NCBI GenBank assembly: GCA_964599365.1 | Contig: CAZRFL010000007.1 | Coordinates: 12,909 to 76,908 of the forward strand | Direction: 5' to 3' | Length of the DNA stretch: 64,000 bases | From: an uncultured Bacteroidales bacterium | GTDB lineage: Bacteria > Bacteroidota > Bacteroidia > Bacteroidales > CAIWKO01 | In this document: one piece after another, positions 1 through 64,000 of the stretch | Position numbering within the stretch: the first letter of the stretch is position 1 | How the letters are laid out: each line of letters opens with the position of its first letter | The notes under the pieces: generated by a model | Told to the model about the DNA's origin: nothing | The model's input: the letters and a program-made list of their open reading frames with translations, nothing else | Database searches by the model: none | Translations under genes and position numbers: made by a program

Positions 1-1232
<1,232 letters not shown>

Positions 1233-1256
1233 TTAATATTTGTTATTTTTTTACTA

Positions 1257-1535
1257 TTAGATGACCATGTAAATATCGTCTTCTCTCATGATCAGATAGG
1301 TTTTGCCTTCGAGGACAACCTCTGTTCCGGAGTATTTTCCATACAATACAGTATCGCCAACTTTTACGGTCATAGGTTCATCTTTTTTACCTTTGCCAAC
1401 GGCAAGTACTTTACCTTTTTGTGGTTTTTCTTTAGCAGTGTCGGGAATAATGATTCCACCTGCTGTTTTTTCTTCGGCCGGAGCCGGTTCTACGAGAACT
1501 CTGTCTTTTGTGGGTGTTCCTAGATTTTTAGCCAT
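1257..1535 (-). CDS. groES: Co-chaperonin GroES
   Basis: 92 aa. Contains ...[36 protein letters not shown]...[14 protein letters not shown], the typical Cpn10 mobile loop and fold. Sits 36 nt upstream of groEL. Confidence 0.96.
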
Positions 1536-1667
1536 ATCTTTATGATTTTTAATGTGATTATGAATATAAAAAAATTATAGTTTTTTAATCGCTTCTGCTT
1601 TGTCACAATTTATGCCAAAGGAAATTAATGGGATTTTGAAGGACAAAATTTCCGATTTAAAAGTATT

Positions 1668-1706
1668 TAAAAAAAAATGTCAGAATGAAAAGTGACATTC
1701 TGACAT
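1668..1706 (-). terminator. Rho-independent terminator downstream of secG
   Basis: Perfect 11-bp stem: atgtcagaatg (1677-1687) pairs with cattctgacat (1696-1706), with an 8-nt loop. On the minus strand the hairpin is followed by a 9-nt U run (A run at 1668-1676 on plus). It lies 22 nt after the secG stop. Confidence 0.8.
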
Positions 1707-1727
1707 TTTATTCAAAAATGCGATTAG

Positions 1728-2048
1728 TTATTTTTTGGGGACAGGAGCGAAATCAACCGGTTGGTTACCGTTATCCATTTGTTGTTTCAGTTCGCTGTCA
1801 ACACTACCTTTGGTTGTTGATCGGGGGATTACAAAAATTGAGGCCATACTTAATACTAAAAGTGCGATAGCCAGTATCCAGGTTGTTTTTTCCAAAAAAT
1901 CAGCAGTCTTTCTAACACCCATGAATTGATTGGATGAAGAGAAATTTGATGCCAATCCGCCGCCCTTTGAATTTTGAACCAAAACAACCAAAACCAATAA
2001 TATGCAAACAATAAAAATTAACACAGAAATTACAACGTATGCTCCCAT
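1728..2048 (-). CDS. secG: Preprotein translocase subunit SecG
   Basis: 106 aa with two TM segments. The motif LVQNSKGGGLASNFSSSNQFMGVRKTADFLEKTTW is typical of SecG. Confidence 0.88.
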   Translation of the reverse strand: MGAYVVISVLIFIVCILLVLVVLVQNSKGGGLASNFSSSNQFMGVRKTADFLEKTTWILAIALLVLSMASIFVIPRSTTKGSVDSELKQQMDNGNQPVDFAPVPKK

Positions 2049-2067
2049 TACTTTAATATTTAATTCT

Positions 2068-2979
2068 TTATTTTCTTAACTTAAATTCCAGATTTTCAAT
2101 TTGGGCTGCAAAGTAACTGCTTTTTCCCGGATATTCCAAAATTAATTTTTTGTATATTTTAATTGATTTTTCGTACAGTCCTTGTGAAATGTAGATTTTA
2201 GCCAAAGTTTCCGATACAATTTCCTCCTTATCCACACTACTATTTTCGGCCATATTCACCGGGCTGAAAAAGTCGCGCTTGGGATTGGACATCCTGGGTT
2301 CTTCTTTGATAAATTTATCGATCAGTGAAAAGTCCTTTTTGGGGGCTGGCAATTTAATTTCCGGTTCAACCTTTCTATCTTCAACCTGGGGATGGTAAAC
2401 TCCGTATGAGGAAACCGTTTTTGAAATTAGATTCAAAAGAAATGGCTCGGACTGCGGATATTCAATGGGGGTGGAAGTTAAATCAGTAATTTTTGGTTCA
2501 GCTTCAGATTCAATAAAATTTTGATTCTCTTCTATTGGTGAAGTAATTTCCTCGGGTATAACTGAGTCAACTTCCAAAACAACCTCTGAAGGTACCGATG
2601 TTTCTTCAATAATTTGTATCTTTTCTATTAATGGTTCCGGCTCTGGAATGGGTTGATCGGATATCTGAAGATTCGTTGCTTCTAAAGGTTCCGTAACCTG
2701 AACCAAAGTAGATTCAGTGACCGGTAACTCTTCTGCTGCCTGCTGTTTTTGTCCGTTAAGCAACCAGTACAAAACCGAGCGGTCATTTATATGAGCCGCC
2801 GAAGTCTTCAATTGCTCATACAACATGATATCATCAGAACTGCTGAGGTATGCCGAATAGAGCATATGGGCCGTCTGAAAATAAGGATACTGGTCAAGAA
2901 TGCTTTTTACATCGAGAGGGTTCAGATTCTTTATTTCAGATGGTTCGGCAATATACCTGATGAAATCCGGCCTGTTCAT
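2068..2979 (-). CDS. Hypothetical protein with an acidic E/P/S-rich central linker and a TPR-like C-terminus
   Basis: 303-aa ORF tightly packed between lptE and secG. The C-terminal AKIYISQGLYEKSIKIYKKLILEYPGKSSYFAAQIENL looks like a TPR helix pair. No specific family recognised. Confidence 0.5.
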   Translation of the reverse strand: MNRPDFIRYIAEPSEIKNLNPLDVKSILDQYPYFQTAHMLYSAYLSSSDDIMLYEQLKTSAAHINDRSVLYWLLNGQKQQAAEELPVTESTLVQVTEPLEATNLQISDQPIPEPEPLIEKIQIIEETSVPSEVVLEVDSVIPEEITSPIEENQNFIESEAEPKITDLTSTPIEYPQSEPFLLNLISKTVSSYGVYHPQVEDRKVEPEIKLPAPKKDFSLIDKFIKEEPRMSNPKRDFFSPVNMAENSSVDKEEIVSETLAKIYISQGLYEKSIKIYKKLILEYPGKSSYFAAQIENLEFKLRK

Positions 2980-2991
2980 AGTTTCAATTGC

Positions 2992-3501
2992 TTACCAGTT
3001 AACGGCTGTTTTATTGAAAACATCGTCTACCAGATAACCTATAATTTCATCCAAAATAGAGCCTTCAACCGAAGCCAAAGATTGTGAACTGGGATAGTCT
3101 GCATAGCGCGAAAATGAGGTTTCGTAATTTTGGCTCTCATTTTTTTTGTTCACAAATCTGATGTTTATTGTAACTGTCAACCGGTTCATGGCGGCGGTTT
3201 GATTCCCCTGAATGGCAATAGGAGCCGTTGCATAACCTGTAATTTCCCCTGAGATGTCAAAATCGCCCCCGCTGTTCACCTGGTTGAGATTGGTTTGCGA
3301 AGTAAATCTCTCCCTCATAGCATCAGTGAGTTGCTGGCTTAACGAAGGTTTCACCAGAGCAGAAGTGTTTTTAAGATAATGAACAGAAAAGGTCTTTATT
3401 TCAGGGGGTATAGAGGCACCGGTAAAGGAATAATTCACCTTGCACGAAGTGACAAAGAAGACAATTGCTGCGAAAAAGCAATATGTAAGAATTTTTCTCA
3501 A
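2992..3501 (-). CDS. lptE: LptE-family LPS-assembly lipoprotein (Bacteroidota type)
   Basis: 169 aa. Lipobox FVTSC, then KVNYSFTGASIPPEIKTFSV...PSLSQQLTDAMRERFTSQTNL...GDFDISGEITGY...AAMNRLTVTINIRF...FNKTAVNW. This matches the pattern I know for Bacteroidota LptE. Confidence 0.8.
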   Translation of the reverse strand: MRKILTYCFFAAIVFFVTSCKVNYSFTGASIPPEIKTFSVHYLKNTSALVKPSLSQQLTDAMRERFTSQTNLNQVNSGGDFDISGEITGYATAPIAIQGNQTAAMNRLTVTINIRFVNKKNESQNYETSFSRYADYPSSQSLASVEGSILDEIIGYLVDDVFNKTAVNW

Positions 3502-3561
3502 GGTAAATTTTTTACAAAATTAGGAAAATATTTTGCTGCAGGCAGTTCAAAATAATTATCC

Positions 3562-4983
3562 TTACATTTTCATAAGCGGATATGATTTCTTATAATAGAA
3601 GACGTAGTTGCAACCGAAATGAACATTTATGTTTTTCGTATGGTAAGGGATTATTGCCGCCAGGATGTTGTCTGTTGCCAAAAATATCTGGAAAGGACCA
3701 AACCTGACAGATGAACCCAGACCGAGATTCAGGAAGTCTCTGTTCATATAGGAATAGCTGACAGCCACATCGAGAATATTACCAAACGTTCTGTTGTACG
3801 CTAATGTGAAAGCAGGATGAATGGTGTTTTCATAAATGTCGGCGCGGAAAACGGCTGTGGCGCGGTCCTTTTTCGAAATATTATAGCTGCCGCTAATATA
3901 GATCTTGGGATTAAGAGGACTGGCATAGAGTTTATTTTCCTGTTCAATGGTAAATATCTTCCCGATTGAATCAACGAGATTACTTAGAATGTCTTCTATT
4001 TTAGCAGTATCGTTTCTTATCAGTTCGTTGATCTCAATGCCTCTGAATGTAAAACTCTTGTCGGTTGACCCATATTTGCGTGTTCCCTGTTTCCAGAAAA
4101 TATAACCGAAGTCGATCAGGCTGGCCGAAACCGACCATTTTTCATCTATTTTATAAGTAGCTCCCACATCAATGCCAAAGCCCGGATTGCTAAAATTAAG
4201 CATATAATTCTTGACATCGGCTGTCTCGAATTTCTCTGTATCTGATGTGTCACCAATGACATCATAAATTTTTTCCGGAGCGGCAGTATGAATGATAACA
4301 TTTGAGTTGGCTGTGAGATCAAAATAATCTTCATCTACTCCTAATGTAGCATCACTCGACTTGGTCCAGATATTTGACAAGCCGAAAAGCAATTTGAATC
4401 TTCCCCCTACGGTCCATTTATTGTCGATCTGATTGGTATATCCAATGGCAAATTCCCGATAATGGGTCATGTCTATTCCAATGCCGTCGAAGTTGGCTTC
4501 CGATCCTATGAATTGCGAATTGCCTAATCCCGCCATGGATATCAGATCTTTCGGATAGGTCAGACGAAACTTAAATTTTTCGGTGAAGGAGAAATTGATG
4601 TATTGGGTGCGCTTGATCTTAAAACCAAAAGAAATCCATTCTATCTGTTGGTTAAGTGTCAGGTAATTCTTTTTTGAGAGTTTTTTGATGGTGTTCTCAA
4701 AGTCAAAGATCAGGGAGTCTTTTTCTTTATCGTAACGCAACAGATTATCCCACCTGAAACCGCTGTTGGAGACGCTGGTATAATTTGAAGACAAAATGGG
4801 AATAAATACCACGGGCATGCAGCCAATGTGATATTTCGGAATTGGCATCAAACCGGGATTATCATAATATTGCTGAGGAACCGAATTGAGGGAATAAATG
4901 GTCATATCGTCCTGAGCAAAGCTTGTGAAAGATACCAGGCAAAGTGTAATTATCGTGAGACAGGAAAGTATTTTTCTTTTCAT
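3562..4983 (-). CDS. Putative outer-membrane beta-barrel protein (family uncertain)
   Basis: 473 aa. Signal peptide ...SFTSFAQ. Alternating hydrophobic beta-strand pattern, rich in aromatic/G/N/S residues. No motif I can name with certainty. Confidence 0.5.
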   Translation of the reverse strand: MKRKILSCLTIITLCLVSFTSFAQDDMTIYSLNSVPQQYYDNPGLMPIPKYHIGCMPVVFIPILSSNYTSVSNSGFRWDNLLRYDKEKDSLIFDFENTIKKLSKKNYLTLNQQIEWISFGFKIKRTQYINFSFTEKFKFRLTYPKDLISMAGLGNSQFIGSEANFDGIGIDMTHYREFAIGYTNQIDNKWTVGGRFKLLFGLSNIWTKSSDATLGVDEDYFDLTANSNVIIHTAAPEKIYDVIGDTSDTEKFETADVKNYMLNFSNPGFGIDVGATYKIDEKWSVSASLIDFGYIFWKQGTRKYGSTDKSFTFRGIEINELIRNDTAKIEDILSNLVDSIGKIFTIEQENKLYASPLNPKIYISGSYNISKKDRATAVFRADIYENTIHPAFTLAYNRTFGNILDVAVSYSYMNRDFLNLGLGSSVRFGPFQIFLATDNILAAIIPYHTKNINVHFGCNYVFYYKKSYPLMKM

Positions 4984-5003
4984 CTGAGTCTTGCTTTTAA
5001 AGG

Positions 5004-6623
5004 TTAATAATTTACTATGAATTTTACCCGTAAAGCAATCCTCACAAGAAGTGAGTAATCGGAATAGAATTTTACCAATTCAGTCCCGCTTTGAGAAGTA
5101 AGAAGTTTGGCTCGTATAAAGATCTTTTTACAATTTTTAAGTGGTACTACCCGGTCGTGTTCCAACCGGCTTTCCGTATGTTTTTGTACGGATTGTGTTA
5201 CCCTGTAATCGGGAGCTCCATTGCAGGGAGCAGCGGTCAAGGTTTGTTGTTCGGGAACTAACAAAGAGTCTATAGCCTGACCGGCATCATTTAGGAAATA
5301 CATCTGCTGTATGGCCTCTACCGGGAACCCATTCGTGGTGTTGATATTGAAAAGCATAAATTCTACCTTGTCCATATCCTGACCGAACTCGAGATCAATG
5401 GTATCGCCCAAGATAAAATTCCAGGCTTTGCCAAACATGGGAATCTCAATCTGAGCATCAACATTTAGTCGGCTGGTATCGAGGGCAAAGTTGTTGGATA
5501 CTCCGCCACCGGGATTAGATAAACCTGAAATGTCTGCAATAAACTTTTTAGGTGCCATGGCTATGGCGTCCCAAATAGTACTGTTGGTTTTATCCAGATC
5601 GAAATGAGTTTCCATAATCTGTCCTAAGCCGGATGCGGCACCAATATTCCATGGAGAAGGAATTCCTGTTCCTGTCAGAGCCACATTACTGGTTCCAACG
5701 GGGCCATCGGTGGCAAAAAAGCTGTTAAACGTAAGTTGCAACGGCATGCCAAAAGAGTTGTAAGCATACACATGGACCATGGGGTTTTCGAAATTGACAT
5801 TGCCTTCAATGGTTTTGTTGAATATACGGATACTAACCGTGTCGTTAGGAAGGTCGAGGAGTATTTGTTTGAAATCGCCAAGAATCTTAGAAAACTTGAT
5901 ACCCTGAAAATATTCGCCCAGACTGAAATTATAGGGTGAATTGTTTGCTCCTCCCGAGCCGTGAAGTGTTACCGTGTAGGTAATGGACAAACGATTTTGA
6001 TTGCCGCCCGTATTGTCGAATAAGATCTTATATCCATCGAGGCTGAACTGAGGAGAAACAGATGACCCCGAAAAATATTCAATATTTTGGTTGAAAGGAA
6101 CTCCACCCATAGTTGCTTGCGGGATACTAACATTGATGGTGGCATTATGATTAAGATTGGAAGAATAGACTACGAAATTGAACATGCCGTCTTTGGCATC
6201 CAGTTCGTCTATCACCGCATTGTTGGGCATGGTAAAAGAATAATTGATGGTATTAGGGGCAGCGGTCAGGTCGGTCCCGAAAGGCAGAGCACCGGTAACG
6301 CTGAAATTGAAAGAACTGTTGAGATTCTGGTTGGGAATGGCCAAAAGATCTTCTGCTTTTTGCGAAAGGATGTTCTTTGTATAAACCAGGTAGAGGAATC
6401 CGCTGCCATCTTCTACAAAAAGATTGTCGTGATCGTAATCATCCAGAATGTCTTTCAAGGTCATATTAGAATAGATCAACGGCACAGCTACATCCGGCGA
6501 CCAGGTTCCGCCCTGTTCAATGCGGTTCACATCGAAGCGGTCTTTATAACAGGAGGTCATGCCCGAAGCAAGCACGAGCAATAGCAGAATAGTTATGTAT
6601 CGATTGATAAATGTTGATTTCAT
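5004..6623 (-). CDS. Hypothetical lipoprotein
   Basis: 539 aa. Lipobox LASGMTSC. N/S/T/G-rich beta-type composition. Codirectional with and 20 nt from the downstream beta-barrel gene. Confidence 0.5.
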   Translation of the reverse strand: MKSTFINRYITILLLLVLASGMTSCYKDRFDVNRIEQGGTWSPDVAVPLIYSNMTLKDILDDYDHDNLFVEDGSGFLYLVYTKNILSQKAEDLLAIPNQNLNSSFNFSVTGALPFGTDLTAAPNTINYSFTMPNNAVIDELDAKDGMFNFVVYSSNLNHNATINVSIPQATMGGVPFNQNIEYFSGSSVSPQFSLDGYKILFDNTGGNQNRLSITYTVTLHGSGGANNSPYNFSLGEYFQGIKFSKILGDFKQILLDLPNDTVSIRIFNKTIEGNVNFENPMVHVYAYNSFGMPLQLTFNSFFATDGPVGTSNVALTGTGIPSPWNIGAASGLGQIMETHFDLDKTNSTIWDAIAMAPKKFIADISGLSNPGGGVSNNFALDTSRLNVDAQIEIPMFGKAWNFILGDTIDLEFGQDMDKVEFMLFNINTTNGFPVEAIQQMYFLNDAGQAIDSLLVPEQQTLTAAPCNGAPDYRVTQSVQKHTESRLEHDRVVPLKNCKKIFIRAKLLTSQSGTELVKFYSDYSLLVRIALRVKFIVNY

Positions 6624-6714
6624 AGGCTATCGTATTTTATTTCTTACAGAGCAAATATACTAATTATTTATGGGATAACACAAAACAGCAGGTTTTTTGA
6701 TTTTACGCAGAAGT

Positions 6715-9462
6715 TTACTCAACAATATAATTGAGCAATTTGGCGCTATCGGAGACGATGATGCTGTTCATTTTTTTGTTGAGCAAACTATTGATCTCAA
6801 TTTCTCGGTTACCTATGGTATAGGCATTGGTTTCCATGAAGCCCTGGTTATTCATCAGTATCAGACGCGATGCATTTTTATCAGGATAAATGATATAGAA
6901 TCTGGACGCACTCAATCGGAGATAAAAAGGTTTGTCGCCCGGTTCGTATTTGTTGAAACTTTCGAATATCTTTTTCTTGTTATGATTGTAAACAAATATC
7001 TTTCCTAGGTCGAAAAAGATGAAATCGTTGTGGCCGTCATTGTTGAAATCGCCGTAAACAAAATAATGCCCGTTGGTGAAAGAATTCATCTTCACTACAT
7101 CCACGGCTCCGTTGGGCGATATGAAAATGAGTTTTCCACTGCGTTCGGTGGTAAGGAGGTATTGTTTTTTACCATCGATGTGAATAAAAAAGCGACTGTT
7201 TTTGGCCTGCAGGAAAGGCTTTTTGTTTTTGAACACTTCATATCCTCTGCGATCGATGACATAAACACGACCATTTTTATCCGTAGCCAAAAGAAAATCC
7301 TTTTTAGCAAAGCGGGCATGTTCCACAGGTTTTAAGACCACTGCCAGAGTAGTGATATTGGTCCATCCTGCGGTGGGTTTTCCGTCGGGAGAATAGTTGT
7401 AGATCTTCTGATTCAGGCAGGGAACCAGAATACGATAGTTGCGGTTGTTGTCGTAATCGATAAGGCTGAGGCCGGCGGTTGCCGCAAAAGGAAGTTTGAT
7501 CTGCTTCTGTCCTGTGTTGGGATCTTTCAACCCCAGCATATGAATGTAGTTCCTCGAATTGAAAACCAGCAAAGCTTTGTTTCCGGGTTTTTGTTCCATC
7601 ACGAATATCTCGCTGACAGGAGTTTCGTCCAGGTGTTTTTTCCAGAGGAGTTCGCCGTTGTGATTCAACAGATACATGTTGTCTGCTATATCGAAGAAGA
7701 TCACTTTCTGTGTATGATCCACAGGGTCGGTAATAATATTGGCTTTGCGGACAATGGTGGTGTCGGCTTTAAACTCCCAGATGGCAGGATTCTCGTCGAT
7801 ATAAAACGAATTGTGTTTCAGATAGCCGTTCATGTAATACTTGCTTCCGCCCGAAGCAAACTGGAAGGCTACTGCCTGAAAATTGCGGAGGTCGCTTTCG
7901 CTTTTCCATAAAGAGCCTGAAATATCGCTGGCCAAATAGGAATTCATCAAGCCGAAACTTTTGCGGATGTTGGCATAGAAACAAAAATTGGCTTCGTCGG
8001 AAACATTGTCCGAAAAGCTTTTGTAGTTCTCGTTCTTGTCGAGGGTCTTGCCCGAGAGGTATCCCGAAAGGAATAGATCGAGCGAAGTAGGCGAACTTCC
8101 GAAGATCACATAATCGTTACTATGGGTGTAGCAAGCCGAATCGAGGGGGGCAAACAATTCGCCAAAGAAGTTGCGGAAAAACCTTTCGGGCAGAAATCTT
8201 TTTATGGCAAAGGAATCTTTTCCGCCTGCGATATTTTCATTGGTATTGGCCGAGATAGGGGCAATGCCTTCCAGGAATTCATCCATATCCTTGATTTTGA
8301 AAATGGCGTAATTGCGGTAGCGTGTTTCGGTATTGGGATTTTCGGTGATAACAAATCCTGCTTCTGTGGTCAGCTGGTTAAAGAAATTTTCTTCAATGTT
8401 GGTGTTTAAAACAGTATCGTAATACGAACAGATATCGCCGTAAGAGCGTTTATGGAAATTGGTTTTCAAAAAATCCGTGTAATCCGAAACGTATTTAGTG
8501 AAATCGCTGAGTCCCCAGAAAAACATCATAGCCGTATTGTCGGGGCAGACGGCGGTGAGCGATATCTGCTGAGGCTTCTGTTTGCTGTAAACCTTGTTGA
8601 AGAGCTGAATGGTATCATCCGAAAGGGCATATCCGTTGAGCAATAGTTCATCACTTTTTACCGTGAGGTCGAGTTCGGCCATATCGGCAGCCAGCGAAAC
8701 ATATTTCATCTCGGTCATGGTATTCCTGACAAAGAACGGCTGAAACAGATTGTCGATATAAGCCATGTCGAGGTAAATGTTGGCATCTACGTTTTTGCCC
8801 GACATGGACCTGAGCCTGGAAAAGGTATCCGTATTGTCAATGCTGACTCCGGTGATAAGTGCGCTGAGGGAACTTTCGATGATGGCAGGAACTTCGCCGG
8901 CTATAAATATACCCTGATAGACGGTATAACAGAAGGAAGGTTTGCCCGGAGTTTTGATGATGCAGATGCGGCTGTCGAGGAATTCGGACCAGGTGATGGA
9001 GCTGGCAGGCGAAATATTTTTACGTATAAAATCATTTACCAAACGGTCGTCGTGAGGGCCGGGAAGATTGATGGTGTAAAGCGGCTTGTAGAAACCCCTG
9101 ATGGGTATCCAGGCTATGTATAAAGGATTTATCAGCAGGTTGTCGGAAATGTTTTTTTCGGTTTTTATAAGTGAATCTGCCAAAGCAATTTTGTGATTCA
9201 TTTGGTTGAAAAAAGGAAGGCATTGCAACTCTTTCCAAATGGCATTGCGCCCATTGATGTGATCCCAGAAACCCTGAGGCGAATTGATCTTGACCAGACA
9301 AACGGCATTGGGAGGAATGGCATTTATGGCAGGAAGTATAGGATCGCTCAGCCGGCGCACTATGGTATAACCCCAAACCAAAAGCACTATGGCAGCTACC
9401 GCCGACACCGAATAAATGATGTATTTTTTTGTATTGGTCTGCCGTTGGTAGGGGTTTCGCAT
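6715..9462 (-). CDS. Large hypothetical membrane-anchored protein
   Basis: 915 aa with a single N-terminal TM (IIYSVSAVAAIVLLVWGYTIV). The C-terminal half has beta-propeller-like repeated segments (...DFNNDGHNDFIFF...). No enzymatic motif seen. Confidence 0.5.
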   Translation of the reverse strand: MRNPYQRQTNTKKYIIYSVSAVAAIVLLVWGYTIVRRLSDPILPAINAIPPNAVCLVKINSPQGFWDHINGRNAIWKELQCLPFFNQMNHKIALADSLIKTEKNISDNLLINPLYIAWIPIRGFYKPLYTINLPGPHDDRLVNDFIRKNISPASSITWSEFLDSRICIIKTPGKPSFCYTVYQGIFIAGEVPAIIESSLSALITGVSIDNTDTFSRLRSMSGKNVDANIYLDMAYIDNLFQPFFVRNTMTEMKYVSLAADMAELDLTVKSDELLLNGYALSDDTIQLFNKVYSKQKPQQISLTAVCPDNTAMMFFWGLSDFTKYVSDYTDFLKTNFHKRSYGDICSYYDTVLNTNIEENFFNQLTTEAGFVITENPNTETRYRNYAIFKIKDMDEFLEGIAPISANTNENIAGGKDSFAIKRFLPERFFRNFFGELFAPLDSACYTHSNDYVIFGSSPTSLDLFLSGYLSGKTLDKNENYKSFSDNVSDEANFCFYANIRKSFGLMNSYLASDISGSLWKSESDLRNFQAVAFQFASGGSKYYMNGYLKHNSFYIDENPAIWEFKADTTIVRKANIITDPVDHTQKVIFFDIADNMYLLNHNGELLWKKHLDETPVSEIFVMEQKPGNKALLVFNSRNYIHMLGLKDPNTGQKQIKLPFAATAGLSLIDYDNNRNYRILVPCLNQKIYNYSPDGKPTAGWTNITTLAVVLKPVEHARFAKKDFLLATDKNGRVYVIDRRGYEVFKNKKPFLQAKNSRFFIHIDGKKQYLLTTERSGKLIFISPNGAVDVVKMNSFTNGHYFVYGDFNNDGHNDFIFFDLGKIFVYNHNKKKIFESFNKYEPGDKPFYLRLSASRFYIIYPDKNASRLILMNNQGFMETNAYTIGNREIEINSLLNKKMNSIIVSDSAKLLNYIVE

Positions 9463-9540
9463 AAAAATTTAGTCAGTATAAAAGTATTACAAAACTGAAT
9501 TCTGTGGAAAAATTTTTACAGATTTAAATCAACAGGTTTG

Positions 9541-9780
9541 TGTTAATTGAAGAAGTTGGAAGTTGGAAGTCCGAAGTGAGGAAGGATATATGGATAAATG
9601 GATGAATGGGAAAATGGATGGACAGAATAGGAGGTTGGAAATCACAAAAGACAAAACTCAAATAAATTCGAAATTCAAAAAAAATAAAATCACAAACATG
9701 AGAAGCCAGGGTTTGATAAATTGAAATTTATAAAATTGGAGTTTATTTGTAATTTGTTTTTTTGTTTTTTGGAATTTCCT
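9541..9780. repeat. Low-complexity 'stutter' intergenic block: 7-bp and 8-bp micro-tandem repeats followed by an A-rich/T-rich imperfect inverted repeat
   Basis: gaagttg-type 7-mer x ~4.5 (9552-9585). atggatNa 8-mer x 4 (9590-9621). A-rich arm 9640-9697 is partly complementary to T-rich arm 9712-9775. Confidence 0.7.
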
Positions 9781-10375
9781 AAAACGGTATTTTCAACTGT
9801 TCGTTCAGCCTGAAACTTTTGCGGTGGTAAGGGGTAATTCCATGCCGGATGATGGCATCGCGGTGGTCGCGGGTGGGGTAGCCTTTGTTTCGGGACCAGT
9901 GGTACATGGGAAATTCTTCGTGCAGTTGCCGCATATAATCGTCGCGGTGGGTTTTGGCCAGCACGGAGGCAGCGGCTATGCTAAGGTATTTTCCGTCGCC
10001 TTTTACAAAACAAATATGCGGGATGCCGGGATAAGGTTTAAAACGGTTGCCGTCTATTAGCAATAGTTCAGGAGTGCTGCCCAGGATCCCCACGGCATGA
10101 TGCATGGCCAGGATAGAAGCATTCAAAATGTTGATTTCGTCTATCACATTATTATCCAAAGGAGCCACGGCCCAGGCCAGTGCTACCTGTTCTATTTCTA
10201 TGCGCAGTTTATCGCGTTGCTTCTCGTTGAGTTGTTTGGAGTCGTTTAGCACAGAGTTCTTATAATTCTTTGGCAAAATAACCGCCGCTGCAAACACCGG
10301 CCCCGCCAGGCAACCTCGTCCGGCTTCGTCGCAGCCGGCTTCTAAAGTGTTTCGTTTATGGTAGGATTTTAACAT
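9779..10375 (-). CDS. rnhB: Ribonuclease HII
   Basis: 198 aa. Contains GCDEAGRGCLAGPVFAAAV (the DEAGRG catalytic motif) and ...DSKQL...SIAAASVLAK. Confidence 0.93.
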   Translation of the reverse strand: MLKSYHKRNTLEAGCDEAGRGCLAGPVFAAAVILPKNYKNSVLNDSKQLNEKQRDKLRIEIEQVALAWAVAPLDNNVIDEINILNASILAMHHAVGILGSTPELLLIDGNRFKPYPGIPHICFVKGDGKYLSIAAASVLAKTHRDDYMRQLHEEFPMYHWSRNKGYPTRDHRDAIIRHGITPYHRKSFRLNEQLKIPF

Positions 10376-10497
10376 TTGGATTTGAAGAGTTTTACCACAG
10401 ATTTACACAGAGAAAAATACTGAATTACACGGAGAAAATCTGTCTGTATGCTTACTTCATTATTCAAAATTCATTACTTCTCCTATCCTAAGACTTC

Positions 10498-11796
10498 TTA
10501 AACCTTCTTCGGCGCCAAAAACTTATTGAAAAGCAACAATCCAATAATAGTCACCACACCAATCAAACTAAAGATAAACCAAAGGGCAGATGGGTTTTTC
10601 AGGGTGTCGACAAAGTACACATACAGATTGGCTCCCAAAACACCTCCAATGCCGCTGCCTATCACTCCGTAAAGGAAAGAATAGCCCAGGTAAAGGGCTT
10701 TTTTGTCAGGAGGAGCAATCAGCCCTACATAGGAAATAAATTTCGGATGTGCGGTCATTTCGCCGATGGAAAAGATGATCATACCGGCAATAAATATCCA
10801 GGCATTGGGCGAGATGGCTAAAATGGCCATGCCTATGGTTCCCATGGTAATCCCCACAATCATAGTGGGTAGTGCCTTGGTATTTTTCACAATGCTCGAA
10901 ACCAAAATCTGCAGCAGGATAATCGTTCCGGCATTGATAACGGTAACGTGTTCGGCCTCGAATTTCCATTGAGGATTATCCATAAACAAACCCAGGAAGC
11001 CATTAACGAAATTGTCGACAGGCGTCATGTCCATGTATTCGCTCAGATACCACAGCACCGTGTCGAACATCTGGAAATACAAAATCCAGAAACCGGAGTA
11101 GATCAAAATCATCACAATAAAACGCCAGTCTTTTATCACCAGTATCATTTCCTTGGCAATGGTAATAAGGCTTTTTGAGTTGGCAGGCCTGACAGGTTCC
11201 TTATAAACAAATAAATTGAGCAGCAGCAACGAACCTGTAACTACTGATGCCATGATGAATATATAGGACCATGAATAACTTTTCAGCCAGGGTATCAGTA
11301 TCAATGGGAATATAAAAGCTCCGAGGTTAATGGCCCAATAAAAAATTCCGAAACCGAGGGTAGAATTACTTTCGTTTGTCGAACGGGCAATGGTTCCCGA
11401 AATTATAGGTTTGAAGAATCCCGCACCGGTAACCATCAGCAGAAGACTGGCAAAAACCAAAGGATATTCAGTGAACTGACTCGTGAAGAAATACCCGGCA
11501 CTCATCACAATAAAAGCAAAGATCAATGTTTTTTTGTATCCGTAGCGGTCGGCCACGGCCCCCGATATAATGGGGAGTAAATATAAAAGGGGAGTAATAG
11601 TGCTTTTGATCACGCCTACGCTTTCTTTCGAAAATCCCAATCCTCCGTCTTTGGTGCTCAGCACCAGATAGACCGAGAGTACCGACATCACTCCGTAGTA
11701 TGAGCCGCGTTCGAAGAATTCCATGGTGATCACCGTCCAGAAATTGCGGGGAAAGCTTCTAAAGCCGGATCGTTTTACAGAGGTTTGTTCCATCAT
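10498..11796 (-). CDS. MFS transporter, POT/PTR2-like peptide permease
   Basis: 432 aa, ~12 TM. The N-terminal FWTVITMEFFERGSYYGV matches the PTR2 ExxERxxYYG signature. Confidence 0.75.
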   Translation of the reverse strand: MMEQTSVKRSGFRSFPRNFWTVITMEFFERGSYYGVMSVLSVYLVLSTKDGGLGFSKESVGVIKSTITPLLYLLPIISGAVADRYGYKKTLIFAFIVMSAGYFFTSQFTEYPLVFASLLLMVTGAGFFKPIISGTIARSTNESNSTLGFGIFYWAINLGAFIFPLILIPWLKSYSWSYIFIMASVVTGSLLLLNLFVYKEPVRPANSKSLITIAKEMILVIKDWRFIVMILIYSGFWILYFQMFDTVLWYLSEYMDMTPVDNFVNGFLGLFMDNPQWKFEAEHVTVINAGTIILLQILVSSIVKNTKALPTMIVGITMGTIGMAILAISPNAWIFIAGMIIFSIGEMTAHPKFISYVGLIAPPDKKALYLGYSFLYGVIGSGIGGVLGANLYVYFVDTLKNPSALWFIFSLIGVVTIIGLLLFNKFLAPKKV

Positions 11797-11819
11797 GAGA
11801 TTTTTAGGCTTACAAAATT

Positions 11820-11853
11820 AAACAAAAATGCCCGGCAATTTCTTACCGGGCAT
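11820..11853 (-). terminator. Terminator hairpin downstream of the rubrerythrin-like gene
   Basis: 8-bp stem: atgcccgg (11828-11835) pairs with ccgggcat (11846-11853), 10-nt loop. On the minus strand it is followed by UUUUUGUUU. It lies 22 nt after the stop. Confidence 0.65.
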
Positions 11854-11874
11854 TTCATAGCACAAAAGCATTTA

Positions 11875-12537
11875 TTATTTTATGGGAATGAATTTATCTT
11901 TTCCGGTAGAGCATAGCTCGCATTCATCCTCCACATCCTTGGTGGTGTAGGTGAATCCGCATTTGGGGCAGACAAGATAATCAGAAGCCAGGGTTTTAAC
12001 TTTGTTGGCAGCCAGGGCATCGCTGGCGGCTTTGTACAGGGTCATGTGTTTCTTTTCGGTTTCGAAAGCCCAGCTAAAAGATTTAATGGCTTTTTCGGCT
12101 TTATCCACTTTTGCCTGATCGATAAATCCCTGGTACATGGCTTCTACTTCGTGTTTTTCGCCGGCATAAGCAGCTTCCAAATTTTCTTTGGTGGTTTTCA
12201 CTTCGAAAGTTTCGGGCGTAACATTTACGGTTTCTCCCATTTCTTCCAACACTTTTTTGTGGTTGGCTGCATGAATGCTTTCCGATTTGGAAGTAGCATT
12301 GAATAAAGAAGCGATCTGAGGCAATTTTTCCTCAGTTGCTTTGGCAGCAAAAGCAGCGTATTTGGCCGAGGCAGTGGTTTCGCCTTGCAGGGCCGCCTTC
12401 AAATTCTCAACTGTCTGATTCACCTTTTTGGTGCTGTCCTGTTGATCTTTGTTTTCACCGTTTTGTTTGTTTCCGCCGCACGATGCGACAAATACTGCCA
12501 TAGCAGCAATCAGTACAAAATTTACAATCTTTTTCAT
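11875..12537 (-). CDS. Rubrerythrin-family protein with a lipoprotein signal peptide
   Basis: 220 aa. Lipobox FVASCGG. Diiron four-helix motifs: LQGETTASAKY, SESIHAANH, YAGEKHEVEAMY, ETEKKHMTLY. C-terminal rubredoxin-like CPKCG...CELCS. Confidence 0.8.
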   Translation of the reverse strand: MKKIVNFVLIAAMAVFVASCGGNKQNGENKDQQDSTKKVNQTVENLKAALQGETTASAKYAAFAAKATEEKLPQIASLFNATSKSESIHAANHKKVLEEMGETVNVTPETFEVKTTKENLEAAYAGEKHEVEAMYQGFIDQAKVDKAEKAIKSFSWAFETEKKHMTLYKAASDALAANKVKTLASDYLVCPKCGFTYTTKDVEDECELCSTGKDKFIPIK

Positions 12538-12558
12538 AATTTTTATTTTTGGTTAAGG

Positions 12559-12990
12559 TTAAATTCCGACCATAAAGTCATAAACCAGCGAACCACCCAG
12601 AAAACCGGTATAGCCTACGGTTACAACCGCAATAAAAAATAAAGCAAAGACCAGCCATTTGAGGCCACTATTTTCTTTTTTAAATATTACCAATATTATC
12701 CTTATGACTGATGCAAGAATCATCACAAACATGGTGATCATGGCAAAAAGTTCGTGACGTTCTTTTAACTCTCCGGCAGCGCCCGACATTTCAGCGGTAA
12801 AAAATTCTCCGGACAGATAAGCTGCCACAGCTCCCAGAGTTCCTAAGATCATAAGATAAAAACCGGCTTTCGACAAACAGGGTTCTTTTTTGTTAAAGAA
12901 CAAACTTATTACATCGAAAAAAAATCCGATGGTTATTAAGGCTACCGGAAAATGAACCAGCATGGGATGAAAGTGACCTGAACTAAGCAT
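12559..12990 (-). CDS. DUF2231-like small membrane protein
   Basis: 143 aa, 4 TM. The N-terminal HPMLVHFPVALITIG resembles the DUF2231 signature as I remember it. Confidence 0.6.
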   Translation of the reverse strand: MLSSGHFHPMLVHFPVALITIGFFFDVISLFFNKKEPCLSKAGFYLMILGTLGAVAAYLSGEFFTAEMSGAAGELKERHELFAMITMFVMILASVIRIILVIFKKENSGLKWLVFALFFIAVVTVGYTGFLGGSLVYDFMVGI

Positions 12991-13020
12991 AGTTTCTAAA
13001 TTTTCTGTAAAACTAATGAT

Positions 13021-15168
13021 TTATCTGATGATATTCATTTCCGTTATCAGATTTTTTGCCCCGGCATACTTGTCGATGATGAACAGAACGTAACGGATAT
13101 CGACGTTGATGGTCCTTTGCAGCTCGGGTTCGAAACAAATGTTGCCGCTCATGGCTTCCCAGTTGCCGTCGAAAGCCAGACCCACGAGGTATCCGTTTCC
13201 ATCTAAAACAGGGCTTCCCGAATTGCCTCCGGTGATGTCGTTATTCGAAATAAAGTCGGTTTTCATGATGCCGTTCTCTCCATATTCGCCGAAATCTTTT
13301 GCCTGATACAAAGCTTTCAATTTCGGAGAAACCACAAACTCCCAACTGCTGGAATCTTCTTTTTGCATGACGCCTTCCAGCGTAGTGTAATACTTATAAT
13401 GCACCGCATCAGAAGGATAATAATCCATCACTTTTCCGTAGGTGAGGCGCATGGTTTGGTTGGCATCCGGGTAATATTTGGTGTCGGGATTCATTTCGCG
13501 CAGCCCGGCAATGAACAGGCGTTTGGCCCCCGAGAGTTTGTTGTACGAATCGTTCCACGATTTGCTCAGGTTGTTATAGCTGTCAGCAAAAGAATTCATC
13601 AGTAGAAATAGGGCGTCCGATTCCAGGGCTTTCAGCGTAGGCTTATTCAGAAATGCATCCGTGCCTTCTCTGCTCTTAAAAAAGGATTTGCTGAACATGG
13701 CTGCCGTGAGTTTGGTAAAATCCGATTTGTACTTACCTACCAGTTTAATGAAGTATTCGGGCTGCTGTTCTTTGGGCACATTTTTGTAATACATGTCGAG
13801 CATGGCAGCAGTGATCTTCATATCTGTAGACAGACTATAATCTTTGTACAATCTTTCTGAACCTTTTTTTAGCTCATTAGTCTTAGCATGTATTTTTGCC
13901 GTATCCTGAACCTTCTCATTGAGCAGAACCAGTAATTCGCCGAAGCGGCGGGTAAAAGACATGGCCTCGCAACCCATAATGGCTTCAGTATAATAAATAC
14001 GGGCGATATTGGTGCTTCGCAAAGCCGTATAAGATTCATTAATAGTGGAAATAACCGTGCCGTATTTCTCTTTTCGGGTATTATCGGCCGTCGCCCAGTT
14101 GTTGAATGCGGCTTCTGTTTGCCTTTTCTTATCAGCCACATTCAGTTTATTCAATGCTTTCACAGTTCCGATAAAGTTCTTCCAATAGTTGGCAATGCCG
14201 GCATATTTCGAAGCATATTTGATGCGGATCTCGTCGTTGACATCCATATCGGCTCGCATGATCTCCAGTTTCTTTCCGCGTATATCGATGCGGTTAGGGT
14301 ATGATTGGGTCAGATAAAAATCGATGCCATAGGAAGTCAGGTAGCGTTCGGTGGTTCCAGGGTAGCCTAATATCATGGTGAAATCATTATTCTTAACTCC
14401 CTTGATGGAAACAGGCAAAGAATATTTGGGTTTCATGGGGACATTCTTGTCGGAATAGGGAGCAGGACTTCCATCAGGGGCAGTGTAAACCCTGAACAAA
14501 GAAAAATCGCAGGTATGACGCGGCCACATCCAGTTGTCGGTATCGGCACCGAACTTTCCTATGGATGAAGGGGGAGCGCCCGCCAGTCGGATGTCTTTAT
14601 AGGTTTGATAAACGAAAAGATAAAATTCGTTGCCTTCGAAAAAGCTTTTTACCACGGCATCATATCCGTTTCCTGAAGTAGCTTCTTTTTGCAGGGTTTC
14701 GGAAATCTCTTTGATCTTTTTGGTGCGCTCGTCTTCGCTCATGGTGGAGTTGAGTTGCGACAATACTTTTTGCGAAACATCTTCAATGCGTGCCAGAAAT
14801 CTGACGGTGAGACCCTGTATGGGTATCTCTTCTCTTGTATTCATGGCCCAGAAACCCTGAGTCAGGTAATCGTGTTCCACCGTGCTTTTCGATTGAATGG
14901 CGCCGTAGCCGCAATGATGATTGGTGAGCAGCAATCCCTGCGAAGAGATCATTTCGCCCGTGCATCCGTTGCCAAAAATAACAATGGCATCTTTCAGGCT
15001 CGATTGGTTCACACTGTAAATTTCTTCGGCGGTGAGCTTGAGTCCCATCTTCTGCATGTCCACATAATTCAGGCGGTCTATGAACAGTGGCAACCACATT
15101 CCTTCGTCAGCAATGGCGAGGCTCTTTCCTGCCACTATGAAAACCAACAATAACAATAACTTTTTCAT
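13021..15168 (-). CDS. S46-family dipeptidyl-peptidase (DPP7/DPP11-like)
   Basis: 715 aa. Signal peptide followed by DEGMWLP. Catalytic-triad contexts LTNHHCG and GGNSGSPVLD. Confidence 0.9.
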   Translation of the reverse strand: MKKLLLLLVFIVAGKSLAIADEGMWLPLFIDRLNYVDMQKMGLKLTAEEIYSVNQSSLKDAIVIFGNGCTGEMISSQGLLLTNHHCGYGAIQSKSTVEHDYLTQGFWAMNTREEIPIQGLTVRFLARIEDVSQKVLSQLNSTMSEDERTKKIKEISETLQKEATSGNGYDAVVKSFFEGNEFYLFVYQTYKDIRLAGAPPSSIGKFGADTDNWMWPRHTCDFSLFRVYTAPDGSPAPYSDKNVPMKPKYSLPVSIKGVKNNDFTMILGYPGTTERYLTSYGIDFYLTQSYPNRIDIRGKKLEIMRADMDVNDEIRIKYASKYAGIANYWKNFIGTVKALNKLNVADKKRQTEAAFNNWATADNTRKEKYGTVISTINESYTALRSTNIARIYYTEAIMGCEAMSFTRRFGELLVLLNEKVQDTAKIHAKTNELKKGSERLYKDYSLSTDMKITAAMLDMYYKNVPKEQQPEYFIKLVGKYKSDFTKLTAAMFSKSFFKSREGTDAFLNKPTLKALESDALFLLMNSFADSYNNLSKSWNDSYNKLSGAKRLFIAGLREMNPDTKYYPDANQTMRLTYGKVMDYYPSDAVHYKYYTTLEGVMQKEDSSSWEFVVSPKLKALYQAKDFGEYGENGIMKTDFISNNDITGGNSGSPVLDGNGYLVGLAFDGNWEAMSGNICFEPELQRTINVDIRYVLFIIDKYAGAKNLITEMNIIR

Positions 15169-15252
15169 GTATTTTTCGTATCAATTAGATTAATCAAGGC
15201 AAAAATAAATAGATTTTGCCAACAGACCGAACTATTTTGGTGTTTATAAATC

Positions 15253-16572
15253 ATGTTCTGTAGGAAATTGTCAATGCAAATCATAAAACAATACGGGGTT
15301 ATCATCCTGCTTTTGTTCATTGGCCTTGTGATTTCAGGCTGCCACCGCGACCTTTCCGATCCCTTTGTTCCCAAGGATAAGAAGTTCAAAACCCAGTTCA
15401 AGTTCGACAAGAAAAGGAACCGTACCGTCGAGAAGCATGTTTCCTTTGCCAAAGAAAAAGGCAAGTTCAAAGATTCATTTGCTGGCAGCCACGGCAGGGG
15501 CAAAAAAGGCGGCGGAAGCCACGACTCCTATTCTTCCAAATCGAAAAAGAGCTATGGAGGCACCCGCTTCAGTAAATCGAAAGGACGTGTGGTAGAAAAA
15601 GGATTTTTACCCTCCAAACGCAACAATGATTCCTACTCTTCCAAGGCGGGCCACAAGGACAAGAAGCACCGCAAGGGCGGCAAAGACTCCTACTCCTCGA
15701 GCATGAAGAAACATGAGAGCGGCAACCGTTTCAGCAAGTCGAAGAACCGGGTAGTCTCTTTCAAAAATGGCAGCAAAGGCAAACGAAACGGCAGCGAAAG
15801 CTTCGGATCCAAGAGAAAGGACAAGTCAGGCAATTTCAGTTTCAGTACCTCCAAAAACCGTGTGGTTTCCAACAAGGGAAGCCGGGGAGGAAACCGTGGG
15901 GGTAAAGACAGTTACGGTTCGAAAGGCAAAAGGAACTCAGGGAATTTCGGGTTCAACAAATCGAAAAAGCGGGTGGTGTCCTTCAAAAAAGGCGGCCGCA
16001 ACCGCATCAGCGGTGCAGACAGCTATGGAGGCAAGACCAACAGCAAGGGCAGCATGTTCCGCTTCGACAAAAAGAGCAAGCGAATAGTCTCGAAAAAGAA
16101 ATTCCTGGTATTCGGTTCCAAGAAAAATAGCCGCGACATGGGTTCCTATGCCGGTAAGAAAAGAAACTCGGGAGGTATGTTCTCCTTTAATTCGAAAAAG
16201 CACAGGGTGACCCGAACCAAGGCGGTCTTCAACGGCTTCAAACGTTTCAGGGCGGGCGACAGCTTCGGAGGAAAGCGAAAAAGCAAGGGAGGCGAATTCA
16301 GCTTCAACGTAAAGAAAAAACGTGTGGGCAAAAGAACCCTGCTATTCAAACCCCGCGACACCGACCCGGGTTCTTTCGGAAGCAAAGGAGGCAAAAGAAA
16401 TTCGCTTTACAAACAGAACTCTTTCAGCAAGAAGAAAAAGCGCATACACCATCGCAACGGCTTCTTCTGGGATCTGTTCGGAGGCCGCAACAAAGTCAGC
16501 CGAAAGAAAGACGAACTGCAACTCGACCTGTTCGATCCGAAACAAAAACACAGAATGCATCTTGCTCGATAA
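15253..16572 (+). CDS. Extremely basic, K/R/G/S-rich tandem-module lipoprotein (orphan)
   Basis: 439 aa. Lipobox LVISGC. About 8 modules of ~37 aa with the pattern DS[YF]G[SG]K-x-SG-x-F-[SGR]-F-x2-SK-x-R[VI]V, for example GNRFSKSKNRVVSFK, GNFSFSTSKNRVVSNK, GNFGFNKSKKRVVSFK, SMFRFDKKSKRIVSKK. It is the only long ORF in the region. An alternative start exists at 15274. Confidence 0.65.
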   Translation: MFCRKLSMQIIKQYGVIILLLFIGLVISGCHRDLSDPFVPKDKKFKTQFKFDKKRNRTVEKHVSFAKEKGKFKDSFAGSHGRGKKGGGSHDSYSSKSKKSYGGTRFSKSKGRVVEKGFLPSKRNNDSYSSKAGHKDKKHRKGGKDSYSSSMKKHESGNRFSKSKNRVVSFKNGSKGKRNGSESFGSKRKDKSGNFSFSTSKNRVVSNKGSRGGNRGGKDSYGSKGKRNSGNFGFNKSKKRVVSFKKGGRNRISGADSYGGKTNSKGSMFRFDKKSKRIVSKKKFLVFGSKKNSRDMGSYAGKKRNSGGMFSFNSKKHRVTRTKAVFNGFKRFRAGDSFGGKRKSKGGEFSFNVKKKRVGKRTLLFKPRDTDPGSFGSKGGKRNSLYKQNSFSKKKKRIHHRNGFFWDLFGGRNKVSRKKDELQLDLFDPKQKHRMHLAR

Positions 16573-16601
16573 TAATAATTAATTTCGCAAAAATATTCCT
16601 G

Positions 16602-17342
16602 ATGGAGTTTGCCGACAGAAAGATACCAGTGTTGTTGTACCACCGCGTCCTGAAAAGAGGCGACGTTAAGGGTCGGCACAAGATCTATATCTACGAGGAT
16701 AAGTTTCGCAGGCAAATGCAGTTCCTGAAACAAGCCGGCTACTCCGTAATCACTTTCGAAGATATTTATTACAACCGGGTTCCGGCGGATGGCAGTCCGA
16801 AGATCATCATTACTTTCGACGACGGCTACGAGGACAATTACAAGACGGCCTTCCCCATTCTGAAAGAATTCGGTTTTCGTGCTGTGATATTTCTGGTAAC
16901 AGGCGTGCAGCGCAACGAATGGGGCATAGTGGAAGGAGAACCGGCCATCCCCATGATGGATGAGCAGATGCTGCAGGAAATGCAGGACTTTGGATTTGAA
17001 CTTGGCGGACATACTGTCAACCATAAAGCCCTCACAAACTTGGGAGTTGAGGAGGCAATGAGCGAAATTTCCGGCTGCAAGACCGATCTGGAACAAAGAT
17101 ACCATAAGCCTGTTCTGAGTTTTTCCTATCCTTTCGGGGCACAGAATCAAGAGATAAAACAAATGGTGGCTCAAAGCGGTTTTATTTATGGAATCGCTAC
17201 CAATACCGGCCCTGACGATCTTTTTTCTGATCTGCTTCAGATCCGCAGAAATGAAATAGGCCCGAGAACGACCTTATGTTCGTTCAGAAAGAAAGCAGGT
17301 GCCTCAAAAAGTGTGTTTAATTTTTTTAAAAAATCAAAATAA
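16602..17342 (+). CDS. Polysaccharide deacetylase (NodB-homology domain)
   Basis: 246 aa. Contains IIITFDDGYEDNY (TFDDG motif), VIFLVTG, and GGHTVNHKAL. Confidence 0.85.
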   Translation: MEFADRKIPVLLYHRVLKRGDVKGRHKIYIYEDKFRRQMQFLKQAGYSVITFEDIYYNRVPADGSPKIIITFDDGYEDNYKTAFPILKEFGFRAVIFLVTGVQRNEWGIVEGEPAIPMMDEQMLQEMQDFGFELGGHTVNHKALTNLGVEEAMSEISGCKTDLEQRYHKPVLSFSYPFGAQNQEIKQMVAQSGFIYGIATNTGPDDLFSDLLQIRRNEIGPRTTLCSFRKKAGASKSVFNFFKKSK

Positions 17343-17343
17343 G

Positions 17344-18216
17344 ATGAAAGTTTCGGGATTTACCTTTGTGCGTAACGGCGTTAAATACGATTATCCTGTG
17401 GTGGAAAGCATACGTTCCATTTTACCGGTGTGCGACGAACTGGTGGTGGCCGTAGGAAATTCGGAGGACAATACCCTCGAACTGATCAAAAGTATCAACG
17501 ACCCCAAAATAAAGATCATTGAGACCATTTGGGACGATAGCCTGCGCAAAGGCGGACGGGTGTTGGCCGTAGAAACCGATAAGGCTTTTGAGGCCATTGC
17601 CGACGATAGCGACTGGGCTTTTTATGTGCAGGCCGACGAGGTGTTTCACGAGAAAGATATGAAGGCCATTTACGATGCCATGGTGCTTTATAAAGACGAC
17701 AAACATGTGGAGGGACTCATCTTCCGTTATCTGAATTTCTTTGGTTCTTACGATTATGTGGCCGATTCGCACAAATGGTTGAAGGATGAGATTCGTGTGA
17801 TACGCAACGATAAAACCATACGCTCGTGGAAAGATGCCATGAGTTTCCGCCGCGATGCCAAGGTGCTTAACGTGAAAAGAGTGGATGCCGACATTTTCCA
17901 TTACGGTTGGGTGAAGGACCCCAGAACCCAGATGGTGAAACGCAAAGATTTCGAAAAACTATGGCACGACGACAACTGGGTGGATAAAAACGTGGGCGAT
18001 GCCGACGAATTCGACTACCAGAACATTGATATGCTTTCGCTTTACCAGGGCACTCATCCCGAGGTTATGAAAGAAAGAATTGAGCGTGTGAACTGGAAGT
18101 TCTCCTTCGATCCCGTGAAGCGGCTGAAAGTTTCCTTCCGCATCAAACTCCTGAACTTCGTCCACAAATATCTGGGCTGGAAGATAGGCTTGTTTAAGAA
18201 TTACAAGGAGATATAA
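17344..18216 (+). CDS. Glycosyltransferase family 2-like protein
   Basis: N-terminus MKVSGFTFVRNGVKYDYPVVESIRSILPVCDELVVAVGNSEDNTLELI and YVQADEVFHE. I prefer the ATG at 17344 (1 nt after the deacetylase stop) over the track start at 17299, which overlaps the upstream gene. Confidence 0.6.
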   Translation: MKVSGFTFVRNGVKYDYPVVESIRSILPVCDELVVAVGNSEDNTLELIKSINDPKIKIIETIWDDSLRKGGRVLAVETDKAFEAIADDSDWAFYVQADEVFHEKDMKAIYDAMVLYKDDKHVEGLIFRYLNFFGSYDYVADSHKWLKDEIRVIRNDKTIRSWKDAMSFRRDAKVLNVKRVDADIFHYGWVKDPRTQMVKRKDFEKLWHDDNWVDKNVGDADEFDYQNIDMLSLYQGTHPEVMKERIERVNWKFSFDPVKRLKVSFRIKLLNFVHKYLGWKIGLFKNYKEI

Positions 18217-18341
18217 GCTGGAAATAGGAATTAAGGCTTATCCCTGTTCGGCTTAGGCCAGCCTAAGTCGTTTCTATTCTTTCTGGTTTCGCCTGATTTT
18301 TTAATCACATAAATCAATAAAATCAGATGAATCATCACCTG

Positions 18342-18356
18342 CCTGCCGAAGGCAGG
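18342..18356. other. Small GC-rich hairpin (6-bp stem, 3-nt loop) between convergent genes
   Basis: cctgcc-gaa-ggcagg, 3 nt beyond the stop of the XRE gene. No adjacent U-run, so it is not a canonical terminator. Same style as the hairpins at 23478-23617. Confidence 0.5.
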
Positions 18357-18358
18357 GT

Positions 18359-18712
18359 TCAGACAATTTCCCCACTTTCAGATATATCTTCTTTCTTATC
18401 GCAATCGAAGCACAACCTTTTACACTCGGGCATGGGGCATTGCCTTAGATGTTGAAAAGCCGGAGCTCCCGTGAAGGCTCTTAATTCGGGGGTGTTGTGA
18501 AATTCAAAATCTGTAACTCCCAATCCTTTATACAGTTTTTGTTTGTTTCTAAAAGAAATCTCTTTTTTCCCGTTTTCAATATCAGAAAGTACACTAATAT
18601 GCAATCCTGAAGTCTCGTGCAGGGTTTGCAAACTCCAATTTTTATCGTTACGAAGCTTCAGTGCCCTTTTGCCAAATTCTTTTAAGTATTCTTTAGATTC
18701 CTTATCTGCCAT
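18359..18712 (-). CDS. XRE/Cro-C1-type HTH transcriptional regulator with a C-terminal 4-Cys cluster
   Basis: 117 aa. HTH_3-like segment WSLQTLHETSGLHISVLSDIENGKKEISFRNKQKLYKGLG. C-terminus CPMPECKRLCFDCDKK (C-x4-C-x3-C-x2-C). Confidence 0.8.
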   Translation of the reverse strand: MADKESKEYLKEFGKRALKLRNDKNWSLQTLHETSGLHISVLSDIENGKKEISFRNKQKLYKGLGVTDFEFHNTPELRAFTGAPAFQHLRQCPMPECKRLCFDCDKKEDISESGEIV

Positions 18713-18969
18713 GGGTTACAGAGTTTTTACCAAATCAAATTTTCATTAATCCGTGAAAACCATTTCTTGACTTGTGCTGGTTAAGAAATTACCTTTACAC
18801 TCACATAGAAAATTTATAATACCAAAAGTAAATTTTTTTTAATTGCGTTCTATTAGTTGTAAAATAATTTTATAGTTCTTTCACATATTACAAGTTTTCC
18901 GCTTGCAGCAAAAGGCAATAGGCGATTGGTAAAATAAACGGAGGGCACTGCAGAATTTATTACAGAGTC

Positions 18970-19242
18970 TGCAGCCTGCGTTATGCATCCTGCACCACGC
19001 GTTTTTCGTTCTGCATTATGCGTTATTCATTCTGCACCATGCGTTATTCATTTTGCACTATGCGTTATTCATTCTGCACTATGCGTTATTCGTTCTGCAT
19101 CATGCGTTATTCATTCTGCACCATGCGTTATTCGTTTTGCACCATGCGTTATTCATTCTGCATCACGCGTTATTTGTTCTGCACCATGCGTTATTTGTTC
19201 TGCACCATGCGTTATTCATTTTGCACCTTACGTTTGCATTTT
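18970..19242. repeat. Tandem array, 13 units of exactly 21 bp (consensus tgcaccatgcgttattcattc)
   Basis: Units start at 18970+21k (k=0..12) with no indels. The ten central units differ only by transitions. It lies between the divergent XRE gene (ATG at 18712) and the orphan gene (ATG at 19346). Confidence 0.95.
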
Positions 19243-19345
19243 GCCTTCAGGAACCTTACCCATAATTTTTTTATCATACAGTTAATCAATAAAATAAAAT
19301 AACAATTGTTTCGTAAACCCAATTATTTATTTAAAATCCAAACCC

Positions 19346-20248
19346 ATGAATTATAAAGTTATTGTACGCGACAAAGCCCAAATGAGGGGCGATAAGTTTC
19401 TCACTGATAATAATACGGCATTGAGTGCCATTACCTCCTATGCACCTATTAAAGCCAAATGGGATGCCGGATTTTTGCTTACGCAAAAAGCCAAACAGAA
19501 AATGTATGAGCAATACGGGTATATCACCTTTGACAAGAAGTTGGTAAGGGCCGAAATGATCAATATTTTTCTGCCCCAACTAGCCAAGGGCAGTAGTCAG
19601 ATGTTTGTGGCCGACAGGCTTGATTTGGCTAAGGCTCTGGATATAGCTCCTACATTTTTAACGCATTGTGGGGGTGAAGCCTGTATAGGTCGTGCCACCG
19701 ATTTGCTGAATATAGTTACCACCAATTCGGGTGTAATTACTTCGATTACCGTCACTGACAGAGCCGATATGACCGATGCACTGAAAGCTTTTAAGGACAT
19801 AAACGGTACTCCACAATCTCTCATTAAAAAGAGAAAAGCCGAAGGCACCGAAATTATGATTCCTTTGCTCAACGATCTGGATGTTACCAAACATTTTTTG
19901 ACCAAGCATATTTCGTCGCATAATCCCGATTTGTTGGCTGACTGGATTGCCATCATCAAGGTGGGTAAGTCGTCGTCGGCACGACATCTGTCGCTGGAGA
20001 TAAAATTGGTTGACGATGTAACGGGGGTGGCTGTGGTGAAGGGAGTAGTTACTTTGAGCAAAGGTATAGAAAAACATAAAAAACTCAGCAGCACAAAAGG
20101 TTTTGCACGCTTCTATAGTGTAATGGTGGGCACCTGGTCGTTTACGGTGGATAGCGAATTATATGAAAGCGCTAACATGTCGAATGTTGGAATTGATAAT
20201 ACAAAAACGGTTAGATTTACCATTAAACTGAAAAAGAAAAACTATTAG
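19346..20248 (+). CDS. Orphan protein: ~215-aa helical N-domain plus a C-terminal carboxypeptidase-regulatory-like (prealbumin-fold) domain
   Basis: 300 aa. The C-terminal IKLVDDVTGVAVVKGVVTLSKG...STKGFARFYSVMVGTWSFTVDSELYES...VRFTIKL fits the CarboxypepD_reg pattern by eye. The N-domain is not recognised. Confidence 0.6.
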   Translation: MNYKVIVRDKAQMRGDKFLTDNNTALSAITSYAPIKAKWDAGFLLTQKAKQKMYEQYGYITFDKKLVRAEMINIFLPQLAKGSSQMFVADRLDLAKALDIAPTFLTHCGGEACIGRATDLLNIVTTNSGVITSITVTDRADMTDALKAFKDINGTPQSLIKKRKAEGTEIMIPLLNDLDVTKHFLTKHISSHNPDLLADWIAIIKVGKSSSARHLSLEIKLVDDVTGVAVVKGVVTLSKGIEKHKKLSSTKGFARFYSVMVGTWSFTVDSELYESANMSNVGIDNTKTVRFTIKLKKKNY

Positions 20249-20401
20249 TCAGCCATTCGCCACTACGGTGGGAAAGAATGATTTACTAATGAGGCGGATG
20301 TTTTTTGTTGTATGGCTGAAAACCGGCTCAAGGGTATTTGTTGCCGCAGACTATTCTGTTGATGCCCGGATTATACTGAAAGCCAGCCCAGGCGAGCAGG
20401 C

Positions 20402-23326
20402 TTATCTCAACATCATTTTACACATTACCTCAACGGGATGCAGGGCTTTGCGGCCGGTGCCGTCTTTGATCTGGTGGCGGCAGGAGGTGCCCGGAGCCAC
20501 AATGAGTTGGTTCATGGGGGTCTTGCGGATGGCGCGAAACAACACCATTTCGCCTATCTTCATCGATATTTCGTAATGCTCTTTTTCGTAGCCAAAGGAG
20601 CCTGCCATACCGCAGCAGCCTGATTTGATCTCTACCACATGGCAGTTTTCGGGTATCTGCAGCATGTTTTTGGTGAAATCGGTTGAGGTGAGGGCTTTCT
20701 GATGGCAGTGTCCGTGGAGTTTTATGTGCATTTCTTTGGTCGAGAACGACTCTTTGCGGATTCGACCGGCCTGAAACTCGCGCATAAAAAACTCTTCGAA
20801 CATCATGCAGTGAGGGGCCATTTTTTCGGCTGCCTCCTGAAGTTCGGGCAGGGCCAGATCGGGATATTCGTCGCGGAAAGTGAGTATGGCCGAAGGTTCC
20901 AGCCCTATCAAAGGGGTTTCGGCGCTGATGATATCTTTAAGTGCCGCAATGTTGAAGTTGGCAATGAGTTTGGCTTTGCGCAACAGTCCTTTTGAAAGGA
21001 AAGCGCGGCCGCTTTCGGCGTGGGCCGGAATGATCACCTCATAGCCCAGGTTGGTCAGCAGTTTCACCACCCTGATACCAATGATGGAATCGTTATAATT
21101 GGTAAACTCGTCGTTAAACAGGTACACCCTTCCGTTGGGGAAGCTTTTCCCTTCAATTTTTTGGGTATATTTTGCGTACCAGGCAGTAAGGGTTTGCTTG
21201 TTCAGCAAGGGTATGCTGCGTTTGGGCGCAAATCCCAGCACCGATTTGATGAAGCCCGAAAACATGGGCGTCTTCGCGAAAAAGTTGAAAGCAGAAGGCC
21301 AGATGGCTCCCAGTTGGTTCACCCGGTTGATGTTGGCTATCATGCGGGTGCGCAGGCTTATGCCGTGCACATCGTAGTAATGCTGCAGAAATTCGGGCTT
21401 ATATTTGGCCATATCCACATTCGACGGGCATTCCGACTTACATCCCTTGCATGAGAGGCAGAGGTCCATCACCTCGTATATCTCCTTATGGTCGAAAGGG
21501 TTTTGTTTTTCGGAATTTGTCAGAAACTCGCGCAACACATTGGCACGGGCGCGGGTGGTGGTTTTTTCGTCGCCGGCTGCCATATAGCTGGGGCACATGG
21601 TGCCGCCGATGATGCTCGATTTGCGGCAATCGCCCGAGCCGTTGCATTTTTCCACAGCCCGCAAAATACCGTGATCTTTAGAGAAATCGAAAACGGTATC
21701 AATTTTCCTTACAGGCTTGCCCGGTTCAAACCTGAGCATGCTGTTCATGGGCGGGGTCTGGGTTATTTTGCCGGGATTGAAAATGCCGTTGGGGTCCCAG
21801 GTCTGCTTGATGTCCTGAAGCAGGGCGTAGTTGCGGTTGCCCACCATCATTGGGATGAATTCGCCGCGGAGGCGGCCGTCGCCATGCTCACCGCTCAGCG
21901 ATCCCTTATATTTTTTTACCAGTCGCGCCGTCTCCAGGGCCACAGTGTGGAACAATTCCACGCCTTTGGGGTCCTTGAGGTTCAGCACGGGCCTGATGTG
22001 CAACTCGCCGGTGGCAATGTGGGCGTAATACACCACGGGCAGGTTCAACTTGTCCAGTATGGCCTGCAGTTCTTCTATATAATCGGGCAGCACTTCGGGC
22101 GCTACAGCCGTATCTTCAATCACGGGCACGGGTTTGGCATCGCCGGGATAATTGCTCAGCACGCCGAGTCCTGCCTTGCGCAGTTCCCACACCTTTTTGA
22201 TGTCGCCGTCCTTCACCACAGGGAAATGGTAGCCAAAGCCGCTTTCCCTCATATCGGCTTCCATGGCCTTGCATTTGGCTTCTATCATGCCGGGCGCCTC
22301 TTCGGCAAACTCTACTATCAGCAAAGCACCGGGCTCGCCCTGAAGAAAGAAGCGGTTCTTCTTTTGGGTGATATTTTCTTTGGTAAGATCCAGTATAGCT
22401 TTGTCCATCAGCTCCACAGAGGTCGGCATATGCCGCAGTGCGATGAGGTTGGCCTGCAGGGCTTCTTTAACCGATTTCATGTGTACGCAAACCAGCACCT
22501 TATCTTTGGGAGGCAGGGGGACGAGGTTGAGTTTGATCTCGGTGATGAAAGCCAGGGTGCCTTCGGAGCCGGCAATCAGCTTGCAGAAGTTGAATTTCGA
22601 GCCTTTTTCGCTGAAAGGCTGGCAATCCATCAGCAGGTCTATGGCGTAGCCGGTATTGCGTCGTTCGAGTGTCCTGGCGGGATATTGTTCGGCAATCTCT
22701 TTCTGGTTATCCTTATCCGAAAGTATCTTATGGATGTTGCGGTAGATGTCGCCTTCCAGGCTGGGCAGGGTAAGCTTTTCCAGAAATTCTTCCTGGCTGA
22801 GTTCGCCGAAAGTGGCTTCGCTGCCGTCGCTCAGAATGGTTTTCAGCTCCATCACATGATCGCGCGTACTTCCGTAGATGAGCGAATGGGCCCCGCAGGA
22901 GTTGTTGCCCACCATGCCGCCCAACATACAACGGTTGGAAGTGGAGGTTTCGGGGCCAAAAAACAAACCCAGTTTTTCCATTTCCTTGTTCAGTTCGTCG
23001 AGCACCACGCCGGGTTCTACCGAAACCCAATGATTTAGTATGTTGAATTTGAGGATGGAGTTCATGTAGCGCGACACGTCTACCACCATGCCGTTACCTA
23101 CCACCTGTCCGGCCAACGAAGTTCCGGCGGTGCGGGGAATGAGGGGTATCTTGTTTTCCGAAGCAAAGCGGACTATCTTTTTGATGTCGTCGGCATTCTT
23201 CGGACGAGCTACGGCCAAAGGCTTTTCGCGGTAAGCGGAGGCATCGGTGGAATAAATGATCAACTGAAGGCTGTCCGTAAACAGGTCACCTTCCAAGGAA
23301 TTCTTCAAATTGAGCAAGTTATCCAC
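20402..23326 (-). CDS. YdiJ-like FAD-linked oxidase fused to Fe-S/CCG domains (probable D-2-hydroxyacid dehydrogenase)
   Basis: 974 aa. FAD-binding IPLIPRTAGTSLAGQVVG. Ferredoxin-type CNGSGDCRKS...CPSY and CLSCKGCKSECPSNVD. Cys-rich CCG-type SGCCGMAGSFGYE. The start codon at 23326 is GTG. Confidence 0.85.
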   Translation of the reverse strand: MDNLLNLKNSLEGDLFTDSLQLIIYSTDASAYREKPLAVARPKNADDIKKIVRFASENKIPLIPRTAGTSLAGQVVGNGMVVDVSRYMNSILKFNILNHWVSVEPGVVLDELNKEMEKLGLFFGPETSTSNRCMLGGMVGNNSCGAHSLIYGSTRDHVMELKTILSDGSEATFGELSQEEFLEKLTLPSLEGDIYRNIHKILSDKDNQKEIAEQYPARTLERRNTGYAIDLLMDCQPFSEKGSKFNFCKLIAGSEGTLAFITEIKLNLVPLPPKDKVLVCVHMKSVKEALQANLIALRHMPTSVELMDKAILDLTKENITQKKNRFFLQGEPGALLIVEFAEEAPGMIEAKCKAMEADMRESGFGYHFPVVKDGDIKKVWELRKAGLGVLSNYPGDAKPVPVIEDTAVAPEVLPDYIEELQAILDKLNLPVVYYAHIATGELHIRPVLNLKDPKGVELFHTVALETARLVKKYKGSLSGEHGDGRLRGEFIPMMVGNRNYALLQDIKQTWDPNGIFNPGKITQTPPMNSMLRFEPGKPVRKIDTVFDFSKDHGILRAVEKCNGSGDCRKSSIIGGTMCPSYMAAGDEKTTTRARANVLREFLTNSEKQNPFDHKEIYEVMDLCLSCKGCKSECPSNVDMAKYKPEFLQHYYDVHGISLRTRMIANINRVNQLGAIWPSAFNFFAKTPMFSGFIKSVLGFAPKRSIPLLNKQTLTAWYAKYTQKIEGKSFPNGRVYLFNDEFTNYNDSIIGIRVVKLLTNLGYEVIIPAHAESGRAFLSKGLLRKAKLIANFNIAALKDIISAETPLIGLEPSAILTFRDEYPDLALPELQEAAEKMAPHCMMFEEFFMREFQAGRIRKESFSTKEMHIKLHGHCHQKALTSTDFTKNMLQIPENCHVVEIKSGCCGMAGSFGYEKEHYEISMKIGEMVLFRAIRKTPMNQLIVAPGTSCRHQIKDGTGRKALHPVEVMCKMMLR

Positions 23327-23477
23327 CTCAGTCGCAATAATTGATTGGAAGTAAAATTACAAATTTATATGAAGTAGGATAAGGAATTGAAAATTATTCT
23401 AACCAAAGCCACCAAAGCCCCCAGACTTTCTGAAACACAAATATTTTTTATCATTGGTGAACGGTTAAAAACATTTC

Positions 23478-23617
23478 GTCCCATACGGGACTTGTATTTA
23501 ATCGGTACCTTTTTTCTACCAATATCAGATCCCTACGGGATCATGTATTTTGATCATTCAATTGTCCCAGAGGGACATAATATTGGTAGAAATATTAACC
23601 ACCGTGAATTCTAAGCC
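23478..23617. repeat. Cluster of four mini-hairpins; two of them are bracketed by a 12-bp inverted repeat
   Basis: Hairpins: gtccc-atac-gggac (23478-23491), gatccc-tac-gggatc (23528-23542), gtccc-aga-gggac (23564-23576), gcccc-atc-ggggc (23605-23617). Inverted repeat: ttctaccaatat (23514-23525) / atattggtagaa (23580-23591). Confidence 0.85.
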
Positions 23618-23791
23618 CCATCGGGGCGAAATATCCAGGAAATACACAGCAATTATGAAATTCCGCGGTATTTTAATGTTTTTTACCGGCCAGAATGATT
23701 TTTTATCTGATCTTATGAATCTTCCTTTGAGATTCTTCGTGCCTCTGTGTCTTTGTGGCAATAAATTTCAGGACTTTTCAGAAAAGAATTT

Positions 23792-24601
23792 CTAATCTTT
23801 CTTGTAGAGGTTCGTACTCTGAAAGATCTTATCCGCTGATTTGGCAATAAAACCCGAATACAATTCTCCGTTTGCATCGGCATAGCGGCGGGCAAACTCG
23901 TAATAGCAGGAGGTCACTTCATGAGTCCCGTCGGTGAACTCCACCGGCTTGATGGCCGCCCTGATGCTCGATTGTTCCAGCAGTTCTTCGGGGGTTCCCT
24001 GAATCTCGCCTTCGGCATCGTTCATAAGAAAACCATGCGACTTGATGAATGCGTTCACTTTCTGTATGCTGTCGTATTTCTTCAGGTGGTTCACACTCAC
24101 GGTGAAATGGTTGGCCGTGAAACCGTTTACATAAAGCCAGGCGGCGTATTCGGTCTCGGCACGCAACTTTTCGTACACTTCAAAAGAAGGCCGGCACCAC
24201 ATGTTTCCCGAAAAAATCAACTCCTCCGAATGCATAAGTGGTGTAGGTATTTTATCAATGCAATCCTTTACAATTGCCTGCAGTTCGCTGCTAAAATCGG
24301 CAGTTTTTAATTCGCTGATGAATACACGGGGCATGTCTTTTTCGGTGGCATGCTCAAAATGTTTGGCAAAGAGATGTTTCTTTTCGAATACATATTGTCC
24401 TTTTTCAACGTATCCTGCGCGTAGAAATACTTTGGAGAGTACATCCACATTGATGCGTGCGTCGTCGAAGGTACGGAAAGCTATATGGTCGTTCACTACC
24501 GTTTCGCCTTCGGCAACAAAGAGGTCGTAAACTTTTTTAACATCGGGGTTTTGCGAAGTATAATCTTCCCAAAGTCGTGAAAATATAAGGTTGGTGGTCA
24601 T
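23792..24601 (-). CDS. DUF1338-family protein (HglS/YdcJ-like 2-oxoadipate dioxygenase/decarboxylase family)
   Basis: Contains LFSRLWEDYTSQNPDVKKVYDLF...VVNDHIAFRTFDD...YVNGFTANHFTVSVN, which matches the DUF1338 pattern as I know it. I prefer the ATG at 24601; the track ORF extends to 24634. Confidence 0.75.
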   Translation of the reverse strand: MTTNLIFSRLWEDYTSQNPDVKKVYDLFVAEGETVVNDHIAFRTFDDARINVDVLSKVFLRAGYVEKGQYVFEKKHLFAKHFEHATEKDMPRVFISELKTADFSSELQAIVKDCIDKIPTPLMHSEELIFSGNMWCRPSFEVYEKLRAETEYAAWLYVNGFTANHFTVSVNHLKKYDSIQKVNAFIKSHGFLMNDAEGEIQGTPEELLEQSSIRAAIKPVEFTDGTHEVTSCYYEFARRYADANGELYSGFIAKSADKIFQSTNLYKKD

Positions 24602-24685
24602 GAGGTTGTTATTTTTACTGATTCCTGATAACAAAATTACTCTTTCTTTTCCGATAAAGAAAGAATTTTCATATCCGAATATATC

Positions 24686-26377
24686 TTAGGCTTCAGCCCA
24701 ATCACCGTTCTCTTTTATAAGGGATATCAGTTCGTTAAGAGCAACAGCTTCGTCAATATTTTTGCGGATAAGATTTTTTCCCTGGTAGAGGTTCACCTTT
24801 CCGGCCCCCGAGCCTACATAGCCATAGTCGGCGTCGGCCATTTCGCCGGGACCGTTCACTATGCAGCCCATAACGGCTATCTTCAGATGTTTCAGGTGAG
24901 ATAACTTTTCAGAGATGTTTTTCAGGGTGCCTTCCACGTTATACGAAGTGCGTCCGCAGGTGGGGCAGGCAATAAAATCGGCCTTCACACGACGCAGACC
25001 CAGAGCCTGAAGAATGGAGAACATAATTTCGGGAAGTTTGTCCTGATGCAAAGGAGCATCCAGGCAAATACCATTAAGCAAACCATCGGTGAGGAAGAAG
25101 GCAAACTCTGCGGAAGCCATTACGATTAGTTTCTCTTCGTCTGCTTCATCGTACTTTTTGTAGAGGACCACAGGTTGTTTGACGCCCTCTTCTTTTATCG
25201 AAAATAATATATTTCTTGCTAAGTGAGTATCTTTCTCAAAGTCATAGTCAAGCAACATTACCTGATTCCCTTTATCATAGGGTTTGTTGAAAATGAATGT
25301 TCGGTGATATTGATTTACTAACGGTATCTTTTCAGCATTATGCGTTTTTACGAAATATTTCTTCTCCGGATCCAGATAATAATCAGGTGAAAATCTGACC
25401 TTGTCATGCTTTGGCTTAAAACTGCTGACAATAACGGGGGGATAATTTCCGCCTATATTGCCCACCGCATAAGTTTCCGTTTTATTAAAGCTATAAGCGT
25501 GGTGAAAGTTATCGCCGGGCAGCTTTCTGTATTTGGCAAATTCATCGCACAACATGCGGGCCACCGGAATTTCCTTCACAGGGTCTTCGGTAAGCGAAAC
25601 ACGAATGGTATCTCCCAGTCCTTCCATCAATAGCTCTCCTATTCCGGCTGCCGATTTGATACGGGCATCCATGCCGGCTCCTGCTTCGGTAACGCCCAAA
25701 TGCAGAGGATAATCATAACCCTTTTCCACCATGCGGGCGGCCAGCAGACGATACGAATAGATCATGGTCTTCACATTGCTCGATTTCATGGAAAGCACCA
25801 GATTATGGAAGCCTTCGGCCGCAAACATCTCAATATATTCCAAAGCCGAAGCCACCATGCCGTCGGGCGTATCTCCATAACGTGCCGTGATGCGTTCCGA
25901 CAAAGAACCATGGTTCACCCCCACGCGAATGGCAGTTCCGTGTTCTTTGCAGATAAGTATAAGGGGTAGCAAACGAAGTCTTATCTTTTCGAGTTCTTCG
26001 CGGTACTCGCTTTCGGTATATTCGGTCTTACCTTGTCCGGCTTTACTTTTGTCTACATAGTTTCCGGGATTGATCCTTACCTTTTCCACAATACGGGCGG
26101 CCACTTCAGCAGCCTCGGGCTGAAAATGTATGTCGGCAATCAGGGGAACCTCGCAGCCTTGCCGGTATAATTCTTCCTTGATGTGGCGGAGGTTTTCGGC
26201 TTCGGCTTTATTACGGGCTGTGATGCGAACCATTTCGCAGCCGGCAGCCACCAGTTGCAACACTTGTTTCACGGTGGCCTGAGTATCCATGGTGTTGGTA
26301 TTGGTCATGGATTGTATCCTGACGGGATGGGTTCCGCCGAGTGCCAGCTTGCCTATATGTATTTCGCGTGTCAGCAT
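24686..26377 (-). CDS. ispG: 4-hydroxy-3-methylbut-2-en-1-yl diphosphate synthase (long form with inserted domain)
   Basis: 563 aa. Contains GGTHPVRIQSMTNT...MVRITA, RVGVNHGSL, and C-terminal CPTCGRT...GCIVNGPGE. Confidence 0.93.
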   Translation of the reverse strand: MLTREIHIGKLALGGTHPVRIQSMTNTNTMDTQATVKQVLQLVAAGCEMVRITARNKAEAENLRHIKEELYRQGCEVPLIADIHFQPEAAEVAARIVEKVRINPGNYVDKSKAGQGKTEYTESEYREELEKIRLRLLPLILICKEHGTAIRVGVNHGSLSERITARYGDTPDGMVASALEYIEMFAAEGFHNLVLSMKSSNVKTMIYSYRLLAARMVEKGYDYPLHLGVTEAGAGMDARIKSAAGIGELLMEGLGDTIRVSLTEDPVKEIPVARMLCDEFAKYRKLPGDNFHHAYSFNKTETYAVGNIGGNYPPVIVSSFKPKHDKVRFSPDYYLDPEKKYFVKTHNAEKIPLVNQYHRTFIFNKPYDKGNQVMLLDYDFEKDTHLARNILFSIKEEGVKQPVVLYKKYDEADEEKLIVMASAEFAFFLTDGLLNGICLDAPLHQDKLPEIMFSILQALGLRRVKADFIACPTCGRTSYNVEGTLKNISEKLSHLKHLKIAVMGCIVNGPGEMADADYGYVGSGAGKVNLYQGKNLIRKNIDEAVALNELISLIKENGDWAEA

Positions 26378-26497
26378 TATGGTTTAAATTTAAAGTGACA
26401 TAAATAATGCACAAACAAAATTAAGTATTTTTTAATGACTTACTGAATGTAACAAGAAATTTCAGTTCCCTGCAAAGACGTGCCTTCCTGAGGTTGT

Positions 26498-27904
26498 TTA
26501 AACAGCAGTGATTTTTTTGTTTCGGGCCATGGAAGCAAAAACACCAATGGTGCAAAGTACTGCAAACAAAATGAACGACACATGCAGGCTTTGCATGAAT
26601 TCGTGCCGGTGTTCAGGTATGTGGGTGGCCTCACCTATATAGAGGTGAATGATGAGGGTAGCGATACCCATACTCAATACCTGCCCTGTCAGTCTCATGG
26701 TGCCAACCGTAGCAGAAACTATGCCGAGATAACGTTTATCCACGGCACTCATAATAGAATTGGTGTTGGGCGATGAAAATATTCCGAAGCCCGCCCCGAG
26801 AATCACGAGGCAAACAATTAGGAAAGCATTGGGCGAGGAAGCATCAAGAAAGGTCAGCAAAAACAGTCCCACCACGATGATTCCCATGCCAATGGACGAG
26901 AGCAGGTTTGAGTTGTACTTATCAGACATGCGTCCCGAAAAGGAAGCAAACAGCGTCATCACCAGGGGTTGGGCGATCAACAGCATACCGGCATCGCGGG
27001 GCGATAGGCCTTTGACATATTGCAAATACAAACTCAGCAGAAAGCCAATGGCAAAGGTGGCAGCATAGTTAATTAGAGCGGCAAGATTCGAGAAAGCAAA
27101 TACCCGGTTGCCTCTGAACAGTTGAATATTCAACACAGGAAAGGGAGTTTTCAGTTCGACCATCACAAACCAAACCATGCCCAGCACTCCCACTGCTGTA
27201 AAAGCAATTGCCAAGGGGTCGGGGAGTTTGGTGAACCCGAACATCAGCATGCTCATGAACACCATGTAGATGAGCGAGCCCTTATAATCGAATTTCTCGC
27301 CTTTGGCATCGGCCCATTCTGTTTTTTTTAGAAATACCAATATCATGATGATCACGAATATCCCGAAGGGAATGGTGATATAGAACAAACTGCGCCAGCC
27401 CAGATATTGCGTCAGTATGCCTCCCAGAAAAGGTGCGGCAGACAATCCCAAATACACCGCCGAAACATTGATGCCTATAGCTTTTCCTCTTTCGTGAGGT
27501 GGAAAGGCAGAAGTGATCAAAGCCATTCCTGTACCAAACATCATGGCGCCGCCCAACCCTTGTATCACGCGGGCGCTTAAAAGCATGGGAGTGGAAACGG
27601 ATACGGCAGACAATAGAGAACCTAGGGTTACGATAATGTTTCCCAAAAGGAATATCCTTTTGCGGCCGGCCATATCGGCTATCTTGCCAAAGGGCACCAA
27701 AAATACTGCCGACGATAACAAAAAGGTCATACCTACCCAACTCATGGTGATGGCGTTCATGCTGAATTCTTCGGCAATTTTCGGCAAAGCAATGTTGACA
27801 GCCGCCCCCAGAAAAGGGTTGATGAAAGAGGTTACTATAACCAGCAGCAGTATGATGTTCTTTTTATTGGCAGCCACAGGAGCATCCATAACAGGGTTTG
27901 ACAT
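26498..27904 (-). CDS. MFS transporter, DHA2 (14-TM drug/metabolite:H+ antiporter)-like
   Basis: 468 aa, ~14 TM. Contains GKIADMAGRKRIFLLG and typical MFS loops. Its ATG lies 2 nt after the stop of the upstream GGDEF gene. Confidence 0.8.
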   Translation of the reverse strand: MSNPVMDAPVAANKKNIILLLVIVTSFINPFLGAAVNIALPKIAEEFSMNAITMSWVGMTFLLSSAVFLVPFGKIADMAGRKRIFLLGNIIVTLGSLLSAVSVSTPMLLSARVIQGLGGAMMFGTGMALITSAFPPHERGKAIGINVSAVYLGLSAAPFLGGILTQYLGWRSLFYITIPFGIFVIIMILVFLKKTEWADAKGEKFDYKGSLIYMVFMSMLMFGFTKLPDPLAIAFTAVGVLGMVWFVMVELKTPFPVLNIQLFRGNRVFAFSNLAALINYAATFAIGFLLSLYLQYVKGLSPRDAGMLLIAQPLVMTLFASFSGRMSDKYNSNLLSSIGMGIIVVGLFLLTFLDASSPNAFLIVCLVILGAGFGIFSSPNTNSIMSAVDKRYLGIVSATVGTMRLTGQVLSMGIATLIIHLYIGEATHIPEHRHEFMQSLHVSFILFAVLCTIGVFASMARNKKITAV

Positions 27905-27906
27905 TT

Positions 27907-28482
27907 TCAGATTTGTTTCAGTTTTTTGTTTTCTTTCAATGCCTGTTCCGCTTTTTCAAGCAAGGTCTCCACGCTGTCTTTTCCCTTTTCAAAAGCTGCC
28001 ACTCCGAATGAAAAAGTAAGGGTGTATTCCATTTTGTGAGTCTCATTTTTATGGATATGGCTTTTGCTTTTCTCAGCAATGCCATTCAGCTTTTCTATCG
28101 TCTCCGCCACAGGGTAAGGCAATATCAGGATAAATTCATCTCCCAACCGGAACCTTGCAAGAAAAGCATTCTCGGGTAATTCTCCTTTTAGAGATTCAAC
28201 AAAGTCTTGAAGCACCTTGTCTCCTAAAGCATAGCTGTGATTATTAAATCTCCTGAACCCATCAATGTCCAGAATGGCAATAGAAAAGTCAGTGTCTTTC
28301 TGCTTATGGATGCGTAAGGTTTTGTTCAGCTTCCTTCGAAAACTTCTATAGTTGGGTAAAGAGGTCAGCTCGTCTGTTTCCGAAAGCCGGAAATAATACT
28401 TCAGCTTGGTAACCAATAGCAGTATGATTGCCAGCAAGGCGACCAGGGCGGGGATGATAAATAATGAATGCTGACAACACAT
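27907..28482 (-). CDS. Single-TM protein with a degenerate GGDEF domain
   Basis: 191 aa with an N-terminal TM. Contains DELTSLPNYRSF, FSIAILDIDGFRRFNNHSYALGDKVL, and ARFRLGDEFILIL. The signature reads LGDEF rather than GGDEF, and NNHSY replaces the usual NDxxGH. Confidence 0.75.
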   Translation of the reverse strand: MCCQHSLFIIPALVALLAIILLLVTKLKYYFRLSETDELTSLPNYRSFRRKLNKTLRIHKQKDTDFSIAILDIDGFRRFNNHSYALGDKVLQDFVESLKGELPENAFLARFRLGDEFILILPYPVAETIEKLNGIAEKSKSHIHKNETHKMEYTLTFSFGVAAFEKGKDSVETLLEKAEQALKENKKLKQI

Positions 28483-28553
28483 ACTATGGTTTTTTCAGGG
28501 ATAAGGCTTAGGCCATGTAAAATGCAGGCTTCCCTTTAGGAGGCCCGTGAAAC

Positions 28554-29978
28554 TTATTTATTTCTTTTTCTCAAAGGATATTCTTTTTTCTGCAGATAGT
28601 CGTAGCGCAGATTGCGTCCCGGCTGATAACACAATGCCATGATAGAATCCTGTGATTCTTTTATGGTGCTGTATTCAGCAAAATCAAGAGTACGTATGAT
28701 GGCTTCGAACACCCTGATGGCTCCCGAATGGTCGCATATAAGGATGCGTTTGCCCAGGTTGCGGTTCAGCAGGTCTACAAAGCTGAAAGCGATTCTCCAG
28801 TCGGCTTCAATCAGTGTCTCGCCTTCGGGATAATGATAAAAACGGTTCTTGAATATTTTGGACACCTTGGCTTTCACATCAGGTGTGATCTCTTTGCCAC
28901 CGCTGTATATTTTGGTGGCCTCTTCAATGATCTCATTTTTGTAGCGGAAGGTCAATGCGCCGTACTTCTGCGAATTCAATCCAAAGACCGCATTGAACGA
29001 CATATTGGTATAGCCTGCTTCCTGAAGGAAGTAACGTGCGGTTTGTTCAGTGTTCTCCGATTCGCTTCCGTAAACCATAATGGGAGCGTCTTTCGACCAT
29101 AGCCACATAGGATATCCGCTTTTGTCCAGCACATCCACAGCCATTTTAAAGTCTTTACCCAATTCTTTGGCAGTGACAATGCCTTCTTCTTTCAGGAAGT
29201 TGCTTTGCGAACCCGAAATACGACGGTTTTTATCCCAGGTGTCCCAATAACCCGAACCAACAAATTCCGGGTTATCTCCACCCGATTCGTGTATGGATTT
29301 ACCATGGCGTATCATGATCAAATGGGTTTGGTTCATGGGCACATAAGCCTGTGGAAACATAGGGATGGCTTTTTCGTTGGGCAGCCAGACGATGGATTCA
29401 TTCATAATGAGGCCGCTGCCGTCTTCCAGCATTCTTCCCGAAGTACGTCTGCTGCCGTCGGGGTTGGTGGCCATATCGTCGGCCAGTATCAGCTTCGAGC
29501 GATAACGGGTCATGGTCGAACCTATGGGGGGAATGTTCTGAGGACATAAATTGTCGCTGAATTTGCTTATGCTGAAAGTCTTCAAAAGCAAACGGCGGAA
29601 GCTGTCGTTTTTGATCAGGCCGTTCCATGCCAGATAAAAGAGCGTTTGATCGGCATTGGGTATACGGTGTTTGATGAATTGGTATTTGCTTTTGATATAG
29701 TTCTGAGGCGACATGTCCTTCTCCAGGGTATCGATAAAGAAATAAACATCCTTACTGATGACCTTCAATTTGTGAACAAAATCGTTGGTAACATCAGCTT
29801 CGCTGAGTTTGATCTTGTCGCCGTATACCAGCTTCAAAAAAGCCACGTCTTGTTTAACACTTTCGAGGGTATGACAATTATGAAATTCGGAATGTTCGCG
29901 GCGCGATATCCCGCTATATGGCTTTACTTCTGGCTTGTTTTCGGCTTTTTCCTGTTTGTCTTTTGCGTTTTCTTTCAT
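28554..29978 (-). CDS. Histidine-phosphatase-superfamily protein with an unknown ~230-aa N-terminal domain
   Basis: 474 aa. Contains LIMIRHGKS (RHG motif), SESENTEQTA, YPEGETL, and ICDHSGAIR (the second catalytic His context). Confidence 0.65.
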   Translation of the reverse strand: MKENAKDKQEKAENKPEVKPYSGISRREHSEFHNCHTLESVKQDVAFLKLVYGDKIKLSEADVTNDFVHKLKVISKDVYFFIDTLEKDMSPQNYIKSKYQFIKHRIPNADQTLFYLAWNGLIKNDSFRRLLLKTFSISKFSDNLCPQNIPPIGSTMTRYRSKLILADDMATNPDGSRRTSGRMLEDGSGLIMNESIVWLPNEKAIPMFPQAYVPMNQTHLIMIRHGKSIHESGGDNPEFVGSGYWDTWDKNRRISGSQSNFLKEEGIVTAKELGKDFKMAVDVLDKSGYPMWLWSKDAPIMVYGSESENTEQTARYFLQEAGYTNMSFNAVFGLNSQKYGALTFRYKNEIIEEATKIYSGGKEITPDVKAKVSKIFKNRFYHYPEGETLIEADWRIAFSFVDLLNRNLGKRILICDHSGAIRVFEAIIRTLDFAEYSTIKESQDSIMALCYQPGRNLRYDYLQKKEYPLRKRNK

Positions 29979-30170
29979 AGTTCTGTTTAATTAAGAATGA
30001 TTCTTCATAAAAAAAAGAGTGCAAATGTACAAAAAAACGGGCTAATAGTATATATATTAGTGCAGAAAAATACAGATCCCCATGTCAGAATTTCTACCAA
30101 AGTTCCTGTTTCTAAAAGATCATTGCCTGATCATAGCTCCTCTTCCCATATCCTCAAACAAGGAATTATT

Positions 30171-31784
30171 TTAGAAGATGAAGTCAGTCGAAAGAAAATT
30201 AGACTTATTGTCCCGTATGATTTCCTTCACAATTTGCTTGTTCATATCGCTGTCCTTGGCTGCAAACAAGGTCCTAATAGAGAAAACCCTTAAGGCATCT
30301 GAAACGGATAAGGTTCCTTCTGCAGAATCTTTTCTTCCAGTGAACGGAAAAATATCCGGCCCTCTCTGACATTGGGAGTTGATGTTTACACGGCAAACCT
30401 GATTGATCAGGGTATCCACAAGCCGGGCTATCTGATCCGAATCGCTGCCAAAAATGCTGGCTTGCTGTCCGTAGTCGGAGTTGATGACATATTCCAGAGG
30501 CTCATTGATATCCTTATAGCTTACCACCGGTATCACAGGACCAAACTGTTCTTCATGGTATATTCTCATGTTGTGGTTCACATTGAATAGTATGGCCGGA
30601 ATGAAGCAGCTGCGGTTATAGCTGCCGCCTCCCGGATTTATCACTCTGGCGCCCGACTTTAGGGCATCATCTATCAGCTCCGTAAGGTATTCCGATTTGC
30701 CCGGCTCCGGCAAGGGTGTGATATTTACATTGGCGTCCCAGGGCATACCCATTTGTAGTTTTTCTACGGCTACCGACAGTTTTTCTAAAAAAGGATGAAC
30801 TATATCCTCATGAACAAAAATAATTTTCAAAGCCGTGCACCTTTGCCCGTTGAACGACAGTGCGCCCATGATGCATTCTTTGACCGTGGCATCCAGATCA
30901 GCATCGTGAAGCACAATGGCGGGGTTTTTGGCTTCCAGTCCCAGCACACATTTCAATCGGTGAGGTTTGGGATGTTGTTTCTTTAAAATATCAGCCACGC
31001 GGCTTGAGCCAATGAAGGCAAGCACATTCACCCTGCCCGATTCCATCAGCGGAGTGATCACTTTTTGGCCATCGCCATACACCGTATTGACAACTCCTTT
31101 CGGAAAAGCTTCTTTAAAAGCATTCAGAAGCGGATAATGCAGCAGCACTCCTAGCTTGGGCGGTTTAAAGATAATGGTATTGCCCATAATGAGGGCGGGT
31201 ATCAGGGTGGTGAAAGTTTCGTTCAGGGGATAATTATAAGGGCCCATGCATAGCACCACTCCCAGGGGTGCTCTTCTGATCTGGGCGATGATGCCCTGCG
31301 AAATAGTGAAACGCGATGAGTCCCTATCGAGGGTTTTCAGGGCCTCTATGGTATCATTGATATAATCCACCGTACGGTCAAATTCTTTTTCGGAATCGGG
31401 AAGGCTTTTGCCTATCTCCCACATTAGCAGGCGGACAACGCTTTCCCTTTGCTCCTTCATCAGGAGTACGAACTTTTTGATGCATTCGATTCTTTGTTCC
31501 ACGGTCATGGCGGGCCAGGCACCTTTGCCATTATCAAAAGCCGCCACGGCGGCCTCCAGGGCTTTCATGGCTTCCTCTTTTTCCATGAGAGGGTAACTGC
31601 CTATGGTGTTGCTGGAGCCTTCTCCGTCCTGCACAAACACGGGCGAATGAACTTCATGTTGCAGGCCTTTCCAATGATGTATCTCTCCGTCGAGGAGGTA
31701 TTCGGTTTGTTCTATAGGGCTGGGCAGCAGGTATGCCTGCGGAATATTGTTTTTTTGCGGGAATGGGTTATCTGATATTTTCAA
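30171..31784 (-). CDS. Aldehyde dehydrogenase family protein (GapN-like, non-phosphorylating)
   Basis: 537 aa. Contains [11 protein letters not shown] (catalytic Glu context), [10 protein letters not shown] (catalytic Cys), and EEQFGPV. Confidence 0.8.
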
Positions 31785-31830
31785 GGTAATAGTATTAAAT
31801 GGTTTATGGAGTTGCAGTACTACTGCATGA

Positions 31831-32415
31831 TTAGTTATCGGCGTATCTTATGATGTAATAGGTCCAGTCGGGTTTGATGAGCTTTTGTTTCACCAGGGTA
31901 ACATTTCTGTCGCCGGCATAAAAGTTTCCTGCAGGGTCGCTTCCTTTTTGAAAAATAATGTAATGCTCGGTGATGCTGTCGCCGCATCGGGCATAAAACA
32001 CGGGATATTTGACCGTGGAATCGGAACGGAAGGAGAAGTTGGTGATGAGCACATCGTTGTTGGTATAGTAAGAATGGGGCGAGAGTTTGTCGATGAGTTC
32101 CAGTGTGGCCGATTCGCTTTGCGGAAGGTATAGTTTCAGCAGATGTTTGGTGGCCGGATAGAAATAAGTTTTTCGCAACGAATCGGGATCGGAGCAGGCC
32201 CGGCCGCTATGGGCGCTGCCTATGTTCTGACAACAGGAGTCGGCGAGCAAAACGATATTTCGTAAGAACATAGTATTGATCTGCTCCAGATCATTAATAT
32301 GAGACAGGGGCAATTCGCGGAAGGAGTTTTTGGTTTGAGTGTCGCAATCGTGGTTGCAGGAAACCATGATAAACAGGGAAAAGATAAGAGTGGCGTACAT
32401 AATGGTCTTGTTCAT
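31831..32415 (-). CDS. Hypothetical lipoprotein
   Basis: The track ORF extends to 32445. The internal start [22 protein letters not shown] gives a clean lipobox. No family recognised. Confidence 0.45.
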
Positions 32416-32888
32416 TGCTTTGTTGCTGAAGAATCTTTGCAGCATAAAACTACATAATTATGGGGAGATAGAGGAGGATTTTTTTCAATTCATAGACACA
32501 AAAGAAGATTCACCGAGGAGACGCTGAGGACGCAGAGAAATCGCCACAATCCAGTAGCCTTAAGCCATGAGTCGTGCCGCACTTCGGTCTTCGGACTTCG
32601 CATTCTGAGCGAAGTCGAAAGGCAGACTTCCTTAATCTACTTAATAAACCCAATCAACTAATTACTGGTTTGCCACGCGCCACTCTTACATTTCATCTAA
32701 GGAGTTCTCTTTGTGGGTCATGGGTTGGAATATTTTACGGCAAATTATTGTTTTTGATGGGGTTGTTGTTAGGTTGAGGCATCGCAAAAAGTTACTTGAT
32801 CCAATTGGAGAATTCATACAAGGCAAATTGTCCTTACTTTGCCTCATGTGACTGTTCAGACGAAATAAATTACAGTTACTGCATGCCA

Positions 32889-33083
32889 ATTGAATGTTTA
32901 TACGACATCCAACACTCTTACTTTATCCTATACGTATGTTCATGCGATACCAAATACTCTTACTTTATGTCATTTGAAAGTTCATAGATGGTAAAACACT
33001 GTTTTCGGATATCGTATGAAAGCACTGATAGGGTAAAACACTCTTACTTTATGTCGTATGAATGTCCGTACGACATAAATTCC
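32889..33083. repeat. Tandem repeat, ~4.7 units of exactly 42 bp
   Basis: The core a(a/c)actcttactttat recurs with 'act' anchors at 32914, 32956, 32998 and 33040 (spacing 42/42/42). The flanking gtatgaaNg... parts are also related. It sits in a 1-kb divergent intergenic region. Confidence 0.85.
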
Positions 33084-33404
33084 TTTTTATTGAGTAGTTC
33101 AACAATAAATAATTCAGGTTATTAACAAAACACAATTAAATTTATGAATAGAAGATGGTATTATTTGATCGAACAGTGTCTTTCCACAACTGAAAACAGT
33201 TCCGAAAAGGTTTATAAGATTATCTCGTTAACATGAAATGCGTTTGAAAAAGTGCAAAAACCATAATCCTGGTGATGCCAATTATGATAGAATTTCTTTC
33301 TGAAACTCTGTGTATCCTCTGTGTCCGCCTGTTGGTGGACTGTGTAATGGCTCCTCCTAACAGACTAAAAGCCTAATAGTCTAAAAGTCTTCAAATTTTT
33401 TTCC

Positions 33405-33412
33405 TACTTTTG
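33405..33412 (+). promoter_or_regulatory. Candidate Bacteroidota -7 promoter box (TAnnTTTG)
   Basis: tacttttg lies 45 nt upstream of the ATG at 33457. This is a sequence match only. Confidence 0.3.
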
Positions 33413-33456
33413 AAAAATATTCTGACCCTCTTTTTCACCCTAAAACCAATAACATT

Positions 33457-34497
33457 ATGATGAAACTGTCTTTCCTGAAAAGAACCTCTGCTTTGTTAGC
33501 CCTTATTCTGCTGCTATCCGTTACGAATGTCAGCAGCCAGTCCAGTACCGATGAGCCTGTGTTGGGCTTCGGATTTTTAAACAAGATCGTTGGATTGTGG
33601 AACGGCAAGGTTGTTACCTCTACTTCTTCGGGTAGTTTCGACAAATGGTATGTCGATTTCCGCCCGGTTTCCCCCTCGCAAGTGTCTCAATATTCTATGC
33701 TGGATTCCAATACGGTGAATATTACTAGCTATTTCGTGGTGAAATACAATAACAAACTGGCCATAGCCCAGCGTACCGAAGGTTGTTTCCAGGACAAATG
33801 CTGCGTTACCTACGAAATAATGGATTCGGTGAACGAAGCTTCGGGTTATTATCGTTTTGTAGATTTTGTAGGCGGAAAGAAAAGGGCTTCCACCATTTAT
33901 CATTTCTCGAAAGAGGGTTTTGTTCAGGAAGTATGGACCAACAAGTTTAATCAATCCCCTGTGTTGAAACTGCATTCGAAGTTCGAACCTGCATTGACCA
34001 GCCGCGAGGCCGCCCGCGATGCCATCAATGAATTTAAGTTTCCTCAGCCCAAAGCAGTGAACGACTTTACAGGCATCTTTGGAAGCATGAAAGAAAGCAT
34101 CTATTTCAATCTCGACGAGGATCCTTATAATGGCGCTTCCCAGCCTCCCATGGGAACGGTTACGGTGAATATCACCATAGACCCTTCACTGAAAACCAGC
34201 AAAACCGATGAGTTATGCCTGTTGCTGACTACCGAACCCCTTTTCGACGGACTGAAATACGTTCCCGAACGCTTGAATTACCTTTCGAAGTACGTGTATT
34301 TGGGGGTTGGAACGAAATCGTATACACTTAAAAACGTGCATCCCGGAAAGTATTATTTGTATTCATACGACGATATCAACGGGGATAAGATGCACAAAAA
34401 GGGCGACTATATGAGTTCCAGCCTGAACAGTAGTTTTACTGTGGGTGCCAACGGCAAGGTCAGCATTGATACTAAGATTGATTTTGTGATTCCTTAA
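33457..34497 (+). CDS. Hypothetical secreted protein
   Basis: 346 aa. Signal peptide ...VTNVSSQ. The C-terminal YTLKNVHPGKYYLYSYDDINGD... suggests a beta-sandwich. No family recognised. Confidence 0.5.
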   Translation: MMKLSFLKRTSALLALILLLSVTNVSSQSSTDEPVLGFGFLNKIVGLWNGKVVTSTSSGSFDKWYVDFRPVSPSQVSQYSMLDSNTVNITSYFVVKYNNKLAIAQRTEGCFQDKCCVTYEIMDSVNEASGYYRFVDFVGGKKRASTIYHFSKEGFVQEVWTNKFNQSPVLKLHSKFEPALTSREAARDAINEFKFPQPKAVNDFTGIFGSMKESIYFNLDEDPYNGASQPPMGTVTVNITIDPSLKTSKTDELCLLLTTEPLFDGLKYVPERLNYLSKYVYLGVGTKSYTLKNVHPGKYYLYSYDDINGDKMHKKGDYMSSSLNSSFTVGANGKVSIDTKIDFVIP

Positions 34498-34625
34498 AAA
34501 GACCACTTAGACACTAATCCGCCGCGGCGGACACTTAGAATCACTAAGAAAACTTAGTGCTCTGAGTGACTTAGTGGTATATTTTTCTCAATTTTCAAGT
34601 AATCCCCTAGAGACGCGCCTCTTTA

Positions 34626-35342
34626 TTATAAAGTCATGGGCACTTCCATCAGCAGGAATTCTGCGTCGGTGTCTGCTTTCAGCGAAAGCGTATCTGTGTC
34701 CCATATCCCAAAGCCGTCGCGGGTGTTGAGTGCCTGAGCATTGATGCTGAGGTCGCCGCTGAGTTCAAAGGCGTAGACTCCATTGCCTTTTGCTTTCAAA
34801 TCGTAAACGGCACTGAACCCCTTGTCGAATTGAGCGATATGGAACCAGGCATTTTGATAGATCCAGACCCCTTCATCGTCCGCATGGGGCGAAAGTATCT
34901 GCTGCAGCCGGTTGTGGCGGTCGGCAATGTTCAGAGCGATTTGGTCGTATCGCGGTGTAACATTCTTCTTATTGGGGTAGACCCAAATCTGCAGGAACTT
35001 GACCTGCTGGTCCTTGTTGTGGTTGTATTCGCTATGGAATATTCCCGAACCCGCGCTCATCACCTGTATATCGCCATGACGTATTACACCCGTATTCCCC
35101 ATGCTGTCTTTGTGTTCCAGGTCGCCTTCGAGGGGTATGGAAATGATTTCCATATTGTCGTGAGGATGCGTATCGAAACCCATGCCGGCTTCTACCGTAT
35201 CGTCGTTAAGCACGCGCAAGGCCCCGAAATGCACACGCTCAGGCTCGTAGTAAGAGGCGAAGCTGAAAGTGTGGAAGCTGTTAAGCCACCCGTGGTTTGC
35301 GTGACCGCGGGTAGCTGCTTTATGGAGAAGGGTGTTTGACAT
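34626..35342 (-). CDS. Pirin-family (cupin) protein
   Basis: 238 aa. Contains RGHANHGWLNSFHTFSFASYY...GFDTHPHDNMEIISIPLEGDLEHKDSMGN. Confidence 0.9.
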   Translation of the reverse strand: MSNTLLHKAATRGHANHGWLNSFHTFSFASYYEPERVHFGALRVLNDDTVEAGMGFDTHPHDNMEIISIPLEGDLEHKDSMGNTGVIRHGDIQVMSAGSGIFHSEYNHNKDQQVKFLQIWVYPNKKNVTPRYDQIALNIADRHNRLQQILSPHADDEGVWIYQNAWFHIAQFDKGFSAVYDLKAKGNGVYAFELSGDLSINAQALNTRDGFGIWDTDTLSLKADTDAEFLLMEVPMTL

Positions 35343-35343
35343 G

Positions 35344-35934
35344 CTATTGTTTTGGTGCCAGCAAACTAACGGTTAAATAAAACTCATCGTAGATGGTCTT
35401 GTCGCCCAAATCTTCGAAGAAGGAGCCCGAACCATATTTAACATTGAATTTAGTCCTGTCGATGGTCAGAGTGGCATAGATGCGCATGCCTTCTTTGCTG
35501 TCGGAAAAAACGGCTTTGATTTCTACAGGCTGAGTGGTTCCTTTGATGGTCATATTGCCTTTCACCAGGGTGATGCCTTTTTCGATTTTAACTGGTTTGT
35601 CTAAAACAAAGGTGGCTTTGGGATAGGTGGCAACTCCAAAAAAATCGTCTGATTTCAAGTGGCCTTCCAGCTTGGTGCGGTAGCCTTCGTCTGTGAGGTC
35701 TACACATTTTATGGTGGTCATATCCACTTCGAATTTGCCTTTTTCTATCATGCCATTGTTGATGGTGAATTCACCTGAAGACAGGTTGATGGTGCCACTG
35801 TGCTCGCCCGTTACTTTTTTACCCAGCCAGTTGATTTTGCTGCCGGCCGGATCGGCTTTGTATTTTGTTTGTGCCTGAGAAGTTATGATGGCTGATAATA
35901 CTACTGCCAGAGTCATTAAGATTGTTTTTTTCAT
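35344..35934 (-). CDS. YceI-family periplasmic protein
   Basis: 196 aa with a signal peptide. Contains SKINWLGKKVTGEHSGTI...KSDDFFGVATYPKATF...GNMTIKG. Confidence 0.85.
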   Translation of the reverse strand: MKKTILMTLAVVLSAIITSQAQTKYKADPAGSKINWLGKKVTGEHSGTINLSSGEFTINNGMIEKGKFEVDMTTIKCVDLTDEGYRTKLEGHLKSDDFFGVATYPKATFVLDKPVKIEKGITLVKGNMTIKGTTQPVEIKAVFSDSKEGMRIYATLTIDRTKFNVKYGSGSFFEDLGDKTIYDEFYLTVSLLAPKQ

Positions 35935-36176
35935 TGTGTTTTGTTTTTAAGATTGTTTTACTTCGTTTTAATTATTAGAGTACAAAATTACTCAGAGCCA
36001 AACACCCCCGAAATGGATAAATCATGGATGCTGTGGTATAAATCAAGGCACAATTGTTTCCCGCTAATTCCGCAGATAACCGCAGATGGAAAATCAAACT
36101 GAAAGAAATCTGCGTAAATCAGCGAGATCTGCGGGAAAAGAAAGAAATTGACAGAGAGAATATGGTCAACCTATAC

Positions 36177-37058
36177 TCACAAAGGTACACTTACCCTGAA
36201 TTCCTGAAGGGATTGATTGGTGTTGGTCTTAAAGAATTTGCTGAAGTGCGAAGGGTCGTCGAAACCCAGGTCGTAGCCTATTTCTTTGGCACTTTTGGGG
36301 GTGAAGACTATCATGCGTTTGGCTTCGAGTATAAGGCGCTGCTGAATGTAGTCCTTGGCCGATACGTCTATGGACGTTCGTATCACCTCGTTCAGATAGT
36401 TGGGCGTCACGAAGAGGGCATCGGCATATTCTTTCACCTGGTGCCATTCATGAAAATGTTCTTCCACCAATGTCTTGAATTTCTTCACCAGACTACGGCC
36501 CACTTCCACCGATTGGGTGTTTTCGGCAGGCGACAGCGAGCAATGCCCGTTGCATTCAATCAGGAAAAGTTTCAGGTAAGCGCCTATGGTCTCCAGATAC
36601 ATGTCGTTGCGGGTTTCGAAGGCCGAGAGCATTTGCCCGGCAAAGAGCTGCAGCGAGGTCGACATTTGTTCGTTGAGTGGCAGGGGAGGTGTGTCGTCGC
36701 TGGAGCGGAAGAGCTTGAGGTTGGAGATGAAATCGTCGCGAATGCTGTTCTTTTCGAGAAATTCGGGAGTGAAGAGTATTACATAGCCCGTGGGATCGGC
36801 ATCGGTTATCACCTGATGTACCTGTTCGGGACTGACGAAAAAGATATGGTTGGGCTGCAGCGCATATTCTCTGAAATCGATGATGTGGCGGCCCGTGGCG
36901 GTGATCGACCATATCACCGAGTAGTAATCGTGGCGGTGAGGTGGGTCGGCTATGCCCCCCGACAGGCGGTTGAGTTCTTCCATGGTGATGATGACGAAAG
37001 GCATGGAGACTCCCTTAAAGAGAAGAGGTAGGGTGTTGATCTTTTTAGAAGGGGGCAT
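36177..37058 (-). CDS. AraC-family transcriptional regulator
   Basis: 293 aa. N-terminal cupin-like PHRHDYYSV. C-terminal double HTH: VKEYADALFVTPNYLNEVI...AKEIGYDLGFDDPSHFSKFFK. Confidence 0.88.
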   Translation of the reverse strand: MPPSKKINTLPLLFKGVSMPFVIITMEELNRLSGGIADPPHRHDYYSVIWSITATGRHIIDFREYALQPNHIFFVSPEQVHQVITDADPTGYVILFTPEFLEKNSIRDDFISNLKLFRSSDDTPPLPLNEQMSTSLQLFAGQMLSAFETRNDMYLETIGAYLKLFLIECNGHCSLSPAENTQSVEVGRSLVKKFKTLVEEHFHEWHQVKEYADALFVTPNYLNEVIRTSIDVSAKDYIQQRLILEAKRMIVFTPKSAKEIGYDLGFDDPSHFSKFFKTNTNQSLQEFRVSVPL

Positions 37059-37252
37059 ATTGAAACTTTACTATACAAAGTTAACCCAATTGTTTGTAAT
37101 AAGGGTAAGCACAGAAAAATTATCTTTTTTATTTTGAGATTTTTAAACCTTTTAACGTGCTGGTATCCTACAATATGGAATATAGCAATAATAAGAAAAA
37201 TAAAAAAGCGACCCATTTAGGAGCCGCTTATCATCTTAATTAAGATAGAGGA

Positions 37253-37600
37253 TTAGTACATCAAGTGTTTTTTACTGGTATTTTTCCAACCTGCGTCACT
37301 TTTATATTCCGAAAAATAGATCACCAGGTCCGCATCGCTCTTATAATCGCAGAAGTAAATAGTTACCTGAGCATCGCTCTTATAGTTGCAGAAATACCAC
37401 AAACCGTCATTTCCTGAAGCATCGCTCGAATAGGAACATTTGTAAACCACCAGGTCGGCATCGCTTTTATAGTTTGCCACGTAAACTTTTACTTTGGCGT
37501 CACTTTTATAATCACAAGAATATACCTTTTGAGCATTAGCGGCTGAGATACCCACCAACAGAGCAATCATAAACACACTGACTTTTAATAGATTTTTCAT
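37253..37600 (-). CDS. Small secreted repeat protein (DUF6150-like), six ~13-aa [DN]YKSDA-x-[LV]-x-[IV]Y units
   Basis: 115 aa with a signal peptide. Contains DYKSDAKVKVYVA / NYKSDADLVVYKC / SYSSDASGNDGLWYFC / NYKSDAQVTIYFC / DYKSDADLVIYFS / EYKSDAGW. Confidence 0.6.
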   Translation of the reverse strand: MKNLLKVSVFMIALLVGISAANAQKVYSCDYKSDAKVKVYVANYKSDADLVVYKCSYSSDASGNDGLWYFCNYKSDAQVTIYFCDYKSDADLVIYFSEYKSDAGWKNTSKKHLMY

Positions 37601-37655
37601 AAAAAATTATAATTTGGTTAATAATGACAAAAATTGTTCCTAAGTTGTTGTTTGG

Positions 37656-37907
37656 TTATATTTTTTTCAAAACAAGAGAATAGCTCTCCATGATAGGGTT
37701 GGCCAATAGTTCTTTGCAGGCCTTTTCTACCAGTGCATTGGCAGTTTTTTCGTCTTTGGCATCGAGTTCAATGGCAATATGTTTTCCTATCCTGACATCA
37801 GCGATTTCCTGAATCCCAATGTTTCTAAGTCCTGATGTAACGGCTTTTCCCTGGGGATCGAGTAGCTCTTTTAGTGGCATGATGTCGATTTCAGCTCTGA
37901 ATTTCAT
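37656..37907 (-). CDS. purS: Phosphoribosylformylglycinamidine synthase subunit PurS
   Basis: MKFRAEIDIMPLKELLDPQGKAVTSGLRNIGI...VRIGKHIAIELD is typical PurS. I use the ATG at 37907 rather than the track start at 37940. It overlaps the pssA 3' end by 17 nt. Confidence 0.85.
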   Translation of the reverse strand: MKFRAEIDIMPLKELLDPQGKAVTSGLRNIGIQEIADVRIGKHIAIELDAKDEKTANALVEKACKELLANPIMESYSLVLKKI

Positions 37908-38652
37908 GTTTTTCCTGTTTGCTTTGGTTATAAAAATCAATTAATGAGAGAACGATGTACAAAATTATGATAAATGGGATAGCGACAAAGTAAAATAGTG
38001 AAATTAATATCAGTGATGATATCAGGAAGATATAGCGAATGCGATTGGCTTTCCATCCGAAGGATTTGAATTTCATCGCAATCAATGGCACATTTGATAC
38101 CAACAGGTAGGATAAGGAAATAGTGGCAGCTATTAGAACAAATGGATGCGTAACAAGATAGAACATCATATCTCCAAAGGGAAGCAATGGCGATTCAAAA
38201 CTACGGCTGGCCATGGGAAGAAATGAAAATATGACCAAAGCATTGGCAGGGGTGGGCAATCCTATGAAATGGTCTGTTTGCCTTTCATCAATATTGAATT
38301 TTGCCAATCGCCAGGCCGAAAAAACAGGTATCATGAACGCAATAAAAGGGGTGTATTCAGGTAAATGAAAACTCCATACGTCCAAACTCATCTTCAGCAA
38401 TTGAAACATGGCCACACCAGGCGCCAGTCCAAAGGAAACCATATCGGCCAGCGAATCGAGTTGCACACCAAGAGCCGATTTTACATGAAGCAATCGTGCC
38501 ACAAAACCATCGGCAAAATCGAAAACTGCCGCAGCCAGGATAAGGTAGACAGCCGTCATGAATTCGCCCTGATAGAGGTAGTATATGGCAACGCTTCCGC
38601 AGATCAGGTTGAGGCTGGTTATATAATTGGCAATGTTTGAACGTAGCTTCAT
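37891..38652 (-). CDS. pssA: CDP-diacylglycerol--serine O-phosphatidyltransferase
   Basis: 253 aa, multi-TM. CDP-alcohol phosphatidyltransferase motif DFADGFVARLLHVKSALGVQLDSLADMVSFG. Confidence 0.88.
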   Translation of the reverse strand: MKLRSNIANYITSLNLICGSVAIYYLYQGEFMTAVYLILAAAVFDFADGFVARLLHVKSALGVQLDSLADMVSFGLAPGVAMFQLLKMSLDVWSFHLPEYTPFIAFMIPVFSAWRLAKFNIDERQTDHFIGLPTPANALVIFSFLPMASRSFESPLLPFGDMMFYLVTHPFVLIAATISLSYLLVSNVPLIAMKFKSFGWKANRIRYIFLISSLILISLFYFVAIPFIIILYIVLSLIDFYNQSKQEKHEIQS

Positions 38653-38709
38653 TTCCTTATTTTAAACAAAAATAAAAATTAAACTTCACTTTAGGCAATT
38701 ACATTTCAC

Positions 38710-38717
38710 TAATTTTG
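38710..38717 (+). promoter_or_regulatory. Candidate Bacteroidota -7 promoter box (TAnnTTTG)
   Basis: taattttg, with its first base 22 nt upstream of the ATG at 38732. This is the same spacing as the box upstream of tyrS. Confidence 0.4.
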
Positions 38718-38731
38718 TAAAAAGACGCAGC

Positions 38732-40138
38732 ATGAAGAATATTTTCACCAAATTACACTTGTTAATTGGTATACTTCTTATTTCCTGTTCCGGAACACAT
38801 TCATCTAAAAACACCCAAACGCCGGAATTGGAAAAGGGGAAAGTAATTCCTTCGGTGGCTTGTGTAAAAAACGTTTCGCACACCTATGCCCTTTATCTAC
38901 CTAAGAGTTTTGTTGCCGACAAAAAATATCCTCTCATCCTTTGTTTCGATGCTCATGGCTCGGGTTATAAGCCGGTAGATTTATTACAGGAACAAGCCGA
39001 AAAATTCGGCTATGTCATTGTTGGGTCTAACGTTTCGAAGAACGGCATTTCCATGCAGGCCAATTTCGAACATTACGACATCTTGCTGGATGATATTTTG
39101 ACACGATTTGGAATAGACAAACTCCGAATTTACACCTGCGGGTTTTCGGGAGGAAGTCGCGTGGCAAGTACCATTGCCATTTCCAAAGGCGGCATTTCGG
39201 GTGTGATAGGTTGTTCTGCCGGATTCCCTCCAGTGAAGGATGGCATTCGTCAAAAGTTCGATTTCTTTGGGTATGCCGGTAACGATGACATGAACTATGC
39301 CGAAATGCTTGCTCTGGACAGGACCCTTGAAAACAGTGGGTTCAGACATCAACTGGTGGTGTTCAACGGAACACACGACTGGCCACCCAAAGAGTATATG
39401 GCCGAGAGCATTGTTTGGACCGAATTGAATGCCATGAAAGATGGTAAAAAGCCAGTTGACAAGTCATTCGTCAGCGAGCAGTTGGCCACTTTCGACAAAC
39501 AATATACCGACTCACAGAATTCTGGCAACGCTTACGAAGAATACCTCCTGACCAAAAAATTAATCAACTATTTCAAAGGGCTGGCTGATGTAAAGAAATA
39601 CGAAGATCAACTGTCTTCATTGGAAAAAGATCAGGCCGTACAGAACGGAATAAAGAAAGCACTGGCTGATGAGCTAAAAGAACAAACGCTTCAGCAACAG
39701 TATGTCGAAAAATTGTCCTCAGAAAATATTGCCTGGTGGAAGGGCGAAGTCAAGCGCCTGGATAATTTCATTGCTACCACAAAGGACGAAACAGAAAAGC
39801 ATTTGCTGAAACGAGTACTCGAATATCTGAGTCTGGTTTTATATTCCAACTGTTCTTCTGCCTACGCCCAGGGTAGCTATGCCGATGCGGAACATTACAT
39901 TGAATTGTACGCCATGATCGATCCCGACAATGCCGAGCCTGAGTTTATGTGGGCACAGATATTTGCCCGCAAAAAAGATATCGAAAAGTCCATATCACAT
40001 CTGAAAAGGTCAGCCGAATTAGGCTTTAAAGAGAAGATTCGCATCGACAACGACAGCATTTTCATTAAACTGAATAACGATAAGCGAATGACAGAAGTAC
40101 TGAATATGATAGCAAATAATCAATCCAAAACACCATGA
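38732..40138 (+). CDS. Lipoprotein with an alpha/beta-hydrolase (esterase-like) N-domain and a TPR-like C-domain
   Basis: 468 aa. Lipobox LLISC. Contains YALYLPKSF...YPLILCFDAHGSG and IYTCGFSGGSRVA (nucleophile-elbow-like G-x-S-x-G). The C-terminus is helical-repeat. Confidence 0.6.
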   Translation: MKNIFTKLHLLIGILLISCSGTHSSKNTQTPELEKGKVIPSVACVKNVSHTYALYLPKSFVADKKYPLILCFDAHGSGYKPVDLLQEQAEKFGYVIVGSNVSKNGISMQANFEHYDILLDDILTRFGIDKLRIYTCGFSGGSRVASTIAISKGGISGVIGCSAGFPPVKDGIRQKFDFFGYAGNDDMNYAEMLALDRTLENSGFRHQLVVFNGTHDWPPKEYMAESIVWTELNAMKDGKKPVDKSFVSEQLATFDKQYTDSQNSGNAYEEYLLTKKLINYFKGLADVKKYEDQLSSLEKDQAVQNGIKKALADELKEQTLQQQYVEKLSSENIAWWKGEVKRLDNFIATTKDETEKHLLKRVLEYLSLVLYSNCSSAYAQGSYADAEHYIELYAMIDPDNAEPEFMWAQIFARKKDIEKSISHLKRSAELGFKEKIRIDNDSIFIKLNNDKRMTEVLNMIANNQSKTP

Positions 40139-40605
40139 GTTTGAGCCAGTCATTAAAGCCTGGAGTACCCCGACGGTGGTTACTTATGTTTGCCGGAGTA
40201 CTTTGGACAGTGGGCGGAGGTATGCTTATTTCCCGTGGTGTAATAGGTCTATTGCCTCACGAATCCAATGCATTTATTGAAATCCCTGTAGGATTCGTGG
40301 CTGGCTTAGTCTTCTATATGGTGTTGTTCAGAAGAATATCAAAGAAACACGTCAACCGTATATTGGCTCTGAAGCCTAGCAAACCCTGTATGTTTTCCTT
40401 CTTTGATGTGCGAGGTTACATAATGATGACCATTATGATTTCGGCAGGAATCACCTTACGAAAACTGAATTTGGTTGATCCTGAAATACTCTATTCATTT
40501 TATGTGTGCATGGGGGTTCCCTTGTTGCTCTCTGCCATCAGGTTTTACTATAATTGGTATATTTACCATAACACAGATTGGACACATGCAGAAGATCAGT
40601 TTTGA
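40135..40605 (+). CDS. Hypothetical 4-TM membrane protein
   Basis: 156 aa. Its ATG overlaps the upstream stop (ATGA at 40135-40138). Confidence 0.5.
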   Translation: MSLSQSLKPGVPRRWLLMFAGVLWTVGGGMLISRGVIGLLPHESNAFIEIPVGFVAGLVFYMVLFRRISKKHVNRILALKPSKPCMFSFFDVRGYIMMTIMISAGITLRKLNLVDPEILYSFYVCMGVPLLLSAIRFYYNWYIYHNTDWTHAEDQF

Positions 40606-41323
40606 GGTTTGTGCCAATTCTTTTCAATCGGCGCTTGCTGCCCGGCAAGGTGGTGCCGACCGCATAGAATTGTGTGCTCAACTGGAGGCTGGTGGAATTA
40701 CTCCGTCAGCGGCATCCATTAAATTAGCTGTCAGAGATCTTAATATTCCGGTATTTGTCCTGATTCGTCCCCGCAGCGGCGATTTCGTTTATGATACCTA
40801 CGATTTTGAACTTATGAAGGAGGATATCAAAATAGCAAAAAACCTGGGTGCTTCTGGCGTTGTTGCCGGCATATTATTGCCCAATGGAGATATTGATTTG
40901 GAGCGAACCTCAGAATTGGTTTCACTCTCCTCGCCCATGCAGTTTACTTTTCACCGTGCTTTCGATCGTGCGCGAAATCCTTATGATGCTCTCGAAGATG
41001 TAATACGAACCGGTGCCGACCGTATCCTCACATCAGGACAAGCATTATCAGCCTGGGAAGGAAGAGCACTAATAAAATCTCTGGTTGAAAAAGCCCGCTC
41101 AAGAATCACCCTTCTGGCAGGAGCGGGTATAAGCCCGGATAACGTAAAGGATATAATCGATTTTACCGGAGTAGCCGAGGTACATGCTTCTTGTTCCACG
41201 AATTTGCCAGGCAATATGGAATACATTTCTCCGCTCGACACTCATCACAATATTACTATTACCGATGTTGAAAAGGTAAAGCAAATAGAGGCCCTAATTA
41301 ATAACCATAACAAGAAATCATGA
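40586..41323 (+). CDS. cutC: CutC-family protein
   Basis: The ATG at 40586 gives [41 protein letters not shown], a typical CutC N-terminus. The track start at 40475 would add a membrane-like extension that overlaps the upstream gene. Confidence 0.85.
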   Translation: [245 protein letters not shown]

Positions 41324-43968
41324 TCAAAAAATTATTCATTCTTCTGTGTCTTTTTGTGAATGTCCTTTTTCTCAATGCCCAGGATAGAACCAAGCATTTT
41401 ATTTCTGATGAAGCTTATCGCCTTCAGGTGATCAAGGCTTTCGATCAGCTGAAGCCATTGGCACAAGGAAGGTCTCTTCAGCTTTTCGATGTCTTTTCAG
41501 GCAAACTGAGTTTGGAAGAGGAAGAAGCTTTGAAATTTCTTTATGCCTATATGCCTTTGAGCGACCTGGCCGATTACGATGGCAGTTTCTACCTGAGACA
41601 GGTTCGTATGTCGTTGCTGGCCCGTGAAACATTCAGCTGGGGCAAAACCATACCCGAGGATATCTTCCGTCATTTTGTTTTGCCCTATCGTGTTAATAAC
41701 GAGAATCTCGATTCCTCCAGAATGGTTTTCTTTTATGAATTAAAGGATCGTATCAAAAACCTTTCTATGGCCGATGCTGCATTGGAAGTGAATCACTGGT
41801 GCCATGAAAAAGTGAACTATAAAGGAACCGACGGACGCACCAGCGCTCCCCTTAGCACCATACGTACGGCTTATGGACGCTGCGGCGAAGAATCTACCTT
41901 CACAGTGACAGCCATGCGTGCTGCCGGTATTCCTGCCCGACAGGTATACACGCCCCGATGGGCGCATTGCGACGACAATCATGCCTGGGTGGAGGTGTGG
42001 ATTGCCGGCAAATGGCATTTCCTCGGTGCCTGTGAGCCTGAACCCGGACTTGATATGGCCTGGTTCGCCGGACCCGTGCTCCGGGCCATGCTTTGCAATA
42101 CTACCGTTTATGGCAACTATAATGGCCCTGAGCAGCAGTTGAAATCGTCAGAGAATTTTACTCAAATAAACCTGATTGAGAACTATGCTCCTTCGAAAGA
42201 ATTGTTTGTGAAAACCGTGGATGAAAAAAACAAACCTGTTGAAAATGCCTCGGTCGAGTTCCAATTATACAATTATGCCGAGTTCTATCCATTGGCTAAA
42301 AAGAATACTGACAAAAACGGAATAGCTTCCCTCATCACCGGTTTGGGCGATCTGATGATATGGGCCTGGTCGGGCAATGCCTTCGGTTATCAGAAAGTGA
42401 CAATAGAGAAAACCGATACCCTGACTCTGGTCTTATATAAAACCCCTAAAACGGTGGATGAGCTTTCCCTGACTTTTGTCCCCCCTGTTGAGCGTCAACC
42501 CAAAGTCCCCGACGCCAGTGGTAAAGATATAAATGACAAAAAGCTTAAAAAAGAAGATAGTCTCCGTTCAGCTTACGTCGCAACATTTATTGATTCGGTC
42601 AGCAGTTGCCAGATAGCCCGTGCGGCAGGCCTCAATTCTGATTCAGTTTGGACCCTGTTGAAATTGAGCAGAGGCAACTGGCCAGAGATATCCCGTTTTA
42701 TCATGGATGGCTCCCTCATCAACAAGACCAATATGTATCAGGTGCTGAACAATGTTTCGGAAAAGGACCTGCACGATACTCCCGAAGCCATTTTGATGGA
42801 TCATCTCAAATATTCTGCAACTAACACTAAAATGCCAAAGGAATTCTTCTGGCAGTTTGTCCTCAATCCGCGCATAGCCGGTGAGATACTCAGCCCCTAT
42901 AAAAAGTTCTTTAACGAAGTTTTTTCGAAAGATTTCATTCAAAATGCGCAGAAAGATCCCTCTTACCTTATTAAATACATTACCTCAGAAATTAAGATTT
43001 CAACCACATCCAATTATTCCCGAAACCCATTAACTCCCAAAGGAACCTACCAACTGAAATATGCCGACCCTGTTTCCCGCGATATTTATTTTGTGGCTTT
43101 GTGCCGTAGTTTTGGTATTCCCGCCCTGGTCGACCCTGCTACCAAGGTCCCTCAGTATTATAAGGATGGCAAGTGGATAGAGGTCTATTTCGAAAAACAG
43201 CTGACCGATAATTGTCCTAAAGTAAAGCTGGTGGTTTCTTTTGATAAGGCTACTGTCGATTTTACACCGGCATATTATACCCACTTTACCATAGCTAAAT
43301 TTGCGGAAGGAGTCTATCGATCTCTCGATTATGAGGAAAGCGATGCTTTTAACAGCTTTCCTGCAACCCTTTCTGTTGATACCGGGCGATATATGGTAGT
43401 TACCGGTGTGCGCAATAACGATGGTTCGGTGAATACTCACCTTAGTTTTTTTGTTCTGAAGGAAAAAGAGGAAAAGAACCTGATACTGCACTTCATTACT
43501 AAAGATAAGAAACCCGAGGCTCTCGGCAAATTGCCACTCGAAAGCTCTTTTGCAGAATTAACTTCCGGAAAAGCTGTGACTCTGAATTCTCAGAGTGCGG
43601 CAAAAGGATTGATACTGGCATGGATCGACCCCGACCGAGAGCCCACCAAACATACTGTTTTGGATTTTCAGCAACTGAAAGATGCATTTGAAAAATGGGG
43701 TGGAGGTGTTGTTTTTCTTCTGGGCGAAGGGAAAAATGCCTCCTTGCTTTCAACCTCTGTCTTCATGGGGTTGCCTCAACAGTTGGTTTACGGCAAGGAC
43801 GACCAAAAATTACTTAAAAAGGTAGAAGGGATACTACGTACAAGTTTCGGCGATAATTATCCCGTATTTCTGGTAATCGATGCCGCAGGCAACATTCTCG
43901 ATTATTCATCAGGCTACAAGATAGGCAGGGGAGAGCAGATCGTTAAAATGCTAAAGTACCTTAAATAA
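41320..43968 (+). CDS. Large secreted transglutaminase-like (Cys-His-Asp) domain protein
   Basis: 882 aa with a signal peptide. Core YGRCGEESTFTVTAMRAAGIPARQVYTPRWAHCDDNHAWVEVW. Its ATG overlaps the cutC stop (ATGA). Confidence 0.8.
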   Translation: MIKKLFILLCLFVNVLFLNAQDRTKHFISDEAYRLQVIKAFDQLKPLAQGRSLQLFDVFSGKLSLEEEEALKFLYAYMPLSDLADYDGSFYLRQVRMSLLARETFSWGKTIPEDIFRHFVLPYRVNNENLDSSRMVFFYELKDRIKNLSMADAALEVNHWCHEKVNYKGTDGRTSAPLSTIRTAYGRCGEESTFTVTAMRAAGIPARQVYTPRWAHCDDNHAWVEVWIAGKWHFLGACEPEPGLDMAWFAGPVLRAMLCNTTVYGNYNGPEQQLKSSENFTQINLIENYAPSKELFVKTVDEKNKPVENASVEFQLYNYAEFYPLAKKNTDKNGIASLITGLGDLMIWAWSGNAFGYQKVTIEKTDTLTLVLYKTPKTVDELSLTFVPPVERQPKVPDASGKDINDKKLKKEDSLRSAYVATFIDSVSSCQIARAAGLNSDSVWTLLKLSRGNWPEISRFIMDGSLINKTNMYQVLNNVSEKDLHDTPEAILMDHLKYSATNTKMPKEFFWQFVLNPRIAGEILSPYKKFFNEVFSKDFIQNAQKDPSYLIKYITSEIKISTTSNYSRNPLTPKGTYQLKYADPVSRDIYFVALCRSFGIPALVDPATKVPQYYKDGKWIEVYFEKQLTDNCPKVKLVVSFDKATVDFTPAYYTHFTIAKFAEGVYRSLDYEESDAFNSFPATLSVDTGRYMVVTGVRNNDGSVNTHLSFFVLKEKEEKNLILHFITKDKKPEALGKLPLESSFAELTSGKAVTLNSQSAAKGLILAWIDPDREPTKHTVLDFQQLKDAFEKWGGGVVFLLGEGKNASLLSTSVFMGLPQQLVYGKDDQKLLKKVEGILRTSFGDNYPVFLVIDAAGNILDYSSGYKIGRGEQIVKMLKYLK

Positions 43969-44008
43969 CGACTTCATCAGGTTTTAGAAGATTTTATTCT
44001 AAAAAGAG

Positions 44009-44016
44009 TATTTTTG
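44009..44016 (+). promoter_or_regulatory. Candidate Bacteroidota -7 promoter box (TAnnTTTG)
   Basis: tatttttg lies 28 nt upstream of the ATG at 44044. This is a sequence match only. Confidence 0.3.
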
Positions 44017-44043
44017 CACCATTATTAAGTAAAAATCAATCCC

Positions 44044-45306
44044 ATGATTAAGAAAACTATTCTCATTATATTGATGTCCATTCCTTTTCTGGCGTTGGCA
44101 CAACAGGAAGAACAAACCCCTGCTTTTGGTATCAGATTTTCGGGCTATGTCAAAAACGACATCTTTTTCGATTCGCGCAAAACCTGTAATGCACTCGAAG
44201 GTGCTTTTTTGCTTTATCCCGACAATGTTAAGTTCGACAATGACAATGTGGATATCAATGCGCATACCCGACTGACTTTTCTGGCCATTCAATCGCGTTT
44301 GCATGGCGATATTTTTGGCCCCGACGCTTTTGGAGCCAAAACTTCAGGTGTGATCGAAGCTGAATTTACCGGCACACAGATTGGCAATGCCAATGGTTTC
44401 CGTTTGCGCCACGCTTATGGAAAATTGTCGTGGGAGTCTACCGACCTCCTCATCGGACAGACCTGGCATCCCATGTTTGTCGAAGGTTGTTTTCCTGAGA
44501 TCATGGCAATGAATACCGGATCCCCGTTTCAGCCTTTTTCGCGCAATCCTCAGATTCGTGTAACCCAAAAACTCAAAGATTTTAAGTTTATGCTTACCCT
44601 GGCTTCACAGTTGGATTTTACCAGCTGGGGCGGCACCGATGGCATACGCAACGCTACCCTGCCCGATATGAATATCCGCATACAATACCAGCATTTTAAC
44701 GAAGACAAAACCCGCGAACTGTTTTTCGGAGCGGGCATTGATTATAAAGTGGTGGTTCCACGCCTGGTTACCGACAGCAATTATGCCACCAATGCCGCTC
44801 TCAATACCTATGCCGCTATGGCTTTTTTCAAACACCGCAGCAAATATATCACCTTCAAAATGGAAGGAGTCTACGGACAGAACCTCTACGATCAGGTGAT
44901 GTTGGGAGGTTATGCTTACAAATATACCACCGACAGTACCACTATTGCACGGGGCGATTTCGATTATACTTCGCTCAACAATGTTTCGGCCTGGGCAGAT
45001 ATTGCCACCAATGGCAGCAAGATACAGTTTGGTATTTATGGTGGATATACCAAGAATTTGGGCTCAAGATTCAATATTCTTAACTGGACTCAGGGCTCAA
45101 AGTTCTTTTCGAGAGGCTGGAATATCGACTATGTTTACCGCGTTTCGCCCCGCATAGTTTTCATCTCTGGTAAAATGAAAATGGGCGTTGAGGGCGATTA
45201 CACCGTGGCCGGATATGGCGATTCAGTCAACAGCCTGGGCGATGTGCAAAATGTAAAACCTGTAAGCAACATCAGGTTGATGTACTCTTTCTTCTATTAT
45301 TTTTAG
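44044..45306 (+). CDS. Outer-membrane porin-like beta-barrel protein
   Basis: 420 aa. Signal peptide ...LALAQQ. Alternating beta-strand pattern. Aromatic C-terminus ...MYSFFYYF. Confidence 0.6.
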   Translation: MIKKTILIILMSIPFLALAQQEEQTPAFGIRFSGYVKNDIFFDSRKTCNALEGAFLLYPDNVKFDNDNVDINAHTRLTFLAIQSRLHGDIFGPDAFGAKTSGVIEAEFTGTQIGNANGFRLRHAYGKLSWESTDLLIGQTWHPMFVEGCFPEIMAMNTGSPFQPFSRNPQIRVTQKLKDFKFMLTLASQLDFTSWGGTDGIRNATLPDMNIRIQYQHFNEDKTRELFFGAGIDYKVVVPRLVTDSNYATNAALNTYAAMAFFKHRSKYITFKMEGVYGQNLYDQVMLGGYAYKYTTDSTTIARGDFDYTSLNNVSAWADIATNGSKIQFGIYGGYTKNLGSRFNILNWTQGSKFFSRGWNIDYVYRVSPRIVFISGKMKMGVEGDYTVAGYGDSVNSLGDVQNVKPVSNIRLMYSFFYYF

Positions 45307-45788
45307 GCTATTAGGCTGTTAGGCTAATAGGCTTTTAGGAAGTGGGCTGCGAGGAATCATGCAAACAAGGTGTTCTTTGCGGTCAGAATTTTTTTAACCA
45401 CAAAGCTCACCAGGAAGTCACCATGGTCACAAAGTAATTCTGCCTCCATCTACTACATTTGGCCAATTAAATCGCCACAGATTCGCAGATTTTATTCTAC
45501 TAAGCAATAATATTCGCTTACGCAGAGCTAAATTTGATTATAATTAACGCTGAGCGTAAATTTAAAAATTTCATTTTTAAATTTTACGAAAGTAATCTGC
45601 GAACGGAGGGAAGCGACCTCACGAAGTCCTATGAAATAAAATAATATTCTGAGTAATCTGCGGCTATGAATTTCAGTTATCCATTAGGGTGATATTAAGC
45701 TCACTTAATCGAAATACTGAAATCTGGCTCCGGTCTTCCGTCTTCTGAATTCTTACTTCTGAATTCTGACTTCTGAATTCTGACTTCC
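45304..45788. repeat. Intergenic block of short-period stutters and inverted 'word' repeats
   Basis: taggctNN 8-mer x 5 (45304-45340, beginning at the porin stop codon). cgcagatt/aatctgcg words in inverted orientation (45478-45490 versus 45593-45600 and 45653-45661). 14-bp unit acttctgaattctg x 3.5 (45738-45788), abutting the HD gene stop. Confidence 0.75.
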
Positions 45789-46432
45789 TAAAAATTCCAT
45801 TCTTCGAAGAAATTCTTCAGAAACTCTTCCATAAACTCATGTCGCTTTTCGGCCAATTCCCTGGCGGCTGAGGTATGCAGCCTGTCTTTGAGCAAGAGCA
45901 ATTTTTCATAGAAATGATTGATGGTATGCGAGACTTTGGTCTTATAAGCCTCGAAATCGTCATGCATCACAGGCAATACTTCGGGATCGTAGATTTCCCT
46001 GTTTTTTGAGCCACCATAAGCAAAAGTCCGGGCAATGCCAATAGCCCCCAGGGCATCCAGCCTGTCGGCATCCTGCACCACGCTGGCTTCTATCGAATCA
46101 GGCGTGGTGTCTTCGCCCGCACCTTTATACGAAACCTGAGCGATGATATGCAGCACCTTTTCTCTGGTTTCTGCCTCCACATCCAGGCTTTTCAGCCAGT
46201 TTTCGGCATGGGCCGACCCGGCAACGTTAAATTTCCAGTCGTCCACATCGTGCAATAAGGCGGCAAGCCTAACTAAAAACAGATCGGCTTTCTCTTTTTC
46301 GGCCAGATACAATGCAAGCTTTTCCACACGATAGATGTGCCACCAATCGTGCCCCGTCGATTCGCCCGCGGAACCCGATTTTACGAATGCTATGGTTTGC
46401 GCTATCATGTTTTGTTGAGTTTCGGTGAGCAT
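45788..46432 (-). CDS. HD-domain phosphohydrolase
   Basis: 214 aa. Contains HDWWHIYRV...AALLHDVDDWK...VQDADRLDALGAIGIAR. Confidence 0.85.
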   Translation of the reverse strand: MLTETQQNMIAQTIAFVKSGSAGESTGHDWWHIYRVEKLALYLAEKEKADLFLVRLAALLHDVDDWKFNVAGSAHAENWLKSLDVEAETREKVLHIIAQVSYKGAGEDTTPDSIEASVVQDADRLDALGAIGIARTFAYGGSKNREIYDPEVLPVMHDDFEAYKTKVSHTINHFYEKLLLLKDRLHTSAARELAEKRHEFMEEFLKNFFEEWNF

Positions 46433-46674
46433 GGTCTGGGTTTATGAAGGGGTTAGGTCTGCAAATTTAGGAAATAATGGGCAGGCGATAACAACAAATT
46501 AGAACAGGGTTGTCTTGAGATATGCGGGGGTTGAAATTTAATAGAATGATTCCGGTTTATGTTGGCGAAGATTTCTTATAATAGGTTGTAATATAAGATA
46601 TTGTGTTGAAATTATTGTGTTTGACAGAATGTAAAATATGGGAAAACGCCTCATTCCGGCATCGTGTTTTATAG

Positions 46675-46968
46675 CTCTGCCTTCAGGCGGCGCGCCTCCG
46701 CCCGAAGGCGGCAGGGCTCTGCCCTCAGCGGGAATACATCCCTCATCAGGCAGCGTGATTCCATTTTCAGGCAGCAGGGCTCCCTCCTCAGGCGGAAGAA
46801 CGCTTCCTTTGAACGACACAACTCTATCCTCAGGAAGAGTCCTGCCATCTCATGTAAGCAAGTTTCCCTCCTCAGGCAGTTCAGCTCCATACTTTGGCAG
46901 TATGCCTCTGCTAGAAGGGGGAATGTTTTTTCCCGAAGCTTTCCCTCCTCAAATTCAGTCTTACTGTA
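46675..46968. repeat. Degenerate tandem array, 14 units of exactly 21 bp (consensus ~ctcYnYcctcAGGcRG-n5)
   Basis: The (c/a)agg-type anchor occurs at 46684, 46705, 46726, 46747, 46768, 46789, 46831, 46873, 46894, 46915 and 46936, with degenerate versions at 46810, 46852 and 46957. All sit within 1 nt of a 21-bp grid. The region is open in several frames on both strands (track ORFs 46638..46976, 46664..46969, 46669..47028, 46538..46819). Confidence 0.85.
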
Positions 46969-47160
46969 AATCCTAAGGTCGTTTAAGAAAACATTAATTA
47001 AAGCGCAGGCAACTTCCCTTTCTTTCATATATTTTATTAACGTTCCTCTCTAGATATTGGTTCCCATGTTGGCTAAGGCTCCAGCCAATTTGCAATTGGT
47101 AAATTGATTTTTCATGGAAAAAAGACATCCCTGTCCTAAGTACCTGATCCCAAACAAAGA

Positions 47161-47194
47161 AAGGCTTGCCCCATTTTGGGGGCAAGCCTTTTTC
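47161..47194 (-). terminator. Strong terminator hairpin downstream of the TlpA-like gene
   Basis: 12-bp stem: aaggcttgcccc (47161-47172) pairs with ggggcaagcctt (47179-47190), 6-nt loop. T-rich tracts on both sides, so it is possibly bidirectional. It lies 24 nt after the stop at 47214. Confidence 0.75.
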
Positions 47195-47213
47195 AATAGC
47201 TTTTATCGCCGTC

Positions 47214-48326
47214 CTACTTCAACAGCTCATTCACCTTCTTATACAGTTCTTCTCCCCTCAGGTTTTTGGCAATAATGCGGCCTTCTTTATCTATCAATAC
47301 GGTATAAGGTATTGCGCTAACATTATACAAAGGCACCACCATCGATTGCCAGAATTTGACATCGCTCACCTGTATCCATGGAAGTTTTTTCGATTTGATG
47401 GCTCCCAGCCAGGCATCGCGGGTTTTGTCCAGCGAAACTCCCATTATCTCCAAACCTTTCGGATGAAAGTCGTTGTATAATTTAATCACATTGGGCATTT
47501 CTTTCATACAGGGTCCGCACCAGGCAGCCCAGAAATCGATGAGCACATATTTGCCCTTGAACGAACTCAGGCTGACATTGGTCCCGCTGGTATCGGGCAG
47601 GGTAAAGTCGGGAGCCATAGACCCTATGCGGGTTTTTTTGGCCGCACGTATCTTCGAGTGCAGGTTCATCACAAAATAATTCGATGGGTATTTTGCAAAA
47701 AGCACGGTATCCATTTTCTCGTAAGTTTCCAGGTTGTCTTCCACCGGAAATGCATCGGGCAGGAAAAGATTGGCCAGCGATGAGGTATTGTTGAGCATAA
47801 AACTATTGAGGGCATTCTTTTTCGAAGCTTCCATTTTTTCGTATTCGGCTGTGTATATTTTTATCAGCGAATCGCGTTTTGGATGGGCCATTGCCTGGCT
47901 CCATAAATTGTTGAGGCTATCTTGTTTGAATTTCGTTTCGTCAATAATTCGTTGGTTCTTAAAAACATAATTGGTTTCCTCGCTGCCTTTGATCTTCAAT
48001 TCTTTCATCAGTTCTTTGGCGTCGGCGCTAATTTCCACCTCTTCGCCGGGTTTCAGAATCATCATAATGAAGTTGTTTTTATCAAATTCCAGCTTATAAA
48101 AATCCGCACCCTTAATATTCTGTTTGATGGAAAATTCGCCTGAGGCCGAAATAGTAGTCTTGCCAAGCTCAGCCATATCTTGTCCAATTCTGATCAGTGT
48201 AGCTGTCGTGAAAGTATTGTTACTTATCTTTCCACTTATACTTACCTGGGGGTTTATCTGCGCATAAACCGAAATAATCGGAAGCAACAAAAGCAATGTA
48301 AAAATTGTGTGTTTAAGTTTTTTCAT
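47214..48326 (-). CDS. TlpA-family thiol:disulfide oxidoreductase (thioredoxin fold) with an N-terminal beta-domain
   Basis: Contains WAAWCGPC (CxxC). The signal peptide starts at MKKLKHTIFTLLLLLPIISVYAQ (ATG at 48326; the track start is 48371). Confidence 0.85.
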   Translation of the reverse strand: MKKLKHTIFTLLLLLPIISVYAQINPQVSISGKISNNTFTTATLIRIGQDMAELGKTTISASGEFSIKQNIKGADFYKLEFDKNNFIMMILKPGEEVEISADAKELMKELKIKGSEETNYVFKNQRIIDETKFKQDSLNNLWSQAMAHPKRDSLIKIYTAEYEKMEASKKNALNSFMLNNTSSLANLFLPDAFPVEDNLETYEKMDTVLFAKYPSNYFVMNLHSKIRAAKKTRIGSMAPDFTLPDTSGTNVSLSSFKGKYVLIDFWAAWCGPCMKEMPNVIKLYNDFHPKGLEIMGVSLDKTRDAWLGAIKSKKLPWIQVSDVKFWQSMVVPLYNVSAIPYTVLIDKEGRIIAKNLRGEELYKKVNELLK

Positions 48327-48419
48327 GATTTGAGGTTTAACAATTCCGGAAAAGCTTATAAAAAAAATCAAAAACCCTGATGTAGGATTTTTGATTTCTT
48401 AAACAATTTGATTTGATTA

Positions 48420-48935
48420 TTAATTCAGTCCCAGTTCTTTTTTTACCAATGGTAAAATATCCTGAGTGGGGTCGGAATATAACAGAACGCCTAATCCTGC
48501 ATCAAAGATGTAAGTAAACTGATTGTCTTTGGCAACTTTTTCAATAGCTGCTTTAGCTTTATCAATAATTGGTTTTAGCAGTTCGTTTTGTTTCTTTTCC
48601 AGATCATCCTGAGCTGATTGCTGAAAAGTTTCTATACGAGCCTGAATATCCTGAAGTTCTTTCTGTTTGGTCTGTTTGATCAAATCTGTAAGATTCGGCT
48701 CCATTTGCTGATACTCGGTATATTTGGTTTCAAGCTCAGTTTGCATACCTTTTAATTGTGTTTCCAGTGTTTTTGCATAGGCTGTAATTTTTGCTGTAGC
48801 AGAGTCTCTGCCTGGCATAAGCTTTAACAATTCATTGGAATCGATATGCCCAAGTTTAACTTTTACCTGAGCAAATGTAGCTGTCGAGAAAGCCACGAAA
48901 AAGAGAATAATTACTGCTTTACTTAAATTTTTCAT
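48420..48935 (-). CDS. OmpH/Skp-family periplasmic chaperone
   Basis: 171 aa. Signal peptide, coiled-coil K/E/Q-rich middle, and position downstream of bamA. Confidence 0.85.
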   Translation of the reverse strand: MKNLSKAVIILFFVAFSTATFAQVKVKLGHIDSNELLKLMPGRDSATAKITAYAKTLETQLKGMQTELETKYTEYQQMEPNLTDLIKQTKQKELQDIQARIETFQQSAQDDLEKKQNELLKPIIDKAKAAIEKVAKDNQFTYIFDAGLGVLLYSDPTQDILPLVKKELGLN

Positions 48936-49005
48936 ATAAATTTTAATTGTTGATTTTTAAATTAATGAGTGCAAAGATACTAATTTTTATTATTGTTAAT
49001 AAGCC

Positions 49006-49602
49006 TTATTTTTCTTTCTTGTCTTCGTTATCATCATTATCATCGTTCTTGTCGTTTTTGCCGTTCTGTGTTTTTATAGCACCCGGTTTATAGCCCAGTT
49101 TATCCAAAACGTCGTCACTTTTATCGTATTTCGAATTCGAATACAGCAAAGTGGTACTACCTGCCTTGTCAAAAACTACAGCATAACCATTAGCATTGGC
49201 AATATCTTCAATAGCATTGGCCACTTTATCCTGAATAGGCTTGATCAGTTCTTTTCTTTTTTTGAAAAGATCGCCATCTTTACCAAATCTTTTTTTCTGA
49301 AGATCTTTGGCTTCTTTTTCTTTGGCAACTATATCATCCTGACGTTTCTTCTTAATATCATCGGGCAATAGCACTGCCTCAGCCTGATAATCTTTATACA
49401 TCTTATCAATAGCGGCGAATTTCAATTCTATCTCTTTTTGCCAGTCCAAAGATATTTTATCTAAAATGTCTTGTGCATCACGATACTCCGACATGTTCTC
49501 CAAAATGTACTCTGAATCAACATAAGCAAATTTTTGGGCATTGGCTTGAAAAGCGAATAGGGGGACAAGGAATAATACTACTAATAATTTTTTCATAAAC
49601 AC
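49006..49602 (-). CDS. OmpH/Skp-family periplasmic chaperone (second copy, D/N/K-rich tail)
   Basis: 198 aa. Contains KFAYVDSEYILENM...KRKELIKPIQDKV. Likely true start is MKKLLVV at 49596. Confidence 0.85.
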   Translation of the reverse strand: MFMKKLLVVLFLVPLFAFQANAQKFAYVDSEYILENMSEYRDAQDILDKISLDWQKEIELKFAAIDKMYKDYQAEAVLLPDDIKKKRQDDIVAKEKEAKDLQKKRFGKDGDLFKKRKELIKPIQDKVANAIEDIANANGYAVVFDKAGSTTLLYSNSKYDKSDDVLDKLGYKPGAIKTQNGKNDKNDDNDDNEDKKEK

Positions 49603-49637
49603 CTCCGTTTGTATTTGTTTGTTAGTTAATCAATTTT

Positions 49638-52259
49638 TTAATCAATAGACTGGTTAATGGAGAAATGGAATTGGCTGCCGCCTTTTCCGACTCCCGGTAT
49701 ATTATCAAAACCATAGCCCCAGTCAAGGCCCAGTATACCGAACATGGGTAAAAATACCCTCACACCAACACCCGCCGAACGATAAATATCAAAAGGATTG
49801 AAATTCTTAAAGTTCAACCAGGCATTACCACCTTCAGCAAAACCTAAAACGTAAACCGTTGCAGATGGGTTAAGCGATATGGGATATCTCAATTCAAGTG
49901 TCAGTTTGTCAAAGATCGCGCCGCCAATGTAGCCCCCATCATTTTTTGGAGTTAGGGAGTTATTGGTATATCCTCTTAATGCTATTAACTCTCTTCCGTC
50001 AAGCGAAAAACCGGATAACCCATCACCACCCAAATAAAACCTTTCAAAAGGAGGAACACCGATCTTTTTATTATACGAACCCAGGAAGCCAAGTTTGGTT
50101 CTGGCACTAAACACCAAATTTCCTGCCAACTTTGTATATACGGCTGCAGTAATTTTCCATTTATGATACTCAATCCATCTGTACTTCTCTTCATCAGTGA
50201 GTTTCGAGTAATCTTCATTTTTAAATAAAGAGTAGGGAGGAGTTAACTGAAGCAATAAAGAAACCTCAGAACCTGAACGGGGATATATAGGCGCATCAAT
50301 TGAATTTCTGGATAATGTAATGGTGTAATTCAGGTTATTTGATGTACCGTCAGTAAAATTAAAAGAAGAGTAATAGTTTTTCAGATTGTAATTTCTGTAG
50401 CTGATCTCATTGTAAAGAGTAAAATAATCATCCGGCCATTTCAATCTGGTTCCCAAACCAACCGAAGCTCCGAGGATATTAATTGCCTGTCGGCTTGCAT
50501 CCGATTTTTTCAAACCATTGGTTTGCGACGAATAATAAATGGAAACACTTAAAGCATGTGGTTTATGTCCACCTAACCATGGCTCCGTAAAGGAAGCATT
50601 ATAAGCTTGATAGTAAGTGCCGTTTGTCTGAACTCTCACGCTGAGTTTTTGGCCATCGCCGGCAGGCAAAGGCTGCCAGGCATCTTTTTTAAAGAAGTTG
50701 CGAGTCGAAAAATTATTAAATGAAACCCCGAGCGTTCCAATAAGCCGACCCATACCCCAGCCACCTGAAAGTTCCAACTGGTCTGAAGAAGTTTCCTCAA
50801 CAGAATACTCTATATCAACGGTTCCATCAGTCGGGTTCGGAATAATGTCCGGTACAATCTTTTCTGCATTGAAATATTTTAGCTGCGCAAGTTCTCTTGT
50901 GGTACGAATAATGTCTGAGCGGTTAAAAAGCTGACCGGGTTTCGACCGTATCTCTCTGATGATAACATGGTCGTTGGTTTTGGTATTGCCGCGAACCGTA
51001 ACTTTGTTGATATAGGCTTGTTTGCCTTCAACAATTCGAATTTCAAGATCGATAGAATCCTTTTCAATCCTTACTTCAACCGGTGTAGCACTAAAGAAAA
51101 GGTACCCATTATCCATATAAAGCGAATAAACATCAAAACCGCTGGGATTGTAACTCAGATTAGTTTCTAAGGCTTTTTGGTTATACACATCACCTTTTGC
51201 GATCTTCAAAATCATGCCCAATTCCTTATCTGAATATTTGGTGTTCCCTATCCAGGTGATATTTCTGAAATAGTATTTCCGACCTTCTTCCAGACGGATA
51301 TTTACATCAATCGTGTTTTGTCCCGATTTTACTATTGTATCTGCCAATATCTTTGAATCACGATATCCAAGTTCATTGTATTTTGCGATCAGCGATAGTT
51401 TGTCTTTTTCATATTCCTCGCGCAAAAACTTTGATGACTTAAATATCCTGAGCACTATACGTGAACCAACATAATTCAGGAAATTGTCTTCAATAGAAAT
51501 GCTGTCTCTAACAAAAATTTTCTTCACACTTTCATATAGCAAGGTATCAGATCCCATAAAAGGATTGAAATAGGTTTGTTCCCTGGTTTTTTTCATCAGG
51601 CGTTTTAACTTCAAGGCAGATACCTGATCGTTTCCTGTGAAATTGATCCTATGTATGTGAACCTTTTTGTGCTTATCGATATCGATATTAAGTCGCGATG
51701 TGAGTTTATTCGAGCTGGAATCAATGATCTCTTTAATGTCCACGTCCACATTATAAAATCCTTTGTCAATAAAATGATTTCTGATAATATCTTTGGTTCG
51801 AATGATGGTATTGCTCGTAATTACATCCCCCTTGGTAAGATTTATTTTTGCCCGCAGGTCATCAACATCCGACTTTTTAATGTTGGAAGAGAAAAGGGGA
51901 GTAGAGAGTAGTCTGGGATGTTCCTTAAGCTGAATTTCAAGCCAAATATTGTCTTCTTCAATTTTGGTGGCCGCAATCTTAACATCATCAAATAAACCTT
52001 GTTTCCACAGATTTTGAATGGCATTCGATATTTTTTCTCCGGGAATAAGGAGGTTTTCACCAACATACAATCCCGTGAGTAATTTACAGATATTTGTGTC
52101 AGTATAATGTACCCCACTAAAACTGAGTTTTTTTATATTGAACTCCTTGGGAGTTGTATAGTCTATATAGCCCTTATCATCTATAATTACTTGTGCCTTT
52201 AAAGTAATAGTACTTATAAACAACAGAAGCAGGAGGGTATTAAGTTTTTTCACAATCAT
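49638..52259 (-). CDS. bamA: Outer-membrane protein assembly factor BamA
   Basis: 873 aa. POTRA-like N-terminal repeats and a C-terminal Omp85 barrel (...RGYTNNSLTP..., ...GVGVRVFLPMFGILGLDWGYGF). Conserved uppS-bamA-skp-skp order. Confidence 0.93.
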   Translation of the reverse strand: MIVKKLNTLLLLLFISTITLKAQVIIDDKGYIDYTTPKEFNIKKLSFSGVHYTDTNICKLLTGLYVGENLLIPGEKISNAIQNLWKQGLFDDVKIAATKIEEDNIWLEIQLKEHPRLLSTPLFSSNIKKSDVDDLRAKINLTKGDVITSNTIIRTKDIIRNHFIDKGFYNVDVDIKEIIDSSSNKLTSRLNIDIDKHKKVHIHRINFTGNDQVSALKLKRLMKKTREQTYFNPFMGSDTLLYESVKKIFVRDSISIEDNFLNYVGSRIVLRIFKSSKFLREEYEKDKLSLIAKYNELGYRDSKILADTIVKSGQNTIDVNIRLEEGRKYYFRNITWIGNTKYSDKELGMILKIAKGDVYNQKALETNLSYNPSGFDVYSLYMDNGYLFFSATPVEVRIEKDSIDLEIRIVEGKQAYINKVTVRGNTKTNDHVIIREIRSKPGQLFNRSDIIRTTRELAQLKYFNAEKIVPDIIPNPTDGTVDIEYSVEETSSDQLELSGGWGMGRLIGTLGVSFNNFSTRNFFKKDAWQPLPAGDGQKLSVRVQTNGTYYQAYNASFTEPWLGGHKPHALSVSIYYSSQTNGLKKSDASRQAINILGASVGLGTRLKWPDDYFTLYNEISYRNYNLKNYYSSFNFTDGTSNNLNYTITLSRNSIDAPIYPRSGSEVSLLLQLTPPYSLFKNEDYSKLTDEEKYRWIEYHKWKITAAVYTKLAGNLVFSARTKLGFLGSYNKKIGVPPFERFYLGGDGLSGFSLDGRELIALRGYTNNSLTPKNDGGYIGGAIFDKLTLELRYPISLNPSATVYVLGFAEGGNAWLNFKNFNPFDIYRSAGVGVRVFLPMFGILGLDWGYGFDNIPGVGKGGSQFHFSINQSID

Positions 52260-52262
52260 TAA

Positions 52263-52997
52263 TTATTGAATTTGCTCACTGGTCATTCCGAATCTTCTTT
52301 CTCTTTCCTGGTAATTTATTATTGCTTTATAAAAATCATCTTTTCTGAAATCCGGCCAAAGAACCGAAGTAAAATACAATTCAGAATAAGCAAGCTGCCA
52401 CAATAAAAAATTACTAATTCGATATTCACCGCTGGTTCTAATTAAAAGTTCAGGATCAGGAATGCCTTTAGTTGAAAGTGAATTAGAGATTATATTCTGG
52501 TCAATATCGGAAACTTCTAATTCATTATTCTTTACTTTTTCTGCAATTCGTTTTACTGCTTCCGTTATTTCCCATTTTGAACTATAACTTAGGGCTAGAA
52601 CAAGTGTCATCTGAGTATTGTTTTCTGTGATTTTGACCGTTTTCATCAGTTCATTGTAACAATCTTTATGAAGACTCTCAATATCTCCAATGGCTCTTAA
52701 ACGAATATTATTCTTTTTTAGTGTTTCAGCTTCATTATTTATTGTTTTTACCAAAAGCTCCATCAAAGCATCCACTTCAAATTTGGGTCTGTTCCAGTTT
52801 TCTGTAGAAAATGCATACATGGTCAAGTACTTTATACCAATTTCAGCGGCTGCTTCAACAGTCTCTCTTACAGCTGTCACACCATGTTGATGCCCAAAAA
52901 TTCGAAGTGCACCTCTTTTTTTAGCCCAACGACCATTGCCATCCATAATAATAGCAATATGTTGGGGCAATTTCTGAGGATTAATTTTTTCTTTCAT
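52263..52997 (-). CDS. uppS: Isoprenyl transferase (undecaprenyl-diphosphate synthase)
   Basis: 244 aa. Contains HIAIIMDGNGRWAKKRG, TMYAFSTENWNRP, and RTSGEYRISNFLLWQLAYSELYF. Confidence 0.95.
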   Translation of the reverse strand: MKEKINPQKLPQHIAIIMDGNGRWAKKRGALRIFGHQHGVTAVRETVEAAAEIGIKYLTMYAFSTENWNRPKFEVDALMELLVKTINNEAETLKKNNIRLRAIGDIESLHKDCYNELMKTVKITENNTQMTLVLALSYSSKWEITEAVKRIAEKVKNNELEVSDIDQNIISNSLSTKGIPDPELLIRTSGEYRISNFLLWQLAYSELYFTSVLWPDFRKDDFYKAIINYQERERRFGMTSEQIQ

Positions 52998-53017
52998 AGA
53001 TTCTTTGAAAACTCAAA

Positions 53018-53872
53018 TTAATCCTTGTATCTGGTTTTGATTTTTGGATGCTGTTTATAAGCTGCGCACCTGACAGCCTTAGTCTTGATGCGTACACATA
53101 CAGTTAATCCTGTAAAAACATACCAGTCTTTGGTACGGGGGTTTCCACGGGCGAGGTCAGTATGAGTGCCAGGAGTAAGCGACCTGTCAGCTAATGCAGC
53201 TGCTTCAGGTCCGTTTTCGGCAGCCAAAATTACGGGATCAGCATAAACAGTACTTACATCATCTATATAATCAGTAAAGGTCTTTCTTATGCCCCATTCG
53301 AGTCCAAGACTTAGAAATCTTGCGGGAGATATTTTCACACCTATTCCAAAAGGAATGGCAATACTTGTTAGGGAATAGGGATTCTTCTTACCTTCCAAAG
53401 TGGTGCCTTGGCCTTCGGTTCCTAAGGCATGTAATGAGTACTTGGTAGAATTTAAAGTCGCCTGTGGATTAAAATTAAAAACGGATGCTCCGGCAAAAAT
53501 ATAAGGCGATATAAAGTGTTTCTTATCTCCCAAAATATACTGCAAAAAATTGAACTCAATCTGAGGCGAAAACTCGAAAATATAGGAACGGAAACTCAAA
53601 TTACGTTCCTCATTGAATTTTGATTTTGCATCACTTCCTTCTAAACCTCCAATGAGAGCTGTTACTTTTAATGCCCACCTTGGAGTAATATTGTAACGAT
53701 AAAGAATTCCCCCGGCAAATTTTGTTTGTAAAAAGTGTTTATTGGGATTTAAATCACCATTATAGTAAGAGCCACCCAGGAATACTCCCACTTCATTTCT
53801 ATAAAGTTCCTGAGCTTTCGATCCAAATTGAAATATAAAGGGGAATATTACTATTAAAAAAAATCTTTTCAT
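53018..53872 (-). CDS. DUF6089-like outer-membrane beta-barrel protein
   Basis: 284 aa with a signal peptide. Contains GGSYYNGDLN, ...TFTDYIDDVSTVYADP..., and ...DWYVFTG. Typical position upstream of uppS in Bacteroidota. Confidence 0.65.
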   Translation of the reverse strand: MKRFFLIVIFPFIFQFGSKAQELYRNEVGVFLGGSYYNGDLNPNKHFLQTKFAGGILYRYNITPRWALKVTALIGGLEGSDAKSKFNEERNLSFRSYIFEFSPQIEFNFLQYILGDKKHFISPYIFAGASVFNFNPQATLNSTKYSLHALGTEGQGTTLEGKKNPYSLTSIAIPFGIGVKISPARFLSLGLEWGIRKTFTDYIDDVSTVYADPVILAAENGPEAAALADRSLTPGTHTDLARGNPRTKDWYVFTGLTVCVRIKTKAVRCAAYKQHPKIKTRYKD

Positions 53873-53885
53873 TTAAACGTCTAAT

Positions 53886-54812
53886 TTATCTGTTTCTGAG
53901 TCTTGGAATAAATCCCTTGCCAATCGTGTAATACATTGATACCATTACAGCCAGGTAAGAATCCCGATCGCGGGGATCTCCTCTTTGTTGTCCGGCAGCA
54001 GTAGCACCCGGAATGTTATTTAATGAAGGATCGGCCATATCAACTGCGAGTTGTCCTTTTGCTTGTAATAACGCATTTTCATCAAAATATGTTGTGCTGA
54101 CATCATCAATATAATCTGTAAACCCGATTCTGGCAGTATATTCAATGCCAATTTCAATAGTTCTTGATATTCTCACCTTAAGTCCAACGCCTAATGGGAT
54201 AGTAAATTGTATGGGAGAAACCTTTGTCCTGGAAGGTATCAGTCCTTGTCCTTCTGTGGATAAAGGTCTGAGGGCATGCCAGGCATCCCCGTATTTTCCT
54301 TTAGAGTTGAAATAATTAATTGCAACACCGCCATAAATGTAGGTAGCATATCTGTAATTCTTCCAGCCTTTAACTCCTTTAAGATAATATTGGTGACCTT
54401 TTTGTTTTATTTCCCATATTACTTCTATTACAGAGGAGAGATCATAAACAGGTGTTCTGAAATTGAGATTTCTGTTCTGCCGAAAAGGTTCTTTTGTATA
54501 AGCATCATTTCCACTTAACCAGGAATAGGTAAAAGCAGATCTTGACGATAAGAATTTTGACAACCTATAACTATATCCAATCTGAAATGCAGGTTTTACG
54601 GCCTGAATATCAAAATCACGCAGGCTGCCTTTAGGTGAACCTATCATGTTAGCACCACCCAAATCCCCAAGAAAATTTGTCGCACCTATACTGATAAATA
54701 TCCTGTGTCTTTCCTGTCGGAATGACCGGCTTGAAAATTTAAATCTATTCTGTGAAAATGACAGATTTACCGTAAATACTGAAATCAGAATAAAAAAGAT
54801 AAAATTTCGCAT
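53886..54812 (-). CDS. DUF6089-like outer-membrane beta-barrel protein (paralog)
   Basis: 308 aa. Shares GFTDYIDDVSTTYFD and RGDPRDRDSY with its neighbour (TFTDYIDDVSTVYAD and RGNPRTKDWY). Confidence 0.65.
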   Translation of the reverse strand: MRNFIFFILISVFTVNLSFSQNRFKFSSRSFRQERHRIFISIGATNFLGDLGGANMIGSPKGSLRDFDIQAVKPAFQIGYSYRLSKFLSSRSAFTYSWLSGNDAYTKEPFRQNRNLNFRTPVYDLSSVIEVIWEIKQKGHQYYLKGVKGWKNYRYATYIYGGVAINYFNSKGKYGDAWHALRPLSTEGQGLIPSRTKVSPIQFTIPLGVGLKVRISRTIEIGIEYTARIGFTDYIDDVSTTYFDENALLQAKGQLAVDMADPSLNNIPGATAAGQQRGDPRDRDSYLAVMVSMYYTIGKGFIPRLRNR

Positions 54813-54887
54813 ATTCCTAGCGTTTGCTAACTTACAAAAGTATATAAAATTTGACAGTTGGCAGTAATATTTCTAATAATTCAAGCA

Positions 54888-55766
54888 TCAATTTCTTTTA
54901 TCCCAACCCCACATGAGTTTTTCGCGCATGGTTGAAAAAAATGACTGATGATTTTGCTGAACTATATTAATATGGAAATCTTCCTTTTTGATCTCCAATT
55001 CAATGGAAGAACTTGTTACTACATTATTGGAATCAAGAGTTACCAGATAATTATCTATCCTTCCTTCAATTTTAAGTTTTATGCACACATTGTCCGGAAC
55101 CACAATAGGTCTTACGGTCAGGTTATGGATCGCAATAGGGGTTAGAATAAAATTATTAGAATCGGGAGTAACGATAGGCCCTCCGCAGCTTAGCGAATAT
55201 GCTGTAGAACCGGTAGGGGTCGATACAATCAAACCATCGGCCCAATACGTATTTAAAAAAACATCGTTGATGTAGGCATGAATCATTATCATTGACGAAG
55301 AGTCTCTTTTATGAACGGTGATCTCATTCAACGCATAATTATCTTCGCCAAAAAGATTGGAAGGCTTTACTAGTTTAATTAGGGAGCGTTTTTCAATTTT
55401 ATAATGTCCTTCCAAAATATTTTCAATGGCATCCGAAATCTCTTCTTTCGAAATACTTGATAAAAAACCCAGTCTTCCTGTATTAAATCCAAGCACAGGT
55501 ATTCCTGAATCTTTAATAAGATTGATCGTTTTTAGGAATGTGCCATCGCCTCCAATACTAAAAAGGAAGTCAACATTATCTTTGATATCGCTATTTTCTA
55601 TAAAAGATGAAGTGCTTTCTCCTATCAGATGTTTTTCCAACAATATTTTATGAAAAGGCTCGTAAATAGTGATCTCGAAATTATGATAATTTAGCTTTCC
55701 CAAAAGTTCCATATAGTAACCCTCAAGTTCTTCTGAGAAATTGGTTGCAAAAAGTGCTATTTTCAT
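54888..55766 (-). CDS. nadK: NAD kinase
   Basis: 292 aa. Contains FSIGGDGTFL, GFNTGRLGFL, and STPTGSTAYSLSCGGPIV. Confidence 0.93.
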   Translation of the reverse strand: MKIALFATNFSEELEGYYMELLGKLNYHNFEITIYEPFHKILLEKHLIGESTSSFIENSDIKDNVDFLFSIGGDGTFLKTINLIKDSGIPVLGFNTGRLGFLSSISKEEISDAIENILEGHYKIEKRSLIKLVKPSNLFGEDNYALNEITVHKRDSSSMIMIHAYINDVFLNTYWADGLIVSTPTGSTAYSLSCGGPIVTPDSNNFILTPIAIHNLTVRPIVVPDNVCIKLKIEGRIDNYLVTLDSNNVVTSSSIELEIKKEDFHINIVQQNHQSFFSTMREKLMWGWDKRN

Positions 55767-55777
55767 AAGCTTTTACG

Positions 55778-56440
55778 TTAAATGTTGAGGTAGTTCATCA
55801 GCGAATCATATCTTTCCTGAAGATCACTCGTATAGTCGGATTCGATGAAGCTGGCTACGATTGTATAGTTATAACGTTCAAATGCCCGAAGAACATTAAA
55901 AACATTCATTTTGTTCAATTTCAAAGTTACTTCGAGTTTGGTGGAATCTATATGGCTGCTGACAAAACAGTTCAGGATTTTCGCATCGTTGGATTCAACA
56001 ATGTGTGAGATTTGTTCCAATGAATAATCATTTTCATTACACTCAATAATAATAATGCCTCCGGGATTTAAGATGGATGCTTTTTTCGAAAATGCCTCCA
56101 ATAAATCAGACAAGGTGATTGCCCCCATGTATCGGTTGTTGCTGTCAATTACCGGGATGATGGATAAATTAAGTTCGCTGGCCAGTGTCATGATCTCGAA
56201 GATGTGCTGATATTGATCTACGCTGGCTTTGGATAAGGAAAGGGTATGATTTCCTATAGATTCTTTCAGGTCGTTTTGAGCATAGATATCGTTTTCAGAG
56301 ATCAGGCCTAAGTACTCAATATTATTTACAATGGGCAAATGACTTATCTTAAGGTCTTCCATGAGTTTCAAAGCATGTTTGCCCGTATCAGAGGTGTGAA
56401 GCGAAATTATGGCGTCGGTCAGTAGTTCTTTGGCAAGCAT
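55778..56440 (-). CDS. CBS-domain pair protein
   Basis: 220 aa. Two CBS-like segments (...HLPIVNNIEYLGLISENDI..., ...IIPVIDSNNRYMGAITLSDLL...) plus a C-terminal ACT-like part. Confidence 0.75.
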   Translation of the reverse strand: MLAKELLTDAIISLHTSDTGKHALKLMEDLKISHLPIVNNIEYLGLISENDIYAQNDLKESIGNHTLSLSKASVDQYQHIFEIMTLASELNLSIIPVIDSNNRYMGAITLSDLLEAFSKKASILNPGGIIIIECNENDYSLEQISHIVESNDAKILNCFVSSHIDSTKLEVTLKLNKMNVFNVLRAFERYNYTIVASFIESDYTSDLQERYDSLMNYLNI

Positions 56441-56481
56441 ATTGAAATGGATGATTTATCAGCTGCAAACTTACTAATTTT

Positions 56482-56489
56482 TAACTTTG
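56482..56489 (+). promoter_or_regulatory. Candidate Bacteroidota -7 promoter box (TAnnTTTG)
   Basis: taactttg lies 18 nt upstream of the pdxJ ATG at 56507. This is a sequence match only. Confidence 0.35.
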
Positions 56490-56506
56490 CATTCAAAATA
56501 TACTGA

Positions 56507-57226
56507 ATGACAAAATTAAGCGTAAATATTAATAAGATAGCAACCCTACGAAATGCAAGAGGTGGAAACTTTCCTGATCTGAAAAAAGTTGCGGCAGATT
56601 GCGAGCGTTTCGGAGCGCAGGGTATTACCGTGCATCCCAGGCCTGACGAAAGACACATAAGGTTTCAGGATGTTTACGATCTTAAGAAAATGGTTACCAC
56701 AGAATTTAATATCGAAGGTTATCCTTCAGATAAATTCATCAAACTGGTGATGGACATAAAGCCGGCACAGGTTACCCTGGTTCCCGATCCTCCTGATGCC
56801 ATTACTTCCAATGCAGGCTGGGATACTAAGAAGAACACTTCCTTATTAAAGGAGATCATAGCTCAGTTTCAAAGCGCTCATATCAGAACATCCATTTTTG
56901 TTGATCCTGTGGATGAAATGATAGAATACTCCAAAGAAACAGGTACCGATAGGGTTGAATTGTATACGGAAGCCTATGCAAAAAACTATTCCGCTAACAG
57001 GGAAGAGGCCATATTCCATTATGCTAATGCAGCCAAAGTTGCTAATAAACTGAGCATAGGATTAAATGCAGGCCACGATCTTAGTCTTGAAAACCTGCAA
57101 TATTTTAATGAAAATATTCCGGGCCTGCTCGAAGTTTCCATTGGCCATGCTTTGATCAGCGATGCCTTATATTATGGACTAGAGAACACCATTCAGCTTT
57201 ATCTGCGACAGTTGAGTACTATTTGA
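56507..57226 (+). CDS. pdxJ: Pyridoxine 5'-phosphate synthase
   Basis: 239 aa. Contains [38 protein letters not shown], and LNAGHDL. Confidence 0.94.
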
Positions 57227-58235
57227 TCTTCGCCGACTCTTCAAATATTACAGTAAGCAGTGTTTGACCCACTGCTTTCAATGAATTCCGGTCAACATTG
57301 TCGATATTGTCTTTGGTGGTATGCCAATATTTGTAGAAACCCGTATTGGTATTTTCGTCGTGATGGATAATATCAATGGTAGGGATCATGGCCAGATTGT
57401 TTATAAAAAAATGATCATCATTGATAGGATTGGTTCGCTGATTAACAAAAGTGCTTCCATAACCAATGCGTGCCGCGGCATCCCAAACCTTGTTTAAGAT
57501 GTCGGGTGCTTTTTCAGCAGAAATGCCTTCATGGGTGAATCGGGCATCTTTAACGCCCACCATGTCGAGCAAAATTCCAAAGTTCGCTTTATAATTGGGT
57601 TTGTGTAGGTTTTTGGCCCAATATTGAGTTCCTAATCCCCAGTTTTCGTCCTTCTGATGTTGGATGTCACCCTTGGGTTCGCCATAGTCTTCGGCATCCA
57701 AAAAGAGAATATCTACCCCAATGTTTATTTTATTTTCCTGTAAAATACGGGCGATTTCTATCAATACTCCCACCCCGCTAGCACCATCATTGGCCCCATC
57801 AATAGGGGTTCGGTGTTTGGTCGAATCTTCATCCCAATCAGCGTAAGGCCGCGAATCCCAATGCGAACACAATAATATTCTGAAAGCGGCATCGGGGTTA
57901 AAGGAGGTGACGATATTGTTGATCTTCAGAACGACCCCGTTATAGGCAACAACTTGAGCTTTCTGCACCATCACATCTTTCGAAAAAGTCTTCATTTTTG
58001 CGATGAGCCACTTTCCGCATTTATCATGAGCCACTGTGTTGTTGACACGTGGTCCGAAATCGGTTTGTTTTTTGGTAAAAATAAATGCTGAATCCTGATT
58101 AAAGGCAGGCACTTTCACCTGAACCGCCACGGAATCCTTTTTCGAATCTTTGTTTTGCTTGGGAGAGTTTCCACAGGAAACAAAAAACAAGGCAGGAATG
58201 GCTCCCATCAGTAAGATTTGCAAAAACTTTTTCAT
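57219..58235 (-). CDS. M28-family metallopeptidase / glutaminyl-cyclase-like lipoprotein
   Basis: 338 aa. Lipobox FFVSC. Metal-ligand contexts [31 protein letters not shown], and WHTTKD. Confidence 0.75.
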
Positions 58236-58244
58236 AGGGTGGGT

Positions 58245-59237
58245 TTAATGATTTACTTTATAAAATGTATAATAATGCTCAAGAGATTGCCTGACCGGAA
58301 TAAATGTAAAATTCAGGGCACTTGCGATTTTTTCATTGGAATAGATCGTTGTGCTTTGCGCGATACGGGCCGTATCTTTATCGAAATCCAGTTTTTTGCG
58401 GGTGAAAAAAGATTTTGCGGCAGCCAGACGCCATGCTATATCGGTCATCAGTTTCGATGCACTTACCGAGGGTTCTTTTGCTCCTGTTATGGCTGCTATC
58501 ATAACTGAAAGATTGCGGAAACTAACATTCTCTGACGAAACCAAAAAGCGTTCGTTTTTAAAATCGCTATCCATCAGCAAAACCATAACCTTTGCCACAT
58601 CGCGCACATCGACAAAGCCATTGGAACCACCCGTATAGTATTTCAGCCCGGCGATGATCTGCCGAAAATATTTGCCAATACCCGCATTTGCTTTCCATGG
58701 GCCAATGATGACCGACGGATTCACGATGATGGTGTCGAGTCCTTCGGCTATGCCGCGCCATGCTTCGAGTTCCGCCTCATACTTGGTTTTTCCGTAAACG
58801 GAATGTGGCTGTTTGTCGTCCCATGCAGATTTTTCGGTAACCACAGTTTCTTTTCCCAAAGCAGCGATACTGCTCACATGACAGAACTTCTTCACTCCCG
58901 ATTTGATAGCAACATTGATGAGATTGGCGGTGCCGGCAACATTATTTTCGAAAACAAGATCGCGGTTTTTGGCCGAAAAAGTCACCGTGGCCGCGCAATG
59001 ATAAATTTGATCGACACCGACCATGGCTTTTTGCAATGAATCAATATCGCACAAATCGCCCTCAACCCATTCGATGCCTGCAAAAAGTTCTTTTTTATGG
59101 TAAAATGCAAAAATCTTTTCCACGAAGGCCGTATCCGACGAAGGTCGTTTCAGGGCCCTCACTTTCTGGCCACAAATACAAAGCTCGAGCAGTAAATGCG
59201 AACCTAAAAATCCCGTACCCCCTGTTACTAATATCAT
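58245..59237 (-). CDS. NAD-dependent epimerase/dehydratase (extended SDR)
   Basis: 330 aa. Contains MILVTGGTGFLGSHL and YGKTKYEAE (YxxxK). Confidence 0.85.
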   Translation of the reverse strand: MILVTGGTGFLGSHLLLELCICGQKVRALKRPSSDTAFVEKIFAFYHKKELFAGIEWVEGDLCDIDSLQKAMVGVDQIYHCAATVTFSAKNRDLVFENNVAGTANLINVAIKSGVKKFCHVSSIAALGKETVVTEKSAWDDKQPHSVYGKTKYEAELEAWRGIAEGLDTIIVNPSVIIGPWKANAGIGKYFRQIIAGLKYYTGGSNGFVDVRDVAKVMVLLMDSDFKNERFLVSSENVSFRNLSVMIAAITGAKEPSVSASKLMTDIAWRLAAAKSFFTRKKLDFDKDTARIAQSTTIYSNEKIASALNFTFIPVRQSLEHYYTFYKVNH

Positions 59238-59535
59238 AAAGTGTCTGAAATCAACACAAAATTAGAATAAAATTGTTGTTGGGAGGCAAAAAAACTATAG
59301 CGCTTATCGGCACAGGCATAGCGCAAGCAGGTTTATGAGTCACATTTTCCAAAGATTCTTTTTCGGCGGACCAAAATTTCTTTTCGTTATGCCATAGTTT
59401 TGCTCGTTTAGTATTTTATTTTCATTTTCAAATAATCCTTTTTCGAAGGTTTCGTTACCATTTTCTGGTAGAAAAGAGCATTTTTATTTTCGTTTATCAC
59501 AAAATTCAACTGCGGACATAAAATATAATGTATCG

Positions 59536-59766
59536 TAGGCACGCGTCGCAAAACAGAAGGCTCGCGTTATTAAATTATATTATCGCATCGCCATAGAATA
59601 TATCCGCGTCGTTATTTACTATAAACGCGTTTAATTAAAAAATATCAGCGCATGAAAAATATAATATCGCTTAAACATGATGCATATCAGCAAACGAATT
59701 ATCGTGTTTCGCGTCCATAAAGATCAAGGTCGCGGTGGCGTGAAATATATTCGCGCCATTATTTTC
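59536..59766. repeat. AT-rich phased array: 11 units of exactly 21 bp, each carrying a (C/A)GC(G/A/T) core (8 x CGCG)
   Basis: Core first bases are at 59542, 59563, 59584, 59605, 59626, 59647, 59668, 59689, 59710, 59731 and 59752, all exactly 21 bp apart. No ORF of 60 aa or more is reported here. The array ends 97 nt upstream of the ATG at 59863. Confidence 0.85.
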
Positions 59767-59862
59767 CCGCAATTTAATCATTATTTTTTTTAATCTTTCC
59801 CCCCTTTTTTTTAAAATAATTATTAATTTTACTCCCATAAAACCCGAAATGCTGATAGTTTA

Positions 59863-60576
59863 ATGGAAGAAATCAAAATTACCAACAAATTCAAGATGGG
59901 CGTTCCCGAACTGATAGGCTTAGGCAACAGATGCCTATCATTATACGAAAAAGATTTTTCAGTATTGGAAACCTATGGAATAAATGAAACCTTTAAAGAG
60001 GCCGTCGAAACTAAAATTGAAGAATTAAGCAACATAGGGTCCGATCCGGAATATCAGGGTGAGGCTATGGATTTTTGTGAAATCAAAGACAAAAATGCTG
60101 ATGATGTAAGGGTGATGATTCGCACCATAATGTCGCGGGTCGAAAATGTATTTAAACCCGGCAGTGGTAAATGGAAACGTTTCGACACCAAGGGATTGAG
60201 TCAAATGAACGATCATCTGTTGGCCCGATGCGGATTCAGAGTAGTGCGCATCTGCAACGTTTATCTGTCGCAACTAACTCCAAAAGGAATTACGCCGGCA
60301 ATGCTAACCGAATTGAATGATTTGACAACACAATTCTACAAAAGTTGGGACGACTTTCATGATGCCGAATGCAATCGTGTTTGCATGACAACCGAACGCC
60401 TGACCCTTGGCAACGAACTGTACGATTTGATTACCGAAATGTACGGATATGGCAAAGACTATTGGTACACCCGCAACGAAGCCAGATACAAGAATTATAT
60501 CATCTACGATACCCCCAGTGGCAAACCCGACAAGGAAGAAGTTACACCCGAAGATCAAGCCCCTCAGCCGGAATAG
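59863..60576 (+). CDS. Orphan helical protein with a P/E/D-rich tail
   Basis: 237 aa. No motif recognised. By eye, the segment GITPAMLTELNDLTTQFYKSWDDFHDAECNRVCMTTERLTLGNELYDLI weakly resembles ITVTDRADMTDALKAFKDINGTPQSLIKKRKAEGTEIMIPLLNDLDVT of the 19346 protein. Confidence 0.55.
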   Translation: MEEIKITNKFKMGVPELIGLGNRCLSLYEKDFSVLETYGINETFKEAVETKIEELSNIGSDPEYQGEAMDFCEIKDKNADDVRVMIRTIMSRVENVFKPGSGKWKRFDTKGLSQMNDHLLARCGFRVVRICNVYLSQLTPKGITPAMLTELNDLTTQFYKSWDDFHDAECNRVCMTTERLTLGNELYDLITEMYGYGKDYWYTRNEARYKNYIIYDTPSGKPDKEEVTPEDQAPQPE

Positions 60577-60590
60577 AATTGAGGATCCCG

Positions 60591-60621
60591 CTCGCTCAGA
60601 TTTGCAAAGCAGCTGAGCGAG
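60591..60621 (+). terminator. Hairpin downstream of the orphan gene (possible terminator)
   Basis: 9-bp stem: ctcgctcag (60591-60599) pairs with ctgagcgag (60613-60621), 13-nt loop. There is no clear U-run. Confidence 0.45.
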
Positions 60622-60715
60622 AATACAGTTAATCCCTCAACCCATCATCCTACTTCAACAGTTTAACCATCTAACAATTTAGCAATATATGCTGAAAGGT
60701 CTCAGCGGAATTCAG

Positions 60716-60723
60716 TATTTTTG
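60716..60723 (+). promoter_or_regulatory. Candidate Bacteroidota -7 promoter box (TAnnTTTG) for tyrS
   Basis: tatttttg, with its first base 22 nt upstream of the ATG at 60738. Confidence 0.4.
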
Positions 60724-60737
60724 CTAAAATTTTACTT

Positions 60738-62012
60738 ATGGGTTTTATTGAAGAATTACGATGGAGAGGCATGATACATGATATCATCCCGGGTACGGAA
60801 GAACAACTGGCAAAAGAAACCACTCAGGCATACATAGGTTTCGATCCTACTTCTGATTCCTTGGGCGTGGGCAATCTGGTACAGGTGATGACCTTGCTTC
60901 ATTTTCAGAAAGCCGGTCACAAACCCATTGCGTTGGTGGGTGGTGCTACGGGCATGGTGGGCGATCCCTCGGGAAAATCGCAGGAACGAAACCTGCTTTC
61001 GGAAGATATTTTGCAGCACAACCTGGCTTGCCAAAAGAAACAATTGGAGAAATTTCTTGATTTCGATTGCGGAGCCAACTCTGCCGAAATTGTCAACAAC
61101 TACGACTGGTTTCGCGATTTCAATTTTCTTGATTTCATTCGCGATGTCGGAAAGCACATGACCATTAATTATATGCTGAGCAAAGACAGCGTTCAAAACC
61201 GTTTGGAGAATGGCATGTCGTTCACCGAGTTCAGCTATCAACTGGTGCAGGCCTACGATTTCTATCATCTTTTCAAAAATCACAACGTAAAGTTGCAAAT
61301 GGGAGGTTCCGATCAATGGGGCAATATCGTATCGGGCACCGAACTCATCCGCCGAAAAGCAGGTGGTGAAGCTTATGCACTTACAACACCTCTAATAAAA
61401 AAGGCCGACGGCACCAAGTTCGGAAAAACCGAAAGCGGTAATGTATGGCTCGATCCGCAGAAGACCTCGCCTTACAAATTTTACCAGTTTTGGCTCAATG
61501 CCAGCGATACGGATGCTGCCAACTATATAAAAATATTTACACTTTTCAATAAGCAGGAGATAGATGCCATTCTGCTGCAGCACAACGAAGCTCCTCAGCT
61601 GCGACATTTGCAAAAGATTTTGGCTAAAGATATCACTACACGCGTGCATTCCGAAGCTGATTATCTGGCTGCGGCAGAAGCTTCTGAGATCCTTTTTGGG
61701 AAAAGTACATCGGATGCTTTATTAAGATTGTCCGAAGAAATGTTGTTGTCGGTTTTCGAAGGAGTTCCTCAGGTGAGTATTCCTATGTCAGACTTTGAAA
61801 GTGGTATGCCCATAGTTGATTTTCTGGGCGAAAAGTCTATGATCACTGCATCGAAAGGCGAGGCCCGCCGAATGCTAAAGGAGGGAAGTATCAGTGTCAA
61901 CAAAAACAAAATAGATGAGTTATTTGTGGTCGACAACCGACATTTTATCCGCGACAAATATATTTTGCTGCAAAAAGGCAAAAAGAATTATTATCTGATC
62001 ATTGCTGTTTAA
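60738..62012 (+). CDS. tyrS: Tyrosine--tRNA ligase
   Basis: 424 aa. Contains [25 protein letters not shown] (HIGH region), KFGKTES (KMSKS region), and a C-terminal S4-like domain. Confidence 0.94.
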
Positions 62013-64000
62013 TCGCCGGGATTCATCGATTTTTCCAGAATCGAGATTAAGGAGAGACGGTCAACAGGTTTCAAAATATAGTTGGTAAAATATCCGGCGA
62101 TATTTTCCTCCATTTCTCTTTCGGTCGAATAAGCGGTAAGTGCGATTATTGGTGTTTTAATATTCAAATTGCGGATCTCGATAGTGGCTTCAATGCCGTT
62201 GATGCCTTCGCCGAGATTAATATCCATCAAAATGGCGTCATAATCGGAACGTTTCACTAATTCAATAGCCATCGAACCATTAGTTGTCGTTTCAACTTCA
62301 TAATTGTTTTTCAGATAGGCGCTGATCAATTCTCCATTGATTTTATTATCATCTACTACTAGGATCTTAGGTTTTATCATATTGGTTTGTTCTGATTTTT
62401 TCATTTGTACCGATGGATAATAATCGGGCTTTTGAATTGGAGCCTCACCGGCGTAAGGTAATAAAAGAGTAAAGGTTGAGCCGATATCTACCCTGCTCTC
62501 GACCAAAATGCGCCCTCCCATCATTTCGGCCATTTTCTTGCATAAAGATAATCCCAGACCGCTGCCTTCGTAAGTGCGGTTCATGCCTTCGCTCACTTGC
62601 CTGAAATCTTCAAATATAAGATTAAAATGATCTTCCGAAATTCCAATTCCTGTATCGGTAATGGCAACAAAAGCATAATTCTCTTCTTGATAAACGATGG
62701 TTCCGGTTTTTATATGGATACTTCCTCTGGAAGTGAATTTAACAGCATTTGTAAGAAGGTTGTTAAGGATTTGCAGCAGGAAATTATGATTAAACGAAGC
62801 AAAAACTTCTTCCTGTATGCTTTTCCTGATCAAAATATTCTTTTTGGCAGCTTCTTCGGCATGAGGTGTGATAGAACTATCGATAAAGCTATTGAGATTT
62901 GCTTTTTGTATTTCAAGGGGTTTGCGGCCAGCTTCCAGTTGCGATAATTCCAAAATGGTGTTCAGCGTACTCATCAGCCTGTTGCTCGAAACCAGAATGT
63001 AATCTAACATAGTTTTCGAATCCGGATCAGTGATTTTCGAAGATAACAATGAAGTAAATCCTATGATACCGGTCATAGGCGTACGCAACTCGTGGCTCAT
63101 ATTGGCAATGAAAGCTGTTTTCAGTTTGTCCGATTCTTCAGCTATCTCTTTTGCCTTTAAGATTTCTTCTTCCGCCTGCTTTTTGAAGATCAAAATAGCA
63201 ATTTGCTCCGAAATAAATACTAACAAATCTTTTTCGTGTATGGTATATCTTAATCCTTCAATATAGCTCTGAACAACAATAACCCCGATAACATTTTTTT
63301 GAGTAATCAGAGGCACACCTATCCAGTCCATAGATTTCGTGCCAATAAACTCTATTTCGTTTGATTTTTCAAGTTCTTCGAGCAATTCAGGATTAGCCAG
63401 AAGGGGTTTGCCATGTCGAAGCACATATTCTGTCAGTCCTCTTTTCAGCTTACGGGGCTGAGGTTTTTCATCTTTCTCATCGACATAATAAGGGAAACTA
63501 AGCAGATCTAGTTCTTCGCTATAGAGGGCGATATAGAAGTTGGCCGCATTCATTAACTCCCCGACAATATTATGAATAGGCTGGTATAGATCCTCCAGTT
63601 TCGAGGCAGTATGAATCAACTGAGATATTTGAAAAGTTGCGGCTTTCGCTTTTTCCGATTGTTTCAGCTCCGTAATATCATTATAAATATTCATTATGGC
63701 CTTTTTCCCGTCGTATTCAATCACGGAGCCATTTACCAGCATGGATATTTCATGCCTGTTTTTTGAATAATGAACTGTCTCGAAGTTCTTGAGGATATTG
63801 TTTTTCTTGAGGTTTTCAAGTTGAATTTGGTCGTACGAAAAGTTCTTCGAAATTTGTTTCAGATTCATTCTCGAAAGCTCTTCTACGGTACCCCCATAAA
63901 CTTCCGAAGCTTTTTCATTTGCTGTGATAATCTGGGCGTTTTCCGGATTAAGGATCAAAATGGCATCATTGGCATGAGCAAAGATAGTTTTGTATTGGTT
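62009..64000 (-). CDS. Hybrid sensor histidine kinase (PAS-GAF-HisKA-HATPase-REC); the 5' end lies beyond the right edge of the window
   Basis: H-box [16 protein letters not shown]-boxes DTGIGI and [12 protein letters not shown]. Receiver ILVVDDN...ILMDINL...LTAY...KPV. The track 'M' at 63958 is a TTG, and the frame stays open to 64000 (...[23 protein letters not shown], a PAS start), so the gene is truncated by the window. Confidence 0.9.

Follow-up and report, generated by a model that had tools for sequence, protein, structure and literature searches.

The locus raises the question of what a bacterium of the Bacteroidales might do with an exported protein that is almost a third lysine and arginine, and first of all whether such a protein is encoded there. 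The stretch that we analysed (64,000 nucleotides, called the window below) carries on its + strand, at positions 15253-16572, an open reading frame of 439 codons and a stop, delimited from the ORF listing, the composition and the presence of homologues in the same frame. Its product starts with MFCRKLSMQIIKQYGVIILLLFIGLVISGC. The mature chain contains 29.6% lysine plus arginine and 27.9% glycine plus serine, and has a pI of 11.25 and a net charge of about +94, which bears out the excess of basic residues and the abundance of glycine and serine described in an earlier note on this DNA. The same note had seen almost no acidic or large hydrophobic residues after the signal peptide; this did not hold, since the mature chain has 28 aspartates and glutamates (6.8%) and the whole protein 38 phenylalanines (8.7%), phenylalanine being a defining residue of its modules. 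The gene is GC-richer than its surroundings, as had been proposed, although modestly so (0.483 compared with 0.452-0.467 for the neighbouring genes and 0.425 for the whole window; GC3 0.627), and at least eight ORFs in other frames overlap positions 15253-16572, in line with the shadow ORFs reported before. The family gene is sometimes mis-called in metagenome-assembled genomes (MAGs) because of such shadow ORFs.

The comparison with relatives showed that this is a real gene under strong purifying selection. The whole-gene dN/dS was 0.072 against locus L008 and 0.081 against locus L007, with dS values of 0.28-1.5 in the coding comparisons, while that of the adjacent S46 peptidase gene was 0.087. 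A dN/dS of 0.07-0.08, equal to that of the neighbouring peptidase, therefore indicates a constrained coding gene. Between the window and L008, 180 of the 261 nucleotide differences fell at third codon positions, and phenylalanine is encoded by TTC in 87% of cases in this gene and in about 50% in neighbouring genes. It had been envisaged that the reading frame might not be conserved in relatives, as expected of a low-complexity non-coding region; with a dN/dS of 0.07, the frame is kept intact over 439 codons in relatives whose proteins are 85-96% identical, and the other five frames contain 6-28 stops. The constraint varied along the protein, from 0.81 for residues 1-30, a value typical of a signal peptide, to 0.012 for residues 31-73 and 0.045 for residues 74-255, and it was 0.05-0.08 for the combined repeat region (residues 75-400).

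The gene is not the orphan that it had been taken for. Among 1.84 billion representatives, the family accounted for 37 clusters at 50% identity; at 90% identity there were 16 clusters. Homologues were found in 13 MAG species, all of them uncultured Bacteroidales or Bacteroidota, and a metagenome scan with a 7-sequence alignment as query added 9 further loci of a distant clade. Family members are 151-589 amino acids long, with a varying number of repeats, and the longer ones have net charges of approximately +50 to +125. The architecture is the same in homologues at 25-50% identity, and the full-length members share an invariant lipobox cysteine, basic repeats and a C-terminal KKK..E-L-x-L-F-[DN]-P-K-M. 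Database labels of the homologues read "hypothetical protein" throughout. That the protein could be assigned to no family was confirmed: the window protein gave no match to Pfam or NCBIfam at E<=0.1, sequence and profile searches of the PDB returned nothing (the profile search at E<=10), and when 35 family members were scanned against Pfam at E<=1, the matches were scattered and single, no family being matched by more than one member. The literature, searched in full text for repeat lipoproteins that are basic or rich in lysine, yielded nothing relevant. Within the window, a profile search over all six frames detected no second copy of the gene, and Rfam and tRNA scans detected no RNA gene. 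The gene is thus a member of a small, previously undescribed family of uncultured Bacteroidales/Bacteroidota.

The N-terminus supports a lipoprotein-type precursor, with a predicted cleavage by signal peptidase II and a predicted lipidation at Cys30. The signal peptide (residues 1-30, positions 15253-15342, + strand) is laid out as MFCRKLSMQIIKQYG-VIILLLFIGLVI, with a basic n-region and a hydrophobic core, as in all full-length homologues, and ends in the lipobox L-V-I-S-G-C, the Cys30 codon being at positions 15340-15342. In agreement with the lipobox that had been noticed in the window protein (I-S-G-C30), Cys30 is invariant across the 16 aligned sequences (alignment A1), and every full-length distant relative has [SGA]-C after a hydrophobic stretch. 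The residues that follow Cys30 (HRDLSDPF) carry no net positive charge and are compatible with export.

The remainder of the protein is modular. The [DEG]S[YF]xxK motif occurred 10 times and the F-x-F..K-x-[RH]-[VI] motif 8 times, whereas 5000 composition-preserving shuffles gave means of 0.03 and 0.07 per motif and a maximum of 2. Motif spacing was mostly 35-41 amino acids, with 37 the commonest value, and the autocorrelation of aromatic residues was best at a lag of 37 (z 3.4) and peaked again at 74, so that the earlier description of about eight modules of some 37 residues stands. Tandem Repeats Finder detected no DNA-level tandem repeat in the gene, and the protein repeats are therefore old and diverged. 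This null result, together with the absence from the gene of any homopolymer run of 7 bases or more, rules out slippage-driven or phase variation.

Four parts can be distinguished after the signal peptide. The first, a highly conserved stretch that opens the mature chain (residues 31-73, HRDLSDPFVPKDKKFKTQFKFDKKRNRTVEKH...; positions 15343-15471, + strand) and contains the first predicted beta-hairpin, holds most of the nearly invariant columns of alignment A1 and is 98% identical to that of L008. It is followed by a variable-number repeat region (residues 74-255; positions 15472-16017, + strand) in which full modules of about 37 amino acids occur along with DS[YF]SSK half-modules, a block that is gapped or missing in many homologues and that in P0011 includes about five near-identical copies of a 17-amino-acid unit. 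The third part is a conserved core of fixed length (residues 256-417; positions 16018-16503, + strand) with four modules, each with a predicted hairpin of the layout F-x-F-x / turn / R-V-V-x. The C-terminal family signature (residues 418-439, KKDELQLDLFDPKQKHRMHLAR; positions 16504-16569, + strand) has invariant or nearly invariant L426, F427 and P429, and its motif, [KR]KK..E-[LM]-x-L-[FW]-[DN]-P-[KR]-M, was found in nearly every full-length relative, the distant clade included. Core and tail together, from residue 256 to the end, measure 182-184 amino acids in most homologues of the near clade.

AlphaFold2 predicted isolated short hairpins only and no tertiary fold, both for the full protein (16 sequences; mean pLDDT 46.5, pTM 0.15) and for the conserved C-terminal block of 184 amino acids (pLDDT 56.3, pTM 0.17). 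Strands were predicted at residues 49-52 and 57-60 of the N-terminal region and hairpins at 269-280, 310-321, 349-360 and about 390-399 of the core, the latter with a pLDDT of approximately 65-73, and residues 74-255 were below 50 throughout. The low confidence of these models may reflect the shallow alignment of 16 sequences rather than true disorder.

The earlier note had left open whether the protein is tethered at the surface or in the periplasm. Bacteroidota lipoproteins that are exported to the surface carry a lipoprotein export signal (LES), C-X-K-(D/E)2-X, or SDDDD/SDDFE, directly after the cysteine (PMC5080379). The window protein reads C-H-R-D-L-S-D, with a single acidic residue after a basic one, and departs from this consensus; so do the near clade (CHRDL[ST]D, CHHDFSD or CHRNL[VI]D) and the distant clade (CHNKTN, CNSKMG and similar). 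The lipid tether is retained from the earlier proposal, and surface exposure is disfavoured because the LES is missing. From these N-terminal residues, the chain is predicted to be membrane-tethered and to face the periplasm.

The gene neighbourhood showed two kinds of association. On one side, an S46 dipeptidyl-peptidase gene (positions 13021-15168, - strand; PF10459, E 1e-239) is transcribed away from the family gene and is its most conserved neighbour: besides the window, 22 fetched loci show this divergent adjacency, some of them from the distant clade, in which identity of the S46 protein drops to 57%. The S46 protein is of a subtype with glycine at the position of Arg673 of DPP11. The two genes have in common an intergenic region of 84 bp (positions 15169-15252) that is conserved among close relatives only and that contains, about 20 nt upstream of the ATG, the sequence TATTTTG, which we take to resemble the Bacteroidetes -7 promoter element TAnnTTTG and consider a candidate only. 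On the other side, as had been noted, come a polysaccharide deacetylase gene of the CE4 family (Polysacc_deac_1; positions 16602-17342, + strand, 30 bp downstream; PF01522, E 9e-25) and then a gene with a weak, below cut-off match to PF13704 that we call GT2-like (positions 17344-18216, + strand, from the ATG at 17344; the listed ORF starts at a GTG at 17299). The GT2-like protein has about 290 amino acids, and the product of its L022 counterpart begins with MKVSGFTF. No terminator-like site was found on the + strand between these three genes, and a terminator-like hairpin, a consensus match only, with a stem of 9 pairs and a T-rich tail, follows the GT2-like gene (positions 18249-18270, + strand); the lipoprotein, deacetylase and GT2-like genes could therefore form a possible three-gene transcript closed by this hairpin.

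When the synteny that had been suggested with the deacetylase and GT2-like genes was compared in relatives, it proved to be narrow, each of the two genes being adjacent in three lineages only, and the conserved neighbour was the divergent S46 gene. The deacetylase gene comes directly after the family gene in the window and L007, in the P0004 loci (L001/L002/L009) and in L010 only, and GT2-like orthologues are directly downstream in L008 and L022, which makes three lineages with the window. A poly-N-acetylglucosamine (PNAG; pga/ica) operon was rejected: the deacetylase scored 73 bits against a PgaB cut-off of 321.9 and 47.7 against an IcaB cut-off of 248, its N-terminus (MEFADRKIPVLLYH) shows no evident signal peptide, a PgaC-type synthase is missing, and the family as a whole does not conserve the gene linkage.

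The protein is a genuine polycation, which makes the binding of polyanions physically plausible. Our best guess, held tentatively and with less than even confidence, is that it binds anionic envelope surfaces multivalently through cationic amphipathic hairpins. After export and lipidation at Cys30, the chain of about +94 would be tethered to a membrane on its periplasmic side. It would be mostly disordered, with about nine short amphipathic cationic beta-hairpins (F-x-F-x, a lysine-rich turn, R-V-V-x), and [DG]-S-[YF] aromatic motifs would also punctuate it between disordered stretches. Hairpins and aromatics would together provide an electrostatic-plus-aromatic binding to polyanionic envelope material, the likeliest targets being anionic lipid or LPS surfaces, or peptidoglycan, and the mode of binding would be that of the basic/aromatic clusters of the MARCKS effector domain, of myelin basic protein (MBP) and of LPS-binding cationic hairpins. 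The invariant C-terminal motif would probably be a short docking peptide for a partner. It counts against this proposal that Sec would have to move a charge of about +94 against the membrane potential, which is unusual and unfavourable in energy. The dN/dS of 0.012 at residues 31-73 and the near-fixed length of the core speak against a generic charge-driven binding and for specific partners. The conserved pairing with the S46 gene is left unaccounted for by the envelope-binder model.

The MARCKS effector domain and MBP are unstructured, very basic chains (pI around 11) in which clusters of lysine and arginine alternate with phenylalanine. By analogy, KKKKKRFSFKKSFKLSGFSFKKNKK there can be set beside GNFSFSTSKNRVV and EFSFNVKKKRV here, and in both cases a lipid anchor adds membrane avidity, myristoyl in MARCKS and a predicted N-acyl-diacylglyceryl here. 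Sequence homology is absent, with negative Pfam and PDB searches; MARCKS and MBP are eukaryotic proteins of the cytosol, while this one is bacterial, is predicted to be exported and has hairpin modules of about 37 amino acids and a conserved terminal motif. The LPS-binding loop of the Limulus anti-LPS factor and beta-hairpin antimicrobial peptides are also short hairpins in which basic and aromatic-hydrophobic residues alternate, and the hairpins predicted here (F-x-F-x / K-K-x-K / R-V-V-x) have a basic turn, as LPS-binding hairpins do. In contrast with those, they are stabilised neither by disulfides nor by cyclisation, follow one another in tandem within a single lipid-anchored chain and show no detectable homology.

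Other systems resemble the family in part. Escherichia coli RcsF and LpoB are lipid-anchored with disordered segments that span the periplasm, and basic residues of RcsF interact with LPS; there, disordered linkers of some tens of residues connect to a folded domain, whereas nearly all of the 409-residue mature chain is here repeat or disordered, with no detectable globular domain. In Mycoplasma Vlp/Vsa and the Neisseria H.8/Lip antigen, tandem repeats of varying number come after a lipoprotein signal; theirs are short, near-identical at the DNA level and phase- or size-variable, whereas ours are diverged and under purifying selection. Pseudomonas AlgP and Chlamydia Hc1/Hc2 have lysine-rich low-complexity tandem repeats and a very high pI; those are cytoplasmic DNA binders without a signal peptide and with Ala/Pro/Lys repeats, unlike the invariant lipobox and the Ser/Gly/Phe/Lys modules without Pfam match found here. 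A functional amyloid of the curli CsgA or FapC type (Q/N/G/A-rich) was also rejected: tandem hairpins are predicted, but the chain is rich in lysine and arginine (+94), there is no Pfam repeat match to curli or Fap, and no csg- or fap-like gene was seen among the neighbours.

Three further readings are each improbable, to about the same degree. According to the first, the hairpin modules would zip together or organise anionic envelope layers such as the membrane leaflet, LPS or peptidoglycan, or form a periplasmic condensate driven by charge, with L-F-D-P-K-M docking a partner, possibly the co-inherited S46 peptidase. The family would then be a bacterial counterpart of membrane adhesion of the myelin-basic-protein type and a new kind of envelope component.

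The second takes up the surface option of the earlier note: flipped to the cell surface, the lipoprotein would bind polyanions (eDNA, acidic exopolysaccharide, polyphosphate or negative particles) there or outside the cell, as an adhesin or matrix organiser. The extreme positive charge and the regularly spaced aromatics would suit this role, as would basic clusters such as KKKRV, which in our reading resemble heparin-type XBBBXXBX sites, and the host organisms, judging by record titles, come from polymer-rich digester and sludge metagenomes. The LES is missing in both clades (C-H-R-D-L-S-D in the near clade, C-H-N-K-T-N or similar in the distant one), however, and the Pfam scan found no match to a T9SS C-terminal domain; surface binding is for these reasons the poorer choice.

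The third, which is compatible with the best explanation, is a heavily O-glycosylated, proteoglycan-like lipoprotein. The D-S-[F/Y] tripeptide at the start of each module would be a sequon of the general O-glycosylation system of Bacteroidota, the protein would bear many glycans in the periplasm or elsewhere in the envelope, and the GT2-like and deacetylase genes downstream might contribute. Glycoproteomics established an extended motif for this system, D(S/T)(A/I/L/V/M/T/S/G/F/C), in glycoproteins most of which were lipoproteins or associated with the inner membrane (PMC8729774). D-[ST]-[FY] occurred 7 times in the window protein for 0.36 expected, with a similar enrichment throughout the near clade, the sites fall in regions predicted to be disordered by AlphaFold2, and the family gene is probably co-transcribed with the GT2-like and deacetylase genes. 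However, tyrosine is outside the published third-position list, so that two of the seven sites (D-S-F) fit and the five D-S-Y do not, and the deacetylase and GT2-like genes are each linked in three lineages only. The distant clade has 0-1 sites and often E-[ST]-[FY] instead; glycosylation therefore cannot explain the module family-wide.

We rank somewhat lower a functional partnership with the S46 peptidase, in which the two genes would be co-regulated from the divergent promoter region and the lipoprotein would tether, regulate or feed the periplasmic peptidase, or would itself undergo regulated proteolysis. The divergent adjacency in the window and the 22 loci favours it, and in three distant-clade loci (L026, L028 and L030) the pairing is kept while the genes beyond S46 differ. 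In an alternative arrangement, the family gene lies 24 bp after an M16 peptidase gene pair, which also suits a link with peptidases. However, a rubrerythrin-S46 pair and, in the distant clade, a downstream ManC are conserved in the same loci too, so that the S46 pairing may be inherited gene order in a narrow lineage, and the P0004, L010 and L012/L013 lineages have no S46 gene beside the family gene. A simple electrostatic tethering of the peptidase is unlikely, since the S46 protein is itself basic (pI 8.3), and an exopeptidase that acts on N-termini cannot use a lipidated one, which is against the substrate idea.

A cytoplasmic, membrane-tethered binder of nucleic acids, with an uncleaved N-terminal anchor, the polybasic chain kept inside the cell in line with the positive-inside rule and QLDLF as a beta-clamp motif, is very improbable. 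So basic a composition is typical of nucleoid proteins, RNase HII is encoded beside or near the family gene in several loci, and the C-terminus of the window protein has Q-L-D-L-F, which we take to fit the clamp-binding consensus QL[SD]LF. The glutamine, however, is not conserved, most members having E-L-E-L-F, E-M-x-L-F or E-R-D-L-F, with L-F-[DN]-P-K-M as the invariant part; this and the presence of an export signal make both the clamp motif and the RNase HII link unlikely. The lipobox cysteine is moreover the sole N-terminal residue kept family-wide, which is sensible only for lipoprotein processing, and the n-region is basic, as in export signals. Last, a spurious ORF in a low-complexity non-coding region, to which the low complexity, the many shadow ORFs, the lack of a known family and the uniform "hypothetical protein" labels might point, is refuted by the dN/dS of 0.05-0.08, by the frame kept over 439 codons against 6-28 stops in the other frames and by the architecture retained in homologues at 25-50% identity.

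The practical impact of the family is limited for now, since its hosts are uncultured, it is small and its function is only predicted. Its signature (the lipobox, the F-x-F/K-K-K-R-V hairpin modules and E-L-x-L-F-D-P-K-M) is usable as a profile model, which would permit the annotation of these genes in digester and sludge Bacteroidales MAGs, where they are now "hypothetical". If the prediction holds, the window protein would be among the exported bacterial proteins with the highest positive charge described so far, and one question would be how a chain of about +94, an unusual Sec substrate, crosses the inner membrane against the membrane potential. To our knowledge, Bacteroidota have no Braun's lipoprotein and the tethering of their envelope is poorly understood. 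A second question would then be the role of a tethered polycation in such an envelope.

The ORF at 15253-16572 (+) encodes a protein of 439 aa that begins MFCRKLSMQIIKQYGVIILLLFIGLVISGC, and the mature chain following its lipobox (409 aa) contains 29.6% K+R, 27.9% G+S and 6.8% D+E, with a pI of 11.25 and a net charge of about +94. The motif [DEG]S[YF]xxK was found 10 times and the motif F-x-F..K-x-[RH]-[VI] 8 times, while composition shuffles (n=5000) gave means of 0.03 and 0.07, respectively, with a maximum of 2. The spacing of the motifs is mostly 35-41 residues, 37 being the most frequent, and the autocorrelation of aromatic residues was best at lag 37 (z 3.4) and second at lag 74; these lags and the excess over the shuffles show that the modular build is genuine. 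An earlier note, made from the sequence alone, had described this ORF with its lipobox, its excess of Lys and Arg, its abundant Gly and Ser and about eight regularly spaced modules, all of which was confirmed. Its claim that acidic and large hydrophobic residues are almost absent was incorrect, since the mature chain has 28 acidic residues and Phe, which belongs to the module, accounts for 38 residues (8.7%) of the whole protein. The gene is GC-richer than its neighbours, as had been stated, but modestly so (0.483 versus 0.45-0.47 for the adjoining genes and 0.425 for the window), and this excess is explained by a GC3 of 0.627. Neither a tandem repeat at the DNA level nor a homopolymer run of at least 7 was found in the gene, so the repeats in the protein are of old origin and not prone to slippage.

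The protein is not the orphan it had been called: when 1.84 billion representatives were searched exhaustively with a profile, 37 family members scored E<=1e-3, 15 of them E<=1e-30. A word-indexed search of 5.8 billion proteins returned 16 clusters, each unnamed or 'hypothetical', and a scan of 185,579 species, each represented by a single genome, returned 13 loci, all from uncultured Bacteroidales, Bacteroidota or unnamed MAGs, with record titles indicating digester, sludge and similar samples; a metagenome scan with the distant subgroup added 9 loci. By these searches the family is real, with few members and a narrow taxonomic range. Every sequence-based test of membership in a curated family failed, in line with the earlier inability to assign the protein to one, and the only known class whose defining sequence features the family displays is 'bacterial lipoprotein'. 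The family is new as well as small, and the window protein would fit by kind among repeat-containing envelope lipoproteins.

Alignments and sequences showed that the signal peptide ends in [SGA]-C across the family, the Cys being invariant while the remainder varies freely. It is followed in the near clade by a very conserved segment, CHRDLSDPF[IV]PKDKKFxTQFKFxxxxNRTVEKH. The number of repeat units varies, with total lengths of 151-589 aa, and the repeat region of the family protein P0011 contains about five near-identical copies of a 17-aa unit, GGGFGKDSFSSRKGKRT. The C-terminal block (residue 256 to the end) is 182-184 aa long in most near-clade members, and both clades carry the signature [KR]KK..E-[LM]-x-L-[FW]-[DN]-P-[KR]-M, L426, F427 and P429 being invariant or nearly so. 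The overlapping shadow ORFs noted earlier are present, and in this family such frames mislead gene callers, as at 7213-8534 of the locus L020 and for the proteins P0006, P0002 and P0025. In L020, a 228-aa shadow ORF was called and the true gene was cut to a 177-aa product from an internal GTG, upstream of which the tblastn match extends in the same frame. On visual inspection, off-frame shadow ORFs of the window gene resemble the N-terminus of P0006 and the C-terminus of P0002, which suggests frameshifts from assembly errors or pseudogenes.

AlphaFold2 gave a mean pLDDT of 46.5 and a pTM of 0.15 for the whole window protein and values of 56.3 and 0.17 for the C-terminal block, from alignments of 16 sequences only, which limits how the low-confidence regions may be read. 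Both runs contained short beta-hairpins of four-residue strands (F-x-F-x and R-V-V-x) joined by a Lys-rich turn, at a pLDDT of about 65-73, and no packing between hairpins was seen in either; we read this as a probably disordered chain that carries the hairpins like beads. Lipoprotein processing is supported by the invariant lipobox Cys, and the first residues after this Cys lack a net positive charge, which suits export. The surface export signal of Bacteroidota lipoproteins lies just after the Cys, with an optimum of C-X-K-(D/E)2-X and versions such as SDDDD in B. fragilis and SDDFE in F. johnsoniae (PMC5080379). This signal is absent from the window protein (C-H-R-D-L-S-D) and from the distant clade (for example C-H-N-K-T-N), so the family protein is predicted to face the periplasm.

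Our preferred model, favoured tentatively and at less than even odds, is that the mature protein would be a polycation anchored by lipid in the periplasm and disordered over most of its length. Its cationic, amphipathic hairpins, together with the aromatic [DG]S[YF] motifs, would bind polyanionic envelope material multivalently, the likeliest targets being anionic lipid or LPS surfaces, or peptidoglycan, and the protein would dock to a partner by its C-terminal motif. The basic/aromatic membrane binders MARCKS effector domain and myelin basic protein, hairpins of cationic amphipathic type that bind LPS, and RcsF and LpoB, envelope lipoproteins acting through disordered segments, may be nearest to it in mode of action, while the tandem-repeat lipoproteins Mycoplasma Vlp and Neisseria H.8 and histone-H1-like basic repeat proteins appear similar in build; none of them is homologous to the family.

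It seems a good deal less probable than this model that the protein forms a polycationic 'zipper' or a scaffold for a condensate in the periplasm and docks by its C-terminal peptide. The surface or extracellular polyanion binder proposed in the earlier note is comparably doubtful, since the lipoprotein export signal is absent. We give a similarly low probability to a heavily O-glycosylated carrier: D-S-F conforms to the extended sequon D(S/T)(A/I/L/V/M/T/S/G/F/C) (PMC8729774) and D-[ST]-[FY] occurs 7 times in the window protein versus 0.36 expected, but Tyr is not among the published third positions and members of the distant clade have at most one D-[ST]-[FY] site.

A map of the proteins encoded around the family gene in the window on every fetched locus, together with the available gene calls, showed that the S46 peptidase gene (13021-15168, -) divergently adjoins the family gene in the window and 22 loci, including every distant-clade locus with upstream sequence. 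The distant-clade S46 protein is only 57% identical, and in L026, L028 and L030 different genes lie beyond it. Rubrerythrin-S46 and, downstream in the distant clade, ManC are also conserved adjacencies, so the pairing may be simply inherited gene order. A functional partnership with the peptidase is given a slightly lower probability than the O-glycosylated carrier. Among solved structures the window enzyme is closest to the Asp/Glu-specific DPP11 enzymes (E 1e-175), in which FDRNW replaces its FDGNW. Arg673 of P. gingivalis DPP11 sets acidic P1 specificity; we take the Gly to lie at this position, so Asp/Glu specificity is improbable for the window enzyme, even though its nearest relatives have it.

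The emphasis of the earlier note on the CE4 deacetylase (16602-17342, +) and the GT2-like gene (17344-18216, +) was, with the orphan label, where its largely right observation went wrong: both genes lie 3' of the family gene in the window, but each linkage is limited to three lineages. The deacetylase adjoins the family gene in two different arrangements and is absent beside it in L003, L008, L011, L014-L018, L022 and the entire distant clade; the GT2-like gene follows only in the window, L008 and L022. The deacetylase gene and then RNase HII follow the family gene in L010 and in L001/L002/L009, where two M16 peptidase genes lie directly upstream of the family gene (that of P0004), while RNase HII follows directly in L012/L013. 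No terminator-like site was found between the three window genes and a hairpin with a 9-bp stem lies 3' of the GT2-like gene; the three likely share one transcript. A PNAG system was rejected, as the deacetylase has no signal peptide and scores far under the PgaB/IcaB cut-offs.

The block 2992-12537 (LptE, DUF5723, a 539-aa ORF, DUF3352, RNase HII) is conserved in L001/L009/L010 and is inverted relative to the family gene and deacetylase between two MAG groups; these two genes stayed together through the rearrangement, and in the window they are separated from the block by MFS, rubrerythrin and S46 genes. In one relative (L005, 1721-7188), the S46 side of the family gene is replaced by what looks like an inserted mobile element; a phage-type integrase and an HTH_17 gene come first in it, and several ORFs without Pfam match come after them. 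Elsewhere in the window, a 21-bp tandem repeat (18968-19234; 12.7 copies, 84% match, consensus TCTGCACCATGCGTTATTCAT) occupies an AT-rich gap flanked by an HTH_3 regulator gene (18359-18712, -) and an ORF without Pfam match (19346-20248, +), and yields three overlapping shadow ORFs. A stand-alone GGDEF-domain protein (27907-28482, -; 191 aa) is encoded amid core metabolic genes, which are GcpE, an MFS transporter and, at 20402-23326 (-), an FAD-linked oxidase of 974 aa with a fused 4Fe-4S domain; this is unrelated to the lipoprotein family.

It is very improbable that the protein binds DNA in the cytoplasm, with QLDLF as a clamp-binding-like motif, as the Gln is not conserved while the lipobox is. 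A spurious ORF, for which loss of the reading frame in relatives had been proposed as one sign, is refuted to near certainty by a frame kept over all 439 codons in the close relatives L007 (96% aa identity) and L008 (85%) and by dN/dS values of 0.081 and 0.072, respectively. The family gene is a constrained coding gene: the comparison with L008 showed 151 synonymous and 64 non-synonymous codon differences, with 180 of 261 nucleotide differences at third positions, while the remaining five frames contain 6-28 stops in each genome. The signal peptide had a dN/dS of 0.81, as against 0.012 in residues 31-73, 0.045 in the variable repeats and 0.080 in the C-terminal core; that of the combined repeat region (residues 75-400) was 0.05-0.08, against 0.087 for the adjoining S46 peptidase. 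TTC makes up 87% of Phe codons versus about 50% in neighbouring genes, a bias that, with neighbouring genes as the only reference set, is consistent with selection on translation.

The very low dN/dS within residues 31-73 and the near-fixed length of the C-terminal block argue for specific partners over generic stickiness, which is a weakness of the multivalent polyanion-binding model. The gene encodes a precursor of lipoprotein type that is extremely positively charged, has regularly spaced aromatics and modules prone to form hairpins, and carries a conserved peptide at its C-terminus; the family joins an export signal to a charge of about +94, an unusual pairing.

Follow-up and report, generated by a model that had tools for sequence, protein, structure and literature searches.

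Tandem arrays with a period of 21 bp accompany an uncharacterised Bacteroidota gene family, and the array in the window (the whole stretch of 64,000 nucleotides analysed here) is a local copy of this family-wide feature, which lies just upstream of each family member examined and repeats at two DNA helical turns. The reading that we tentatively prefer is that the window array is a nucleotide-level cis element of a module consisting of an XRE regulator gene, the array and the family gene (Table 1), and not a gene constrained by its peptide. The first-pass annotation of this DNA had emphasized the codon phase of substitutions in the array, pointing to a frame that would encode (MRYSFCT)n, and had offered a micro-protein and a DNA-level cause as the two explanations. 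The codon-phase argument for the micro-protein fails, while the DNA-level alternative appears to fit the window lineage better, albeit with a block pattern of variability that is not significant. The association between array and gene is of greater interest than the codon-phase claim.

A lineage-private 21-bp array in front of every readable family member, together with two different array-gene pairs in one genome, constitutes what appears to be the signature of cognate pairs, either of sites and their binder or of a repeat ORF and its partner. If confirmed, this would give a way into the function of this uncharacterised gene family and a clean natural system for the co-evolution of a repeat array and its partner. 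At a practical level, the arrays systematically break short-read metagenome assemblies beside the family gene.

Table 1. Features of the array locus (positions in the window).
Feature	Position	Strand	Remarks
XRE-array-gene module	18240..20248		Shared with the sister lineage as far as the contigs of the latter run
Divergent 117-aa XRE/HTH_3 regulator gene	18359..18712	-	Within the block shared with the sister lineage
Putative -7-like promoter box TACTTTTG	18823..18830	-	118 bp upstream of the XRE start codon
21-bp tandem array, 13 units	18976..19248	+	2 degenerate 5′ units, 10 near-identical central units (19018-19227), 1 degenerate 3′ unit
Candidate ORF, frame f0, 94 aa, (MRYSFCT)n plus tail	19018..19302	+	Candidate only; unsupported as a gene
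Putative -7 promoter box TACGTTTG	19229..19236	+	Perfect TAnnTTTG match inside the last degenerate unit; conserved in L002
300-aa gene of an uncharacterised Bacteroidota family	19346..20248	+	Helical N domain and C-terminal beta-sandwich

The array locus and the gene family

The existence of the array is borne out by a TRF call (18968-19234, period 21, 12.7 copies, score 359) and by 11 unit matches at up to three mismatches where 0 are expected. Its unit consensus is ATGCGTTATTCATTCTGCACC, with a weak 42-bp higher order in which TCA and TCG alternate, and two proto-units, more degenerate still than the outer units of the array, occupy 18934-18975. An AT-rich stretch adjoins the array, whose 3′ end lies 98 bp upstream of the start codon of the downstream gene. 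The array is the same in independent assemblies of the window strain from six samples, being whole in two of these (L003 and L005) and partial in four (L004 and L006-L008).

Profile scans with Pfam and NCBIfam identified the neighbours in the window as an S46 peptidase, a polysaccharide deacetylase, a weak glycosyltransferase match, the XRE regulator and an FAD/FeS oxidase. The neighbours are of the housekeeping type, and the locus is chromosomal. Similarity to the contigs of the sister lineage (L002 and L013), in which the non-repeat flanks are about 96% identical to the window, begins at 18240 and continues until those contigs end, at window positions 19912 and 19945. To the left of 18240 the neighbours differ, with a glycosyltransferase-like gene in the window versus MarR and RND efflux genes in the sister lineage.

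In the 300-aa protein, residues 1-203 form an all-helical N domain and residues 215-295 a beta-sandwich resembling transthyretin and CarboxypepD_reg, and PDB matches by sequence profile and by Foldseek were confined to this C-terminal part. The N domain of the family has no Pfam model and no structural match in PDB or BFVD by Foldseek. PADLOC and PHROGs assigned the protein to no defence or phage family, and no Rep family was found for it in Pfam, NCBIfam or PHROGs. The family protein has neither a recognisable DNA-binding fold nor a known RNA-binding fold, nor are its members consistently basic in pI. The family comprises about 126 clusters at 50% identity; it had no match in 72,556 plasmids or 50,697 phages, nor in the viral contigs scanned with its alignment.

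As a sigma-70 promoter scan is uninformative for Bacteroidota, the Bacteroidetes -7 consensus TAnnTTTG was scanned. In the window a single consensus box was found, within the 3′ end of the array and with 117 bp between it and the start codon of the downstream gene. Its assignment as the promoter of that gene is suggestive only, about 0.5 chance matches being expected in the intergenic region. The array spans about -10 to -270 relative to this box, and is about 150-420 bp upstream of the putative promoter of the divergent XRE regulator. Elements of Bacteroidetes promoters are spaced 19-21 bp apart, and the idea that pairs of units act as such promoters (TTTG plus TAnnTTTG) was rejected since the spacing would be 13 bp. 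A replication origin was also considered and rejected, since no DnaA box within one mismatch was found from 17979 to 21411, the GC skew does not change sign at the array and the family is absent from plasmids and phages.

All six lineages with readable upstream DNA, namely the window type, P0003 (L016-18), P0006 (L019), P0011 (L022), P0127 (L023) and P0130 (L024-29), carry an array of 21-bp period 77-275 bp before the start codon of the family gene, at protein identities of only 22-39%. The period is exactly 21 in 7/7 arrays, both L025 arrays included, and the number of units is about 11-16 where the whole array can be read (in P0003 the contigs begin within it). Between these lineages the unit consensus sequences are unrelated, the best cyclic matches being 9-12 of 21 positions (p 0.08-0.99). 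A resemblance between MRYSFCT and MKYKITT (11/21 bases, p about 0.3) was discarded as repeat-on-repeat noise, beyond which the heptad ORFs showed no similarity when compared across lineages. In the 159.6 kb compared, the arrays with at least four copies and a period of at least 9 were all linked to the family, save one 9-bp repeat. One MAG (GCA_037135075.1) has two paralogous modules, each with a different array. Neither a literature search nor the family libraries yielded a description of such gene-linked 21-bp arrays.

Codon phase and the candidate reading frame

The counts of the first-pass annotation were reproduced exactly. From 19018 the ten central units read as it had them, the 94-aa ORF consists of MRYSFCT x6, MRYSFCI x2, TRYLFCT, MRYLFCT and a tail, and of the 14 differences from the consensus nine fall at codon position 3, five at position 2 and none at position 1. 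Seven of these are synonymous (TTT x3, ACT x2 and TCG x2), and the minus-strand frame that shares the wobble positions is closed by TAA.

What could not be upheld is the bias towards third codon positions as a signal. The 14 differences represent only six variable sites (unit positions 2, 11, 12, 15, 20 and 21), which in the frame from 19018 fall three at position 3, three at position 2 and none at position 1. Counted by occurrences, at least 9 of 14 at one position has a probability of 0.017, which becomes 0.05 once the three phases are allowed for. Counted by sites, the probability of at least three of six at position 3 is 0.30, and an empty position 1 has a probability of 0.055, rising to about 0.17 when the empty class is not fixed in advance. 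The pattern is a small-sample effect that is ordinary in a tandem repeat. All 14 differences are transitions, and seven are ACG/ATG and TCG/TCA/TTG alternatives, a spectrum of the CpG-decay type. Unit positions show no three-base rhythm in their variability (lag-3 r=-0.03 for the window array by itself and 0.11, p=0.22, for three arrays pooled), nor is the block pattern of window-type units significant (lag-1 r=0.23, p=0.10, for the window array by itself; r=0.00 pooled).

Comparison with related arrays likewise gave no codon-phase signal. The window and sister arrays (L002/L013) differ at 29 places, distributed 7/12/10 across codon positions 1/2/3, and the codon changes between the window and L002 are 6 synonymous versus 19 non-synonymous. 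In the proposed frame pN/pS is 0.57, as compared with 0.09 and 0.26 in the flanking genes. The first-pass annotation had named stops in orthologous arrays as evidence against coding. In a related array from another organism (L001, contig Ga0194052_1041390), TAA and TAA-TAG interrupt f0, f0 has a pN/pS of 1.60 and only f2 is open across the array.

In the window all three plus-strand frames are open across the array (ORFs of 94, 100 and 70 aa), as are all three in L002, and an open frame is therefore no evidence for coding. The extension of the f0 ORF past the array is no more than chance (P=0.65), and its codon-usage score of -0.12 compares with -0.13±0.20 for spurious ORFs and 0.29±0.10 for real genes. 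The JGI gene caller did not call it in the two contigs with the whole array, L003 and L005, and by exact look-up the sequences of the f0 and f1 window ORFs are absent from a collection of 15 billion proteins. AlphaFold predicts one long helix for the f0 ORF (pLDDT 89.5), which for a perfect repeat is uninformative. Protein database searches with concatenated translations, one of the arrays of the window, L001 and L002 in three frames and one of the ORFs of L023, L019 and L016, gave no match among the candidates listed, but both missed sequences known to be in the collection and these negatives carry little weight. Peptide-modifying enzymes, whose co-occurrence had been proposed as a check, were not found adjacent to the window locus in the Pfam and NCBIfam neighbour scans. 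Given the sister-lineage changes at all codon positions, the pN/pS ratio, the stops in L001, the open frames, the lack of extension and the non-coding codon usage, an (MRYSFCT)n micro-protein is not supported in the window.

Conservation in the window-type arrays follows blocks of nucleotides. In 38 units from three arrays G3, T6, T7, T14 and T16-A19 are invariant or nearly so, and the blocks GCGTTAT and TGCA are invariant, including the would-be synonymous positions of CGT and TGC. Mean entropy in the pooled units is 0.38/0.68/0.47 for codon positions 1/2/3, position 2 being the most variable. The L001 unit keeps 18/21 consensus positions, its three differences from the window falling one on each codon position, and outside the array nothing in L001 is alignable with the window.

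The arrays turn over fast. Divergence between the window and sister arrays is 10.6%, with a pS of 0.12-0.15 in the flanking genes and 4% divergence in the adjacent spacer. The number of units differs by 1-2 between L013 and L014, among L024, L025 and L027, and among the P0153-P0160 variants; the L014 array is two units shorter than that of L013. Collapse in short-read assembly could have affected these unit numbers.

Weighing the explanations

For the cis element that we prefer, the following mechanism may be envisaged. The repeated units would present GCGTTAT and TGCA on one helix face and serve as multiple sites for a DNA-binding protein encoded by the module, for which the neighbouring XRE regulator would be the obvious candidate and the downstream protein the second. 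Binding would set the expression of the downstream gene. Units would turn over by unequal exchange in 21- or 42-bp steps, and selection would preserve the period and the core motifs.

The association of arrays with the whole gene family argues for this reading. The conservation of nucleotide blocks, synonymous positions included, the retention of the L001 unit between unalignable flanks, and the apparent lack of selection at the protein level in the window lineage, combined with in-frame stops in L001 and L018, would point in the same direction. Consistent with it are also the putative -7 box in the last unit, conserved in L002, and the inheritance of XRE gene, array and family gene as one block despite different left neighbours. 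A further pointer may be the L022 array, in which a TCTAAAT core recurs at 21-bp intervals between stretches of 13-14 bp that have diverged (lag-1 autocorrelation of variability 0.63, p<0.001).

Other observations speak against the cis element. The small DNA-binding genes predicted near the arrays are of different kinds, XRE in the window, LytTR in L023 and a weak HTH in L019, and none is adjacent in L022 or L025. The fold and pI of the family protein do not suggest DNA binding, and the block pattern of window-type units is not significant. The period, always exactly 21, is a multiple of 3 and suits coding too. A pyrimidine at every third base of the L022 array (84/84, p about 0.001) is not predicted by a pure DNA-binding model, and in L019, L025 and L023 the arrays lie inside ORFs that run on beyond chance. 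Candidate -7-type boxes lie upstream of the array in L019, L023 and L025, so that these three arrays would be transcribed.

Several of these points favour translation instead, whether the product is a small heptad-repeat protein that evolves fast or the ORF is a long leader that counts through being translated and not through its sequence. Such an ORF would be co-transcribed with the family gene and represented by f0 in the window. On the strand of the gene, ORFs run further into the unique sequence beside the array than expected by chance in L019 (153 aa, P=0.027), L025 (174 aa, P=0.008) and L023 (227 aa, P<0.0005), each with a -7-type box upstream. The L025 ORF, at 26% GC, is the only open frame of six, and third positions in its flanks are rich in T (p=0.04 and 0.0007). 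The strain variants are all intact, eight of the L025 type (174, 167 and 160 aa) and two of the L023 type (227 aa), and exact look-up found ORFs of both types in the protein collection, from which the window ORFs are missing. The constant period of 21 and the strict triplet spacing of pyrimidines in L022 also suit a reading frame. No frame other than f0 has, in the window, L002 and L001 alike, an ORF of at least 71 aa that begins with ATG, and the pN/pS of f0 is the lowest of the frames within the window and L002 arrays (0.16 and 0.36).

What makes translation a rather unlikely explanation is, for the window, the chance-level extension, the three open frames and a pN/pS between lineages above that of real genes, and for L001 its high pN/pS and its stops. 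In L018, of the P0003 type, the only open plus-strand frame contains a TGA. Codon usage resembles that of spurious ORFs in f0 and in the L023 ORF (-0.05, and -0.14 outside the repeat), four real genes on the L023 contig scoring 0.245-0.331 with the same model, and the ORF flanks in L023 and L019 have no codon-position composition signal. Furthermore, the heptads are unrelated between lineages, and the only consensus promoter box in the window is downstream of the array. The beyond-chance ORFs in three distant lineages and the one strictly triplet-periodic array are nevertheless the reason for holding that arrays may be translated at the family level. One may then speculate, with considerable doubt, that hypervariable upstream ORFs of about 70-230 codons in heptad units form a previously unrecognised class, translated and working with the cognate family protein. 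Such an ORF could be a repeat protein bound by its partner or a leader whose translation controls it, with several paralogous pairs per genome.

It is distinctly improbable that the arrays are neutral minisatellites, or decaying relics of an ancestral upstream ORF, sustained by replication slippage and unequal recombination. Divergence near the neutral rate, the transition-only and partly CpG-type mutation spectrum, apparent shifts of one or two units between strains and stops in some arrays are what such a process leaves behind. However, arrays in the same place in six lineages with strongly diverged proteins call for selection or a dedicated generating mechanism, and neutrality fits poorly with a unit consensus kept at 18/21 between the window and L001 or with an array unchanged in two complete and four partial assemblies of the strain.

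Least probable of all, and in our view very doubtful, is an element acting as RNA, in which the repeats would be part of a long 5′ leader or a small RNA and a protein such as the family protein would bind them at regular intervals, on the model of TRAP and the repeated triplets of the trp leader: the boxes upstream of the L019, L023 and L025 arrays, which would place these in a transcript, the similar unit numbers across lineages and the paralogous modules with different arrays in one MAG, suggestive of cognate pairs, are outweighed by the lack of an Rfam match (E<=1 for the window and E<=0.1 for seven loci), by folding without excess stability (z of 0.40 on one strand of the array, -1.18 on the other and 0.02 in the L023 leader), by the position of the only consensus promoter box of the window at the 3′ end of the array and by a family protein without a known RNA-binding fold.

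Comparison with known repeat systems

Contingency loci have promoter-proximal repeats with units of 1-7 bp, as in the 7-bp repeats upstream of the Haemophilus hmw genes. The arrays described here share with them tandem repeats between (putative) divergent promoters and unit numbers that apparently differ between strains, but their units are of 21 bp, the array is the same in six samples of one strain, and the association spans a whole gene family with a conserved period. Multi-core RiPP precursors are brought to mind by the short peptide repeat, rich in Cys and aromatic residues, that one frame would encode, and by the non-repeat N-terminal stretches of the L025 and L023 ORFs, which could be leaders. 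Unlike such precursors, the window has no leader before the repeats and no modifying enzyme, protease or transporter adjacent to the array; the core residues are without purifying selection and related arrays contain stops.

Long regulatory upstream ORFs are known from SecM-secA, MifM-yidC2 and VemP-secDF2, where a signal or membrane segment goes with a defined arrest motif and tandem repeats are absent. The array ORFs, as predicted, are tandem-repetitive and no comparable segment or arrest motif was seen in them, but they resemble these systems in being 90-230 codons long, directly upstream of one gene, poorly conserved and open in several lineages.

LytTR-type sites, as bound by AgrA, ComE and PlnC, are pairs of 9-bp direct repeats with a 12-bp spacer and thus a 21-bp period, with the consensus [TA][AC][CA]GTTN[AG][TG]. 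The arrays differ from these in having 11-16 copies (13 in the window) rather than pairs. The window neighbour is of the XRE/HTH_3 type, the LytTR protein of L023 had no tblastn match in the 64-kb window, and the unit of L023 is itself unlike the consensus. The period is nevertheless the same, a stand-alone LytTR gene is found upstream of the L023 array, and the core TGCGTTATT of the window unit fits 7/9 positions of the consensus.

Iteron arrays with a Rep gene, as in plasmids of the R6K, F, RK2 and pPS10 type, consist of direct repeats of 17-22 bp, usually in 3-7 units. The window array has 13 units, it is chromosomal, with no plasmid or phage matches and no DnaA boxes from 17979 to 21411, and the downstream protein is without similarity to Rep or to winged-helix proteins. 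Shared with the iteron systems are tandem direct repeats of about two helical turns that stand directly upstream of one gene beside an AT-rich stretch, with a unit that differs in sequence from lineage to lineage at a constant period and arrangement.

A 21-bp array beside an uncharacterised gene family

The array in the window lies within the 633-bp gap separating the divergent XRE and 300-aa genes, in a chromosomal setting that is ordinary for Bacteroidota (FAD/FeS oxidase, polysaccharide deacetylase, S46 peptidase). TRF called it at 18968-19234 (12.7 copies, score 359), and 11 unit matches at ≤3 mismatches were observed against 0 expected. Two PstI-type CTGCAG sites (18949-18973) fall in degenerate proto-units at its 5′ edge, and MluI-type ACGCGT palindromes occur in the units where ACG replaces ATG. 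Elsewhere in the window, a 439-aa ORF (15253-16572), Lys/Ser/Gly-rich with about ten loose ...FSKSKNRVVS...-type repeats, had no match in Pfam or NCBIfam, and TRF called further short tandem repeats at 32952-33062, 45742-45787 and 46674-46793, with periods of 42 bp (2.6 copies), 14 bp (3.3 copies) and, in two cases, 21 bp (2.4-2.6 copies).

Features of the array locus in the window and arrays upstream of family genes in other lineages
Feature	Coordinates or loci	Strand	Unit	Copies	Relation to family gene	Basis
21-bp tandem array, window	18976-19248			13 head-to-tail units	start codon 98 bp past array end	TRF + unit matching
XRE/HTH_3 regulator gene, 117 aa	18359-18712	minus
300-aa family gene	19346-20248	plus
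P0003 array	L016-18		CAAYGAAGTAYAAAATAACGA	contigs begin inside array	ends ~125 bp before ATG
P0006 array	L019		GAGTAAAGGATATTGACTTTC	11.6	ends 107 bp before ATG
P0011 array	L022		TCTAAATGTGTCACTCGTCCT	~14	ends ~255 bp before ATG
P0127 array	L023		CTTTTTGAATTTGAACCTAAA	~12	ends ~275 bp before ATG
P0130, two adjacent arrays	L024-29		TCAATCTAATAATATGTCAAT and ATGGTTTTACTTCCATTGAAT	~8 plus 6	77 bp from end of enclosing ORF to ATG

Close relatives of the 300-aa protein are almost absent, and an exhaustive search for the family yielded 126 cluster representatives (87 with E≤1e-10), members being about 300 or 385 aa long. The AlphaFold model of the protein (pLDDT 95) combines a ten-helix N domain with a transthyretin/CarboxypepD_reg-like sandwich; structure matches in PDB and BFVD covered the sandwich only, with none for the rest, and the family was absent from plasmid, phage and viral-contig collections.

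Contigs were fetched for family relatives at 22-39% identity, and a 21-bp-period array was found on the gene's side in every lineage with readable upstream DNA; the contigs of two relatives, P0002 and P0005, end 75-92 bp upstream of the family gene. In the 159.6 kb scanned for arrays of at least 4 copies and a period of at least 9, all were among these 21-bp arrays except one 9-bp repeat. The unit sequences are unrelated to one another between lineages. Since one MAG, GCA_037135075.1, holds both L013, a locus of the sister lineage, and L023, at least two different array-gene pairs occur in one genome, and these differ in unit sequence as well as in protein (identity to the window's protein, 31%). 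Short-read contigs repeatedly end inside or beside arrays (L004, L006-L008, L010, L011, L016-L018, L020, L021, L026, L029), and owing to such assembly breaks most family genes are recovered on very short contigs. L025 has a further tandem repeat, with an 8-bp unit (TTTAGCTG, 8.6 copies), at 513-596 (likewise L024:1197-1280); it precedes the ORF that contains the array by about 600 bp.

Codon phase in the window array and its relatives

The first-pass annotation had raised the possibility, alongside a DNA-level cause, that the array encodes (MRYSFCT)n in the frame starting at 19018 (here f0; f1 and f2 are the other plus-strand frames), from an excess of differences at third codon positions. Its count was exact: the ten central units carry 14 differences from the consensus, nine, five and none at codon positions 3, 2 and 1, and seven are synonymous; the composition given for the 94-aa ORF (19018-19302) was reproduced, and TAA does close the minus-strand frame with the same wobble positions. 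These differences are confined to six sites (unit positions 2, 11, 12, 15, 20 and 21), split evenly, three each, between codon positions 3 and 2. Counted by occurrence the bias gives P=0.017, or 0.05 over three phases; counted by site, the position-3 excess gives P=0.30 and the empty position-1 class P=0.055-0.17. All 14 are transitions and half are ACG/ATG or TCG/TCA/TTG alternatives, so that selection explains the pattern no better than a mutational spectrum does. Across the array none of the three plus-strand frames is closed, and ORF extension past it shows no excess over shuffled flanks (P=0.65). With a codon model trained on 45 window genes, f0, f1 and f2 score -0.12, -0.53 and -0.26, like spurious ORFs (spurious stop-free stretches -0.13±0.20, real genes 0.29±0.10).

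The same strain was recovered in six other samples. The whole array is present and identical to the window's in L003 and L005, where no gene is called in it; L004 and L006-L008 begin inside the array with identical units, and L010 and L011 end near where it begins. The sister lineage, represented by three independent assemblies (L002, L013, L014), is 97% identical to the window in the family protein, 91% in the XRE protein and about 96% in intergenic DNA outside the repeats. Its array has 13 units like the window's (two fewer in L014), with 29 of 273 bases different, and these differences are spread 7/12/10 over f0 codon positions 1/2/3, giving 19 non-synonymous versus 6 synonymous changes in f0 codons. 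The array pN/pS is 0.57 in f0, 1.82 in f1 and 0.88 in f2; in the same comparison that of the family gene is 0.09 and that of the XRE gene 0.26. All three sister assemblies end inside the family gene (window 19912-19945, residues 189-200), just ahead of the C-terminal beta-sandwich; heterogeneity among strains, or a repeat at that point, may be behind this shared break.

The metagenome contig L001 carries 16 units, the unit being 18/21 identical to the window's, and has no other similarity to the window outside the array. Its f0 holds TAA and TAA-TAG stops, f2 is the only frame open throughout, and pN/pS against the consensus is 1.60 in f0 and 0.34 in f2. Upstream of this array (L001:673-1776) are two paralogous genes, one of 204 aa and the other of 128 aa or more, with 46% identity across 148 residues and without a match in Pfam or NCBIfam; the contig ends 127 bp past the array, at a possible ATG. 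When 38 units are pooled, invariance is confined to two blocks, GCGTTAT and T.TGCA, and f0 second positions are the most variable, and neither lag-3 nor lag-1 variability patterns along the unit of window-type arrays are significant. There is no consistent frame preference across related arrays, and the site-based test, the sister-lineage differences and the L001 stops together deprive the codon-phase signal of its value as evidence for (MRYSFCT)n.

Possible translation of arrays across the family

Evidence on translation at the family level is mixed, and a translated companion ORF, although the less likely reading, stays a serious rival because of the ORF and periodicity signals seen there. 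Relative to dinucleotide-shuffled flanks, the array-spanning ORF reaches unique flanks beyond the controls in L019 (P=0.027), L025 (P=0.008) and L023 (P<0.0005). In L025, where GC is 26%, a single frame of the six is open, the ORF flanks are T-rich at position 3, and the strain variants of this ORF (174, 167 and 160 aa) are all intact; however, 5-6 of 174 residues are polymorphic whereas the partner gene keeps 99-100% identity across 306 residues. Strict periodicity in L022:2951-3244 likewise favours translation, as positions 3, 9, 12, 15, 18 and 21 of 14 diverged units are pyrimidines in 84/84 cases (p about 0.001), while all four bases occur beside them and the sole other conserved part is a TCTAAAT core. 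A pyrimidine at every third base nevertheless leaves three frames free of stops, and the pyrimidine-ending one is without a start codon, the two equally open others beginning with GTG (plus strand, 104 aa) and ATG (minus strand, 94 aa).

The L023 ORF (2806-3489, 227 aa) comprises the array and 145 unique codons, and it is intact in a second strain, with 6 substitutions, 5 of them in residues 1-36. Against this, its codon score is non-coding-like (-0.05, and -0.14 outside the repeat) where four real genes on the contig score 0.245-0.331 under the same model, and the flanks of the L023 and L019 ORFs lack a codon-position composition signal. The length of the L023 ORF is hard to square with its non-coding composition; both would be accounted for if selection kept the frame open and left the product itself unselected. 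Also speaking against translation, the L018 array has a TGA in its only open plus-strand frame, and heptads compared across lineages have nothing in common.

Promoter geometry and the array as a proposed cis element

The best-supported reading, which we hold tentatively and at somewhat short of even odds, is that the window array is a nucleotide-level cis element, its units being putative binding sites, in phase and close to the downstream gene's promoter. The -7 box of Bacteroidetes has the consensus TAnnTTTG. A perfect box lies inside the last array unit in the window (19229) and in L002, which would have transcription of the downstream gene begin past the array, and TAnnTTTG-type boxes are found 118-265 bp upstream of the array in L019, L023 and L025; the box evidence is suggestive only, since 0.3-1 matches per region are expected by chance.

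The sister lineage resembles the window from 18240 rightward as far as its contigs reach, while left of 18240 a glycosyltransferase-like gene in the window stands against MarR and RND efflux genes in the sister lineage. From this shared block with different left neighbours it follows that XRE gene, array and family gene travel together, and the block may be mobile or lie at a rearrangement point. Small DNA-binding genes are located beside the arrays of L023 (LytTR) and L019 (weak HTH), and none flanks those of L022 and L025. Within its C-terminal third (18359-18500) the XRE protein ends in a Cys-rich tail, CPMPECKRLCFDC, which could be a metal binder.

No description of a 21-bp array paired with this gene family was found in the literature searched, and it is this family-wide pairing of array and gene that constitutes the main finding.

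Follow-up and report, generated by a model that had tools for sequence, protein, structure and literature searches.

Unrelated non-coding arrays sharing a 21-bp or 42-bp period in the chromosome of an uncultured Bacteroidales bacterium

The chromosome of an uncultured Bacteroidales bacterium carries tandem arrays whose units differ entirely from one array to the next and whose period is held at 21 or 42 bp, and the evidence supports their recognition as a lineage-specific, period-locked class of non-coding modules. Four of them (A1-A4, Table 1) lie in the window, that is, the whole 64,000-nucleotide stretch of DNA that was analysed, and a fifth 21-bp array of the same genome (A5) is located 4.5 kb past its right end, resulting in five arrays of period 21 or 42 bp in ~75 kb (~65 per Mb). 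The combination of a constant period and block length with wholly different units is unlike ordinary bacterial repeats. As for their role, the arrays may serve as platforms, located upstream of promoters, on which proteins bind cooperatively along one face of the helix, a putative function that is put forward with modest confidence.

Period and register of the arrays

Table 1. Periodic arrays in the window, with positions counted from its first nucleotide
Array	Position	Strand	Organisation	Unit or core
A1	18968-19240	.	13 x 21 bp	unit TCTGCACCATGCGTTATTCAT; ~84% unit identity
A2	32805-33098	.	7 x 42 bp; 294 bp	first two units more diverged
A3	46675-46947	.	13 degenerate 21-bp units	core CTCC.TC.TCAGG..GC; GC 57%
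A4	59536-59766	.	11 very degenerate 21-bp units	core (T)CGCG(T)

In a lag-autocorrelation scan of the whole window, the non-coding regions with the strongest periodicity are exactly A1-A4, at lags of 21/42/63/84. Tandem Repeats Finder reports A1 at 18968-19234 (period 21, 12.7 copies, 84% matches), recovers A2 and A3 as fragments only, and misses A4. When the units are stacked in register, phase shifts are absent from all the arrays of the window (0/4). A previous, sequence-only reading of this DNA had described four in-phase arrays, and all of them are real, non-coding, and exact in their register, but the extents of two needed correcting. Specifically, A2, which had been placed at 32889-33083 with 4.7 units of 42 bp, reaches left to 32805 and holds seven units over 294 bp, and A3, which had been credited with 14 units at 46675-46968, has 13 recognisable ones and ends at 46947. 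The GCGT core that the same reading ascribed to two arrays is indeed common to A1 and A4, and the intergenic regions holding A1, A2, A3, and A4 are, as it had stated, unusually long (633, 1011, 781, and 625 bp, respectively).

The internal architecture differs among the arrays. A1 has a sub-period of 7 bp, each 21-bp unit being made of three diverged heptamers, and the 42-bp unit of A2 consists of a 20-bp palindrome, TCGTATGAAAGTTCATACGA, plus GGTAAAACACTCTTACTTTATG, with no 21-bp sub-period, as its lag-21 identity (0.29) equals the background. In A4, the conserved core has one and the same column position in 11/11 units and the spacer is AT-rich. Moreover, the lag-21 identity of A3, A4, and A5 is 42-55%, yet phase shifts are absent, and conservation in the old arrays varies from column to column beyond the expectation of uniform decay (P 0.0003 to 0.015). 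The modules span 206-294 bp, a range that may be partly bounded by the detection window and by short-read assembly, and the array-to-array spacing along the genome is 13.9, 13.8, 12.9, and 8.9 kb, albeit over few points. No array of 2-4 units was found elsewhere in the window at lags 19-45.

Gene context

The wider context of the arrays is a chromosomal housekeeping region (tyrS, uppS, bamA, ispG). A1 is located between an XRE gene (18359-18712, -) and an ORFan gene (19346-20248, +), for which a homologue search returned a single match, and its last units include a promoter-like pair, TTTG...TACGTTTG, that faces the ORFan. A2 lies between two divergent genes with no Pfam assignment (31831-32445, -, and 33457-34497, +), while A3 is placed between the terminator hairpin of a thioredoxin-like gene (47160-47191) and the promoter of an HD-domain gene (45788-46432, -). 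A4 separates an epimerase gene (58245-59237, -) from a gene (59863-60576, +) that codes for a 237-aa all-alpha protein (p59863) and is followed by tyrS. The alignment-based model of p59863 is an all-alpha bundle (pLDDT 95.8) with no PDB fold match; a single-sequence model was unreliable (pLDDT 38).

Bacteroidota-type -7 boxes (TAnnTTTG) of the neighbouring genes are found between the arrays and the genes. The description of the arrays as upstream elements is not universal, because one array of the related species L093 sits between convergent genes. Many flanking genes have no family assignment, and no relation was found among the genes downstream of the arrays. No Rep, Par (ParA/ParM), or RHH domains were detected when all flanking genes were scanned against Pfam, PHROGs, and PADLOC, and the annotation of the flanking genes contains no transposase or integrase near the arrays. 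The XRE gene, which among the arrays adjoins A1 alone, resembles a "control protein" and is the sole neighbour matched in the defence-system/phage annotation.

Recurrence and turnover in related genomes

Arrays with a 21-bp period are present in three related species (L181, L093, and L186), together with two arrays of other periods, one of 20/40 bp in L095, which is very rich in AT, and one of 64 bp in L093. The six arrays that the same genome and its relatives yielded at a later stage form an independent test set, in which four have a period of exactly 21 bp (P ~2e-5 under a null in which the period is uniform over 10-70 bp). In 2.2 Mb of control bacterial loci, period-21 arrays number zero by Tandem Repeats Finder and one by autocorrelation; the IspG metagenome matches listed, which are distant relatives with 41-50% identity, were taken as extra controls. 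The supposition that four hits to one period are not due to chance is therefore borne out by the later arrays and the controls. The accompanying idea of a genome-wide class survives in part: the arrays recur outside the window and in sister species and are rare elsewhere, but the 20/40-bp and 64-bp arrays indicate that the lock is to approximately whole numbers of double helical turns and not strictly to 21 bp.

Several arrays of the relatives occupy the genomic sites of A1, A3, and A4 with units unrelated to those of A1, A3, and A4. Specifically, L181 carries an unrelated 21-bp array at the site orthologous to A4; the window and L181 share 65-80% identity at four-fold degenerate sites, and nevertheless, beyond position -69 of the epimerase gene, the two sequences, array included, are unalignable, which points to replacement and not to decay. 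In the more distant relatives L097 and L098, the sites of A3 and A4 are empty, with a UppS identity of 81% for an array-free relative, and because of this absence the arrays are dispensable on an evolutionary scale. In both of these genomes, the thioredoxin-like and HD genes are only 3 bp apart, and A3 belongs to a 780-bp insertion relative to this gene pair. Similarly, A1, the XRE gene, and the ORFan gene constitute a 2.2-kb insertion, the segment 18217-20401 being missing in one relative, and the arrays as a whole associate with synteny breaks and insertions. An L093 array contains one +1 phase shift. The clade has many heptamer micro-arrays; among the arrays described here, a heptamer trace is visible in A1 and in none of the others.

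Within the population, A1 is identical in the window and in the independent assemblies L087 and L089, and the length of A4 does not differ among the window, L001, L002, and L004, where a single SNP was noted. No unit-number polymorphism was found in A1 or A4 among the spanning assemblies, which come from few metagenomes and different samples. All-against-all blastn of the arrays versus all compared sequence returned self matches only, and no two arrays have a leader, tail, flank sequence, or terminal inverted repeat (TIR) in common; each array is flanked by AT-rich inverted repeats of its own, which are weak (12-17 nt, 76-87% complementary). A plasmid collection searched with all arrays yielded a sole match, namely a weak one between A1 and a 14-bp x 21 array that immediately follows the parA and RHH genes of Providencia plasmids, and a phage collection searched with the A1 islet only yielded none.

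Several familiar categories were tried and rejected. Coding heptad (7-aa) repeats are contradicted by the presence of several open frames on both strands and by conserved columns that are contiguous and not 3-periodic; none of the ORFs across the arrays reaches the curated cut-off in Pfam, the sole match being a sub-threshold one to LRR_3 in one ORF across A1. The arrays do not correspond to a CRISPR array (period ~55-75 bp), as the whole unit repeats with a period of 21 and unique spacers are absent. A common RNA fold was discarded, only the palindromic units being able to fold; so were a heptamer origin for all arrays, its trace being present in A1 alone, and a MITE family, as units, flanks, and TIRs are shared by no two arrays.

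Possible function and alternative explanations

In the tentative explanation proposed here, the arrays are lineage-restricted, non-coding minisatellites. A module comprises 10-14 units of 21 bp, or the 42-bp equivalent, over ~210-295 bp of a long intergenic region, and is usually placed between the terminator of a neighbour and the core promoter of a gene. It would arise by local amplification, A1 still displaying its origin from a heptamer triplet, and is subject to a fast turnover, with unrelated arrays at the same hot spots in sister species and none in a more distant relative. Each unit may offer one short core motif every two helical turns, and ~12 copies of a DNA-binding protein, aligned along a single face, could then act on the promoter or promoters nearby. 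Two kinds of candidate protein can be envisaged, namely a regulator specific to an array and an architectural protein of general type that senses the periodicity; a single protein of the latter type would have only the period to read, because the units share no motif, AT-block pattern, or predicted curvature. Only a period of 21 bp (2 x 10.5), as opposed to 10 or 11 bp, keeps the helical register over >10 units. Same-face cooperative binding is a property of Rep-iteron and ParR-parC arrays.

The exact register and the conserved core of the degenerate arrays, together with the lack of short 21-bp arrays in the window, suggest constraint; judging from typical indel-to-substitution ratios, neutral decay to the level of A3, A4, and A5 should have brought an estimated several indels per array. 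Counter-evidence to a binding platform is also at hand: four of the five arrays have no adjoining cognate DNA-binding gene, arrays are missing in L097 and L098, and in L093 one placement is convergent and one phase shift is present. To our knowledge, twelve tandem sites are far more than known regulators use. A bolder and rather doubtful version considers the arrays as sequence-independent, period-dependent architectural elements, a bacterial counterpart to satellite chromatin. Any DNA with a repeat at every second helical turn would be a substrate for an oligomerising DNA-binding protein of this lineage with a 21-bp step, and the resulting modules of ~12 units and ~250 bp would serve as marks or insulators of promoter regions at intervals of approximately 10-14 kb; if selection acted on period and length and left the sequence free, unrelated 21-bp arrays at shared sites in sister species would be the outcome.

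The main rival of the binding platform, related to the slippage or recombination bias offered by the sequence-only reading, is that the arrays are neutral or selfish minisatellites, in which a clade-specific slippage, template-switching, or recombination process amplifies ~21-bp units in bursts at fragile intergenic hot spots and the resulting functionless arrays decay or get replaced. This explanation, considered somewhat unlikely, accommodates the unrelated units that make each array unique, the rapid turnover and the association with synteny breaks and insertions, the absence of arrays from a relative at 81% UppS identity, the array between convergent genes, and the failure to find a physical property common to the arrays, as well as the frequent heptamer micro-arrays of the clade, A1 being visibly 3 x 7. 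It is harder to reconcile with the strongly diverged arrays that retain exact register and conserved cores, with the lack of copy-number polymorphism among independent assemblies, and with the lack of short arrays, which a birth-death process is expected to generate in excess; moreover, we know of no slippage mechanism equipped with a sequence-independent ~21-bp ruler. The insertions that contain A1 (2.2 kb, together with the XRE and ORFan genes) and A3 (780 bp, within a gene pair separated by only 3 bp in a relative), along with flanking genes that often lack a family assignment, would be compatible with a different and improbable origin, in which the arrays would be minisatellites inside insertions, mobile now or in the past, that brought in lineage-specific DNA and were either MITE-like, as BrickBuilt, or small islet cassettes. 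Porphyromonas gingivalis does possess intergenic repeat elements of 23, 22, and 41 nt (PMC4596501), but here two arrays never have a unit, leader, tail, or TIR in common, no transposase or integrase was found nearby, the A1 islet has no phage match, the plasmid match is limited to the weak one of A1 with none for the other arrays, and mobility leaves the common period unexplained.

The remaining explanations dispense with a dedicated protein, act through RNA, or rely on variation in unit number. A period of two helical turns upstream of promoters would suit intrinsically curved or structurally special DNA, in which the 21-bp spacing sums small bends and activates or insulates promoters. In a wedge model with approximate parameters, A2, A5, and the L095a array are predicted to be more curved than the genomic background, whereas A1, A3, A4, and L093b are predicted to be straighter than random genomic segments and than their own column-permuted versions, and the AT content of the arrays has neither an enriched 10.5-bp harmonic nor a common block pattern. 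The curved-DNA promoter module of the sequence-only reading is not supported by this model, in which curvature is not common to the arrays and A1, A3, and A4 are predicted straight, and curved or structurally special DNA is considered distinctly improbable as an explanation. A function as RNA, in the form of repeat-containing 5' leaders or of small RNAs that display one motif many times over, such as sponges for proteins or RNAs, can draw on A2, which folds more stably than shuffled sequences on both strands (z = -4.0 and -3.0), on L095a and the minus strand of A3, which fold significantly better than shuffled sequence, and on the last units of A1, which may hold the promoter of the downstream gene. 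Against it, five of the eight arrays have no excess structure, L181a is less structured than shuffled sequence, the arrays contain no known RNA families (Rfam) or tRNAs, and the predicted -7 boxes of most neighbours are downstream of the arrays, which would put the arrays outside those transcripts; such a function is considered very improbable. Lastly, the arrays had been suggested to be variable-number repeats and could, as contingency loci (VNTRs), switch or tune the neighbouring genes within populations through gain or loss of units. The highly similar and slippage-prone units of A1, L181a, and L095a, and the short-read contigs that frequently break within A1, are in line with this proposal; however, it is to be regarded as very improbable, considering that the unit numbers of A1 and A4 are identical in all spanning assemblies, that most arrays are too degenerate for slippage, and that the distance between array and promoter is large.

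Comparison with known repeat systems

Bacterial intergenic satellites are rare and consist of single-sequence families (MITEs, REPs) or of binding arrays tied to one replicon function. Among the latter, the iterons of R6K, RK2, P1, and pPS10 are ~17-22-bp direct repeats with 21-22-bp spacing that arrange proteins on one helix face. The arrays described here resemble replication iterons in being intergenic and in register, with a conserved core, a variable spacer, and a period of exactly 21, and differ from them in being chromosomal, in having no adjoining rep gene, and in the number of units (10-14 vs 3-7). The presence of five arrays with different, unrelated units in 75 kb makes them unlikely origins of an autonomous replicon. 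RHH partition centromeres (parC of R1 and pSK41, the omega heptads of pSM19035, and parH of TP228) consist of short tandem repeats that extend over 100-300 bp and nucleate a cooperative protein superstructure; A1 recalls them through its heptad substructure and its weak match to the parA/RHH-adjacent array of Providencia, whereas the arrays are chromosomal, occur many times per 75 kb, and have no parA, parM, or RHH gene nearby, a gene for an XRE (HTH) protein being found beside A1 only. The cyanobacterial STRR are intergenic tandem heptamer repeats, comparable to the heptamer micro-arrays of this clade and to the three heptamers from which A1 is built, but, unlike STRR and bacterial satellites, all arrays here are locked to one period and the heptamer trace is confined to A1.

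In most bacteria, the density of satellites is <4 per Mb (PMC6749651), as opposed to ~65 per Mb here. The BrickBuilt/PgRS/464 MITE minisatellites of Porphyromonas gingivalis, a member of the same phylum, are strictly intergenic, are composed of tandem 23-nt and 41-nt (also 22-nt) units, lengths that are close to 21 and 42, and are found near trx and aminoacyl-tRNA synthetase genes, with reported promoter activity (PMC4596501). However, BrickBuilt is one sequence family of 19 copies with conserved leader, tail, and TIRs and with a unit number that changes between strains (PMC4596501), whereas each array described here is unique, with no common flanks and no observed change in copy number. The repeats of archaeal Borgs also form many arrays per genome, with unique units of independent origin that are fast-evolving and genome-specific, some of them intergenic and of 20-21 nt; they are near-perfect and A-rich, have many unit lengths, lie within ORFs in half of the cases, and vary in unit number within populations (PMC9879509). 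In contrast, the arrays of this lineage have a fixed period, are mostly old and degenerate (lag-21 identity of 42-55% in A3, A4, and A5), are all non-coding, and display no population variation.

If period and size are truly shared by modules that recur every ~13 kb and are replaced at the same sites, the conserved feature would be the geometry of the DNA and not its sequence, a condition that could reflect selection or, alternatively, a still undescribed amplification process that measures out its own units. Both outcomes would be new: the former would imply that Bacteroidota possess architectural or regulatory proteins able to read a period, and the latter that mutation can generate repeat units of a set length. 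From a practical point of view, the arrays interrupt the short-read assembly of these MAGs and could be employed as lineage markers. Arrays of comparable period are also encountered in viral sequences, where phage contigs hold non-coding 21-bp iteron-like arrays (e.g., L238) and the viral 21-nt GCGTT arrays lie mostly inside ORFs >600 nt.

Four period-locked arrays in the window

The observation of four intergenic tandem arrays locked to a 21- or 42-bp period is confirmed and strengthened. The lag-autocorrelation scan of the whole window (168-bp windows, lags 3-89) gives non-coding signal at lags 21, 42, 63 and 84 in four regions (18.8-19.4, 32.7-33.2, 46.6-47.0 and 59.4-59.8 kb), those of arrays A1 to A4. 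TRF recovers a clean array at A1 (period 21, 12.7 copies, 84% matches), fragments only of A2 and A3, and does not report A4. Stacked in register, all four keep phase without indels, as the sequence-only reading had claimed, and the host intergenic regions are as unusually long as it proposed (633, 1011, 781 and 625 bp for A1 to A4). Its unit counts stand for A1 and A4, while A2 holds 7 units rather than 4.7 and A3 13 rather than 14. A 21-bp sub-period is absent from A2, and a 7-bp sub-period is found in A1 only. Signals at lags 39 and 54 (37.2-37.5 and 49.2-49.5 kb) overlap long ORFs.

Several reading frames stay open across the arrays, and no ORF there reaches the curated Pfam cut-off; the conserved columns of the register stacks are contiguous and not 3-periodic, and no Rfam family or tRNA is found. 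An assembly artefact is ruled out, since the unit numbers of A1 and A4 are reproduced in independent metagenome assemblies (JGI 3300044990, 3300044991 and 3300045131; Logan SRR35365870, SRR35365835 and SRR12261225) with a single SNP, in A4. Several short-read contigs break off within A1, as expected of a repeat. The same constancy speaks against variable-number repeats, one of the roles initially envisaged: no length polymorphism is seen in this small sample of assemblies.

Tandem arrays in the window, elsewhere in the genome, in relatives and in compared sequences (plain coordinates are those of the window)
Array	Location	Repeat	Unit or core	Setting
A1	18968-19234 (TRF)	13 units of 21 bp	TCTGCACCATGCGTTATTCAT	XRE gene 18359-18712 (-) / ORFan gene 19346-20248 (+)
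A2	32805-33098	7 units of 42 bp, 294 bp	20-bp palindrome TCGTATGAAAGTTCATACGA in unit	left of gene 33457
A3	46675-46947	13 units, degenerate, GC-rich	CTCC.TC.TCAGG..GC	by HD gene
A4	59536-59766	11 units, very degenerate	CGCG(T) in constant columns, AT-rich spacer	by epimerase gene 58245-59237 (-)
A5	L001 17790-18075 (~68.5 kb in window coordinates, ~4.5 kb past right end)	13-14 x 21 bp	GT.AC....TGTTTT	190-260 bp upstream of tgt
L181 (UppS 93%)		21 bp x ~10	GCTTAGTAGACTTTCATTCTA	upstream of epimerase gene (A4 site)
L093 (UppS 86%)		21 bp, two modules (14 + ~10 units), one +1 shift between		right after thioredoxin-like gene (A3 site), between convergent genes
L093 (UppS 86%)	215-420	64 bp x 3.4		upstream of epimerase gene
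L095 (UppS 85%)		20/40 bp x 13	alternating CTGACGG / CCGTCAG, 28% GC	
L186 (IspG 67%)		21 bp x ~11	ACGATTCAACTATCGTCGGTA	after no-Pfam gene beside FAD-oxidase gene (A1 hot spot)
L159 (control)	5236-5487	~12 units of 21 bp, AT-rich	GGATATC + ATATAAT	intergenic, unrelated metagenome contig
L190 (Providencia alcalifaciens plasmid NZ_OU659126.1)	2922-3221	14 bp x 21.4	TGATTTATGCGTTA, two heptads	downstream of parA and CopG-like RHH genes

Recurrence in the lineage and turnover of sites

The host, of an uncultured Bacteroidota lineage, has its closest TyrS among GTDB species representatives at 73% identity, and its relatives were located through UppS and IspG homologues. The proposal of a recurring class of helically phased elements is supported for this lineage by the fifth array of the same genome, A5, and by 21-bp arrays in the relatives L181, L093 and L186, against one in 2.2 Mb of controls. 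These comprise 80 tyrS loci of diverse Bacteroidota (1.24 Mb) and 80 metagenome ispG loci (0.98 Mb). TRF (at least 3.5 copies and 100 bp) finds eight control arrays with periods of 18-270, none of 21, and a uniform autocorrelation census demanding signal at p, 2p and 3p finds nine strong regions, with periods 9, 11, 11, 12, 12, 16, 18, 21 and 41. The genes adjoining the lone 21-bp control array give no functional hint. The six arrays discovered after the hypothesis was framed serve as a test: in four of them the period is exactly 21 (P ~2e-5 if periods were uniform over 10-70 bp).

The five arrays of this genome lie at 19.0, 32.9, 46.7, 59.5 and 68.5 kb, with rather even gaps (13.9, 13.8, 12.9 and 8.9 kb), although five are too few to test; the 24.7 kb left of A1 are array-free, including the 5.7 kb left of the window. 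A perfect 16-nt-stem hairpin follows A5 (18166-18219 of L001).

The sites can also be empty. In L097 and L098 (UppS 81%) neither the A3 nor the A4 site carries an array; the thioredoxin-like gene lies 3 bp from the HD gene, and the epimerase gene 48 bp from its neighbour. The JGI 3300075153 relative has 9 bp between the FAD-oxidase gene and the next one; the XRE-A1-ORFan segment (18217-20401, 2.2 kb) is therefore an insertion relative to it. The ORFan beside A1 (300 aa) has one homologue among 5.8 billion proteins, and the same hot spot in L186 holds a different no-Pfam gene and a different 21-bp array. Between the window and L181, 65-80% of four-fold degenerate positions are identical, so neutral DNA should still align, yet at the A4 site the epimerase-upstream region is alignable to -69 only and everything beyond it, array included, is not; the site has therefore received another 21-bp array instead of diverging slowly. 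Divergence within A4 is far above that between the two species.

Shared features, constraint and possible function

No two arrays resemble each other, and their intergenic flanks have no sequence in common; inverted repeats at the flanks are weak and array-specific. Folding exceeds that of shuffled sequence only in A2, L095a (an array of L095) and A3 (minus strand). A blocky AT/GC profile reaches significance in A4 and L095a only, and a 10.5-bp harmonic is enriched in none. A role as curved DNA, also initially suggested, is not supported for the set as a whole: under a dinucleotide-wedge model, A2, A5 and L095a are predicted to be curved, and A1, A3, A4 and L093b (in L093) to be straighter than background and column-permuted controls. 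The downstream genes are mutually unrelated and most lack a family assignment. The protein downstream of A4 (59863-60576, 237 aa) has no Pfam family and belongs to a widespread uncharacterised family (754 homologous clusters in a library of 1.84 billion proteins); its AlphaFold model (pLDDT 95.8) is an all-alpha bundle of long helices with no significant fold match among solved structures in the PDB.

The Bacteroidota-type -7 box has the consensus TAnnTTTG. The XRE, 33457, HD, epimerase and tgt genes each have such a box 20-110 bp upstream, placed between array and gene; the ORFan downstream of A1 has a TTTG / TACGTTTG pair supplied by the final units of the array itself. A perfect hairpin just before A3 (47160-47191) is the terminator of the thioredoxin-like gene.

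We tentatively favour, at rather less than even odds, the reading that the arrays would serve as platforms upstream of promoters on which proteins bind cooperatively to the same face of the helix, because of their exact register, conserved cores and all-or-none size, and because no integer period shorter than 21 bp keeps helical phase through more than 10 units. The lag-21 identity is as low as 42-55% in A3, A4 and A5, yet the register is exact; this identity corresponds to roughly 140-180 substitutions per array, for which ordinary indel-to-substitution ratios would predict several indels in each array. The spread of conservation between columns exceeds uniform decay in A1, A3, A4, A5, L093b and L181a (in L181), with P from 0.0003 to 0.015, although sub-families inside an array could exaggerate this excess. 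A neutral amplification process with an unexplained 21-bp bias, itself somewhat unlikely, is almost as probable as the binding platforms. A simple slippage birth-death process should leave mostly short arrays, and none of 2-4 units at lags 19-45 occurs elsewhere in the window; the module span is 206-294 bp, its lower bound being partly set by the detector and its upper one partly by short-read assembly of near-identical units. An architectural system that reads the period independently of sequence is a distinctly weaker candidate than either.

Comparison with known repeat systems

Mechanistically, iteron and centromere arrays come closest; the present arrays differ from them in lacking the defining adjacent rep or par genes and in lying in a housekeeping region of the chromosome. 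At 66% identity, A1 has a weak match to an array of 21 14-bp units in Providencia plasmids, placed right after parA and a ribbon-helix-helix gene and probably a plasmid centromere; the incomplete PLSDB gene table for NZ_OU659126.1 has no entry at its position. Four copies of GCGTT at 21-bp intervals are present in at least 120 viral contigs, mostly inside long, heptad-coding ORFs, while a minority is non-coding and iteron-like (e.g., L238). In the same phylum, and likewise intergenic, BrickBuilt (23-nt units) and PgRS (41-nt units) of P. gingivalis carry promoters; each is a MITE family of a single sequence, whose leader, tail and TIRs are conserved and whose unit number changes from strain to strain (PMC4596501). 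Borg tandem repeats (PMC9879509) are similar in comprising many unique arrays of independent origin and differ in having perfect repeats, polymorphism and a variety of unit lengths. A survey of prokaryotic satellites counts fewer than 4 per Mb in most bacteria (PMC6749651), and the density here is ~65 per Mb. No description of a period-locked, sequence-diverse array class was found in the literature searched.

Small repeats near the arrays

The autocorrelation scan marks two further periodic spots. AT-rich micro-repeats at 9.5-9.9 kb include (GAAGTTG)n and (GGATAAAT)n at 9552-9619. At 45.6-45.9 kb, a heptamer array (TTCTGAA / CTTCTGAATTCTGA)n lies between convergent genes (45735-45790) with 14- and 28-bp super-periods, and a relative has a matching TTCTGAA array at an unrelated locus (L184 9960-10025). 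Just upstream of gene 33457 (33352-33392) is the 41-bp motif CCTCCTAACAGACTAAAAGCCTAATAGTCTAAAAGTCTTC, which shares 88% identity with a part of the 64-bp unit of L093 and may represent a small dispersed element. At 45303-45343 there is a reverse-complement-like copy, (TTAGGCTA)n. GC-richer segments adjoining micro-repeats (window 45340-45440, L093 1-110) share recurring CTTTGCGGT and CACAAAG words, reminiscent of the IS5-type TIR words (..CCTTTGCA) of P. gingivalis MITEs. Periodic micro-arrays also recur upstream of tyrS in several unrelated Bacteroidota loci, as in L017 (9826-9965) and L028 (9770-9910), where (GTAGCAA)n and 11-mers, followed by their own inverted copies, lie directly upstream of the gene.
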